Source: Mobula hypostoma
Taxonomy: Eukaryota
Direction of reading: 5' to 3'
NCBI RefSeq assembly: GCF_963921235.1
Contig: NC_086097.1
Coordinates: 18,168,001 to 18,232,000, forward strand
DNA: 64,000 nucleotides
Under the pieces are notes generated by a model. That model was not told where the DNA came from and searched no databases. It saw nothing but the letters and a program-made list of their open reading frames with translations. The translations under genes and the position numbers were made by a program. Below are positions 1 through 64,000 of the stretch, piece after piece. Numbering within the stretch: position 1 is the stretch's first letter; each line of letters starts with the position of its first letter.

Positions 1-1008
1 GACGATCAACACTGGTGCACCTCAGGGGTGTGTGCTTAGCCCACTGCTCTACTCTCTCTCTCTACCCATGACTGTGTAGCTAGGCATAGTTCAAATACCT
101 CTATAAATTTGCTGATGATACAACCATGGTTGGTAGAATCTCAGATGGAGATGAGAGGGCGTACAGGAGTGAGATATACCAACTAGTGGAGTGGTGTCAC
201 AGCAACAACCTGGCATTCAACGTCAGTAAGACAAAAGAGCTGATTGTGGACTTCAGGAAGGTTAAGATGAAGGAACACATACCAATCCTCATAGAGGGAT
301 CAGAAGTGGAGAGAGAGCGAGCAGTTTCAAGTTCCTGGGTATCAAGATCTCTGAGGACCTAACCCAGTCCCAACATATCGATGCAGCTATAAAGGAGTCA
401 AGACAGTGACTATGCTCCATTAGGAGTTTGAAGAGGTTTGGGATGTCAACAAAAGCACTCAAAAACTTCCATAGATGTATGGTGGAGAGCATTCTGACAG
501 GCTGCATCACTGTCTGGTACAGGGAGGGAGGGGTGGGGGGGAGGCTACTGCACAGGACCGAAAGAAGCTGCAGAGGGTTGTAAGTTTAGTCAGCTCCATC
601 TTGGGTACTGTTCTACAATGTACCCAGGACATCTTCAAGAAGCAGTGTCTCAGAAAGGCAGCATCCATTACTAAGGACCTCCAGCACCCAGGGCATGCCC
701 TTTTCTCACTGTTACCATCAAGCAGGAGGTACAGAAGCCTGAAGGCACACACTCAGATTCAGGAACAGCTTCACGGCTCTGCCATCCGATTCCTAAATGG
801 ACATTGAACCCATGAATACTATCTCACTTTTTTAATGTGTATTATTTCTGTTTTTGTATGATTTTTAATCTATGCAATATACATATACAATAATTGATGT
901 ACTTATTTATTTTCATCTTTTTCTTCTATATTATGTATTGGATTGAACTGCCGGCTGCTAAGTGAACAAATTTCATGACACATGCTGGTGATAATAAACC
1001 TGATTCTG
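1..1008 (+). mobile_element. Rex1/Babar-type LINE, 3' part (decayed RT and 3' UTR)
   Basis: Translates [19 protein letters not shown]...KFADDT; ORFs 126-362 (NNLAFNVSKTKELIVDFRK) and 475-807 (HPGHALFSLLPSSRRYRSL); ends AATAAA-CCTGATTCTGA. Confidence 0.85.
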
Positions 1009-1009
1009 A

Positions 1010-1510
1010 AAGGAATAAACAATTGATGTTTCAGGCCCTTCGCCAGGACTGGGAAGGAAAGGAGCAGAAGCCAGAATAAAAAGGAGGAGGAGGGGAAGGA
1101 GTAGAAGCTGGCAGGGGAGACCAGGAGAGGGGTAAGGTAGGTAGGGGAGGGGAGATGAAGAAAGAAGCTGGGAGGTGATAGCTGGATTAGGTGAATGTTG
1201 AAAAAGAAGTTATCTGATAGGAGAGGACATTGGAGCATGGGAGAAAGGGAAGGAGGTGGGACACTAGAGGGAGGTGATGGGCAGGTGAAGAGAAGAGAAG
1301 GGGTAAGAGGTGAGACAGAATGTGGAATAGAAAAAGACTGAAGGGGAAGAGGAGTTATCGGAAGTTAGAGAAATTGATGTTCATGCATCAAGTTGAAGGC
1401 TACACAGGCAGAATATGAGGTTTTGCACCTCCAACTTGAGTGTGGTCTAAACGTGAGACCATGGACCAACACGCTGAAATGAGAATGGAAAGTGTGGCTA
1501 ACAGGAAATC
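1010..1510 (-). mobile_element. Penelope-like element 3' fragment with degenerate hammerhead motif
   Basis: Purine-rich tract matches reverse complement of 40200-40520; minus strand reads CAGTCCTGGCGAAGGGCCTGAAACATC near 1025-1051. Confidence 0.7.
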
Positions 1511-1654
1511 CCATAACAGCATGGTCCTCAGTCTCCCCCCTCTGTGTCCAGCATCTGCAGAATCTCTTGTGTTTGAAACTTCCAGGATTAGAAGTTTACT
1601 AAGATCATTGTATAGGTTTAAGGAAATTCCTGACTCGTGTCCAACAGAAGAAAG

Positions 1655-2048
1655 CACAAACAAGAGAAAATCTGCAGTTGCTGGAAATCCAAGCAACACA
1701 CACAAAATACTGGAGGAACTCATAGTCATAGCATAGTCATAGTCATACTTTATTGATCCTGGGGGAAATTGGTTTTCGTTACAGTTGCACCATAAATAAT
1801 AAATAGCAATAGAACCATAAATAGTTAAATAGTAATATGTAAATTATGCCAGTAAATTATGAAATAAGTCCAGGACCAGCCTATTGGCTCGGGGTGTCTG
1901 ACCCTCCAAGGGAGGAGTTGTAAAGTTTGATGGCCACAGGCAGGAATGACTTCCTATGGCGCTCTGTGCTGCATCTCGGTGGAGCTCAGCAGGCCAGGCA
2001 GCTTCTAGGAAAAGAGTACAGTTGACGTTTCGGGCTGAAACCTGCATC
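1655..2048 (-). mobile_element. Penelope terminal-repeat fragment interrupted by a LINE 3' end (1723-1980)
   Basis: TCTGCAGTTGCTGGAAATCC...GGAACTCA resumes GGAGCTCAGCAGGCCAGGCAGC; insert begins with (TAGTCA)n tail and TTTATT. Confidence 0.7.
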
Positions 2049-2637
2049 TTCTCTCCACAGTAGTCATTTAATCCCTCCTCACATTCTGGAGTAAAATGAT
2101 AAATTGTATTGGTTTAAAGGTTTAATTGGAAACCTACTCAGATTCACAATTAAGTTAATAATCAAGTAATCTTCAAAAAAGTGTTATGAGAAGGGACTTA
2201 AGTAGACATCCCTATAAGTAAAGTAAATAAGTCATCCCCCAATGTCCTCCAAACAGTAATCAAAGGGACTAGATACTGTAGCTGTGGAGTTAATTTCAGG
2301 AATCAAAAATAAACAATCTGCCTTTGAGCCCCTTGTTAATACTTTGGTTGATTGTAGCAAACCTGATACTGAATTATTTATGGTCAATCTGATCTGGCTC
2401 AGCATTCACATCTGACAGCACTCATTTTGACTATTGAAATAAATGAGCATTAATAATTCAAACATTAATAAGTGCTTCAGCAGTTGTGAATTATAATTTT
2501 ATTTCACACTGACAGACTTTACTCACTGCTAGGAATGATTTGTATCGGCCAAGGATTGTTATGCTGTGCTGCAGGCCTGTTGTGGTGAGTGGAATTGTTC
2601 ACCCCTCCACAGACGACATAAAATTTGTGGAGTTTTA

Positions 2638-2901
2638 GATGCTGTAGAGGTGCAGTGGTATCAGTGCTGGACTTCGGGGCGAGAGGTCCCAAGTTCGAAT
2701 CCAGCCAGCACCCTTGCACGCTCTCCATCTGTGCTGGGTTAAGAGCTGGTGATATATTTTAAAAAAACTCACCCGGCAGAAGGTAATGGCAAACCACTGC
2801 TGTACTGTTCCTCGTACATGATTTCCCAATACGTCAGAGCCGCGTGGAAGGAAATTTCCCGCTAAATGGAAAATTCCGGATGCCACATACCTTTCCTTTC
2901 C
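2638..2901 (+). mobile_element. tRNA-derived SINE with RTE-type body
   Basis: tRNA-like head with A box and B box (GTTCGAATCC); GAAGGTAATGGCAAACCAC motif typical of RTE-mobilised SINEs; (CCTTT)n tail. Confidence 0.7.
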
Positions 2902-2929
2902 AGAGGGCTGTTAATGGATGAAGCAGTAT

Positions 2930-3950
2930 ATAGATCAATTACAGATATGGTGGTGAAATGGCTGATTTGGTTGAATCTGAGAAGGTGTGAATTGTTGCAA
3001 TTTGGGAAATCTAATGCAAGGGGAAAGTATACAGTTATGACAGGACCGTTATTAGTATTGACGTATAGAGGGATGTTGGGGTCCAAAAGTCACTGAAAGT
3101 GGCCACACAAGTGGGTAACATGGTTTAGAAGGCATATGGCATCTTGCCTTCATTGGTTGGGGCATTGATCATAAGAGTAAGGGCCTCATGCTACAGGGTG
3201 GCACTGTAGCTTAGCGGCTGTACGGGTTAGGGGTCTTAAATTGTGGGCATGTTATATTGGTGCCTGAAGCACGGTAACACTTGCGGGCTGCCCCCAGCAC
3301 ATCCTTGCACTGTGTCGGGCTTTGACACAAATGACACATTTTCACCATTCCAAATTTCAATGTACATGCGACAAATAAAGCTAATCATTTTTAATCTCTC
3401 CTTAGCTCAATAAAACTTCAGTTAGGCCGCACATGTATTGTGTGGAATTCCTGCCACCCCATTACAGGAAAAATATGGAGGCTTTGGAAAGAATGTAGAA
3501 AAGGTTCACTAGGATGCTGCCTGGGTTAGAAGGTGAAACCTAAAAGTCTGGACACGCTTCTATTGTTTTCTCCAGAGTGCCAGAGGCTGAGGAGAGACTT
3601 GATAGAAGTTTGTAAAATTGTGAGCGGCTTAGATAGTCAGGATCTTTTTTTCTCCAAGGTAGAGATGTCAAGCCCTAGGGGACATGTATTCTAAGTTTGA
3701 GTTCAAAGATGTGTGGGGCAGGTTTTTTTTCACACAGAGAATGGTAGGTGCCTAGAACAGGCTGTCAGGGAGTAGTAGTAGAAGAAGATGCGATAGTGGC
3801 AAGAAATGGAGGGATATGGGCAATGTACACGCAAAATAGATTTAGGGTAATTTCAAAGTTCAAACGTTCAGCATGTTTAAAAGTTTAGCATTGCGTTCTG
3901 TACAAATATCATAGGATGAAGGGCCTGTTCCTGTGCTATGTTCTTCGTTA
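2930..3950 (+). mobile_element. Old CR1 LINE 3' fragment with SINE-like insert (~3196-3390)
   Basis: Decayed RT C-terminal region (CELLQFGKSN; RFTRMLPGL-like DNA) and CR1-type tail GAAGGGCCTGTTCCTGTGCT. Confidence 0.7.
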
Positions 3951-4289
3951 GTGTAAAAATACAACATACAACATACAGATTCAGACTTTATTGTGGAACT
4001 AAACCACTGTCAGAAAATTGATTGGTCTTGCCGGTTTTCCAGCCATAGTTAATTCTGATGAAATCTCTGCGGAAAAATCCATTTCAGTTGATAATGATGT
4101 GACTCAGCGAATTGCTGTTAAGTCTGCATTATTCATTTGGGTACAGTGGATTCTGTGTGGCCATCAAAATGGTGCCCAAATAGGGCATGGATGTGGTGCA
4201 TGTTGCATTGGATTCTGCATCAGGGAGAGCACAGATACGTGTGTCATTAAAGACCTTCTGAATTCTCCAAGGATGGTTATGCTGTCGTG

Positions 4290-4560
4290 TTGCAGAGACG
4301 GGAGAGTTCTTGAGATGCTGAAAGCGATGCAGCCTGGAGTTTAGCTGTATGTCACTAAGCTTCTGGTAGGGCATCCAAGGCAGTAAGGTCAAGCGGGAGG
4401 TTCCAGATGAAGAGTGATCCAACCAAGACCTCACCAATGGAGCTGGTGGAAGATGATGACATATCGCAATGGCAGTGAAGGCAGAGGAAGGCTGCAATAG
4501 TGAAGGGTCCCAAACATCTTGCATTCCATGCCCCTGAATCCTGGCTCTGAACTGTGCACT
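4290..4560 (+). mobile_element. RTE 5'UTR-derived non-autonomous element
   Basis: CTGGTAGGGCATCCAAGGCAGTAAGGTC...CAAGACCTCA is homologous to 18606-18860. Confidence 0.6.
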
Positions 4561-5210
4561 GTGTGGTGGCTGCACCTGCACCAGCCTCCCCATATTGAAA
4601 ATAAATCACATACATGTGTTCTCCATTAAGGGAATGCATGCTAACATCCCGGATGATGTGGATCCTGGATTGGCCTCCACAGCCAACTGAAGATGCACCA
4701 ACAAACAACCGTTCAGGAAAACATCATACCCGACTCGAGTGATGACACTACCTCTACTGAATTATGTAGAGAACAGAAGCTTCACGTGAATGAGCAGGCA
4801 ATGCTGTCAGTCTGGTGTTCAAAACCCCAGTTAATGCCTGCCCTTAGACTAGGAGTTCTCCGCCCCATGGAGGGCAAAGCATAAAGAGGAGGCTTACATA
4901 TTTTTGGAAAATTAGGGACTTGAGGGTGATGGGGAAAGTGGCACCAAAGAGCAATTGATGCTTGGAGCTGATTGGCCATGATTATGTTGAATGGCAGGGT
5001 GCAGGTTTGAGGAGACAAGTGGCCTACTTTAAAGAGGTAGATTAAAGATTAGCTTTAATTGTCACATGTACATCAAAACTCTGAAACATAAATTGCAATG
5101 TGTCATTTGATCCAATGATCAACACTGTACGAGGATGTACTGGGGGAAGCCCATAAGTGCTGCTATGCTTTCAGCACCACGAAGTGTGCCCACAACTTAT
5201 TAACACTAAT

Positions 5211-5311
5211 CTGTGTATTTTTGGATTGTGGGCGGAAACCAGAGCACCCGGAAAAAACACATGCAGCCACGGGCATAACGTACAAACTCCTTACAGACAG
5301 CGGCGGGAATT
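5211..5311 (-). mobile_element. V-SINE/HE1-type SINE fragment
   Basis: Reverse complement of V-domain core (GGAGTTTGTACGTT...TCCGGGTGCTCTGGTTTCC). Confidence 0.7.
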
Positions 5312-5850
5312 TAAAGTTCAAGTTCAAAGTACATTTACTATCAAAGTATGTATACATTATTCAATCTTGAGATTTTTCTCCTATTTGGGCAGCCAAGAAG
5401 CAAAGAAATCCAGAAGAACCCATATAAAAAAAGACCGTCGAACATCCAATGCGTAGACAGAAACAAAATCATGCAAACAATGACGGTAGGCAAATGGTGT
5501 TCTTAACTGAAGCCTGCAAGGAGAGTCCGAGACCCATACTTCAGTGCAGAGCTGAGTAAGTGTGGAGCAGTGAGCTGAACCGGCCCATCCCTCACCTCGG
5601 GACCTGACACCCTGGCCTTTTCAATCTGGCCCAGTACCTGAGTCATCGCCCATATCGGGTTCAGTCGCTTTGATATGCTGTGGGGCCAGGATGCCCACAC
5701 CTCGATTCGGTCCGTCCCCAACCTTTCCGATTCGGCTTGGCACCTAAATTGATCGAACCTCAGCCGAGTTTGCTGCCATTTCACAGGAGGCCTCCTAAGC
5801 AGGTAACTTACCCAGTGCTGCAATGGTAGAACTGATGGCCTTGTGGACTT
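5312..5850 (-). mobile_element. Non-autonomous retroposon with Rex/L2-type 3' tail
   Basis: Tail AAAGTTCAAGTTCAAAGTACATTTACTATCAAAGTA; GC-rich 5' part with AAATGGCAGC on minus strand. Confidence 0.55.
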
Positions 5851-5914
5851 CAGGAACAAAGAGCATGGAACAGTACAGCACAGGACCATTCCCTTCGGCC
5901 CACAATGTCTTTGG

Positions 5915-6730
5915 CAATAGGTTCAGTGGGTTCACTAGGTACATTTAACGTCAGAGAAATGTATACAATATACATCCTGAAATTCCTTTTTTTTCCCAAA
6001 CATCCACGAAAACAGAGGAGTGCCCCAAAGAATGAATGATAGTTAAACATTAGAACCCCAAAGGCCTGCCAGCTCCCCCCTCCCACGTACAAGCAGCAGC
6101 AAGGCAACGACCCCCCCCCGCAACCCCACCAGCAAAAAAAACAACGGCGCCCTCCACTGAGTACTCAAAAGTGCAGCAAAGCATCAATAAAGACACAGAC
6201 TTGCGGTACACCAAAGACTATTTGTAATTCGATATACCACAGGCTATCTCTCTCCCTAATAAGGGAAAAAGAGATGTCCCCATTTCACAGCGAGAGGGGA
6301 GACATAACAAACAATTTGCTGATTTATGGTGTTAAAAGTTTGTTGTGTCGCTTTTTCCGAGCTCAGTGCTCAGGGAGTTCCAGTCTCTGGACACACAGAC
6401 AGCAGCTAACCTGCTGCTCCCGATGTTCCGTGTTCTCCCCCGACACCTCAGTCTAGGGCACTGGCCTAGAATTAGTCTGCCTCCACAGCCATGAAAATCT
6501 GGCACCCTGACGGCGAGTTAGTCTTCCAGGCCGTGTCCTTGGGATATCAAAAAGCGGCTGATCATGAGGCCCTGAGAGCAGGTCCTATTCCCTCAATAAA
6601 CCAAAGCCAGAGTGTAACTCCACATAAGGGTCTTCAAAAGAAACTTGAAAAAAAAGAGATATCAAAGATAGAAATAGAGCTGTTTCTGAAGATGCAAGCG
6701 AAGGAGTCGCCATTTAGCACTACCAGGACT
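5915..6730 (-). mobile_element. Non-autonomous retroposon (AAATGGCG 5' end, Rex/L2-type tail)
   Basis: Minus strand begins GTGCTAAATGGCGACTCC; tail GGTTCAGTGGGTTCACTAGGTACATTTAA; no ORF with TE motifs. Confidence 0.55.
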
Positions 6731-7748
6731 TTAAACGGCGACCCCTTTGCTTGCATCTTTGCTTGTCAAACACAATGCCAAATTAAACTCAATTGCTTCT
6801 ACCCACACGGTCTCATGCTAAACCTCTTTTGTACCCTTTCAAAAGCCTCCTGAGATGGAGGCAACCAGAACTTTACTCAATGTTTTACACAATTCAAACT
6901 GATAATTTTTCTATCATATAGCTACTTTCTGCAGTATTGTGCAATGGGATTGAGGGATGCATGCAAAATACAGACTCTCATTCAAGGACTCTACAACTCA
7001 TGTCCTCAGCATTATATATTTACTTTTTTATTATTTGCACAATTTGTCTTCCTTTACATATTGATCGTTATTTATAGTTTTCATAAATTCTATAGTATTT
7101 CTTTATTTCTGTGTAAATGCCTTCAAGGAAATGAATCTCAGCGTGGTATATGCTGATAAATCATGCCACAGAAACTGACATAAGCACCGGCCTGATGGGC
7201 CACAAGGCTCGGGACAGACTTTGACTTTGATATGCTGATAAATAGAGTCCGTACTTTGATAATAAATTTATTTTGAACTTTGAACAGTAGGTTGAAGCAT
7301 TCAACACCAGGTTTGGATCCTAGAGTGACTGCAACGTAAGAACTTCCCACAGTCACTAAAAAGTGTATCAATGCCTGTCTTTGATATTCAGAGCTAATCT
7401 AGTGTGTTTAATCAATTTAAACTCAGTGAGCTGGTATTCTTAAATGATAAAATAGGCTGAAGTCAGCATAGTTTCCTCGAGGAAAAATCTTCCCTGACAA
7501 ATCTGTTGAAATTCTTTGAAGAAATAACAAGCAGGATAGACAAAGTAGAATTGATGGATGTTATGTACTTGGATTTTCAGAAGGCCTTTGATAATGTGCC
7601 ACAGATTAGGTTGATTAACAAGTTAAGAACCCATGGTATTACAGGAAGGATACTAGCATGGATAGAGCTTTGGCTGATTGGCAGGAGGCAAAGAGTGGAA
7701 ATAAAGGGAAACTTTTCTGGTTGTCTACTGGTAACTACAGGTGTTCCA

Positions 7749-8062
7749 TAAGACCAGAATTAGGCCATCTGGCCCATCCCATCGAGTCTGCTCTGCCATT
7801 CAATTATGGATGATCCTTTTTTCTTATCCTCCCCAACCCCAGTTCCCAGCCTTCTCCCTGTAATTATTGATGCCATGTCCAATTAAGAACCTATCAATCT
7901 CTGCCTTAAATACACCCAACGACCTGGCCTCTACAGCTGCAAGTGGCAACAAATTCCACAAATTCACGACCCTCTGGCTGAAGAAATTTCTCTGCATCTC
8001 TGTTTGAAAGGACGCCCCTCTATCCTGAGGCTGTGCGCTCTTGTCCTAGACTCTCCCACCAT
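7749..8062 (-). mobile_element. CR1 3' end inserted antisense (continues ~10135-10205)
   Basis: CATAAGACCAGAATTAGGCCAT tail on reverse strand; homologous to 45556-45900. Confidence 0.75.
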
Positions 8063-8064
8063 AA

Positions 8065-10135
8065 AAGACCCTATCGTATCCGCCTCCACCACCAACGCCG
8101 GCAGCCCATTCCACGCATTCACCACTCTCTGCGTAAAAAAAACATACCCTTGACATCTCCTCTACTTCCAAGCACCTTAAAACTGTGCCATCTGGTGCTA
8201 GCCATTTTAGCCCTGAGAAAAAACCTCTGACTATCCACATGATCAATGCCTCTCGTCATCTTATACACCTCTAGCAGGTCACCTCTCATCCTCGGTTGTT
8301 CCAAGGAAAAAGGCCGAGTTCACTCAACCTATTCTCATAAGGCATGCTCCCCAATCCAGGCAACATCCTTGTAGATCTCCTCTGCACCCTTTCTACGATT
8401 TCCACATTCTTCCTGTAGTGAGACAACCAGAACTGAGCACAGTACTCCAAGTGGGTTCTGACTAGCATCCTATATAGCTGCAATATTATCTCTCGGCTCC
8501 TAAACTTAATCCCACGATTGATGCAGGCCAATGCACCATATGCTTTCTTAACCACAGAGTCAACCTGTGCAGCAGCTTTGAGTGTTCTATGGACTCAGAC
8601 TCCAAGATCCCTTTGATCCTTCTCACTGAAGAGAGTCTTACCATTACTGCTATATTCTGTCATCATATTTGATCTACCAAAATGAACCACCTCACACTTA
8701 TCTGGGTTGAATCCCATCTGCCACTTCTCAGCCCAGTTTTGCATCTTATCAATGTCCTGCTGTAACCTCTGACAGCCCTCCACACTATCCACAACACCCC
8801 CAACCTTTGTGTCATCAGCAAATTTACTAACTCATCCCTCCACTTCTTCATCCAGGTCATTTATAAACATCACGAAGAGTAGGGGTCCCAGAACAGATCC
8901 CTGAGGCACCTCACTGGTGACCGACTTCCATGCAGAATATGACCCCTCTACAACCACTCTTTGCCTTCTGTGGGCAACCCAGTTCTGGATCCACAAAGCA
9001 ATGTCTCCTTGGATCCCATGCCTCCTTACTTTCTCAATAAGCCTTGCATGGGGTACTTTATCAAATACCTTGCTGAAATCCATATACACTACATCTACTA
9101 CTCTATCTTCATCAATGTGTTTAGTTACATCCTCAAAAAATTCAATCAGGCTCATAAGGCACGACCTGTCTTCCACAAAGCCATGCTGACTATTCCTAAT
9201 CATACTATGCCTCTCCAAATGCTCGTAAATCCTGCCTCTCAGGATCTTCTCCATTAACTTACCAACCACTGAAGTAAGACTCACTGATCTATAATTTCCC
9301 AGGCTATCTCTACTCCCTTTCTTGAGTAATGGAACAACATCTGCAACTCTGCAATCCTCCAGAACATCTCCCGTTCCCATTGATAATGCACAGATCATTG
9401 CCAGAGGCTCAGCAATCTCAACCCTCACGTCTACAGTAGCCTGGGGTACATCTCGTCCGGTCCCAGTGACTTATCCAACTTGATGCTTTCCAAAAGCTCC
9501 AGCACATCCTCTTTCTTAATATCTAAATGCTCAAGCATTTCGGTCAACTGTAAGTCATCCCTACAATCACCAAGATCCTTATCTGTAGTGAATGCTGAAG
9601 CAAAGTACTCATTAAGTACCTTTGCTATCTCCTCCAGTTCCATACACACTTTTCCTCCATCACACTTGATTGGTCCTATTCTCTCACATCTTATCCTCTT
9701 GCTCTTCACATACTTGTAGAATGCCTTGGGGTTTTCCCTAATCCTATCTGCTAAGGCCTTCCCATGGCCCCTTCTGGCTCTAATTTCATTCTAAAGCTCC
9801 TTTCTGCTAATAATCTTCTAGATCTCTATCATTACATAGTTGTTTGAACCTTTTGTAAGCTCTTCTTTTCTTCTTGACTAGATTTACAGCAGCCTTTCTA
9901 CACCACAGTTCCTGTACCCTACCATCCTTTCCCTGTATCATTGGAATGTATCTATGCAGAACTCCACGCAAACATTTGCCACATTTCTTCCATACATTTC
10001 CCTGAGATCATCTGTTTCCAAATTATGCTTCCAAGTTCCTGCCTGATAGCCTCATATTTCCCCTTACTCCAATTAAACGCTTTCCTAACTTGTCTGTTCG
10101 TATCCCTCTCCAATGCTATATTAAGGAGATAGAAT
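8065..10135 (-). mobile_element. CR1/HER1-type LINE ORF2 fragment (RT)
   Basis: ORFs 8832-9428 ([32 protein letters not shown]), 8286-8555 (HLEYCAQFW), 9431-9709. Confidence 0.9.
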
Positions 10136-12770
10136 TGTGATTATCCTTCTGAATTCCAGCAAGTACAGATCCAAAGCCTTCGAACGTCGCTTGTCTGATA
10201 TCAGGCGTCTAAATTGGGACCGTGACTATTTACATTATATGTCAATGATTTGGACGATGAAAGTGATGGTTTTGTGGCCAAGGTAGTGGATGATATGATG
10301 ATAGGTAGAAGTGTAGGTAGTTTTAAGGAAGTAGAGAAGCTACAGAAGGACTTAGACAGATTAGGAGAATGGACAAAGTAGCAGATGGAATACTGTGTTG
10401 AGAAGTACATGGTCATGCATTTTGGTAGAAGAAAAAGGTAGGGTTTTTTCTAAATGGAGACAAAATTCAAAAATCTGAGGCACAAAGGGACTTTGGAGTC
10501 CTAATGCAGGATTCCCTAAAGGTCCTGCACAAAGGAGATGTCAGAGGTAAGTTTTTTACGCAGAGAGTGGTGAGTGCGTGGAACAGGCTGCCGGCGACGG
10601 TGATGGAGGCGGATATGATAGGGTCTTTTAAGAGACTCCTGGATAGGTACATGGAGCTTAGAAAAATAGAGGGCTATGGGTAACCCTAGGCAATTTCTAA
10701 GGTAGGGACATGTTCGGCACAACTTTGTGGGCCAAAAGGCCTGTATTGTGCTGTAGGTTTTCTATGTTTTCATGTCCATTTGAGTCTGTGGTGAGGAAGG
10801 TAAATGTGATATTAGCATTCATTTCAAGAGGACTAGAATATAAAAGCAAGGATGTAATGCTGGGGCTTCCAAAGGCACTGGTGCGGCCTCACTTGGAGTA
10901 TTGTGAGCAATTTTGGGCCACTTATCTAAGAAAGGATGTGCTGACATTAGAGAGGGTTCAAGGAGATTCACAAAAATTATTCCAGGATTGAAAGGCTTAT
11001 CATGTGAGGAGTATTGGGTGACTCTGGGGCTATGCTCACAGGAATTCAGAAGAAAGGGGGGGATCTTATTGAAATCAATCGAATTTGAATGGCCTCGATT
11101 GCGTGGATGTGGAGAAGATGTTTCCTATGGTGGGGTGTAGGGTGGAATCTAAGAGCAGTGGACACAGCCTCAGAATAAGATATATAGGAGCAGAATTAGG
11201 CCATTTGGTCCATCGAGTCTGCTCCACCATTTCATTATAGCTGATCCATTTCCCCTTTCAGCACCAGTTTCCTGCTTTCTCCTGTATCTCTTCATGCCCT
11301 GATTAATCAAGAATCTATCAACCTCTGGCTCCACAGCCAGCTGTGGCAATGAATTCCACAGATTTACCACTCTCTGGCTAAAAAAATGCCTCCTCATCTC
11401 CGTTCTAAAGGGCGCCCCTCGATTTTGAGGGAAGTCCATTGAGAATGGTGATGAGAAGGAATTTCTTTAGCCAGAAAGTAGTGACTTTGTACAATTCTTT
11501 GCTACAGGTGGTTGTGGAGGCCAAGTTATTGGATATACTTAAGGCAGAGGTTGATAGATTCTTGATTAGTCAGGGCATGAAGGGATATCATGAGAAAGCA
11601 GGAGACTGGGCTTGAGAGAGAAATAGATCAGCCATGATGATATAGTGGAGCAGACTCAATGGGCCAAATGGCCTAATTCTGCTCCTATATCTTATGGTCT
11701 TATGGGATCATGACAAACAATTCTCATGGAATCGGTGTCAGTTTTCCTGCGTTACTGGAGGGAGAAACTTTGGTACCGAGGATGTAGTCCAGAAGAAGGT
11801 GTAGTCTGGGTAAGCTGCTTCAATAGTTGGCTTACACCAATTGATATCCAGTCAGATGAAGAATTGTCCAGTGTGTATCAGCCCCAGTTCCATTGTCAAT
11901 AACTCAGATACTGACCTTTGCTGCATGACAACTCTCAGACTGGGGATCAGCAAGAGTTAACATTTCCACAGAACAAGCTCATGCGAAGACAGTTAGGGGT
12001 TGACATTAAAACTATATCCTGATGATCATACTGACCAGTAATTTTCCTTCAGATGGGTTAAATTACAGAATGACTATCAGAAAAGGGACGTTGAAAAATA
12101 TAATTGTGTAATAAAAAAGAACTAATACACACCTATTACATCACCAGCATGCTGACAGTAGATGTTCAATTTAAGGGTGCACATTACTGTGGTTTTACTC
12201 CCTGTGACCTCCAGCATCAGTAATGACAAGAGCTGCAGGAATGCCGTGACCTTAATATTCCCATTCATCCCACTAATCCACCCCATCACTACTTTATCAC
12301 TTCCTCTCAGTCACCTTATGTGCAAACACTCCTGTACTTAGCATCACTTTACGGACATACAATCAATCTATGTATAGAAACGATCACATGTATTTATATT
12401 TATTGTGTTTTAATATTGCTGTGTTCTTTATCTTATTGTGTCTGCTGTGCTTTATCAGATGCAGCCAGTGTGCATCAACAGCACCAGATAGATGCTCAAC
12501 CTCTATATCATAAAGGTACGAGGGTACTTGGTGCTTGAGAATATCATTCCCTTCAGGTTTCCTCTGTAATGTTCTGACTTGGAAATTTAACGCTGGTTCT
12601 TCATCAAGTAAACCTAAATGAGGGAATGTGTATCTTTACCACAATTTAAGAAGTTAGACCAACATAAGAATTGGTTTATTATTGTCACATGTACACTGCA
12701 CAATGAAAAACTCGTCAGGCATACCAGACATGAAGATTAATTCATTACAGCAGTTCATTAAGATTGTACA

Positions 12771-13416
12771 TGTAATGCCCTGGTTCATATTTTTACTGTT
12801 ATGCTGTATGTATTTCATTTTGGCAGTTCTGTGAGAGCTGCTTGTTTTCAGCTTGCTCTACTTCGGCTTGTTCGAGCTACTCTTGAAGATAGGGGATGAT
12901 GTGGAATGCGTGCCATCCAATTAGCGGGAGGTTTTCTTGCTGAGGGTCAATAAGGTTGGTCTTGGGTTTTTGTTCAGAGGAGATGAAGAGAGAAGATGCT
13001 ACGGGAGAACTGGTCGTAGCATACGATCCGGTGGGAGACCTGTTTGGTCGAGATGGATTGTGAGCGACGCTCGGAAGATGGTGCGGGTGTTCATGCTGAT
13101 GAGGGCCCAGCGGGTGAGTGACAGAATCTCAAGATGAGCTCCAACTTGTGCATATTTGACTGTTTAATTAGAATGGGCCCTTTTTGTTGTTCTTTACTAA
13201 CCCTTTAGTTAAATTAAATTCATAACTATAATTCCTTTAATCTCATGGTGTGTACTCCCTCTTATTGTGTGGCACCAATTTTTAACAGGGTAACAAATTC
13301 CACAGCAGCCACACATAATGGGGTTTGGGGGGGAGAGCACCTCAATCGCACTCATTTGGAGGGGCAGGAGGTTGTTTTCCCTAGACTTCCACAGCCAAGG
13401 AAATGAGGGTGTTTCA
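12771..13416. mobile_element. Solo LTR (Gypsy-like)
   Basis: TGTAATGCCCT...AGGGTGTTTCA imperfect inverted termini; 4-bp TSD TACA at 12767-12770 and 13417-13420. Confidence 0.75.
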
Positions 13417-15056
13417 TACAAAACAGCTACAAAGACTGGGTGGATGAGCTCTACAGTGAGATCCAGTAGCTAAGAAGGCAGTTCTGCAGTGCTTTGTGGA
13501 GAGCGAGGTGCATGACAAGGCACAAGACAGCGTGGTCATCCACTGCAACCAATGCAGGCTCAATAGGCCAAATGACCTAATGCTTCTCCTATGTCTTATG
13601 CTTTATGGATTAGAGAAAATGTCTAGGGAGGGTGTTGTATGGATTAGAGAGAAATCCAGGGTGGGTGGGCTCTTTGATTATGTTAGCTGCTTTACCAAGG
13701 CAGCAAAAAGTATAGACAGAGTCCACAGATGGGGGAGGGGGCTGGTCTCGGTGATGTGCTGACCAAAACTCTATGTAATTTCTAGCAGGCATGAGCAGAA
13801 CAATTGCCACAGCGAGCCGTGGTGCATTTGGATAGGATGCTTTCTGTGGTGCATTGATGACTCTGTGGCCAAGTTGTGCTCTAACTCCATCTGCAAGTTG
13901 GCTGTGGTGGCCTGATCTCCAGCTGACTGGGTGGATGAGATCTACAGTGGGACCCGATGGCTGGGAAGGCGATTCTGAAATGCTCTGTGGAGAGTGCAGG
14001 GCATGACAGGGCACGACAGGGCACGAGACATCGTGGTCATCCACTGCAACCAATGAAGACCCCAGTTTGGTACGTTTTTTCATACAACTGGACCAGATTT
14101 CTAAGTTTGAGAGAGTGGAGCAATGGCTTTTCCACCTCAAACATAAAACTCTTCTCCAGTGGTTTCCTGTCTTTGTTGGATACGGTGGACAGCCACCAAT
14201 GGGGTCTAACTCAAATAATGAGTCAGAGTACAGGATGGAGATAGAGAGTTTTGTGACGATAACATTTCCCTCAATGTCATTGAAACAAAAGAACTGTTCA
14301 TTAACTTCAGGAAGTTAGGAGGAGCACATGACAGCTCAGGTCAGGCCATTCACCCATGATTTTGTGCCAATCAGTGGCATTTTATATTAAATATCCTCTT
14401 CCTGTATGTCATCCATATCCCTCCATTCCCTTCATAATCATGACTCTTTCTAAAAGCCTCTTTGCCAGACTTGATGGGCTGAATAGCCTAATTCCACTCC
14501 CATGTCTTATGGTCTTATGGTTACTACCAGAGAACTGAGAGCTTTGGAGACCCAAGTTGCACTGTGGGTGGAGACCAGAGGTGGTTTTTATTCAGCAAAA
14601 TCCCATTACCGTGTAAGAGTGAAGATGGGGAGCAAGATTGCTTTTCCTCCTGAGTGGAATTTGCTGATTAAATAGACTTTCAACATGTGTTACTTTGAAT
14701 GTAATTAGATTCTTGTTAATCGGATTTGATGGCTGAATGAAATGGGTTAAGGACTCCTGATATTGCTGATTTGCCAGTATCTGTAATCTTCAGTTAATTC
14801 AGGGCATTAAACATTGTTAAGTACTTCATGACCTCACCAAGAGAAAATGTTGCTTATTTTGTGGGGCTTGTTCAAAATCACCCTCTTTGTGTTTATTTAA
14901 TGGTAATACTCTACTACATAAGTTATAGAACTTTAGAGTTGTGGAGAGAAACAGTGTTGAAACAGGCCCCTTGGCCCATATGGGCAATGCTGACTAAGAC
15001 AATCATCTGAGCTAGCCTATATTCCCTTGAAATATGTCCTATTCATGTACTTAACC

Positions 15057-15669
15057 CAGGGGTCCCCAACCTTTTTTGCACAAAGGACCGGTTTAATATT
15101 GACAATATTCTTGTGGACTGGCTGACCGGGGAAGCCGGGGCGGCGGGGGGGGGGGGCGGGTGGTGTTCAAGTAGCGTTGCCAACTTTCTCACTCCCAAAT
15201 AAGGGACAAAAGTAGCAGTCAAATACGGGACACTTGTGTTTACCCTGAGGAAGACTACCATGACCATGAAGCCTTGCGCGGGCACCTGTGTGCGCATGCG
15301 TGATGTACACATACATGACATGTGCTCACGTGTACATGCCGTTTTTTTCCTACAAATCGGTTTTGGCTTAATCTTCCCAATCCTATTGGGTGAAACTACA
15401 CTGTACATACATTATTTCTACTTTATATAGGCTGTTTATTTATCATATCATACCTGCTTTTACTATATGTTAGTGTTATTTTAGGTTCTGTGTTATTTGG
15501 TATGATTTGGTAGGTTATTTCAAGTTCAACAGTGCATGACAGGGAATAAGGAAAGGTGCAGCTGACTCATATCATTTCATATCGCCAAATCATATTGTTT
15601 CCTCTCAACCTGGTAGCACATGCTTTGCGGGCCGGTACCAGTCCGCGGCCCGGTGGTTGGGGACCACTG
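15057..15669. mobile_element. hAT (Charlie-like) non-autonomous DNA transposon
   Basis: TIRs CAGGGGTCCCCAACC / GGTTGGGGACCACTG; 8-bp TSD ACTTAACC/TCTTAACC. Confidence 0.85.
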
Positions 15670-16754
15670 TCTTAACCAATTATCTTTCAAATGTTAATGC
15701 ACCTGCTTCAATTACTTCATTCTATCTTGACCACCTTCTGAATGAGAAATTTTACTCTCAGCTTCCTATTAACTCTTTCTCCTTTCGCCTTAAACCTATG
15801 CCCTATAGTTCTTGATTCCCCAACCCTGAGAAAAAGACCCTATCTGTACTGCTCATGGTTTTAAACACCTCCATGAGATCATCCCTTTCTCCATTATGCT
15901 GCAGTGAATGAAGTCCTAGCCTGCTCGGCGTCTCTCCATTACTCAGTCCCTCCAGTCCTGGTGAACTTCCTCAGAAACCTCCTCTGCCTCTGCACTCACT
16001 CCAGTTTAATAGCAACTTTCCTTTAGCAGGGCGGCCAAAACTGAACACGATATCCCAAGTGCCACCTCACCAGCCTGTCTACCCTAGCTGATATGAGGGG
16101 GCCTCATTTTAAGATGACTGGAGGAAGGTATGGGGGAGGGATGTTGGCGGTAGGTTTTCTACACACAGAGTGGTAAGTGCATAGGACACACTGCTGGGGG
16201 TTATGGTAGAAGCAGATACATTAGGGGCATTTAAGAGACTCTTAAATGTAGGTAGATAGGCACATGAATGAAAAAGAAATGGAGAAATGGCAACGTGAGA
16301 GGGAAGGGTTAAATTGATCCTAGAGTAGGTAGAAAGGTCGGCAAAACATTGTGGACTGAATGGCCTGTACTATGCTGTCCTATTGTACGTTCTATCTTCT
16401 ACTTGTGATGCTAAGAAACCAATGCTGCTTTCAGGAATCCTATATTAAAGATCTATTAATCCCACACACTGTGCGTGCCCACCACTATGTTAGGCCTGCA
16501 TTAAAATGAATTGTTGCTCCCAGAAACAGTAAACCCTCCAATCAGCAGTTGTCCCGCAAGCAGATCAGACTGTAACCACCAACCAGGCCTCCAGGCACTG
16601 CACGTTGTGAGCCTGCCGCTAGCATCTACTCTGCTGCCAGAGGGCTCTTCCTATGTTTTCAAAGTATCTGGAAGCAGCCAAAATTGTTTGAAATAATCAT
16701 TGTTAAAGACTTAAAAAAGCAATCGTTTTTAAAACACTAACCTCCCCCTCATTC

Positions 16755-17130
16755 ATAGGAGAATGAGGGGAGATTTGATAGAGGTACACAAAATTATGTG
16801 GGGTATAGATAGGGTAAATGCAAGCCGAGGGTTGGGTGAGACTAGAATTAAAGGTCGTGGGCTAAGAGTGAAAGGTGAACTGTTTCAGGGGAGAACAAGG
16901 GTGAACTTCTTCACTCAGAGGGTGGTGCGGGTACGGAGTGACCTGCCAGCGGAAGTGATAGATACGAGCTTGATTTCAACATTTAAGAAAAGTTCAGATA
17001 GCTACACAGATGGGAGGGTTATTAAGGGCTACAGTCCATGTGCAGCACGATGGGACAAGGCAGAATAATAGTTCAGTATGGACTAGGTGGGCTGAAGTGC
17101 CTGTTTCTGCACTGTAGTGTTCTGTGACTG
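16755..17130 (+). mobile_element. CR1 3' end
   Basis: ORF 16763-17068 MRGDLIEVHKIM...NFFTQRVV. Confidence 0.8.
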
Positions 17131-18605
17131 TAATTAAAAGGCAGTGAAACAAACAAAGATAATCAAAAAACAGAGTGAAGCTTAACTTTTTGGAGATTGG
17201 CAGGAAAATATGAATCAATGGATGCACTGGACTTGCATTAGGCTGGAGGGTTGAAGATGAGATGTATCCAGACCCTCTGTTTGCTGTGTGACAGGATGAC
17301 TCAGGACTAAATGACGGGTCCAGGAGTAAAGTGAAAGGTTGGAACATTCTGTACTTCTGTACTGCCGTGTGCTGGCACAGTAATCTGGACCACGTTAAAG
17401 CACACACTGCCAGTGGTTCCAGTAGGTCCTGCCAGCCAATTATCTGTATAACCCTGTTCAATATGTTGGAGGCGCTATGTAAATGCAGACCGTTGCTGTT
17501 GTCATTGACTTGAGCAGATTTGATTAGCGAACATTGCATTAAAGGTAGACATTATCCTTATGAATGTATCTAGTAATTAATTTGTCTAAATAGGTGTGAA
17601 ATTAACAGTGCTTGCTGGATAATTCGATTTTTCAAAAGTATGAGCACCATTTCACTAAGTGGACATTGAAATCAGCCAATTTCTTTCAAGATTGACCCAT
17701 GGGAGAAGGAGATGAGCTGCTGCTTAGTAACAAAATCCCATTAACCTGAAAGAAATGGGGTTGGGAAGCAAGGTTGTTTTCCTCCTGAGTGCAACTTGCT
17801 GATTAAATGGGATTTTATCTTGTGTCATTTTCAATGCGATTGGATTCTCATTAATTGGATTTGGTGGCTTGATGAAATGGGTTAAGGACTCCTGATGCCT
17901 GTGCCTCACCGGCACCTGTAATCCTCCATTAATTCAGGGAACTTAACATTGTCAACGGCTTCGTGAAACCACTGAGAGGAGAAAATGTTGTTTACCTCAG
18001 TAGAGCAAAGTAAAACCAACCATACATTCACTGAAATCTATTGAATATTGGAAGACCTTAGATAGAGTGGATGTTTCTGATATTGGAGATTGCTTTATTG
18101 GGACCATTTCTGCTGGGAGCCCATTTCACACTCACGCCACCCTCTGACTGCAGTTATTCCTCCTCAGATTCATCTTTCACCCTAAACCTATGACCTCTGG
18201 TTCTAGTCACAGAATAGAAGGACGGCCCTTTATAACAGAGATGAGCTTTTTAAGTATTTCCACTTTCACTTTAAACTCTAATTTTACACTCCCCAGTGCT
18301 GGGGAAAAGACATCCATCCATTCATCAGGGAATTCTTTAGCCAGAGGGTGGTGAATCTGTGGAATTCGTTGTTTCAGAAGACTGAGGAGGCCAAGTCATT
18401 GACTATATTAAAAACAGAGGTTAATAGGTTCTTGATTAGTCAGGGTGTCTAAAGTTATGGGGAGAAAGCAGGAGAATGTGGTTGAGAGGGATGGTAAATC
18501 AGCCATGATGGACGGTGGAACAGACTCAATGGGCTGAAGAGTCTAATTCTGCTCCTAAGTCTTATAGTCTTGCATTTAATTATAATACTCTGTCGCAGAC
18601 TTCTC

Positions 18606-18865
18606 TGTGGATTGTCACCTTGTCGCGGTGGAGAAGCTTGTGTGGTCCTGAGATCCCGAGAGTGATGCCGTCTGGAGCTATGCTCCTGGTAGGGTCACCC
18701 ATGGCGGTAAGGTCGAGGGTGAGGTCCCTGACAAAGAACAATCCAATCAAGACCTCAATGGCGGAACAGGCGGACAAAGTTACTTCGAACTCAACAGCTG
18801 TGAAGGCGGATGAAGGCTGCAACAAATCCATCAGCTCCAACCGTCATGGTTTCCATACCATTGGA
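18606..18865 (+). mobile_element. RTE-clade 5'UTR-derived element
   Basis: CACCTTGTCGCGGTGGAGAAGCTTG...GGTAGGGTCACCCATGGCGG...CTGACAAAG resembles BovB/Rex3-type RTE 5' UTRs. Confidence 0.7.
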
Positions 18866-19409
18866 ATCAGTTGGTTGATTTGTGAGGTATCGTGTGCTTC
18901 TTGGAGTGCAACGTCAAGTACAAGTTAAACAAATACACACATAGGTGTCTGTCGCAGAAGTTACACCAGCTGTCTTCATGCCCACCGTGAATTCCTTCTT
19001 TAATGAATTTCAGATCTTGGTTGTCAGGAATAGAAATGCAAACACCATTCAATTGAAAACACAATTCACCTGACACAAAAATAAATGTTTACATGGTTCA
19101 AACCTCCTGTGGTGAATGTTTTTTTGACAAACAAGTGGGCTCTACTGTTTTGTGGGAAGGAATTGCTCTGTAGGTTTTGAAAAGGCAGCAACATTGAGTG
19201 AGAAAGCTGTTGTGGAGGCATCTAGGCCAACAGAGAGTATAGACCCTCCTGTGACTCAAAACCTGTAATCTAGGCAATTATCTTTTATAGCCCATCTAGT
19301 TACCAAGTCAAATCACTATCTATACTATCAGTGCCCCTCGTAAATTTGTATACCTCAGTCAGCACCCTCTCTTCTTCCCCATTTCAAGGAAAACAAACTT
19401 AACATATCT

Positions 19410-19573
19410 AGCAACACACATTAAAGTTGCTGGTGAATGCAGCAGGCCAGGCAGCATCTCTAGGAAGAGGTCGACTGTACCTCTTCCTAGAGATGCTGCC
19501 TGGCCTGCTGCATTCACCAGCAACTTTGATGTGTGTTGCTTGAATTTCCAGCATCTGCAGAATTCCTCGTGTT
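19410..19573. repeat. Penelope-derived inverted repeat (62-bp arms) with target-site duplication
   Basis: Arms 19410-19471 and 19479-19540 with one mismatch; flanked by TTAAC(A/G)TATCTAG on both sides. Confidence 0.85.
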
Positions 19574-20599
19574 AACGTATCTAGTCTGTCCTCATAGGGT
19601 CTTAGAGCACTACAGAACTGAAATAGGCCCTTTGCCCTGTTTAGTTCATTTCAAGTCCCATCTACCTACAACCATAAGACCACAAGACATAGGAGCAGAA
19701 TTAGGCCATTCAGCCCATTGAGTCTATTCTGCCTGGACCCTAGCCCTCCGTACCTCTCTCACCTATGAACCTATCCAAACTTCTCTTAAATATTACAATT
19801 AAACTCACGGCTACCACTGCTGCCAGGAGCTGGTTCCACACCCGCACTGCATTCTGACTGCAGACATTCCCCCTCAGGTTCCCCTTTCACATTTCACCTT
19901 TCACTCTAAACCCTACGACCTCTGGTTCTAGTCTCATTCGCCCTATCAAGAGACACCGGGGGCTGCAGATGTTGGAATCTGAAGCATTCAACAACAAACT
20001 CAGTACAACTCAACAGATCAGACAGCACCTGATGGGTCATGACCTGAAACGTCATCTGTCCATTTCCCTCCGTAGGTCCTGCTTGTCCTGCTCAGCTTAT
20101 TCTCACAACTGAAATACTCAAACCCAGTCAATATCCTGGGGAGTACCTTCCCTACTTTCTCAGTGCAATCGCAACCTTCCCATTGTGTGTGGGCAGATCT
20201 CCACTCAACATTTCAGCTGTGGTCTCGCTGATCTGATTCATAACAAAGGATATATACTTTGATAATAAATGCACTTTGAACTATTCTTCACCCCAGTTAA
20301 TGAAGGAAGTACCTCATATGTCTTATTGACCACCTTATCCATCTGTGTTGCTGTTTCAGGGACCCTTGGACGTGTACATCAAGGTTCCCCTGTTCCTCAG
20401 CACTTTGAGGAATTGTGTATTTCTTAGTCTTATTAGTTCTCCCAAAATTCATTATGTCACATTTACAGAATTAAATAGCGCCTACTATTTCTCTCCCATT
20501 TTATCAACATACCAATACACGTCTTTAGCTGAAGGCACTGTCTATAACACCATCAAATGTTATGTCATCTATGAACTTACATACAGATCCATATTCTTA

Positions 20600-21013
20600 G
20601 AGTGATCACTTCATTAGGTAAAACTGCTTACTAATACAAATATTTAATCAGCCAATCCTGTGGCAACTACTCAATGCATAAAAGCATGCAGACATGGTCA
20701 AGAAGTTCAGTTGTTATCCAGACCAAACATCAGAATGGGGAAAAAATGTGATCTAAGTGATTTTGACGATGGAATGATTGTTAGTGCTAAGCAGCATGGT
20801 TTCAGAATCTCAGATTTTCACACACTACAGTTTCTAGGGTTTACAGAGAAAGGTACGGAAAATAAAAATCAACCAGTGAGCAGACAGCAACTCAAATAGC
20901 CATGCATTACAACAGTACTGTGCAGAGGAGTATCTCTGAATATGTCGAACCTTGAAGTGAATGGGCAGCAGAGGACCACAAACAAACAATCACAGACCCC
21001 TTTATTAGTTACA
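20600..21013 (+). mobile_element. Tc1-like non-autonomous element (transposase N-terminus)
   Basis: MGKKCDLSDFDDGMIVSAKQHG in ORF 20660-20899; terminal CACTTCATTAGGTA / CTTTATTAGTTACA motifs. Confidence 0.75.
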
Positions 21014-22849
21014 TCGGTATACTTGGTGGATCCAGCACTAGCAATAGGGTCCCAATTACAAAAACAATCCTCATCCATCACCTTCTTCCAATCCCAATGT
21101 GCTAAATTGCCCTGGATCTCACAGGCTTTTAACTTTTGGAACCATCTCCCACGCAAATCTTGTCAAAAGACTTCCTTAAGTCCATGTACATGGATATTTA
21201 AATAGACATGGTGCAGAAAGATATAGACGTGTTGCGGACAAATGGGATTAATGTAGATAGGCCAACAGGTTGGCTTGGATGTGATGGGCCAAAAAGCCTT
21301 TATCTGTGGTTCTATTGTGCAATACTCTATAACATCAACTATACTACTCTCATTAACACTCTTGGTGATGGAGGGTACTTCCTTGTACCACTTCAGTGCT
21401 TCTAGTGGAGGACTTCCGTCCCACTGTTATCAGACTTTAGAACAGATTTCTTGTGTGATATGATGGACTCTTCACCCGACAACCTAGCTCGTTATGATTT
21501 GCACTTTATTTGTTAACCTGCTCTGTACATCACAGTAGCCTTTATGCTTTAAAATGCATATGTTAACCTTCCTCAAAAGCACTGCACAATGATTTGAACT
21601 TCATTGGACAATGTGCAAGACAAGCTTTTCACTGTCTTGTATAGGTCGCAATAATAAACCAATACCTATTTCACAACAATACAACAAATTTCATGATGTA
21701 CAGTATGTCAATGATATTAAATCTGATTCTGATTCCAATGCCATCGAAAAGGATTCGCACCACCCAGGTCATGCTTTCTTCTCATCACTACCAGTGGGGA
21801 GGAGATACAGGAATCTGAAGATTCACTCAAAAAGCTTCTTCCCCTCTGCTATCAGATTTCTGAATGATCCATGAATGATCTTCACTATTCCTTTCTGTTT
21901 CTTTTATTTTTTTTTTGCAATTTATGATCATTTTATGTATTTTCACTGTACTGTGCAGCAAAACAGCAGATTTCACATCATCCAAGGTTAGTGACAATAG
22001 ATTTGATTCTGATCTGATTCAGTGCTTCCTCCAAAGAGAACTGATTCATCAGCCAAGAGAGAACAGGAGGTGGTATCTAGTGGGGGGGCGGGGGGGGAGG
22101 TTAATCAGATGTGCTGAGATTTCATGGGGTCTGCAGTCGATGTTGAGGAATTCAGATCCAGTCCTCTCACCTGGGTACCACTGCAATGCCACCTCTAGTG
22201 AGACTGTCCTGCTAGGGGCACAGTATGCGCCTTGGCATTGTAACTGCCAGGTCTGATTCTGTGAGTATACAATAGTGGACTGTTGCTCCACTAATCTGTG
22301 GGAAAACTTTTCCAATTTACACACCAGTGCCCAGATAGTCTTGACTGAAGTTTATGTCGGGGATTTTGTTATCTCGTAAATGTGCTTTCACAGGCAAGAA
22401 AAATACACGTTGACTATACTGCCCCTAAGCTACTATTAAATTACTATCCTTGAGTAATTCTCCAAAGTAGCTGTTGAGAGGATTAAACATTTCACCGCAG
22501 AATTTTTTGAAGAGTGGACTGCTTTGTTAAGTGGTGGTATTGTTGTTCCAGGGGTTAGCTTTAAGCCTTTTGTGCATTTTTGAGTATTTGTTGAGTATAA
22601 TTGTTGTAGAGTTGAGTTTCCAGCTGTTACAAGTTCAGCTGTGTTCTTCAGACATGTCAATTTCCCATTGATCTTTTAGGACAGTCAGATGGGGAGGGAC
22701 TGTAAGACAGCTGATAAATTTATCAAGGTGCTAGTCAAGTCAGTGGCTCTTCAATAGGACAGAATCATTGAATTGCTGCAGCATGTAAACAGGACATTCA
22801 GAGCAATTGGTTGATGCCAGCACCTCCTCAAGTAACCCGGTCAGGGATG

Positions 22850-23957
22850 GGCAGGCAAGGAGATAAGTCAAGGAGGAAGCAAGTGGGAATAAAAGTATCC
22901 TTTGCTGGTTGGCTGCCAGTGACCAGTGGTGTTCCTCAGGGGTTGGTGTTGGAACCACTTCTTTTTATGCTGTATATCAATGATTTAGATGATGGAATAG
23001 ATGGCTTTGTTGCCAAGTTTGCAGATAATACAATGATTGGTGGAGGGGCAGGTAGTGTTGAAGAAACAGGTAGGATGCAGAAGGACTTAGATTAGGAGAA
23101 TGGGCAAGAAAGTGGCAAATGAAATACAATGTTGGAAAATGCATGGCCATGCATTTTGTTGTAAAAATAAATGTGCAGAGTATTTTCTGAACAGGGAGAA
23201 AATACAGGAATCTGAGATGCGAAGGGACTTGGGAGTCCTTATGCAGAACATCCTGAAGATTAACTGGCAAGTTGAGTCGGTGGTGAGGAAGGCAAATGTT
23301 ATGTTAGCGTTTATTTCAAGAGGTCTAGAATGCAAGAGTGAGGATGTGATGCTGAGGCTTTATAAGGCACTGGTGAGGCCTCACCTTGAGTATTGTGAAC
23401 AATTTTGGGCCCCTCATCTTAGAAAAGATGTGCTGGCATTGGAGAGGGTCCATAGGAGGTTCACAAGGATGATTCTGGGAATGAAAGGGTTATCATATAA
23501 GGAATGTTTGAAGGCTCTGGGTCTGTACTCACTGCAATTCAGAAGGATAAGAGGGGTATCTCATTGAAACCTTTCGAGTGTTGAAAGGCCTAGACAGAGT
23601 AGATATGGAAACGATGTTTCCCATGGTGGGAGAGTCTAGGACAAGAGGGCACAGCCTCAGGATAGAGGGGCACCTTTTCAAAACAGATGTGGAGAAATTT
23701 CTTTAGCCAAAGGGTGGTGAATTTGTGGAATTTGTTGCCACATGCAGCTGTGGAGGCTAGGTTGCTGGATGTATTTAAGGCAGAGATTGATGGGTTCTTG
23801 ATTGGATATGACATCAAAGGTTACTGGGAGAAGGCTGGGATCTGGGGTTGAGGAGGAGATAGAAAAAACGATCAGCCATGATTGAATGGTGGAGCAGACT
23901 CAGTGGGCCAGATTGCCTAATTCAGCTCCTATGTCTTATGGTCTTATGATCTTATGG
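22850..23957 (+). mobile_element. CR1 LINE, 5'-truncated
   Basis: VTSGVPQGLVLEPLLFMLYINDLDDGIDGFVAKFADNT; RPHLEYCEQFW; tail CTTATGGTCTTATG. Confidence 0.9.
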
Positions 23958-24224
23958 CCCTGCTGAACGAAATGATGACTATATTCTTTTCCATAGATGC
24001 TGCCAGACCTGCTGAGTTTCTCCAGCATTTTGTGCATGTTGCTTGGATTTTCAGCATCTGCAGATTTTCTCTTGTCCCTCTCCCAAGTCCTTACTCTTAA
24101 CTCGACCTATTATTTTTCCCCAACAGCCTAAGCAATTGTGTTGTGAAAGCCCCAATTAACTCTGTTTGTAGCAGCATGTGGCTGATGATAGATGCTGCTT
24201 TCAGGGTGAAAACAGTTTAAATCT

Positions 24225-24845
24225 TCAACATCTCCTTAAAAAGTTAGCAGGTCAGTCAGCATCCATGGAAACGAATAGTCGATGTCTCAGGCCGAGATCC
24301 TTCTTCAGGACTGAAAAAGAAGGGAGAAGGTCCAGAATAAAATGGTGGACGAGGACAGGAAGGAGGCAGGCTGGAAGATAATAGGTGTAGCCAAGTGGGT
24401 GGGAGAGGTCAAGGGTTGGAGAAGAAGGAATCTGATAGGAGAGGAGAGTGGACTACAGGAGAAAGGGAAGGAGAAGGCAGCACAGGGGAAAGTAATAGGC
24501 AAGTGAGAATAGGTAAAGTGTCAACAGTGTAGAATAGAGGAGGGGGCGGTGGGAAAGAAGGGGGGAGTCCACCTCCCTCTCCTAACATATTCGTTCTTCT
24601 CCAGTCATTGAGCTTTCCAAGCCACCTAGTCTCACCTATCACCTTCCAGTCAGCCCAGTCAGCCTCCTTCCCCTCCCGCCACCTTTTTCATTCTGGTCCT
24701 TCCTTTACACTTCTGAAGAAGGGTCTCGGTGTGAAATGTCGACTATCTATTCATTTCCATAGACGTCTTACCTGCTGAGTTCCTCCAGCATCTTGTGTGT
24801 GTTGTTTTGGATTTCCAGCATCTGCAGATGTTATAGTGTTTATTA
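24225..24845. mobile_element. Inverted pair of Penelope terminal-repeat fragments, each with a degenerate hammerhead motif
   Basis: Minus motif 24277-24312; plus motif CTGAAGAAGGGTCTCGGTGTGAAATGTCGACT ~24713-24744. Confidence 0.7.
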
Positions 24846-25199
24846 TCCCTTAGAAATTTTGCTCCAACTTTTAAATCATGCAACTTCAGGGTAATTTAAA
24901 ATGCAACCCAAACAATGAATTAATTAGGGTCCAATCTGCATACTCCATGAGTCTTTATTGGTTATGGGATATGTGAGTCTCTGGTGAGTACAGTTTTAAT
25001 TGCCCGTCTCTCATTGGCTTGAACAGAGTGGCTTACCTGGCTACTCAGAGTGAAGATAAGAGGTAACCACATTGAAATGGTATTGGAGCCTCATGTGGGC
25101 CAGAACAGTCAAGGTCTTTCTTACATGGTTTGATTATTGTAATAATCAAGTTGTTTAATTGCCATTGTTGGGAAACTAATTTGCAAAGTTCACAGTAAA

Positions 25200-25890
25200 C
25201 TAGAATATAGAGCAGGGAATACTACAGCAGAATACAGGCCTCTAGCCATGATGTTGTGCCGACTTTCGAAACCTTCTCTAATATCAATCAAACCCTTCCC
25301 TCACACACAGCCCTCCATTTTCCTATCATCCATGTGCCTAACTAAGTGTCTCTTAAATGTCCCTAATGTATCTGTCTTTACCACCACCCCTGGTAGGGCA
25401 TTCTATGCACCCACCACTCTCTGTGTAAAACACTTACCTCTGACATCCCCCTCATAATTTCCTCCAACCACCTTAATATTATGCCCCCTTGTATTAGCTA
25501 TTTCTACCCTGGGTAAAAAAATCTTTGGTTGTCCACTCAACCTATGTCTCTTATCATCTTCTACAAATCTATCAAGCCACCTCTCACCCTTGTATGCCTC
25601 AAAGAGAAAAGCCTTAGCTCGTTCAAGCTATCCACATAAGATCTCTAATCCAGGCAGCATCCTGGTAAAACTCCTCTGCATTCCCTTTAAAGCTTCCGCA
25701 TCCTTCCGACAATGAGGCAACCTGAAATGAACGCAATGTTCCAAGTGCGGTCAAACCAGAATTCTATAAATTTGCAACATTACCTTGTGGGTCTTGCACT
25801 CGATCCCCTGATTAATGAAGGCCTTCTTAATGACCCTATCAACTTGAGGGATCTATGGACCTCAAGATCCCTCTGTTCCTCCAAACAGCT
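25200..25890 (-). mobile_element. CR1 3' fragment
   Basis: Homologous to 8065-8620. Confidence 0.75.
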
Positions 25891-26084
25891 AAGAATAATT
25901 AATAAGATCTAATTAATGGATTTAAATTCCACAGATGGTGGGATTTTGAAACCATGTATCTAAGTAAGTTGTTTAGGTCTCTCAGCAGCATGTGTTAAAT
26001 AAGGCACTCACTGTGCTGCCTTGCCCTCCGCTGCCAGGTGTAAGATAGTTAATAGTCTGAGCTTCCTCTTCTCTATGTGCATGC

Positions 26085-27130
26085 TGGAGCAACTTCCTTA
26101 AATTGGACCCTGGACTTCCTGTTGGATTGCCGGCAGGTGGTAAGGATGGGCTCCCTCACCTCTGTCCCGCTGACCGTCAACACAGGAGCCCCACAGGTCT
26201 ATGTCCTGAGCCCCCTCGTCTACTCCCTATACACCCACAACTGTGCTGCCATGCACAGCTTCAACCTACTGATCAAAATTTGCAGATGACACAACATTGA
26301 TAGGCCTTATTTCCAACAATAATAAGACAGCCTGCAGAGGAGAAAATGCACTGATACAGTGGTGCCAAGAAAACAACCTCTCCCTCAATGTTGAAGAAAC
26401 GAAGGTGATCATGGATTACAGGAGGAATGGAAACAGGCTTGCCCCTATTGACATCAATGAGACTGCAGTTGAGAGGGTGAGTAGCTTAAAGTTCCTCGGT
26501 GTACACATCGCTGAGGATCTCATGTAGACTATACATACCGGCTGTGTGGTGAAGAAAGCACAACATCTCCTCTTTCACCTCAGGTGGATGAAGAAGTTTG
26601 GCATGAGTCCCCAAATCTTCAGGACTTTCTACAGGGGCACCATCGAAAGCATCCTGACTGGCTGCATCACTGCCTGGTACGCAAATTGTACTTCCCTCAA
26701 TCACAAGGCTCTGCAAGGAGAGGTGCGGACAGCCCAGCACATCAGTGGATTTGAACTTCCCTCAATTCAGGACATTTACAGCAGTAGGTGAGTAAAAAGA
26801 GCCCGGAGGATCATCGGGGACTCCAGCCATGCCAATCATAAACTGTTTCAGCTGCTACTGTCTGGTAAATGGTACCTCAGCATTAAGGCCAGGACCAACA
26901 GTCTCTGGCCATCAGATTCATGAATACACATTGATCTTATTGCATATCTGACTGTCCATACATGTATACAAACAGTTACACCTACAATTTTAGTGTGTGG
27001 GTAATATCCTCCCCACATTTCCCTTCCTTTTTGCTTGTAGATTGCAACAGAGACACAACATAAAGATATTTGCTCCCTCATGTTGTGAGTTGGATGTAAG
27101 AAATAAAATAAATCTTAAAATCTTAAGTCT
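26085..27130 (+). mobile_element. Rex1/Babar-type LINE 3' part
   Basis: VNTGAPQVYVLSPLVYSLYTHNC; WCQENNLSLNV; FYRGTIESILTGCITAWY; AATAAA with short tandem tail. Confidence 0.85.
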
Positions 27131-27298
27131 CATAAGTCACTGTTTGACCTTTTGCAGAAGGTGTTTATTTCAGTGGTGTCACCACTAAGTTTCTGTTGAG
27201 GACAGGATGTGTTGATTTGTCCAATTGGATTACTGTGTTCATAGGGTAAGAAAACTTTGCAGTGGCTCTGCCCCAAAGAGACCATTACATTGCAATCA

Positions 27299-27786
27299 AG
27301 GTGACGATGGTGATTCAAGATGGCAGCACATTCAGAAGCAGCAACCACTCCGGCTCTGGGTATAATAGTTCGTCCCTGTCCTGTACATCTTTGTTGTGAT
27401 CAGGAAATGTGCGGGCTGTTACAGATACTGTGCAAAGCAATTCACCTTGTTGGTGAGCTATTGGACTGCAGAGAAACTTTGTAGCTTGGGCCTACTATAC
27501 ACGCCATTGCCTGCTACAGTCATTCGTGGGAGAGGTAATCAAAAGTGGTACTCTAGAAAGCAAAAAAAGGGAAAACGCACTGGAATCCAGGAGCAACTTA
27601 GGTCAAAGTCCCTCTGGCTGACTCTCCCCTTGTTCTTACTGGCAAATGTATGTTCAATTCTTTGGAAGTTATCATGTGTCATATGTACTATTGTGTCTTA
27701 CACCCTGGTTTGGAGAAATGTTGTCTCGTTTCTATATAGATTATATACATTATATACACATATATAGTTGAATGACAATAAACTTG
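27299..27786 (+). mobile_element. Internally deleted Rex/Babar-like element (5' end fused to 3' tail)
   Basis: CAAGATGGCAGC near the 5' end; KKGKRTG...LPLFLLANVCS endonuclease N-terminus; GACAATAAACTTG tail; TSD AATCA. Confidence 0.65.
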
Positions 27787-28454
27787 AATCATTGAGTAAT
27801 TCTCTAAAGTAACTGTTGAGAAGATTGGTGGACTTGAATAACTGAAAATCTCACAACCTTTTTGTTTGTCATAACATCTCAAGATATATCGAGGGGCAAT
27901 ACTTGTAGTAGAGTCCTGGCTAGACAGCTTCTCCCTTCATTATCTGTGAGAGTTCCTACCAGGTATTGCCACTGATTGAATCTCTTCTCTTGTGCTGAAT
28001 GTCAATTTGTAACCTGATAAAATTGATTTGTTGGACAGTTATATCTATAAATTCCTGAACTATTTCTGAAGTCACTGTGTTTCATATTCTGTCGACCTCT
28101 GATAAACACTTTCACCTCAGCCACAAGCTCTTATACCTACCCACCACATACTCAGAACTGGATTTTACTGTTTCTTCTAAATTAATCCTAAAGCAGAATT
28201 GTGGATGGCGATTCAGAAGCTTCAAGAGTGATAGTTATAGAGAGTGACAGCATCACAACAAGGCTTTTGGCCCACTGAATCCATGCCAACCATTGAGATT
28301 CAGTTTTATACTAATCCTACACACCTCTGTTTCATTCTCCCCACATTCCCCAGCAACTTCCCATGCTCCTAGATTCTACTGCTCACTTATACCTAATGGC
28401 CTAATTCTGCTCCTATGTCTTAGTTTTACACACTAGGGGCCAATCAGAGATCAT

Positions 28455-28748
28455 TATGTGCCCTGTCATATATTGTGGGAGATCATGGTCTTCCCATGAC
28501 CATGGTTGTTCTTGGCAAGTTTTTCTACAGAGGTGGTTTGCCATTGCCTTCCTCTGGGCAGCGACTTTACAAGATGGGTGAACCCAGCTATTATCAATAC
28601 TCTTCAGAGATTGTCTGCCTGGTGTCAGTGGTCGCATAACCAGGACTTATGATCTACACCAGCTCCTCCTACAGCCATCCACCACCTGCTCCCATGGCTT
28701 CACGTGACCTGACTGGAGGGCTACACCTTGCCCAAGGATGACCTGCAA
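28455..28748 (-). mobile_element. RTE-associated SINE
   Basis: GTGGTTTGCCATTGCCTTCC is the reverse complement of the RTE-SINE motif also seen near 2780. Confidence 0.6.
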
Positions 28749-28967
28749 TAAGAGATAGGAGCAGAATTAAATCACTTGGCCTCTTGAGTCCACTCTCTCC
28801 TATTTTTCATGCCTTAGTGCAATAAATTTGACTCCCTTACCAATCAAGAACCTATCAATCTCCATTTTAAATATACCCAATGACTTAGCCTCCAATGTCA
28901 TTTGTGGCAATGAATTCCACAGATTCGCCACACTCTGGCTAAAGAAATTCCTCCACATGGATCTCCA

Positions 28968-29262
28968 TGATGGCATAGTGTTAAGCACAATTCTATTACA
29001 GCTCAGGACACTCCAGAGGTCGAAGTTCAATTCTGGTGCCAATCTGTAAGGAGTCTCTGTAAATCCTCCCCGTCGAATGCACAGATTTTCTCCGGGTCCT
29101 CCGGCACAGATCAAAACCTACCGGGTAGGTTAATTGGTTATTGCAAATTGTGCCATGATTAGGTCAGGTTAATCAGGTTAGCTGGGAGTTGCTGGGGGAG
29201 GAGGATAGCTCGAAGGGCTGGAAGGGCCCATTGTGCACTGTATTAATAGATAGATAGATAGA
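28968..29262 (+). mobile_element. V-SINE/HE1-type SINE
   Basis: tRNA-like head (TGGCATAGTGTTAAGC...GTTCAATTC), V core, GGTTAATTGG, (TAGA)n tail. Confidence 0.75.
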
Positions 29263-30297
29263 TTATCCCAATAATGTTTGGGCTGGTCGGTAATTGGCCA
29301 TTGTACATTGTGCAGTGTACAGGTGAGTAGAAGAGTCTGGGGAGAGTTGATGAGAATGTGGGACAATAAAATGGGATTAGTGATGGTCAGCTTTGGCTCA
29401 ATAAGCTAAAGGGTCTGTTCCCTGCTTCGTACCCCCAGCTCTGTCTGCACACCCAGCTTGCACTCACCCTCTGGATTAATGGGTGAGCCAAATACTGGAA
29501 CATCACGACCCCCTAACAACTGGATACTGGTCTATCAGAGCTTTACTGCGTGTACTTATCTTTAAATAAAGCAGAATATTTCTTTCAAACCCTTGAAGTG
29601 ATAGAAAAGCCGATTTCTGCCTTGTTGATCAAGCTGACAGTGATGTTTTAATCGCTGCTGGGTGGTGCGGCTACTTAAAGAACCTAAAGCTAGCAAGAGC
29701 AGTTTGGACAGAAGGCTGTCAAACTCCCTACGTCTGAACTCCGGCCAGAACCGTCTCACTCACATCACTTAAAAAGTCATTATATTATGCTGCCTCGATC
29801 AAGTAATCTTTCTTTTAATTATTTTGGAAAATGTTTAATCTTGGTTAGACTGATTTGCATACCGAATTAAAGTCTGATTGGAGTTAATTACTCACTGCAA
29901 ACAGAAGAAGCCTCATTACTGGAAGCAATTTAACAAATTTGCTATTAATACCAAGCCTTTCTTAGTAAAGTGAAAACTGGGAGAGGAATTAAAAATTATA
30001 GTTGCTTACAATATCCAACATCCATTTCCCAAGATGAACTGCTGACGTGCCAAGCTGCCTGGTTAATAGATGGGTAGGAAATGCACCCAGAGCAGCTTAC
30101 AGCTTTATTCTCAGCCAGAAATATCCGCTCTTTATTCCTCTCCATAGAACCTGCCTCCTCTGCTGAGATCCTCCAGCATTTTGTAGGTGTTGCTCTGGAT
30201 CTCCGGCATCTGCAGGATCTCTTGTCTATATTACAGCTTTGTTCTCATCTTTCCCGAAAGCCAAAGAAGAAATACTCTTTGGATATTTGGAATACTA

Positions 30298-30540
30298 TTT
30301 TATTAGAGATGCAGCACAGTAACAGGCCCTTCTGGAGCACAGGACTGTGCTGCCCGACTGTACCATGACTAACCTGTACGCCTACGGACTGTAGGAAGAA
30401 ACTGGAGCACCAGGAGGAAGCCCATGAGATCACAGAGAGAACGTATAAAAACTCCTTACAGACAGTGGAGGGACCTGAACCCATGTCACTGACACAGTAT
30501 TAACTTTATGCCAACCGTTACACTACCTTGCCGCCCCCTC
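30298..30540 (-). mobile_element. V-SINE/HE1-type SINE
   Basis: Reverse V core AAACTGGAGCACCAGGAGGAAGCCCA...ACTCCTTACAGACAG. Confidence 0.7.
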
Positions 30541-30959
30541 CACCTATGAATACTTAATATTCAAATCTGAGTTTTTGTGCATGTATGAGGAATATAAAGC
30601 CAAGCTGAATTAGAAGACCACTGATGAATTATGGAGAAGGTTTACAGTATATACTCCTATTTCTTCTGGTGTGTTATCTCTGCGAAGACGTACAGATATA
30701 AATCTGGAGCCAATAGGAAGTATTTTCATGCAAATGATGCTCACAGATTTAACACATATCTTGTGCATTTCAGATAGACCATGCTGCCTTCTTTTCCAAT
30801 TTTCTCGCACTCTAAATGTAAATAGTTAGCATACAAATGATACCTCTAATAATATGCCAACTGGTCACCCTTTCTTGCTCCACTTGTTAGCTGATACTGG
30901 TGTTAGTTCACTCAGAACTCTCTCCTGATATGTACTTTTTGTCCTTATAAGTCATTGCT

Positions 30960-31262
30960 TTTCCTTCTCCCTGGGCCTTCTGTCCCACAATCCTCTCATA
31001 TCCCTTTTGCCAATCACCTGTCCAGCTCTTGGCTCCATCCCTCCCCCTCCTGTCTTCTCCTATCATTTCGGATCTCCCCCTCCCCCCCCACTCCCACTTT
31101 CAAATCTCTTACTAGCTCTTCTTTCAGTTAGTCCTGACGAAGGGTCTCGGCCCAAAACGTCGACTGTACCTCTTCCTAGAGATGCTGCCTGGCCTGCTGC
31201 GTTCACCAGCAACTTTGATATATGTGCTTGAATTTCCAGCATCTGCAGAATTCCTTGTGTTT
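30960..31262 (+). mobile_element. Penelope terminal repeat fragment
   Basis: Pyrimidine-rich tract, hammerhead-like motif, then GATGCTGCCTGGCCTGCTG...CCAGCATCTGCAG tail. Confidence 0.8.
31130..31165 (+). ncRNA. Minimal type I hammerhead ribozyme motif (core G of GAAA mutated to A)
   Basis: AGTC-CTGACGA-A-GGGT-CTCG-GCCC-AAAA-CGTC-GACT; stems I and II intact. Confidence 0.65.
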
Positions 31263-31299
31263 GCTTCATCATCAACCTCGCTTTCAATCCCAAACTTGA

Positions 31300-31640
31300 A
31301 TATGCGGCAGTTGGTAAAATTCCATCTTCCTCAGAATGTACCGGTGCAATTCTACACTGCCATCATAGAGACCATCCTCACACCAGCCATTATTGTCTGG
31401 CTTGCTGCAGCATCCTCTCACAATATACAAAAACTACAGAGAACTGTCGGGCCAGCAGAGGGGGTCATTGACTGCTGTCGACCATCACTGCAGGAATTGC
31501 ATGTGCCTAGGTCAAAGAAGCAGGCAAGAAAAATCATTGAGGACACCACACACCAAGCAAACTGCCTTTACCAATACCTCCGTCTACAGGGCTATTAAAA
31601 CAAAAAACACATCATCTTTAAAGTTGCTTCCCACAGGGAA
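31300..31640 (+). mobile_element. Rex/Babar RT C-terminal fragment
   Basis: QFYTAIIETILTPAIIVWLAA...QKLQRTV...RSKKQARKIIEDTTHQAN. Confidence 0.7.
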
Positions 31641-31646
31641 TTAACC

Positions 31647-31795
31647 CTCGGCCTGAAACGTCAACTGCTGAAGGGTCTCGGCCTGAAACGTCGACTGTAC
31701 TCTTTTCCATAGATGCTGCCTGGCTGCTGAGTTCCTTCAACATTTTGTGTGTGTTGCTTGGATTTCCAGCATCTACAGCTTTTCTCCTGTTCGTA
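31647..31795 (+). mobile_element. Penelope terminal repeat with partly duplicated hammerhead motif
   Basis: CTCGGCCTGAAACGTCAACTG-CTGAAGGGTCTCGGCCTGAAACGTCGACTG. Confidence 0.7.
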
Positions 31796-32232
31796 TTCTA
31801 ATCAGTCATTCTAGTTTACTGCACATCTACCTCTTTCTATTACCCCTGTCACTGTACTGCACTGTAAACACTTCAAACCACAAAATGTTGACTGTTTATT
31901 CATTTCCATAGAGGCTGCTTGACCTGCTGAGTTCCTCCAGCATTTTGTGTGTGTTGCTTTCGGTTTCCAGCACCTGCAGACTTTCTTCTTGTTTACATTG
32001 CTAATATATGCTGGTATTCATGTACTTATGCATATTTTATCTGTGCTTGAACTCCTTACTTTATTTTTTATATAATTCTTTATTTTTTATAATTGTCGAA
32101 TGTTGCTGTTCTTTGTTGCATGTGGTTCCCTGACCAACACCATGTCAAATTCTAAATACATATCAATGTATATTCAAATCAAGTTGATCCTTGATATAAT
32201 GTCATCTTCCTAAATTTATAGAACATTTTGTT

Positions 32233-32505
32233 GGGATGGCATAGTTAGCACAAAGCTTTACAATACCAGGTTCAATTCCCACCATTGCCTATAAGGAGTT
32301 TGTACATTCTCCCCATGACTGTGTAAGCTTCCTCTGGGTGCTCCTGTTTCCACCTACAACCTAAAGACGTTCTATTTGGTAGGTTAATTGGTCATTGTAA
32401 ATTGTCCCGTGATTAGGCTAGCATCAAATCGGGGGTTTGCTGAGGCTGCGTGGGTTGACGAACCAGAAGGGATTATTCTGCACTGTATCTCAATAAATAA
32501 ATAAG
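32233..32505 (+). mobile_element. V-SINE/HE1-type SINE
   Basis: GGTTCAATTCC B box; GGAGTTTGTACATTCTCCCC V core; (AAAT)n tail. Confidence 0.75.
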
Positions 32506-33494
32506 CTTTACAAGCAAGTTGATGCCCAGACAAAACAGTGAGAATCTAAATTAGAAAGAGACAGAAAAATTATAGTAGATAGTTGATCTGAAGTGTTTGA
32601 TTTGTTCTCTCTCCACAGATACCGGTTGTCCTGCTGAGCTTTTCCAGCTTTTTTTTCCTGGTTCATTTGTACCTTAGACCTTTTTAATTTCAAAAATAGA
32701 CTTTATTTATAGTAAAAATAGACACAAAGGAAGAAACCTTTGCGTAGTTTAGTAGTTTTACTTCTTTAACTCTGCCCTTCCCCATGAGGATGATATCACA
32801 TCTGTAGAGAAAGAATCTGACAGTGGGGCCTCCGTCACTGAAAGGTCTTGGTGCTTGCTAGTGAGATTTGATGATGAGGCGTTGTGCCAAGTGGCCATCA
32901 TGATTTCCAGCATCTGTAGAATTTCTTGTGTTTATGATGCAACCAGGCAGGATATCTGTGCAGCTATAGAAGCCTGTCAGCTTTAAATGACATGCTGAAT
33001 CTGTGCAAACTTTAACGGAAGTGGAGGCTTCTTTGCAATGCTGTGACTTCTCTGTAATGGCACTTATGTGCTGGAACATCTGACACAATAACGCTAAGGA
33101 ATTTAACGTCATTGACCTCTCCATCTCTGATCGCCTAATGAGGACTGGTATAAAATTCTGCTATAAGTTTTAGGTGTTCTAGGTGTGCTCAGTGTCATGC
33201 AATCAGGAGTATAAAACTGAAAGTCATACGACGACTGTGAAAATATAGCTGACCATTTTGAAAATGATCTAATCGAAGGTGGTGGTGGAGAAACCCCCTC
33301 AGTCTCTCAACACCATTCTGTGTGTTTAGTTTCCTGGGTCCTGGAACATGATTCCCTAGAGGCTGTATCATAGTGATTTTGGCAAACGGAAAACCTTGTC
33401 TGTTCTCCTTCCATTGTCAGTGTTTTGTTGTTCATGTTCTTGTGTGTAACATGTTTAATTTCCAAATCTATCCTCCTACTACTTCAGATGATTA

Positions 33495-33760
33495 TTTATT
33501 TATTTAGAGTTACATTGTGGAATTGGCCTTCCTGGCCCTTCAAGCCATGTCACCCAGTAATCCCACAATTTAATCCTAGCCTAATTGTGGGACAATTTAT
33601 AATGGCCAATTAACCTTGTAACTTGTACGTCTCTAGACCCTGGGAGGAAACTGGAGCACCTGGAGGAAACCCACACAGTCACGGGGAGAATGTACAAACT
33701 CCTTACAGGCAGCTACAGGAATTGAACCCAGTAAATCATTATGCTAACCACTATGCTAAT
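33495..33760 (-). mobile_element. V-SINE/HE1-type SINE
   Basis: Reverse V core GGGAGGAAACTGGAGCACCTGGAGGAAACCCAC; (ATTT)n tail. Confidence 0.75.
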
Positions 33761-34879
33761 GTGTTTCAACCATGATTGAATTGTGGAACAGACTCAATGG
33801 GCCAGATGGCCTAATGTCCACTGCTCCTCTGTCTTATATAAGCCTCTGCAAGTTTTGCATTACTGTACCTGCTTTAATTAAACTAATTACATTTTCAATC
33901 ATTAAATTCAGTTATTTTTACATTTCCAGAAAACTGATTACTTACGTTAAATTTTGTTGTATGATTAATTCTAGAATGCTATTTTACGGACACCAAATTT
34001 GATTCACTAGGCTTGTAGATTTATGATGACATTCAGAAGCTGAGACCTTGATATCCCACGAACACACAGAAATCCTTCACTCAATAGAGAGACTGATGAG
34101 GAAGAAGACAAATATAGCATATACTGGATTAATAGTAACACCAGAATTAGAAAGCACACTGTGTTCCTCTGATGACTGGTATTTCAGATTTTCCAAAATA
34201 TAAATGTTCCCAAAGATTATTGAAATGACTACATTTAGTCTTGTTTGGTGAAAATGGTCTGGATTGTGATCGGTCACACCCACCATTCACACTCTCTGGC
34301 TATGTTGTTCCCAAAGCTACACTTACACTAATGGTTTTCCGGGTAAAAACACACTCCAGTCTCATTACTGCAGACAATCCACAGGCCAAGATGGTCTATG
34401 AGTGGAGACTACATGGCAGTTTCTGAAGTATCCCTCCCGCCTTCCCCCCCCTCCAAGAACTGCACAGACAGGCTTTTGCTAGCTCTCTCCCCTTCATCGT
34501 TTGTAGATAACCTCTCCCCCCCGCCCACCTGGGTCCACCTATTACCTGCCAGCTCTTACTCCACCCCTTCCCTCCACTTTCTTGTACTGGCTATCTCCCC
34601 CCTTTCTTTCAGTCCAACTGAAGGGACTTTGCCCAACACATTGACTGTCCATTTCCCTCCATCGATTCTGCCTAATCTGCTGAGTTCCTGCAGCACCTTG
34701 GGTGTTGCCTTTTCATAACTCACCACTGTTAAATGATCTTATCTACTTTTATATGTCAATAATAAACAGAAACATTTAGCAATAAGTCATGATTTTAAAA
34801 AATACTAAAATATTATAAAGGAAATAAAAATGCATTTACTTAAAATAGTTTGACAGGAAATAATTCGAAACATTAAATC

Positions 34880-36122
34880 TGAGGTTTTATATGGCACTTG
34901 GAATATGGTGAGCAGTCTTGGGCCCCTTATCTAAGAAAGGATGTATTGGCATTGGAGAGGGTTCAGAGTAGGTTCACAAGAATGACCCCAGAATGAAGGG
35001 TTAATGTATGAGGAGCATTTGATGGCTCTGGGCCTGTATTCACTGGAGTTTAGAAGAATGAGGGGTGATCTCATGAAACCTAATGAATATTGAAAGGCCT
35101 ATATAGAGTGGACATGGAGAGGATTTTTCCTGTAGTGGGGGAGTCTACTACCTCTTGTGGCCTCAGAGTACAAGTTTTCTCAGATTGAGGCATTGAGGAC
35201 ATGAGCCCATGATTAATTCCAGTGCTTCTCTCTGAATGAGACTGCGAGGGTGTGAGCTCATGTTTGATTCCATTGTTTCTTTCCAACTGAGGTGCCGAGT
35301 GAGGATGAAGTCAATGAGGACAAGAGTGGAGAAGAGGCAGGTGTTCTACGCCGTTTCCCTGCATTTGACTGGTTTTTCTCTCCTTCTCAGCTGGCGTCAG
35401 AAGAAATTTCAGGAATCTTGGGAGCACACACAAGATGCTGCAGGAACTCAGCAGGCCAGGCAGCATCCACGGAAAAGAGTAAGCAGTCAATATTTCGGGC
35501 CGAGACCGAGTGATGGGGAGTCTTGGGATCCACTTTGCAAGGATTGATCGACAAGGCTATTGACTCGTTTTGGGGGACTTTGAGGTGCATGTTGCATGTG
35601 TTTTGGGGTTCTGGTAACTTTTTTTTTATTGTTCTTGAGTGGTTTGAATGGGGCAATTGATGCAGACTGGGGCACTTTGGCGAAGAATGATCCGGTGGCC
35701 TGCAGTGGGCTAGTGGTGTGGCACTGAACTGAACTAAACTGAATACCACTGGAGTCCCACTTTGACCTTTGATATTCTATGTCCTGTTCGCTTGCTATTT
35801 GCACCATTTGTTCTTTCTTCACGCGTTGGGTGTTTGATATTTTCTTTCGATGGGTTCAATGGTGTTTCTTTGTTTCATGGCTGCCTGCAGGAGGATGAAT
35901 ATTGGAGTTCCATTCTGTTTACAAAATGTACTTTGAATCTTTATATTTAAAGCAGAGGATGATAGGTTCTTGATTAGTCAGGGCATCAAAGGTGGTGGGG
36001 AGAAGGCAGGAGAATGGCGATGAGGAGGATAATAAATCAGCCGTGATGGACTGGTGGAGTAGACTCAGTATGCCCGTGCCAAATGGCCTAATTCTGCTTC
36101 TATGTATTATGGTCTTATGGTT
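34880..36122 (+). mobile_element. CR1 3' part interrupted by a non-autonomous element and a Penelope fragment
   Basis: CR1 RT C-terminal DNA 34880-35170 resumes at ~35942 to the GGTCTTATGG tail. Confidence 0.65.
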
Positions 36123-38485
36123 AAGATAAAGTAAAATGAAGGGTTTTTTTTTTGCACTTTCAAACAAGGTCCATAGCCCTGTTGAAAGGAATGAGACTGT
36201 GGTACATGGATCAGCCGTCGCTGGCTGGAGGTGAGGGAGTGGTAGCAAAGTACATCTAGACTTGAAGCTGAGTCCAGGGGCTGGGTAGGACGCAGGGTTC
36301 ACACTCCAGCTGACCTCCAGCTTAATTTCACCCGCTGTTTTGCAATGTGTGGATGAAGAATTTGGGAACAAATCTATTTACAGTCATTTAGTTAAAACCT
36401 AAACAACTTCATCCCCCCCATGCATGTTCCCATTATCATCTTAATTACTTGGTGTATTTCAATGACTCAGTAACTAAATGCAAAGTATTAATATTGGCTT
36501 GTGGTAGTCTCATGCTGTACGTATAGGAAAACTAATTAATTTCTACTAATTACTTTTAGCCTATTTCATAAATTACTAGAATTCAAATTTCATTTGGATC
36601 TGGATGAAATAAAGTATGCTTTAAAGAAATGAAGCTTTCTTTCCATGGCTATGTTAAATGAAAGCTGACTTCCTTTCGGGTGAGACTTCCAGTTAATTAA
36701 ATTGACGTAATTTGTTTTAAGTCCCACGACATTTTCGGCAGCAAGGATATTGAAAATCCTAATTTGTTGTCACACATCACAACAAGTTACCCAGCCACAC
36801 TCGGGCAGGTGCATTCAAATCTTTTGCAAATTATGTTAGATTAACACACTGCATTCTTCACCCAGATGAAAAATATTGTAAAATGGCTTTGACACATTTG
36901 AAAATAATGCATTATAATGCAGAACAGGGGTTGATGCTCAGATTGTAATCCAATCGGGATCTTTGCTCTCACAGTTATTGACACCATCATCGCTACTTTG
37001 CTGACCACAAACACTGTCCATGATCCTTTATGTGTTCAGTTAGTTGAATGTGTGTGCTTGCTCCTCTTCAATATCATTCACTATGGCAACCAGGATTGCT
37101 GTATCATAAATGCAGCATACGGTTAGTAGAAGGGAATTAGCATAAAAGGGCATCTTGAAGTCACATTTACCACACTTGAAATGTTAGTAATTGTGGATCA
37201 AACACGATGGAGAAGAACAAACGGCTTAATGGCATCCTTGAAGTTTTAGAGTAATGTGGGGGATTTAGTTGACCAGAAATGTAAATATAGAGAATAATAG
37301 ATATCAACCCGGAAAGTGCTTCCCTCTTATTATTTATCAAAGAGATTGCACGCTGCAGGCAAGCTACTATTTATTAGTTGAACCTTGTCGTCTCTGAGAA
37401 GGTAGTGCAGACCAACCTTCTAGACTCCTGTTGCCTGGGATTAGTTGTGTAACAGTTAATTTACTCAATACATCCCGATATCTGGAGCAAAGGCCCAGGA
37501 AATCCAAGTTCAAATACTAAGAGGGAAGCTGGGGATGTAAAAACCATCAGAATCCGAATCCAAATCAGAACCAGGATCAGGTTTAATATCACTGACTTAT
37601 GTTGTGAAATTTGTTCACTATATATATATGGTGAGGTAGTGTACATGGCTTCATTGTCCATTCAGAAATCTGATGGCTGAGGGGAAAAAATTGTTTCTAA
37701 GATGTTGAGTAATTTCTTTTTGTTTTCTGCAACATGGGGTGTTAATCGGTCTTCTTTTTTTAATGGGGTCTTTTGGGTTTTTTGTCTTGTGGCTGCCTGT
37801 AAGGAGACGAATCAGAAGGTTGTATAATATATACATAATTTGAATATAAATGTACTTTGAACTTTGAGCGTGTGTTTTCAGGCTCCTGTATCTCCTCTCT
37901 GATGGTACTAATAAGAAGAGTGCAGGTTCTGGGTGATAGGGGTCATAATGATAGATGCAGCCTTTGTGAGGCATCGCACATCCTCGATTGATGGCAAATT
38001 AAATAACATGGAACATTTTTTTAAGAAGTTATTCCAAACAGAAATATGTTTTAAAAATGCACCTAGTTTGCCGTTGTCCGTTGGTGAAGAAACTTGCTAT
38101 GTTTACTAGGTCTGTATGAATCTGGACCAACAAGAATACCAACTGCCCTCTGAAAGTGACCAAGGAAGCCGATCGATTGTACTAGGAAAGCCATTTAGTT
38201 GGTTAAGTGAAGCTACGTCCCAACAAAATGAGAATGAAAGTAGACAGACCATTTGCTATTGATCTCGTCCTCAAATTCAGACATCAAATTTACTCTCAGC
38301 TCTGTTGACTTTGCAGGCAGCTCCTCAAGAATATCTGAAAATAGTGTATAGATGGGGAGGGGAGGGTCTCGTTCACAAAATCAAACAGTAAGACAGATAC
38401 TTCATTCCTTTATTGCAATACTTGAGAAGCCGAGATCCACTGACAGGTTCAGCCTACCAGAGGAAATGACGTAATGCTGTAGAAA

Positions 38486-40575
38486 TTTCCAATCCTGATG
38501 AAGGGTCATGGGCCATAATGTATACTTTTATCCCTCTCGTTGATGCTGCCTGACCTGCTGAGTTCAGTGTGCCTGCAACTCTCAGACATCTCCCCTTACT
38601 TACCGCTTAGAAAAGACCCCAAACTGGACCATCAGAAAATTGTCCCTGACACCATCACTAACCTCATGAACTCTGGGTAACTTTGCCACAAGATTCATAG
38701 TTCCCTTACACTGCACTGTTCATCTCTACCTAGTACCCAAGATCCATAAACCTGAGTGTCCAGGTAGGCCCATTGTGACTGCCTGCTCCTGCCCCACTGA
38801 ACCTGCCTCAGCATACCTTGACTCTATAACAGCCCTCCCCGCACTTGGTTCATTCCCTTCCTACCTACGTCCGCAACACTACACATGCCCTTGGTCTCTG
38901 CAACAACTTCTAATTCCCTGGCCCTATCCACCCCATTTTCACCTTGGATGCTCAGTTCCCTATACATTTCTCTCCCTTATCAAGAAGACTAACACTTCTC
39001 TGCCTCTTTCCGAACAAAAGACCAAAGCAGTTTCCCTCCGCCACCACCCTTCTCTGTATGGCAGAATTGGTCTTCACCCTCAACAATTTCTCCTTCAGCT
39101 TCTCCCACTTTTCCAATTCACGGGGTAATCATAGGTCCCAGCTATGCCGAACTTTTTGTTGTCTACATAGAGCAGTCCATGGTAATGCTCCCTGGGTATT
39201 CCTCTGCTACACTGATGACTGCATTGGTGCTGTTTCACGCACCTTGCTGAGCTCATCAGCTTCATCAACTTTACTTCCAACTTCCACCCTGTCCTTAATT
39301 TCACTTCGTCCATTCCTGATACCTCTCCACTTTCTCGATCTCTCTGATTCCATCTCTGGTGACAAATTGTACCGATTCCCACAAATATATTGACTATACC
39401 TCTTCCCACCCTATCTCCTGTTAAAATGCTATTTCCTTTCTCAGTTCCTTTGTCTCCGCTGCATCTGTTCCTAGGATGAGGCTTTCCTTTCCAGGACATT
39501 AGAGGTGTCCTTCTTTTTCAAAGAATGGAGTTTTCCTTCCTCCACCATTGATGCTACACTCATCCACATCTCCTCCATTTCCCAGACAATCATGCTCAGC
39601 TCATCTTCCCGTCAACTTAACAGGGATAGAGTTCCTCTTATCCTTACCTACCACCCCATGTGCCTCCGCATTCACCACACCATTCTCCACAACTTCCACC
39701 ATCTTCCACCAAACACATCTTTACCTACTCCCCCTCACCACCACTACTCTCCACTTTCCTCAGGGATCACTCCCTCCAAGATTCCCTTGTCTATTTGTCC
39801 CTCCTAACTAATGTCCCTCCTGGCATACATCCCTGCAAGTGACAGGAATACTACACCTGCACATTCATCTCCTCCCTTACCTCTATTCAGAGCCCCAAAT
39901 AGTCATTCCTTGTGAGGCAACATTTTACTGGCAAATCACCTGGGATTTTCTGTTGTAACCAATGCTGCCAATATGGCCTCCTCTACATTGGTGAGACCTG
40001 GCATAAACTGGGGGGCCACTTTGTCAACTATCTTTGCTCCATCCACCAAAAGTGGAATTTCCCAGTGGCCAGCCACTAAATTCCTATCCCCATTCCATTC
40101 CAACATGTTGGCCCTTGGCCTCCTCTTTTGCAATGGTGATGGCACTCTCAGGGTGGAGGAACAAAATCTCATATCCTGTCTAATTAGCCTCCAACCTTAT
40201 GACACGAATATTGATTTCTCCTTTCTGTACTTTTCCCTCCCCTCCCCTTTTTTTCTATTCTGCACTTGGAGCTCTTACCTCTTCTCCTCACCTGCCTGTC
40301 CTCCTCCGGTGTCCCTCCTCCTTCCCTTTTCCCTATGGTTCACTCTCCACTCCTACCAGAGTCCTTCTTCTCCAGCCATTTACCTTTCTCACCAACCTGG
40401 CTTCACCTATCATCTTCTAGCTAGTCCTACTTCCTCTCGTCCCACCTTCTTAATCTATGATCCTCCCCACTTCCTTTCCAGTCCTGATGAAAGATCTCGG
40501 CCTGAAATATTGACTATTTGTTAACTTCCATAGATGCCGCCTGACCCGTTGAGTTCCTCCAGCATTTTGTATGCG
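38486..40575 (+). mobile_element. Penelope-like element: decayed RT and GIY-YIG endonuclease bracketed by direct terminal repeats
   Basis: YLVPKIHKPECPGRPIVTACSCPTE (~38727-38800); LVFTLNNFSF; YTDD; CCQYGLLYIGET (~39963-39998); terminal repeat copies 38486-38567 and 40470-40575. Confidence 0.9.
40480..40515 (+). ncRNA. Minimal hammerhead ribozyme motif at Penelope 3' terminal repeat
   Basis: AGTC-CTGATGA-AAGATCTCGGCCT-GAAA-TATT-GACT; core boxes intact, stem II degraded. Confidence 0.55.
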
Positions 40576-40589
40576 CTACTATTGAAATT

Positions 40590-41552
40590 TCTGCTGAGGT
40601 GGTTCTCCAACAGGCACATTGCCATGGCTTCCACCAGACCGGGACCAGACTGGGACCCACAATTCATCTCTGTCTTCTAGTAAGCGTTCTGCTCCTCCCT
40701 TTGCACCACCACGAGTCTGTCCTCTTGGCTACCATCTGCAGACCAATGAACAGTCAGAAGGAGCCAATCAGCAAGTGGAGAAGTTTCTGCAAAGCTTCAT
40801 TGCCTCTTAGCGCTTCCACATGGAAGTAGAATCTGCTCTGGGCCAAGTGGCCCCAGAATCTACACACCTCCTCTGCCATGGGCATGACTCCCTTTGAAGT
40901 GCTTCATGGTCACCAAACCCATTGTTCCTCTGGTTCAGCACTGCTAGAGTGCTTGGAAGAGGGCCACTCCACCCACCTGAGCATGTACTCCTTTAACCTA
41001 GGATGGTGGAAGATGGTCCAGTGCACGCAGTTCGTTGGTTGGTGGACTCACACCATCGTGGATGTGAGATGCAGGACCCGGTCAAGTGGGAAGGGTATGA
41101 CCCCAAGTGGAGGTCTTGGGTGACATCAAGTTACATCTTGGATCCATCGCTCCTCAAGGAGCTCAACCGGACCAATCCAGTTTGTCCCTGGGCCATTGGG
41201 TCCGATTGTAAAGGGGGCAGTGGTGTGAAATCCTGTCAGACCTGCACAGACAGGCACCTCTTAGTCTGCACTCAGCTAACAGGAGTCACCTGCCACTCAT
41301 TTCCAACTCATCACCTGCAGCCTGTTTAATTATTCTTATCCACAATCATTTACTCATACAAACTAGCCAGCCTCAACCAGTTGTTCCTAGCCTTCACTTA
41401 CCTTGTTGCCTTGTTGTGTGTAAAGTATCTGTTCTCATTCTGAGTGCCCTCATGGCTTGTTATTTTTCAGTTTATAATTAAAGTTATTACTCACCGCAAA
41501 ATCATCTCTGCCGCCCTGTGTTTGAGTGAAGCCTCTGCAACATTTCCTGACA
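40590..41552 (+). mobile_element. Gypsy chromovirus remnant: integrase, chromodomain, PPT and 3' LTR (41224-41552)
   Basis: GYHLQTNEQSEGANQQVEKFLQS integrase; VKWEGYDPKWRSWVTSSYILDPSLL chromodomain; AAAGGGGGCAG purine tract then TG...CA. Confidence 0.8.
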
Positions 41553-42576
41553 TGTACTAATATCCTGTATGAATTAGGTACAGGAGTAGACCACTCAGAC
41601 TGTTGAGCCTGAAATCCCCTTTCAATAAGATCTTGACCAAATTCACTGCTCCCCAAACATTGTATTCCTCCCTACCTCAGAAACCTTTCAACTCAAGAAT
41701 CGAGAATTCATTAGTTTCTTCTTTAATCATATTCGGTTTCCTGCACCCTTTGAGGAAGATAAATCTAAAGCCTCTCGATCATCTGACAAAAATTGATTTT
41801 GCCTCAGTTCTGTACTAAATGGGGAGCCCTTATTTTTAAACGGTGATTCTTGGTAGTTATTTTTCCACAAGAGAAAGCATTCTCTTCACATTCACCTGTA
41901 AAGACCCCTCAGGAACTTTAATGTTTCAATGATCCTTCTCTTTCTCTTTACTAACCACCAGCAGATGAAAGTCTACCCTGACCAACCCCTCCTCCTGAGA
42001 CAGCCTGCCTATTCTATCTTTTAGCCTAGCAAACCCTTGAGATTCTTCTAATATGTTAGTGTCCTCATTTAAATATGATGACCACTACTGCAAGCCAGAT
42101 GTGAATTCACTAATGCCCTGTATAGATGAAGCTCGACTTCTGGCTTTTGTGTTCAATTCTCCTTCCAATAAATGACATGTTGTGAAATCTTTTCTAATTA
42201 CTCTTTATACTTGCATTCAAGCTTTTTGTGAATTATATATCAGGTCAGCCAGATCTTTCTGCACCTGTCACTTTTGCAAGGTAGTATCAGGTTTCTGAAC
42301 TAGTGCAGATTACCTCACTTACCTCATCTCTGAACTAATTCCGCAACCTATGGGCTCACTTTCAAGACCTCTACAACTTTCGTTCTTATTATTTACTTAA
42401 GTATCTATTTACCAATGTATTCATTATTTATTTATTTATTTATCTATCTATTCATCTATTTTATTATTTGCATATTGGCTGTTTGTCAGTCTTTGTGTGT
42501 GGGTTTTCATTGATTCTATTGCATTTCTCTGTTCTAAATGAATGGCTGCAAGGAAATGATTCTCAAGGTAGTATAT

Positions 42577-43184
42577 GGTGATTGATAAGTTTGTGGCCTA
42601 AGGTAGAAGGAGTCAATTTTAGAAAACCTACCACATTGATTTTTCAACATAGTCCCCTCCTACATTTACACACTTCGTCCAGCAGTTGTGGAGCATACGG
42701 ATCTTGGACCTCCAGAAAGTGGTCCACAGCAGGGGTGATTGATAAGTTCGTGGCCTGAGGTAGAAGGAGATGAGTTATACAGCTCTCGTTACATGCACAT
42801 GCAGTTCAACTCTGAGTGATTATGCAGAAAGTTTCAAGTTAATAACTCATCTCCTTCTACCGTAGGCCACGAACTTATCAATCACCTCTGATGATTTATA
42901 AACTGATGAGTTATTAACTTCAAACTTTCTGCATAGTCACTCAAAGAGTTAAACTGCATGTGCATGTAACGAGAGCTGTATAAGTCATCTCCTTCTACCA
43001 CAGGCCACAAACTCATCAATCACCCCTGCTGTGGACACTTCCTGGAGGTCCAAAATCCGTATGCTCCACAACCGCTGGACTAAGTGTGTAAATGTAGGAG
43101 GGGACTATGTTAAAAAATAAATGTGCTAGGTTTTCTAAAATTGACTCCTTCTACCTTAGGCCACGAACTTATCAATCACCCCTC
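42577..43184. mobile_element. Mariner-derived palindromic MITE
   Basis: TIR GGGGTGATTGATAAGTTCGTGGCC present five times; 43073-43120 translates RWTKCVNVGGDYVKK* (mariner transposase C-terminus). Confidence 0.85.
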
Positions 43185-43569
43185 CTGTGTACCTTGATAA
43201 CAAATTTACTTTGAACTTTAATTTCATTTATTTCTCCTGCCAAAAGGAATTTCACATTTCCCACAATAAGCTCAGTTTACTAAACCTTTACCCCAACATA
43301 CTTTCCATTTTCTCTTTGTGTCATCAGTAAATTAACCACCATGCCTTTGCTGCTTTCATCTAAATTATTGATTTGAAGCTAAGCTCTGGCACATGCTTGT
43401 TACATTTTGCTGTTGAGAGGTGGATCCATTTACACCTGTTCTCTGTTTTTATCTATTCAGTCAAGATCTTCCAGTTTCTGCATTAACTAATTAAATGCTC
43501 TTGAAACCTTAGGATATCCAACTTGTTTCCCATTATCCACAGCATTCCAACAGGCTGGTCAAACTGGTC

Positions 43570-45480
43570 CACAATAGATGTCATTTCACTGGCTCTTCAC
43601 TCAACACTGGAACATCTGGACAGCAAAGATGTGTACATCATCCTGGTTCTTTATTGACTATTTTCGACATTCAATACTATCATCCCCTCAAAATTAATCA
43701 ATAAGTTTAAAACCTTGGTCTCAATACCTGGATCCTTGATTTCCTCACGTGCAGACCCCAGTCAGTTCAGATTGGTGATAATGTCTACTCTGTGATCACC
43801 ATCAGTACAGGTGCACCACAAGGCTGTGTGCTTAACCCCCTTGCTCTACTCCCTTTATTCCTATGACTGTGAGGCTAAGTACAGCTCCAATACCTGGGAG
43901 AGAGGAGAAGATGGCAGCGCGACGCAGTGCGCATAGCCTCTTCGGTGAAATTATATCGGTATTTGCTAAGCAGGGACCGGGCACAATTCTGATTTTATGG
44001 AGACAGCCGTGAGAGCACGGAGGAACATCTGGAGTAACTTCTGAAATGCCCGGTTCACTGCTGCTGCTACTATGCGATCGAGAATCTCTGGAGGGAAGGC
44101 CCCAAAATCCTCAGCTTTGCCTGCTGCTGGCGACCGGGGCTGGGGTCGAAGTGTTCGACAGAGATGGTGCTCGGTGCTCAATGTCAAAGGACTGGTCGGA
44201 GCTCGAAGTTTTCAGATGACTCAGAGTCAGACTGTGGTCGGATATGGCAGGGAGAGTTTTCTTCCTTCTCCCGTCTGCATGAGATGTGGGACTTTCGAGA
44301 GACTTTGAACTTTTTTACCGTGCTCATGGCCTGTTCTTCATCAAGTTACGTATTGCTTGCACTGTTGTAACTATATGTTATAATTATGTGGTTTTTGTCA
44401 GTTTTTCAGTCCTGGTCTGTCCTGTGTTTCTGTGATATCACACTGGAGGAAATATTGTATCATTTCTTAAAGCATGCATTACTAAATGACAATAAAAGAG
44501 GACTGCGTGTCCTCATAATCTAATCTAATACCATATTAAGTGTGCTGACGTCTCCACTGTCATTGGATGAATCAGTATATAGAAGGGATATTGAACATCT
44601 GTCTGAGTGGTGCCAGAACAACACAACAAGATCAACTAGATGATTATTGACTTCAAGAGGAGGAATCTGGAGGTCTATGAACCAGTCCTCAAAGGGAATT
44701 CAGGGGTGGAGAGGGTTAGCAACTTTAAATTCCTCAGTGTTACGATTTCAGAGGATCACAAGTGCAACAACGAGAAAAGCATGGCAGCGCATCTACTTCT
44801 TTAGTAGATTGTGAAGATTCAGCATGACATTTAAAACTTTGACAAACTTCTATAGACGTGTGGTGGAGAGTATATTGACTGGCTGCATCACAGCCTGGTA
44901 TGGAAACACCAATGCCCTTGAATAGAAGATCCTACAAAAAGTAATGGACATGGTCCAGTCCATCATGATTAAAACCCTCCACAACACTGAGCACATCTAC
45001 ACAGAGCACTATCAGAGGAAGCAGCATCCATCATCAGAAACCTCCACTACGCAGGTCATGCTCCCTCCTCATTGCTGCCATCAGGAAGAAGGTACTGGAG
45101 ACTCAAGGCTCACACTACCGGGTTCAGGAACAGTTATAACCCCTCAAGCATCAGGATCTTGAACCATTGAGGATAACTTTACTTGACCCAAGACTGAACT
45201 GTTCCCACAAGCTATAGACTCACGTTCAAGGATCTGCTTCTCATGTTCTTAATATATATTGCTTATTGATATATTATGACAATTATTTCTTCTTTATTTG
45301 CATATTTTGTCTTTTTCCTATTGGTTTTTTGTCTGCCCTGTTGGGTGAGCTCTTTCATTGATTCTGCTGGGTTTCTTGGATTTACAGTGAATGCCCGCAA
45401 GAAAATAAATCTCAGGGTTGTATATGGTGACAAATATGTACTTTGATATTAAATTTATTTTCAGCTTTGAATTCTGATTT
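43570..45480 (+). mobile_element. Rex1/Babar-type LINE 3' half with retroposon insert
   Basis: [11 protein letters not shown] near 43807; FYRRVVESILTGCITAWYGN near 44850; TACTTTGATATTAAA tail. Confidence 0.85.
43895..44528 (+). mobile_element. ~630-bp ORF-less retroposon, copy 1
   Basis: GGAGAAGATGGCAGCG start; AATAAA and (TAATC)n tail; TSD AATACC. Confidence 0.8.
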
Positions 45481-45555
45481 GCCTTTCACAAAACCTTGAT
45501 TACTTCAACTGCTTTTTTCCTGAGTGTACTTCTACAATGTCTTTAATGAAAGCCA

Positions 45556-48500
45556 AAGACCATAAGATATAGCAGAAGAATTGGCCCATCGAATACACTC
45601 CACCTTTTCATCATGGCTATTTCAATTTTCCTCACAGCCCCAATCTCCTGTATCCTTTCATGTCATGACCAGTCAAGAACCTATCAACCACTGCTTTAAG
45701 TATACATAATGTTGTGGCCTCTACAGCTGTCTGTGGCAAAGAATTCCACAGATTTACCACTCTGTGGCTAAAGAAATTCCGCCTCATCTCTGTTCCAAAA
45801 GGACACCCCCCCCGCCCCCATTCTGAGGCTGTGTGCTCTGGTCTTAGAGTCTCCCACCATAGAAAACACCCTCTCCACATCTACTTTATCAAGGCCTTTC
45901 ACCAGTTGATAGGTTTCAATGAGGCCATCCCTCATTCTTCTGAATTCCAGTGAATACAGGCCCAGAGCCATCAAACACTCTTCATATGACAAGTCATTCA
46001 ATCCTGGAATCATTTTTGTGAGCCTCCTTTGAACTATCTCCAGTTTCAGCACATCCTTTCTAAGGTAAGAGGCCCAAACCTGCTCACAATACTCCAAGTG
46101 AGGCCTCAGCAGTGCTTTATAAAGTTTCAACCTTACATCCTTGTGTTTATATTCTAGTCCTCTTGAAATGAAATCTAACATTGCATTTGCCTTCCTTACC
46201 ACAGACTCAACCTGCAATTTAACATTTAGGGAATCCTACATAAGGACCCCCACATCCCTTTGCAGCTCAGTTTGTTTTGTATTTTCTCTCCTTAAAATAT
46301 AGTCATCCCTTTCACTTATTCTACCAAAGTGCATGATCATACACTTCCCGACACTGTATTCCATCTGCCATTTCTTTGCCTATTCTCTAATCTGTATAAA
46401 TTCTTCTGTAGCCTCTTTAGTTCCTCAAAACTACCTGCCCCTCTACCTATCTTCATATCGTCTGCAAATTTTGGAACAAGGCCATCAATTCCATCATCCA
46501 AATCATTGACATATAATGTAAAAAGAATCAGTCCTAACACAGACCCCTGTGGAACATTACTAGTCACTGGCAGCCAACCAGAAAAAACTCCTTTTATTCC
46601 CACTCTTTGCCTCCTGCCAATCAGTCACTGCTTTATCCATGCTAGAATATTTCCTGTAATCTATAGGCTCATATCTTGTTAAGCAGCCTCATGTGTGGCA
46701 CCTTGTCAAAGGCCTTCTGAAAATCCAAATACACACCATCAACCGATTCTCCTTTGTCTGTCCTGCTTGTTATTTCTTCAAGGAATTCCAAAAGATTTGT
46801 TAGGCAAGATTTTCCCTTGAGGAAACCAAGCTGACTATGGCCCATTTTATCTTGTGCCTCCAAGAACTCTGAGACTTCATCCTTAATAATCGACTCCAAC
46901 ATCTTGCCAACCACTGAGATTGGACTAACTGGCCTATAGTTTCTTTTCTTCTGGCTCTCTCCCTTCTTGAAGAGTGGAGTGACATTTTCAATTTTCCAGT
47001 CTTCTGGAACCATTTCAGAATCTAGTGATTTTTGAAAGATCATTACTAATGCCTCCATGATTTCTTCTGCCACGTCTTTAAAATCCTGTGATGTACACCA
47101 TCTGGTCCAGGTGACTTAGCTACCTTCACATCTTTCAGTTTCCCATGAACCTTCTCTCTAGTAATGGTAACTTCACACACTTCATGCCCCCGACACCTGG
47201 AACTTCCTCCATACTACTAGTGTCTTCCACAGTGATGACTGATACAAAATATTTAATCATTTTGTGCACAGTTTTGTTGTCCCCCATTACTACCTCTCTG
47301 GCATTGTTTTCCAGTGGTTCAATATTCACTCACATCTCTCTTTTATACTCTATGTATACTAAGTAACTTTGGCATCCTCTTTAATATTATTGGCCAGCTT
47401 ACTTTCGTATTCCATTTTTCCTTATTAATGACTTTTTTAGTTGCTTTCTGTTAGTTTTTTTACAAAATCCCAATCCTCTAACTCCTCTCTAATTTTTGCT
47501 CTATTATATGTACTCTCTTTGCCTTTTATGTTGCCTTTGACTTCTCTTAAAAGCCATGATTGTGTCATCTTTCCTTTAGAATACTTCTTCCTCTTTGGGA
47601 TGTATTTATCCTGTGCATTCTGAATTGCTTCCATAAATTCCAGCCAATGCTGCTCTACCATCATCCCTGCCAGTGTTCTTTTCAAATCAATTCTGGCCAA
47701 TTCCTCTCTCATGCCTCTGCAATTCCCTTCACTCCACTGTATTACTGATACCTCTGACTTTAACTTCTCCTTTCAAGGTGAATTTGATCATATTATGAAC
47801 ACTTCCCCTTAGGGTTCTTTTACATTAAGCTCTCTAATCATTTGTGGTTCATTGCCCAACCCAGAACAGCTAATTCCCTAGTGGGTTTAACCGCTAGCTA
47901 CTCTAGAATGCCTTCTCATAGGCACTCCAAAATTCCCTCTCCTGTAATCCAGCTCAAGGCTGATTTTCCTGATCTACCTGTATATTTTAGTTCCTGTGAC
48001 GATTGTAACATTGCCCTTTCGGCATGCATTTTCAATCTCCAGTTGTAATTGAGGCGGGAGGAGAAGATGGCAGCGTGCCACACGTGCGCAGTTCTCTGGT
48101 GAAAAATGATATCATATCCGTTAAATAGGGGCCATGGACAATTCCGATTTGATGGAGAACAGACGTGAAAGCACAGAGGAACATCTGGAGAAATTTCTGA
48201 AACGCCCGTCTGCTGCTGTCGTTACTGTGTGGTCGGGAATCTTTCGGAGGGTGGGCCTCAAAATCCCCGGCCTTGCCTGCTTTTGGCGACTGAGAAGGAG
48301 GTCGAATCGTTTGGCAGAGATGCCGCTCCATACTCGGTGTCAGAGAGCTGATCAGAGCTCGAAGTTTTCGGATGACTCAGAGTCGGATTGTGGTCAGCAT
48401 GGCAGGGAGAGTTTTTCTTCCTTCTCCCGTCTGCGTGAGATGTGGGACATTTGAGAAACTGTGAACTTTACTGTGCTCACGGACTTTCTTCATCAAGTTA

Positions 48501-50300
48501 TGGTATTGTTACACTGTTTGTAACTATATGTATAAATATGTGGTTTTGTCAGTTTTTTCAGTCTTGGTTTGTCCTGTGTTTTGTGATATCACACCGGAGG
48601 AAATAATGTATCATTTCTTAATGCATGCATTACTAAATGACAATAAAAGGGGACTACGTGTCTTCATAATCATAATTTGTGGGCCACATCCTTATTATTG
48701 TTTGGGGTCTGGCTACAACTCCCATCAAGGTATTTTTACCTTTGCAGTTCCTTAGGTCTATCCACAATGATTTAACACCTTTTGACCCTATGTCATCTCT
48801 TTCTAATGATATGATTTTGTTTTTTACCAACAGAGCAACACCGCTCCCTCTGCCCTTTGATACAATGTGTACCCTTGGACATTAAGCTTCCAGCTATAAT
48901 CCTCCAGCCATGATTCAGTGATGTCTACAACATTATATCTGACAATCTGCAACTGTGCTGCAGGCTCATCTACCTTATTCCATATACTGTACGCATTCAG
49001 ATACACAACTTTCAGTTCTGTATTCATCCTTTTTGGTTTTGTCCACCTTTTGATGGCAGTCCTGTTGACTGCAATTTTGCCCTATCAACAGCCGCTCATC
49101 ACTACACATTGCATCTGTTTGTGAAACAGCTTCCTCATTTTCAGAAGTATTATCCACCTTTCCTACAATACTTCTTGCATCTAGTCACACCATACTCAAC
49201 CTTTTGATTCCCAACTTTGTCTGAGGTCGTACCAATGTCTGCATCCTCAACCTCTCCACTAATTGTTCTGGCACTCTGGTTCCCAACCCCCTGCATTTCT
49301 AGTTTAAACCCCACCGTGCAGTGTTAACAAACCTTCCCGCGAGGATATTAGTCCCTCTCCAGTTCAGGTGTAAACTGTTCCTGATGTACAAGTCCCACCT
49401 TCCCTGGAAGAGAGCCCAATGATCCAAAAATCTTATGCCCTCCCTCCTACACCAAGTCCTTAGCCATATATTAAACTGTATAATCTTCCTAGTTCGAGCC
49501 TCACTAGCATGTGGCACCGGTAGCAATCCTGAGATCACAACCCTAGAGGTCCTACCCTTTAACTTAACACCTAACTCCATGAACTCCCTAAGCAGAACCT
49601 TGTCACTCATCCTACCCATGTCATTGCTATCTACATGGATCATGACTTCTGGCTGTTCACTCTCCTACAAGGACTCAATCCAAGATTTCCTTGACCCTGA
49701 CACATGGAGGCAACACACCATCCAGGAATCTCGTTCTCCCCTACAGAACCTCCTGTCTGTTGCCCTCACTAACGAATCCCCTATCATCACATCATGCCTC
49801 TTCTTCCCCCTTCCTGTCTGAGTCACAGAGGCAGACTCAATGCCAGAGACTCGACCACTGTGACTTTCCTCCGCTAGCTTATCCTTCCCAATGGAATCCA
49901 AAGTTGTTGAGGAAGATGGCCGCAGGGGTACTCTGCACTGGCTCCTTAAACACTTTCCCCTGACTGACTGTCACACAGTTCCTGTACCTTGCACCTCGGG
50001 TGTAACTATTTCCCTATATGTCCTATCTATCACTCCTTCAGCCTCCTGAATGATCCAGAGTTCATCCAGTTCCAGCTCCAACTCCTTATCGCAGTTTATT
50101 AGATGCTGCAACTGGATGCACTGGAGGTCTCCCTGCCTTTCCGCAAGGGGAATATTCAACTATGCTGCCTGGCATCTCTACTGCCCGTAGCTGAGCAGAC
50201 ATAAAGAAGAGAAGGTGAAAAACTCGAGCTTTTCATTCATTTGACTTCTCTGACTGAAGCCTCTCTTGCGGAAGCCTCGAAGAGCAAAAGCCTCAAAGTC
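45556..50300 (-). mobile_element. Near full-length CR1 LINE (esterase ORF1; APE endonuclease and RT ORF2), decayed
   Basis: ORF1 IGDSLVR and HVDSNDM...ISGLLPV...LHLNWRG (SGNH esterase); ORF2 LKVVYLNAYSI...ITESWL, YLDFQKAFDKVPH, PQGSVLG...KFADD. Confidence 0.9.
48051..48677 (+). mobile_element. ~630-bp ORF-less retroposon, copy 2
   Basis: Colinear with 43895-44528; inserted in CR1 endonuclease region; TAATT duplicated at junctions. Confidence 0.8.
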
Positions 50301-51235
50301 TCATTTGTAGGCCTCCAAGATGTGGGGTTGAGATTGCAAAGGAAGCTGGAAAAGGCATGTAATAAGGGTAATGTCACAATTGTAATGGGGAACTTCAATA
50401 TGCAAGGAGACTGGGAAAATCAGGTTGCTGTCAGATCGCAAGAGAGGGTATTTGTTGAATGCCTACGAGATGGCATTTTAGAGCGGCTTGTGCTTGAGCC
50501 TAAATGGCGAAACGTTATCCTAGATTGGGTGTTGTGTAATAATCCAGATTTTATTAGGGAGCTTAAGGTAAAGGAACCTTTAGGAGACAGTGATCATAAT
50601 ACGATTGAATTCATACTGCAATTTGAGAGGGAGAAGCATAAGTTAGATGTATCAGTATCACAATGGAATAAACAGAATAAAGACAACTGTGACTGACAAG
50701 GCAAGTTAAGGACTGCATAAAATCCAAGGAAAGGGCATGTAAGGTAGCAAAAGTGAGTGAGAAGTTGGATGATTGGGAAGCTTTTAAAATCCAACAAGAG
50801 GCAACTAAAAGGGCTGCAAGAAGGGAAGGATGAAATATGATGACAATGTAAAGCAGGATTCTAAACATATTTTTCAGTTATATAAAGAATAATGGGAGGT
50901 GAGAGCTGATATTGGATCACTGGAAAATTATTCTAGTGAGGTAGTAATGAGGTGGGGGGAGGACAAAGAAATGGCAGATCAGCTTAGTAAGTACTTTGCA
51001 TCAGTCTTCACTGTGGAAGATTCTAGCAGTGTGCCAGAGGTCCATGAGTGCCAAGGTGTCATAAGGGGGTGCTGGGAGCGGACCCAAATGCAAGACAGAG
51101 ACACTGCAGTTCTAGGAACAGGACTTGGTGTGTCAAGAAAGCAAGGAAAGTGGGGAGGAAAGGACACTGGACATTGACACAGGCCCTCGACGAGACTAGG
51201 ATGCAGGGCCTGGGCTAGGACATGGACAGGAAACA

Positions 51236-51822
51236 CGCCCTCCTGGATGATTGCATTCCTTACGTTAATGGCTAGAAGATCTATCTTAAAGGTCAATCCT
51301 CCAACTACATTTCAATGGTTTTCTCAATCTATATCTTGCTTAAATTTAGAGAAAATTAGAAGTGGCGCCTCAGATCCTTCGGTTAAATTTGAAGAAACTT
51401 GGAGACCATTTATTCAACAATTTCATATGGTGTAGTTTGACCTGTTTCGAATCCTTTTTGTTAACTAAATATATACGGATAGAGGAGTGGAGTTAACAAC
51501 ACTAATGATTGTATCCGATGTAATATGTTAGCCCGACTTCATTTTAGTTTTGTTTTGTTTAGCCTAGTTTTGCTTAGCTTAATTTAGTGTGTTTTTTTCT
51601 TTTCTAGTTTGGGGTTTTTTTTTTTTTTTAGTTTTTTTCCCCCCATTTATCCTTTACCATGTTCAATTTTATGGTCAGATCTAACATACTTGTACTATCA
51701 GCAATTTTACATTTGAAAATGTTAGCTATCAATAATGTAATCCCATTCTCTGTTTATTAATATTATTGTTATGTTTATAATTTTGAAAGTTAATAAAAAA
51801 AGACTGGAAAAGAGAAAAAGAA
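51236..51822 (+). mobile_element. L1-clade LINE 3' end (ORF2 C-terminus, 3' UTR, A-rich tail)
   Basis: IAFLTLMARRSIL...PP...W...LNLEKIR...KFEETWRPF*; T-rich UTR; AATAAAAAAAG; GAAACA at both junctions. Confidence 0.75.
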
Positions 51823-52109
51823 ACATGGAACCCGGACAAGGAACTAGGAACAAGGAGCCTGGACTAGGGACGCGGGACTCCAGCACTAGAGCCTGGACAA
51901 GGACCCGGAACCTGGGTCTTGGTTGGGACTAAGAACCTGGGTTTTGATTGGGACTAGGAACCTGGGTCTTGACTCAGAACCGGAATCCGGGTTTAGGCTA
52001 GGACACAGACGTGGCTACAGGACAGGTTGAGGGAACGCCAGCAACGGATGAGGGAACTCCAGCACAGGGCTGGGCGAGGCACATGGACAGTACAAGAACA
52101 CGAAGCCTT

Positions 52110-52260
52110 GAGTTGGTCTTGGGAGTCAGGAACCTTGGAGCCTTGGACTTGGAACTCGGGAACCTTGGAGTCTTGGACTTGGAACTCGGGAACCTCGGAG
52201 CCTTGGTCTAGGAACTTGGGAAACTCAAAGCCTTGGTCTTGAGTATGGGAAACATGGAAC
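52110..52260. repeat. 30-bp minisatellite
   Basis: (AACCTTGGAGTCTTGGACTTGGAACTCGGG) x ~4-5. Confidence 0.85.
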
Positions 52261-52374
52261 ACAGAACTGGGACCCCTCCTTGGGAGCAGGACGTATGGCC
52301 GGGACTCGTACACAACACACAGAGCCAGGACCAAGGGCTGGGGTTCTTTCTATACACAGTACACTGAACATGAA

Positions 52375-52640
52375 GAGACAGTTCTTCACTCAGGGTAGCG
52401 GCAAATGGCCAGACCTACCCAGCGGAGCTGAGGACACAAAGAGATGGTTCTCAACACAAGATAGCAGCAAATGGCCAGACCTACCTAGTGAAGGCGAGGA
52501 CACAGAGACAGTTCCCAACTCAATGTAGCGGCAAAGGGCTGGACCTACCTAACAAAGGTGAGGACGCAAAGAGATGGTTCCCAACTCAAGGTAGCGGCAA
52601 ACAACCGGACCTGCCTAGCGAAGGTGAGGACACAAAGCGA
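52375..52640. repeat. ~65-bp tandem repeat x4
   Basis: Units begin GAGA at ~52375, 52441, 52505, 52571; each contains TAGC(G/A)GCAAA...GACCT...GAGGAC. Confidence 0.8.
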
Positions 52641-54628
52641 TAACTCCAAACAATGACAGACTGTTCTTCACACAGCAAGGCCCCAGTCTTGCTCTGGCAG
52701 ATGAACTTGACAGCGTTACAGGCGAGGACGCAGGCAAGGTTTCAGGCAATGCTTCAGGCCAAGGTTGCAGGCAAGGCTTCAGAAGGAAGGGAAGGGAACA
52801 GTCCAGCCCATAAAGCTGAACCCATGAGCTATTTATGTAGCCAGCCCAAAATGAAAATCAGGTGCCTCAATTGAGGCACCCCAACAGAACAAGGGAAAAC
52901 TGGAAAACCTGGAATAAGGATCGGTGGACCAGACCATGAACCAGAATGCGGACTTCACGGACCGGACCATGACACAGGGAGCAGGAGTGATTACCATTGC
53001 TATTACAAAGGAAAAAGTTCCAGGCAACCTCAAAGGTCTTAAGGTGGGTAAGTCATGAGGACTAGATGGGCCACATCCCAGAGTTCTGAAAGAGGTTGCT
53101 GAAGAGATAGCAGATGTATTGATCATGATCTTTCAATAATCATTTGATTCTGGCATGGTTCCAGAGGACAGGAAAATTACAAATGCCACTCCACTCTTTA
53201 AGAAGGGAAGAAGCAAAAGAAAGGAAATTATAGGCCAGATAGCCTAACCTCAGTGGTTGGGAAAGTCTTGGAGTCCATTATTAAGGATGAGGTTTGGGGA
53301 GACTAATGATAAAATAAGTCAAAGTCAGCATGGTTTCTGTAAAGGGAAATCCTGCTTGACAAATCTTTGATGAAATAACAAGCAGGGTGTACAAGGGGGA
53401 GGCAGTGGATGTCGTTAACTTGGATTTTCAGAAGGCATTTGATAAGGTGCCACACATGGGGCTGCTTAACAAGGTAAAATCCCATGACATTACAGGAAAG
53501 CTATTAGCATGGATAAAGGAATGGTTAACAGGGTGACAGGCAGGAGGCAGTGAGTAGGAATAAAAGAGGCCTTTTCTGGTTGACTGGTAGTGACTAGTGG
53601 TGTTTCTCAGGGGTCAGTATTGGGACCACTACTTTTCACATTGTTTGTCAATGATTCAAAGCATGAAATTGATGGCTTTGTGGCAAAGTTTTCAGATGAT
53701 ACGAAGATAGGTGGAGGGGTAGGTAGTGCTGAGGAAGACATAGACAAATTGGAAGAATGGGCAAAAATGTCGCAGATGGAATACAGTGTTGGAAAATGTA
53801 TGATAACGCATTTTGGTAAAAGGATCAAAAGCGCAGACCATTATTTAATTGTGGAGAAAATTCAAACATCAGAGGTGCAAAGGGACTTGGGAGTCCTTGT
53901 GCAAGATTCCCAGAAAGTTAAGTTACAGGTTGAGTCTGTGGTGAAGAAGGCGTATGCAACGTTGGCATTTATTTAAAGGGGAATAGAATATAAAAACAAG
54001 GAGATAATGCTGAGGCTTTTTAAGACACTAGTCAGGCCACACTTGGAGTATTGTCAACAATTTTGTGACCCGTATCTCAGAAAGAATGTTTTTGCCATTG
54101 GACTGAGTCCAGAGGAGGTTCACAAGAATGATTCCGGGAATGAAGGAGTTAACATATGTGGTGCGTCTGGCATCTTTGGGCCTGCACTCACTGGAATTTT
54201 GAAGAATGCAGGGGAATCGCAGTGAAGCCTAACGAGTGTTGAAAGGACTAGATAAGGTGGATGTGGAGAGGATGTTTCCTCTGGTGGGGGTGTCAAGAGC
54301 TAGAGGGCACAGCCTCAAAACTGAAGGGCGACCTTTTAGAATAGAGGTAAAGAATATTTTTTCTTTAGCCAGAGAGTAGTGAATCTGTGGAATGCTCTGC
54401 CACAGACAGCTGTGGAGGCCAAGATTGTGGGTATATTTAAAACGAAAATTGATAGTTTCCTGATTGGTCAGAGCATCAAAGGTTAGGGCGAGAAAGCATG
54501 TGTATGGTTGAATGGGATCTGGGATCAACCATGATGGAATGGTGGAGCAGACTCGATGGGCTGAATGGCCTAATTCTGCTCCTCTGTCTTATGGTCTTAT
54601 TGTCTAAGACCTCCACTCAGACGATGGC

Positions 54629-55534
54629 CACTGGACAACAAAGGTTTTGCTGAATACTCTTGATAAACATCTTATGGATTTTGGGCTGATGATCATGATA
54701 ATCACCATGAAATTTCTCTATCACATACTATTTCTTTGAAATCACCTATATTTGTTATTTCAATTCATAATTCAAGTCAGAATAACTGATTCCAAAATTA
54801 AGGAAGGCATCTTTGTTGGTCTACAAATCAAACAAGTCATCAATGAAAGGCAATTCAAAGAATTGCACTTTTCTCATTGTTACCGTCAGGTAGGAGGTAC
54901 AGGAGCCTGAAGGCACACACTCAGAGATTCAGGAACAGCTGCTTCCCCTTTGCCATCCGATTCCTAAATGGACATTGAACCCGTGAACACTAGCTCACTT
55001 TTAAAATATATATTATTTTTGGTTTTGCAGGGTTTTTAATCTATTCATCATACATATACTGTAATTGATTTATTTATTCATTTATTTCTTCTGTATTATG
55101 AACTACTACTGCTAAGTTAACAAATTTCATGACAGATACCAGTGACAATAAATCCAATTCTGAACATCTCGTGGACCACAGAAAATTATATGGAAGGCAT
55201 TCAAGGACGTTGTTGAAAATTTTCTTGGCACTTACAGAGCACCAAACTATGTGCAGCCGGTTGACAACATGCTTCAAGCATACAAAACCATGAAGTGCAA
55301 CATGTCACTAAAGATTAATTTTCCGCATTCCCATTTAGACTTCTTCCCTGCAAATTTTGGCGCTGTCACTGACAAGATATGGGTGAAAGGTTTCACCAGG
55401 ACATTGCTGACTTGGAGAGATGGTATCAGGGCAACTGGAATCCATTAATGCTGGCTGATTATTGTCGGCACTTAAGCGAGAAGCCTCAGACATTGAGTAC
55501 AAACAAAACTTCGGAAAAAAATTGTGTCTACAGT
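54629..55534 (+). mobile_element. Chapaev3-like (CMC) DNA transposon remnant, interrupted by a Rex 3' end (54864-55163)
   Basis: KIKEGIFVGLQIKQVI and YKTMKCNMSLKINFPHSHLDFFPANFGAVTD; termini CACTGGACAACAA / TTGTGTCTACAGTA. Confidence 0.7.
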
Positions 55535-57364
55535 AACTTCTAATACCTTCCCTATGAGTTACTCTATATTAAACTAAATAACTTGGTTTCCTGTTTTCTT
55601 CCTCCATCCTTTTCTGTATTTCATTTGATCTGAGTAACATTTTCTGTTTTCCAATAAAATGGAGCCTCCATTGTGTCGGAGGAGTTTTGGAACATTCAAC
55701 CCATTGCATCCTCATTCTCACCAGTCACTCCTTTTAGATCCTGGACTGAAGTCCGTTAGGAGTAAGAGATTTATCAACTCACAGCTCAGTTTGCTCCATG
55801 CTACTGCCCTGGTGATTATCATTGTTCAGAATTCCTGCATCCAAACCAATTTCTGATTTACAGTTATTACTGGAGTGTTATTAAGTTCTCTAAAGTGCAA
55901 ACTGATACAAACTACCTGTTTAATTCATGTGCTATTTCCTTGGTTTCTAAAATCAATTCTCCAAACTGACATTTTGTTCAATCTTTTAAAATTACCTATA
56001 GAAACTCTTATTATCTGTTTTTAAATAATTTCTGGTTTCTTTTACCTCATATCTATATTTTTCCTTCCTTATTATTTTTAAGTAATTCTTTATGTTTTGT
56101 AGATTTTCTGCATGTCATCTGTTTTATTCTTTCTCATTTGGATGTGTCTACTCTGTATATTCTGAATGTTCTTTAAAAATATATATTTGATCTTTGTGCA
56201 TGTGTATCTGTGTAGTTTTGCTGTCATACAAGGTGCTGATAAGTTTTTGTTCTTTTGATTACTCATTGTGATGTATGTGCATGTGTTTATTCTAACAATG
56301 GGTAGTGCAGGGACAATGAGGTATTATAAAGGTACATGGAGAGTAGCTGGTGCCTTGTCTATTCATTTTCTTACAATAAGGATACTGAGGCTGGAAGCAA
56401 TAGCTAATTACTAAATGAATACAGCATCTGTTGAAACGGTAGTCCTCTTTCCTGGACAAGGACGAGTGTAAACGTTGATGTGGTCAAGTCTTGACAAGAC
56501 TAGAACAAAAAGAAGGGAGCTAAATACCACCAGAACAAAGCGATAATTAGCTGGAGCATGTGTGCTCACAAGCGCAATTGTTGAACCTGCTGAGCAGTCC
56601 GCCTGCGCAGGCGCATAGACGCCACAGCAGAGGCCGTGGGTGTGACAACTACCTTACACGTACAGTACGCATGTGCTATTCTCTCCTGACAATTAAGGCT
56701 AATCAATATATATTGTTTGGTGGTTAGTCAGATTGCACTGCTACTTTGGGACATCCCTGTTCTTCTTCAGAAGGAACACAAATGAGGAATGAGATTGCAA
56801 TTTCACTCAGGCACTGTGTGCAAAATATTCTAAAAGACTGTACTTTGAGCTGAGTCTGGGAGATGCTTTCATTGATAGATGAAACGCTATTTCTTGTGTT
56901 TAATGAGAACGGTGTACAAAGCCAAGGAAGGAGAGGGTCTGAGTCAGGATGGGTGGGGAATTAAATCGACAGACATGTGAAAGCTGAAGACAATGGCTGC
57001 AGGATGAATGGAGGCATTCAAACAGCATCCAGCTATTTTATTAGGCAATTCAATCCAAAGAAATGGCTCTTGTTAGATCGTAGTCTTAGTTATAGCTATC
57101 AATTTTTGCTTTTTCATGGCTAATAGGAACAAGAAATATGGGGAAGGGATAACGAACATCGGTGATGAGCCATGATTACAATGAATGGCAGAGTAGATAT
57201 GAAATGCCGAATGGCCAGCTGGTTTCAACATTGGTTTTATGTTGCTACCAGTCAGGCAAATGAGATGATAAAGAAGAAGGTCACTTGGCTTGTTGAATCC
57301 TTGCCCATTTCCACTAGAGCATAGAGTCATGTATGCCATATCCAAAGAACGTTACATATGCTGT

Positions 57365-57933
57365 CAGTCCCCACTTTTTAGTTACCTCCTGTACCTAATA
57401 AAGTAGCCACTGACTGTATGTTTGTGGTCTTCTGCTGCTATAGCCCATCCACTTCAAGGTTTTTGATGTGTTGTGTGTTCAGAGATGCTTTTCTGCACAC
57501 CACTATCGTAGATTGGTTATCTGAGTTCCTGTCACCTTCCTGCTAGCTTGAACCAGTCTGGCCATTCTCCTCTGACCTCTCTCATTAACAAGGCACTTTC
57601 ACCTACAGAGCTGCTGCTCATTAGATGTCTTTGTTTTATATTTTGCACCATTCCCTCTGAAAACACTAGTGACTGATGTGCATGAAAGTCCTGGGAGATC
57701 CATAGTTCCTGAGATACTCAAACCACCCTGACTGGTACCAACAATCAAAGTCAAACATGGTCAAAGGCACTTGGATTACATTTCCTCCCTATTTTGATGT
57801 TTGATTTGAACAACAGCAGAACCTCTTGACCGTGCTTTTATACGTAAAGTTGCTGCCACTTGATTGGTTGATTAGATATTTGCATTAACGAGCAGGTGCA
57901 CAGATGTTCTTAATTAAATGACCACTGAGTGTA
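57365..57933 (-). mobile_element. Tc1-like non-autonomous element, second copy
   Basis: Reverse-complement homolog of 20600-21013; GTACCTAATAAAGTAGCCACTG and AAATGACCACTGAGTGTA ends. Confidence 0.75.
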
Positions 57934-58769
57934 CACAAATAAGTCTATGGTTTAGTGTTCATAAGATAGAACGGAGAAACAATAATTTAGCTTTGAAGAA
58001 TAGTAAGTCTGTGTCAGGCCAAGCTAAAATTGACATTAATTCAGACTCAGTTTTACGTTCATTCATCCAGTGAATTGTGAAATATAACAGCACAGGGGCA
58101 CAGTTGGCCATTTTTGTAACATGCACAGTACCATAAATTGTAAGGGAACTGGAAATGCCAACCATGTTCTGTCTAATAAGATCACAACACTTGTTCTGTT
58201 ATCTCAGTTCTCGGAGATCCTTCTATCTGAGCCAGCCTTGTGATGCACAAAGTTTTCATAAATGAGCTGAGCTACATTGTTCAGCTGCTGCAGAGGCTGT
58301 GGTATCAGTTACAAAGAGATTTCATTATTCGTACTGCCTTGGTGCCCAGAACGAACCTTCTTCAAGTTCAAGTTAATTGTCATTCAACCATACACGTGTA
58401 TACTGTCAAACAAAACAACTTTCCTCTGGACCAAGGTGCATATAACTCATGTGCAACACATAATGCAATATTAACACAAATAAATCAACAAATAGTAAGG
58501 TGCACTTATGACGCAACTTAAAAAGTAAACAGTATAATGCTACAGATGCTTCATACATAAAGAGATCTGGGTGGTGGCGGGGAGTTCGGTAGTCTCATGG
58601 CCTGGGACCCTTTCTTATGTAGAATTCTTGCTCTCCCACTAGTCTTTCTCTTTGTTCCCTACCATGTAAGGCCTTTTATTTTGGGGTGTATGTCTATGTT
58701 TGTCAGTACATGCGCGAGCATGCATGTGTGTAGCTGCACATGCTTCTGTGTGTGCATATGCGTATGAGC

Positions 58770-59258
58770 ACAAACACAGGAAATTCTGCAGACTCTGGAA
58801 GTCCAGGGCAACACACATGAACTGTTCCTCAGCAGATCTGGCATCTACGAAAATGATTAAACAGTTGACGTTTCTGGCCGAGACTCTTCATCAGGACTGG
58901 AAAGGAAAGGAGAAGAAGCCAAAATAAGAAGGTTTGGGGAGGGGAAGAGGTACAAGCTGGCAGGTGATAGGTGAAATCAGGTGATGGGGAAAGTGAGTGG
59001 GTGGGGGAGGAGTATGAAATGAGAAGCTGGGCAATGATAGGTGGAAGTAGTAAAAGGCTGAAGAAGAATGAATCTGATAGGTGAGGAGAATGGACCGTGG
59101 AAGAAAGGGCAGAAGGAAGGGGAACCAGCGGAAGGTGATGTGCAGGTGAAGAGGAGAGAAGGGGTAAGAAGGGAGCCACAATGGAAAATGGAGAAAGAGA
59201 AGGGGGCAGGAGGGAACAATTTCCAGAAATTAGAGAAATCAATGTTCATTCTGTCAGG
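58770..59258 (-). mobile_element. Penelope-like element 3' fragment
   Basis: Reverse complement of 40200-40575-type sequence (MNIDFSNFW at element ORF end). Confidence 0.8.
58862..58899 (-). ncRNA. Minimal hammerhead ribozyme motif, core intact
   Basis: Minus strand CAGTC-CTGATGA-AGAGTCTCGGCCA-GAAA-CGTC-AACTG. Confidence 0.65.
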
Positions 59259-60024
59259 CTGTTTACATACATATATTAGTTCAAGATCAGATGTAACTAA
59301 AGCATAAATGTAACAGCAACTATTGCCTCCTCCTTGTGGATGTCAGCTTTGAATCCATAGCTGTAAAGATTGGTATCCAAAGCTGCTCAGTATCAATCCA
59401 GTCATGGAGTATGCACGTTAGTAGCAATAAGGCACAAAAAGATTTATTTGCTGATAAGCGGCATTGCAAGGTGATGGAGAGGAATAATGGCCATCACAAA
59501 CTCAAAGGCAACTCACATTAAACAGTGGGCTCAGAAAAGCAGAACAGGTTATAAATGTGCTCTCGTTGATGCAGACTCTCTGAAACAGAATGTTTGATTT
59601 TAAGGTAAATGTAAGCAGATGGAAAAAACAGCCCAAACCACCTCAAAAGGCTTATTAAAACCATAGAATGGCTGTAGCACAGAGGAGACCATTCAACTCA
59701 TTGGAAAATAGAAAATTACAGCACAGTACAGGCCCTTCGACCCACAATGCTGCTCTGACCTAACCAATTCTAAGATCAATCTAAACCTTCTCCCCAGTAT
59801 TGCCTTCCATTTTTCTATCATGCCAATGTAAAAGTGTCTTAGGTGCCCCTTAGTCTCTCTGCCAGGGTAATTCTACTGTCAACGCCTGTCCATCTCCCTA
59901 CCGCAAGCATTCCCAAACTGTGGTCTACAGACCCATTGCTTAATGATATTGGTTGTGGCATTAGAAAGGTTAGGAATACCTTGCAAACATAATTTGACCA
60001 ATTTCTTCTCACTTCTTACCACAC

Positions 60025-60440
60025 ATTATTCCTGCTGGTATTTAGGGCAGCACTGAAGGTCCTTCATCTCTGTCTGTCCTTGGCCATTTGGTCTTGATGT
60101 TGTTCAGGCCTTCTTTCATCACGCCAGTTGCTTCTGCTCAGTTTTCACTACTGTCAGCTGCGCAAGACCCGGATGGAAACTCAGGAATACAGACCTAGAA
60201 GGATTCTTCGTTGCTATTTATGTAACAATTTCGTTTGACCAGTTTGGGTTGTTAGCTCTGAGCTGAACCCCCTGAACCTGGAGGACCGATGGACCTCTCT
60301 TAGTCTGTCCTCTATCCTTTGACCTGTTTGACATGGGTGACCCTACCAGGAGCCAAAGCCTTGACTCCATGCAGCATAGCTCTCTTGGTCAATGAGGTAC
60401 ACAAGCCCCCAATCCATGACAATGTCGTGGTCGTCCTGTA
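60025..60440 (-). mobile_element. Bipartite RTE-derived non-autonomous element (5'UTR and 3' end)
   Basis: Minus strand TTGTCATGGATTGGGGGCTTGTG...CTGGTAGGGTCACCCATG; 3' GCTGCCCTAAATACCAGCAGGAATAAT. Confidence 0.65.
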
Positions 60441-60453
60441 TGATCCAATTTTT

Positions 60454-61152
60454 TAGATTATGAAGACACATGTAGTCCTCTTTTACTGTCATTTAGTAAA
60501 GCATGCATTAAGAAATGATACAATATTCCTCAGGTGTGATATCACAAAACACAGGACAGACCAAGACTGAAAAAACTGACAAAACCACATAAGTATAACA
60601 TATAGTTACAACAGTGTAACAATACCATAACTTGATGAAGAAGTCCATGAGCACAGTAAAGTTCAAAGTTTCTCAAATGTCCCACATCTCACGCAGACGG
60701 GAGAAGGAAGAAAAACTCTCCCTGCCATGCCGACCACAATCCGACTCTGAATCATCGGAAAACTTTGAGCTCTGATCAGCTCTCCGACACTGAGTACGGA
60801 GCGGCATCTCTGTCCTAATGATTTGACCTCCTTCTCGGTTGCCAAAAGCAGGCAAGGCCGGGGATTTTGAGGCCCACCCTCCGAAAGATTCCCGACCACG
60901 CAGTAACAACAAAGTTTCTCAAATGTCCCACATCTCACGCAGACGGGAGAAGGAAGAAAAACTCTCCCTGCCATGCCGACCACAATCCGACTCGAATAAG
61001 CGTTTCAGAAATTTCTCCAGATGTTCCTCTGCGCTTTCACGTCCTTCTCCATCAAATCAGAATTGTCCACGGCCCCTATTTAACAGATACGACATCATTT
61101 TCCACCGGAGGGCTGCGCATGCGCGGGCGCGCTGCCATCTTCTCCTACCGCC
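60454..61152 (-). mobile_element. ORF-less retroposon, copy 3, with internal duplication
   Basis: Minus strand GGAGAAGATGGCAGCG start; ~83-bp block at ~60660-60747 repeated at ~60911-60993. Confidence 0.8.
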
Positions 61153-61823
61153 TTTACTATACAAACATTAAAATGGAACCTACTTTCACCACATTTCAGG
61201 CAGCACGCTACTGATTTTGTAGATTGTTGATTTTGTCGCTTACTAATGAAACTTGGCTAAATCTCTCACTAACTTTACATGAAGAATCAAAGTTATTTTT
61301 AGGAATTAGCACAGATAGCAAGAATAAGCAGAGCTATTAAATTTCAACCCTCCTTTATCTCATTTGACATTTTCAGTACAGCAGAACGAGTCCAGCCTTT
61401 AATGGAGAGGTACCCTATTATGTGTAGTGAGTTTTTTTTTCCTTGTGTGAATTACAAATGTGATGAGATGGGATTCTGGTCTTTTCTCTGCAGGCATCAG
61501 GCTGGGACTGACTATTTGAAACACTTGTACGTACTCATTAACTGACAGAATCTCATTAAGATAAAACCGTTATTATCAAATCATACTGAGAGCCCCATGC
61601 AGTGAATTGAACAGTACAAAAGTCAATATATCATTGGTGAGATTAGGTTTAGAAAAGTGTAGTTTTATGAGTCTAATTTTAAAGAGATGTCTTGGTTTGG
61701 AGGGAGCACAGAGGTGATCAAGATCCTTGGAGGCTTCTCTGAGGATAACATGCCCAGAAAGGCAGAGGGGTGTAAAGTATGGAAAGTGTCTGATTCCCTA
61801 GAACTCATTTACTTACTTTGAGC

Positions 61824-63626
61824 GAAACCATAGAAACCACAGCACAGAAACAGGCCTTTTGGCCCTTCTTGGCTGTGCCGAACCATTTTCTGCCTAGTTC
61901 CACTGACCTGCACACGGACCATATCCCTCCATACACCTCCCATCCATGTATCTGTCCAATTTATTCTTAAATGTTAAAAAAGAACCCGCATTTAACACCT
62001 CGTCTGGCAGCACATTCCATACTCCCACCACTCTCTGTGTGAAGAAGCCCCCCCAATGTTCCCTTTAAACTTTTCCACCCTCACCCTAAGCCCATGTCCT
62101 CTGGTTTTTTTCTCCCCTTGCCTCAGTGGAAAAAGCCTGCTTGCATTCACTCTATCTATACCCATCATAATTTTATATACCTCTATCAAATCTCCCCTCA
62201 TTCTTCTACGCTCCAGGGAATAAAGTCCTAACCTATTCAACCTTTCTCTGTAACTGAGTTTCTCAAGTCCCGGCAACATCCTTGTAAACCTTCTCTGCAC
62301 TCTTTCAACCTTATTTACATCCTTCCTGTAATTTGGTGACCAAAACTGAACACAATACTCCAGATTCGGCCTCACCAATGCCTCATACAACCTCATCATA
62401 ACATTCCAGCTCTTATACTCAATACTTTGATTATTAAAGGCTAATGTACCAAAAGCTCTCTTTACGACCTGTGACCTGTGACGCCACTTTTAGGGAATCT
62501 TGTATCTGTATTCCCAGATCCCTCTGTTCCACTGCACTCCTCAGTGCTTTACCATTAACTCTGTATGTTCTACGTTGGTTTGCCCTTCCAACGTGCAATA
62601 CCTCACACTTGTCAGTATTAAACTCCATCTGCCATTTTTCAGCCCATTTTTCCAGATGGTCCAAGTCCCTCTGCAGGCTCTGAAAACCTTCCTCGCTGTC
62701 TACTACACCTCCAATCTTTGTATCATTAGCAAACTTGCTGATCCAATTTACCACATTATCATCCAGATCATTGATATAAATTACAAATAACAATGGACCC
62801 AGCACTGATCCCTGTGGCACACCACTAGTCACAGGCCTCCACTCAGAGAAGCAATTCTCTACCACCACTCTCTGGCTTCTTCCATCGAGCCAATATCTAA
62901 TCCAATTTACCACCTCTCCATGTATACCTAGTGACTGAATTTTCCTAACTAACCTCCCATGCGGGACCTTGTCAAAGGCCTTACTGAAGTCCATGTAGAC
63001 AATATCCACTGCCTTCCCTTCATCCACTTTCCTGGTAACCTCCTCGAAAAACTCCAATAGATTGGTCAAACATGATACCACGCACAAAGCCATGTTGACT
63101 CTCCCTAATAAGTCCCAGTCTATCCAAATGCTTGTAGATTCTGTCTCTTAGTATTCCCTCCAATAACTTACCTACTACCGACGTTAAACTTACTGGCCTA
63201 TAATTTCCCGGATTACTTTTCGATCCTTTTTTAAACAATGGAACAACATGAGCCACTCTCCAATCCTCTGGCACTTCACCCGTAGACAGCGACATTTTAA
63301 ATATTTCAGCTAGGGCCCCTGCAATTTCAACACTAGTCTCCTTCAAGGTCCGAGGGAACACCCTGTCAGGTCCTGGGGATTTATCCACTTTAATTTTCCT
63401 CAAGACAACAAGGACCTCCTCCTTTTCGATCTGTACAGTTTCCATGATCTCACTACTTGTTTCCCTTAATTCCATAGACTTCATGCCAGTTTCCTTAGTA
63501 AACACAGATGCAAAAAACCTATTTATGATCTCCCCCATTTCCTTTGGTTCCGCACATAGCCGACCACTCTGATCTTCAAGAGGACCAATTTTATCCCTTA
63601 CAATCCTTTTGCTCTTAATATACCTG
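61824..63626 (-). mobile_element. Young CR1/HER1-type LINE, 5'-truncated, few disruptions
   Basis: ORFs 63020-63538, 62434-63093 ([37 protein letters not shown]), 61992-62399; (TTTCTATGG)-type tail. Confidence 0.92.
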
Positions 63627-64000
63627 AATATAGCATGAAGTCAAAGTGAATTTATCATCAAAGTACATACATGCATCATATACAACCTGAGATTCATTGT
63701 CCTGCAGGCATTTATAGGAAAATAAAGAAATACCGTAGACTTTATGAAAACTGTACGTAAAAACTGACAAACAAACAATGTGCAAAAGAAGGCAGATTGT
63801 GAAATAAAAAAATTAGTCCTGAGGACATGAATTGTAAGTGGCTTGAAAGTGAGTCTATAGGTTGTGGAATCAGTTTAGAGTTGAGGTGAGTGAAGTTATC
63901 CACGTTGGTTCAGGAGCCTGATGCTTAAAGGGTAATTACTGTTCCAGACAACACAGACAAAATGCTGGAGCAACTCAGCAGGCCAGGCAACATTGATAGA

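Follow-up and report, generated by a model that had tools for sequence, protein, structure and literature searches.

Probable minimal hammerhead motifs in 3′ pseudo-LTRs of an abundant Penelope-like element

Hammerhead ribozymes of the Penelope kind have been known since 2014, when minimal hammerheads (min-HHRs) of metazoan Penelope-like element (PLE) pseudo-LTRs were described (Cervera & de la Peña 2014, PMC4209133); the accessible text of that study reports them from Xena, Poseidon and Neptune elements of fishes. The family described here is a further case. What the hammerhead does for a Penelope element is called unclear in the available sections of a more recent study of Neptune and Nematis elements (Craig et al. 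2021, PMC8557442). For the Poseidon element PAc of Anolis carolinensis, the accessible part of the report (Frangieh et al. 2024, PMC11167929) gives RT initiation 111–118 nt into the ORF and a cut at +26; cleavage was unneeded for insertion in vitro, and no RNA-seq ends lay at the cut site. Our literature search, with most subscription papers outside its range, returned nothing on Neptune PLE hammerheads in sharks or on Penelope in stingray genomes.

We analysed a stretch of 64,000 nucleotides from Mobula hypostoma (the window). A profile built from six copies of one repeat family matched 22 fragments at E ≤ 0.05, 13 on the plus strand and 9 on the minus strand, with no match in any of 10 shuffled windows or in the reversed window; blastn added a 23rd short inverted arm at 1547-1575. 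A sequence-only reading of this DNA had counted about ten full or partial copies. All 11 positions it listed are indeed full or partial copies of this one family on the strands stated, and its count was too low. The 38-nt hammerhead-like motif is overlapped by 17 of the 22 fragments, eight of which cover it completely, from one strand of stem I to the other. Four insertions have inverted partners and one forms a partial tandem, an arrangement described for PLEs (PMC8557442, accessible text). The element and its copies are as follows.

38589..40221, plus strand: decayed, 5′-incomplete PLE frame (tblastn, E to 1e-37, with full-length homologues bearing RVT_1 and GIY-YIG)
38486..38566, plus strand: upstream partial pseudo-LTR; in its motif, 38490-38527, stem I is broken and the core carries G12>A and A13>U
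40204..40601, plus strand: downstream pseudo-LTR, its motif (40479-40516) about 260 nt past the frame end, with all core letters kept, stem I 4/5 and stem II 3/4
30960..31263, plus strand: young solo pseudo-LTR of subfamily B; best-preserved motif, 31129-31166, its only defect G12>A at 31154
58771..59249, minus strand: subfamily-A pseudo-LTR that includes the last codons of the frame; motif 58862-58899 keeps all core letters, with stem I 4/5 and stem II 2/4
974..1444, minus strand: frame end and pseudo-LTR; motif 1020-1051 with A6>G and a 6-nt stem II deletion; inverted arm 1547-1575 (plus strand)
1658..2042, minus strand: single truncated copy with its 5′ start in stem II, running 2042-1979 then 1722-1658, with an insert of about 256 nt between the two parts
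19407..19573, no single strand: inverted pair of subfamily B; sense arm begins 1–3 nt upstream of the cut site (19472/19473)
19963..20095, no single strand: inverted pair; sense arm begins at about C2.1/C3, motif remnant to 20058
23965..24071, plus strand: short copy without stem II, whose 5′ end could be placed either at the motif start or at position 11.1
24229..24841, no single strand: head-to-head inverted pair with two full-span motifs, 24276-24313 (minus; A14>G) and 24708-24745 (plus; core letters intact, stems broken)
30109..30225, plus strand: short copy, 5′ start in stem II
31647..31790, plus strand: partial-tandem stub 31647-31667, joined to a copy from C3 (31665-31790); A6>C, 5′ strand of stem I absent
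31882..31986, plus strand: short copy, 5′ start at about position 11.1/12
34520..34705, plus strand: old copy; motif 34610-34647 with five core defects
35417..35507, minus strand: short copy, 5′ start in stem II
32899..32933, plus strand: tail-only fragment, motif absent
63942..63991, minus strand: tail-only fragment at the window edge, motif absent

The PLE frame comprises an RT part (about 38589-39756), the remnant of a Cys linker and a GIY-YIG endonuclease (EN; about 39702-40221), with many stops and frameshifts. RT followed by EN is collinear with homologues having PF00078 and PF01541, the closest named of which come from one stingray and one bamboo shark. Three linker Cys residues are conserved at 90% or more in 38 homologues, and the window remnant retains two of them; via these homologues the element shows the Neptune/Nematis traits, a CX2-5CxxC linker between RT and EN and CCHH in EN. 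Two family copies (38486-38566 and 40204-40601) flank the frame, and within the element the motif sits some 260 nt beyond the end of the frame, with about 100 nt left to the 3′ end. Because the RT–GIY-YIG remnant adjoins it, the family can be assigned to a Penelope pseudo-LTR, the location that the sequence-only reading had proposed. Judged by sequence, then, the repeat family is the 3′ pseudo-LTR of an endonuclease-bearing (EN+) PLE, with RT plus GIY-YIG at the C-terminus, pseudo-LTRs flanking the frame and four inverted pairs as hallmarks. Among some 16 insertions, three extend as far as the end of the frame. Thus the copies are mostly ORF-less fragments, as had been suggested, but they are truncated PLE insertions and not an independent unit with fixed ends. 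The high copy number claimed for the family is borne out by about 100,000 contigs per DNA run aligning to one 360-nt copy. Exact-pattern scans of viral, metagenome and prokaryote collections gave 0 matches in each.

Taken by column majority, the copies reproduce the consensus of the sequence-only reading: a 5-bp stem I, CUGANGA, an extra A, a stem II of 4 bp (including a U-G pair) closed by a 4-nt loop, then GAAA, the palindrome A15.1-C-G-U16.1 and the GUC triplet. The family majority thus has the core of a minimal type I hammerhead (CUGANGA, GAAA, UH), with helices I and II in type I order, and stem III is replaced by the palindrome, the majority at 15.2-16.2 being CG, which forms ACGU with no loop 3. 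Core and helices are complete together in no single window copy. The extra nucleotide between 9 and 10.1 is A in 10 of 11 copies and G10.1 is present in nine of 11; position 11.1 is C in six, T in seven and A in two of 15. Within the family, variation that might support the helices is limited to U-G in place of C-G where stem I ends. Between families both partners differ in 9 of 11 pairs, a count that is partly circular, as 6 of the 13 rows compared were chosen by a pairing descriptor.

We consider it extremely improbable that this likeness is due to chance or is an assembly artefact. An Rfam scan of the window returned no hammerhead match even at E ≤ 1 (its two matches are hairpins under the gathering score, one of them a weak mir-2 match at 19407..19573), and the z-score of the 38-nt fold is only -1.7 against shuffles. 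However, matching sequences are absent from the shuffles, the same architecture occurs in distant PLEs, and contigs of two organisms carry the family. Shuffle controls, related PLE loci and the subfamily comparison together refute such a reading.

The sequence-only reading had named beforehand, as grounds for its refutation, core boxes conserved no better than their flanks. Across subfamilies, the motif outlasts the flanks: in the B and A consensus sequences 27 of 28 non-CpG motif letters are identical, against 13 of 38 (34%) directly upstream and 26 of 38 (68%) directly downstream. Among window copies, the corresponding figures are 96/105 for the non-CpG core and 928/1126 for the 3′ flank (Fisher p=0.02). 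Moreover, 13 of 80 related PLE loci contain 14 hammerhead motifs with differing stems, while 20 shuffles contain none. A descriptor requiring neither the extra A nor the palindrome still recovered the extra A in seven of nine matches and palindromes in all three longer loops. On the other side, descriptor matches were confined to those 13 of the 80 related loci, and a strict descriptor matched only 5 of the 35 loci having the frame end plus 500 nt. Since the motif is kept across subfamilies and recurs in related loci, we infer selection in active elements, and motif conservation would reflect selection on the masters. The element's last 20 nt are likewise conserved in the subfamily comparison (17/20), so conservation by itself is no proof of catalysis.

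None of the eight full-span window copies is intact, as the sequence-only reading had noted, and a structure descriptor found no match in the window. Three copies (24708, 40479 and 58862) keep all 11 invariant core letters with broken stems, and that at 31129-31166 departs solely by G12>A. CG survives in 8 of 13 copies in loop 2, in 3 of 15 at 11.1-12, in 6 of 17 at 15.2-16.2 and in 5 of 17 at 17-1.1; most losses are to TG, CA or TA, which agrees with the CpG decay suggested earlier. Furthermore, none of the 14 tandem-repeat rows of the window is an array of the repeat unit, so that no cis partner is supplied for its copies. Since all of them are broken, the dispersed copies of the window are likely inert truncated insertions. 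With no intact copy, no array and 5′ ends off the cut site, the earlier idea of a very large ribozyme population is unsupported in its functional sense.

Contigs, the only form in which four sequencing runs were available (X22 and X23 are guessed to be RNA), give a broader view of the family. In all four runs the majority letter equals the catalytic letter at every listed motif position, and catalytic G12 accounts for 83, 77, 89 and 92% of contig depth. C11.1>U makes up 29-58% of contig depth and weakens the conserved G10.1-C11.1 pair. The two guessed-RNA runs show fewer CpG-type losses than the DNA runs do. This difference, together with the very high copy number and the predominance of intact core letters in the young fraction, might suggest that the host retains many copies as working ribozymes, cutting intronic or non-coding transcripts in trans dimers. 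We regard such retention as very improbable: besides the defects of the full-span copies, the G12 and cut-site CpGs decay like other CpGs, and the RNA–DNA difference is explicable by contigs dropping rare variants. Nor did Pfam reveal a host exon in the window, where 24 of the 38 frames of at least 120 aa and 65 shorter non-repeat frames gave LINE-type domains or sub-threshold matches only.

The ends of the insertions bear on what the motif does. In a post hoc count, 9 of 19 window 5′ truncation points fall within the 38 nt of the motif, every one of them upstream of the cut site, and the motif holds about five times more 5′ ends per base than either side. None of the 19 lies at the cut site itself; they range over model positions 274-309 and beyond. 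The 3′ ends fall at model positions 401-411 in 11 of 22 fragments, which places them 90-102 nt beyond the cut site in fragments aligned at both; in the copy at 30960..31263 the predicted cut site is 31161/31162 and the 3′ end lies 102 nt downstream. Loose contig ends pile at 31262-31264 in four of four runs, and the cut site is absent from the six best-supported loose-end places of every run. Related loci offered few paired repeats; the two inverted partners among them begin outside the motif, at 46 and 113 nt upstream of C3. By the window data, cut RNA is not the usual insertion template, which agrees with what was found in vitro for the anole element; the data also hint at the folded motif as a limit on copy length.

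In keeping with motif conservation between the subfamilies, A-type contigs depart from the B copy exactly at 31130 and 31167. Among the rows listed, the loose ends before 31130 and 31131 (agreement 0.32-0.45) are a mixture of real junctions and divergence between subfamilies. We rejected a joint 31161-31232 (X5, X22, X23) as a cleavage signature: it begins at the cut site but has one contig per run, and it belongs to a series of similar joints (31156, 31163, 31165 and 31167 to about 31230) of the sort that diverged A-type middles should give. Among the matches listed, no joint or loose end supports a splice-acceptor idea.

The short copies could instead form a separate non-autonomous family, retrozyme- or SINE-like, spreading via ribozyme-cut and possibly circular RNA. 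Most insertions are indeed ORF-less and 100-300 nt long, with 5′ ends concentrated in the motif, and hammerhead retrozymes are reported from one chondrichthyan genome in the accessible text of 10.64898/2026.07.22.740005. We nevertheless find this improbable, because the 5′ ends are scattered, no tandem array is present, the sequence aligns collinearly with the 3′ end of the PLE, and helix III is minimal, unlike the canonical retrozyme form. A less remote alternative, though still one we doubt, is that active elements keep the motif as a landmark of folded RNA (for docking a protein, or as a promoter or transcript start), cleavage being vestigial or dispensable. The lack of 5′ ends at the cut site in the window fits this, as do the absence of that site from the six best-supported loose-end places of every run and the unaffected insertion of catalytic mutants of the anole PLE in vitro (PMC11167929); according to the available text of PMC8557442, Naiads without canonical hammerheads still proliferate. 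Against it, the letters constant across families are the catalytic ones, the NUH triplet and the palindrome while the stems vary, and related motifs cleave, weakly, as dimers (PMC4209133) or with protein (PMC11167929), as far as the accessible parts of both reports go.

Fold prediction, whose models leave out core tertiary contacts, counts against the reading favoured below. In the monomer minimum-energy fold G5-G8 pair with C15.2-C17 (predicted -12.9 versus -8.9 kcal/mol for the open fold); for the self-duplex, an overlapping GUCGAC palindrome is predicted at -10.3 against -3.1 for ACGU; and in a 204-nt context stem I has a predicted probability of about 0.02. Overall, we are fairly confident that the motifs are mutated minimal type I hammerheads from the 3′ pseudo-LTR of a highly amplified PLE, that active elements likely self-cleave slowly, as a dimer or with protein help, and that the dispersed copies here are likely inert truncated insertions. 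By way of the ACGU palindrome, two motifs would form a common helix III of 4 bp and be cut after GUC, whereby tandem transcripts would be processed. Reverse transcription would start about 100 nt downstream on uncut RNA and usually stop early, often within the folded motif, leaving solo and inverted copies of 100-300 nt. Decay of 4-5 CpG sites after insertion, visible as a pattern in the copies, then hits G12, stem I and helix III. More tentatively, the uncut folded hammerhead (or an internal transcript start) may set the 5′ boundary, reverse transcription from about 100 nt downstream ending in the motif and never at the cut site. The ribozyme would thereby generate a SINE-like class of 100-130 nt, which would have filled this vertebrate genome with tens of thousands of hammerhead cores at the least, and a master lineage may have swapped C11.1 for U, removing the CpG that destroys catalytic G12.

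With its very many dated insertions, a cartilaginous-fish-type genome is a resource for asking what purpose the hammerhead of Penelope elements has: the boundaries of insertions can be set against the cut site, and conservation between master lineages can be compared with neutral decay. Set beside the min-HHRs, as far as the accessible text of PMC4209133 describes them, the family shares the type I topology with a helix I of 4-5 bp, the nucleotide between 9 and 10.1, the G10.1-C11.1 pair, the palindromic 15.2-16.2 and the absence of loop 3. The pattern is shared as well: most copies solo, some in opposite-strand pairs 100-700 bp apart, few in full elements. It differs in its short 4-bp helix II and frequent U11.1, in its host group (the available part of supplement file 2 contains no shark or skate term) and in an apparent density far above the 4,000 (coelacanth) and 9,000 (Xenopus) motifs reported there. 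Animal non-LTR retrozymes (Cervera & de la Peña 2020, PMC7229834; Li et al. 2026 preprint), judging by the accessible text, likewise combine a type I hammerhead, non-coding sequence, PLE relationship and high copy number, but they are tandem repeats with a hammerhead in each unit, whereas the copies here are dispersed, truncated and minimal. Retrozymes are recognized by complete hammerheads in at least two consecutive tandem units; the window has neither an array nor a complete motif. PAc also carries its hammerhead in a pseudo-LTR, and there, as here, the 3′ end lies roughly 90-100 nt past the cut site and inserts are not bounded by the cut site (PMC11167929, accessible part). PAc belongs to the Penelope/Poseidon clade and its frame starts in stem II, whereas the homologues here have the Neptune/Nematis Cys linker. 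There is also a likeness to the Neptune/Nematis EN+ PLEs as outlined in the available sections of PMC8557442: the window frame is decayed, but its homologues share their C-terminal GIY-YIG, CX2-5CxxC linker and CCHH, and the family shows the same heavy 5′ truncation, inverted 5′-truncated partner and hammerhead in the pseudo-LTR.

By sequence criteria, the 38-nt motif is a minimal type I hammerhead (min-HHR) of an EN+ Penelope-like element (PLE), and it would work like one. Six copies of the repeat were used to make a nucleotide profile, which picks up 22 fragments in the window (13 on the + strand, 9 on the − strand); neither the reversed window nor any of 10 shuffled windows gave a match. 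Each of the 11 positions picked out in the sequence-only reading proved to be a full or partial copy of this one repeat. Because the fragments include four inverted pairs, one split copy and one copy with a tandem stub, we grouped them by eye into ~16 insertions. Seventeen fragments overlap the motif and eight span it whole. The consensus proposed earlier is the column majority over the window copies, and the remark that no copy is perfect holds as well, as every one of the eight full-span copies carries a defect. In three, all invariant core letters are kept and the stems are broken; the sole defect of the best-kept copy (31129-31166) is at G12. An Rfam scan of the window did not detect the motif.

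The proposed location in Penelope terminal repeats was borne out, with one repeat copy after an RT-GIY-YIG frame and a partial copy before it. This frame (38589-40221) comprises RT followed by GIY-YIG endonuclease, is frameshifted, and is collinear with full-length homologues bearing Pfam RVT_1 and GIY-YIG; its nearest named proteins are from Hypanus sabinus and Chiloscyllium punctatum, which makes a cartilaginous fish the probable host. The motif lies ~260 nt downstream of the frame end, and insertions 974-1444 and 58771-59249 contain the last codons of the frame. Homologues of the frame possess a three-Cys linker, a feature of Neptune and Nematis according to Craig et al. 2021 (PMC8557442). 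Judged by this linker rather than by a tree, the window PLE appears Neptune-like. Half of the fragments (11/22) have 3′ ends at model positions 401-411; in fragments aligned over both points, these ends lie 90-102 nt downstream of the predicted cut site. Loose contig ends at 31262-31264 in four sequencing runs mark the same 3′ end. Among distant PLE loci, L010 (1005-1133, 3536-3663) and L074 (2323-2517, 3952-4137) carry an inverted upstream copy of their hammerhead-bearing repeat.

Self-repeats cover ~26 kb of the window, which also contains many LINE fragments, presumably CR1-type:
7443-9470, 22871-23948, 45556-47165, 49299-50696, 53002-54609, 61824-63640: LINE fragments with RVT_1, endonuclease and esterase-like domains
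1723-1978: a Penelope fragment is split here by a ~256-nt insertion that has a short tandem tail; the break shows an overlap of 9 nt
31116-31598 (+): 160-codon open frame that crosses the best hammerhead copy and enters a LINE remnant, probably by chance; weak ALKBH8_N match, seen too at 26528-26788
42779-42979: inverted repeat, long and nearly perfect, and as such probably a small transposon of the inverted-repeat type; Rfam MIR8643 match far below gathering score
52113-52641: tandem repeats with periods of 30 and 66

The repeat occurs as two subfamilies, A being old and B young; the B copies at 19470 and 31159 share 95% identity. The expectation that the core is better conserved than its flanks across subfamilies was upheld: within the motif, 27/28 non-CpG positions of the B copy agree with the A consensus, as against 13/38 just upstream, 26/38 just downstream and 17/20 at the very end, with gaps scored as mismatches and the B copy itself included in the profile. 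It is at the edges of stem I that A-type run contigs diverge from the B copy (before 31130, after 31167). Pooled non-CpG identity is 96/105 in the core vs 928/1126 in the 3′ flank (Fisher p=0.02). Of 80 related PLE loci from metagenome contigs, 13 contain motifs recognised by a descriptor (14 motifs in all), which found nothing in 20 shuffles. Stems of these motifs are entirely different; the extra A (7/9 strict-descriptor matches) and palindromic loops are nevertheless present, neither being required by the descriptor. Most related loci gave no match (strict descriptor, 5/35 matching among those with the frame end and 500 nt beyond). The number of changing pairs over 13 rows, a partly circular count, exceeds that in all shuffles. 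Hammerheads with a longer palindromic loop 3 (4-6 nt) occur near PLE frames in L026 (4478), L040 (1496) and L055 (1175), with 1-1.5 kb separating some of them from the frame that was matched.

CpG decay, also suggested earlier, is evident in that motif losses cluster at CpG sites; CG is retained at the four motif sites in 8/13, 3/15, 6/17 and 5/17 copies, and the window CpG observed/expected is 0.29. In each of two DNA runs (X1, X5), ~100,000 contigs match one 360-nt copy (85% likeness), and the depth summed over the motif is ~7e5 times that of single-copy flank, which is not a copy number. Dividing summed depth by the 31-fold contig-word overlap suggests a rough floor of 2e4 copies. Full-span motif density is 125/Mb, if the window is representative. 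The idea of a very large ribozyme population, taken in the functional sense, was not supported: the dispersed window copies are without intact cores, and no tandem partners were found for them.

Variant shares in run contigs are weighted toward young, recurrent variants. Among the matches listed, most of the depth at position 12 has G (X1 83%, X5 77%; 89% and 92% in X22 and X23, runs guessed to be RNA), and remaining CpG-type losses amount to 7-17% in DNA runs. C11.1>T (window 31153), which turns the closing pair into G-U and leaves catalytic G12 outside a CpG, reaches 40 and 29% in DNA runs and 56-58% in guessed-RNA runs among the matches listed. Since this share (29-58% of depth) is far above that of other CpG-type changes, it may mark a master variant, although among old window copies T is no commoner at 11.1 (7/15) than at 15.2 (7/17).

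Nine of 19 5′ truncation points fall inside the motif; three further fragments extend into the frame. Per base at risk, truncation occurs at a rate of 0.018 within the motif, compared with 0.0036 downstream of it and 0.0034 on the upstream side (binomial p=0.0008, a post hoc test on coordinates set by hand, one end being ambiguous). For well-detected fragments only, inside vs downstream alone gives p=0.025; recall of planted fragments was 10/10 from 50 nt and 3-4/10 at 30-40 nt. This pile-up may reflect RT stalling or a transcript start. None of the 19 window 5′ ends lies in the first three motif bases; contig loose ends are present at 31130-31131, and in distant loci two inverted partners begin outside the motif. 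All nine in-motif points precede the cut site, which the nearest approaches to within 1-3 nt, and the site is absent from the six best-supported loose-end places of each run. The usual template is therefore uncut RNA.

Full-span copies, including 31100-31131, 40450-40481 and 58897-58930 (−), have a long pyrimidine tract ending in CAG at the stem I 5′ strand (CAG then TAG in subfamily B). It resembles a splice acceptor, with AG retained in 6/8 copies; no spliced junction at this site was seen among the run-contig matches listed. Cervera 2014 (PMC4209133) describes a Drosophila Penelope intron ending at helix I.

Helix III is absent, and therefore a lone motif is unable to form the active junction, as is established for min-HHRs: according to PMC4209133, the Schistosoma monomer did not cleave, and dimers and trimers cleaved weakly. 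Two motifs could share a 4-bp helix through the ACGU palindrome. Folding models, which leave out core contacts, favour a monomer rod with G5-G8 paired to C15.2-C17 over the open fold by 4 kcal/mol, and predict that a competing GUCGAC duplex is stronger than ACGU. Cleavage that is slow or assisted by protein, as reported for PAc of the anole (PMC11167929), would agree with these predictions. On balance we lean toward cleavage as the selected role of the motif in master elements.

The family was rejected as a retrozyme because the required tandem arrangement was not found in the window; hammerhead retrozymes are described for one chondrichthyan genome in a 2026 preprint (10.64898/2026.07.22.740005). 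We did not find this family in rays, or truncation at the motif, described in the literature searched, a scope outside which lie repeat databases and supplement file 1 of PMC4209133. Overall, it is highly probable that these are mutated min-HHRs in the pseudo-LTR of an amplified PLE, of which active elements likely cleave and dispersed copies are likely inert. In its partial tandems, its inverted and truncated partners and its constant 3′ end, the window family follows the pattern described for PLEs, and PAc likewise has uncut RNA as its usual template.
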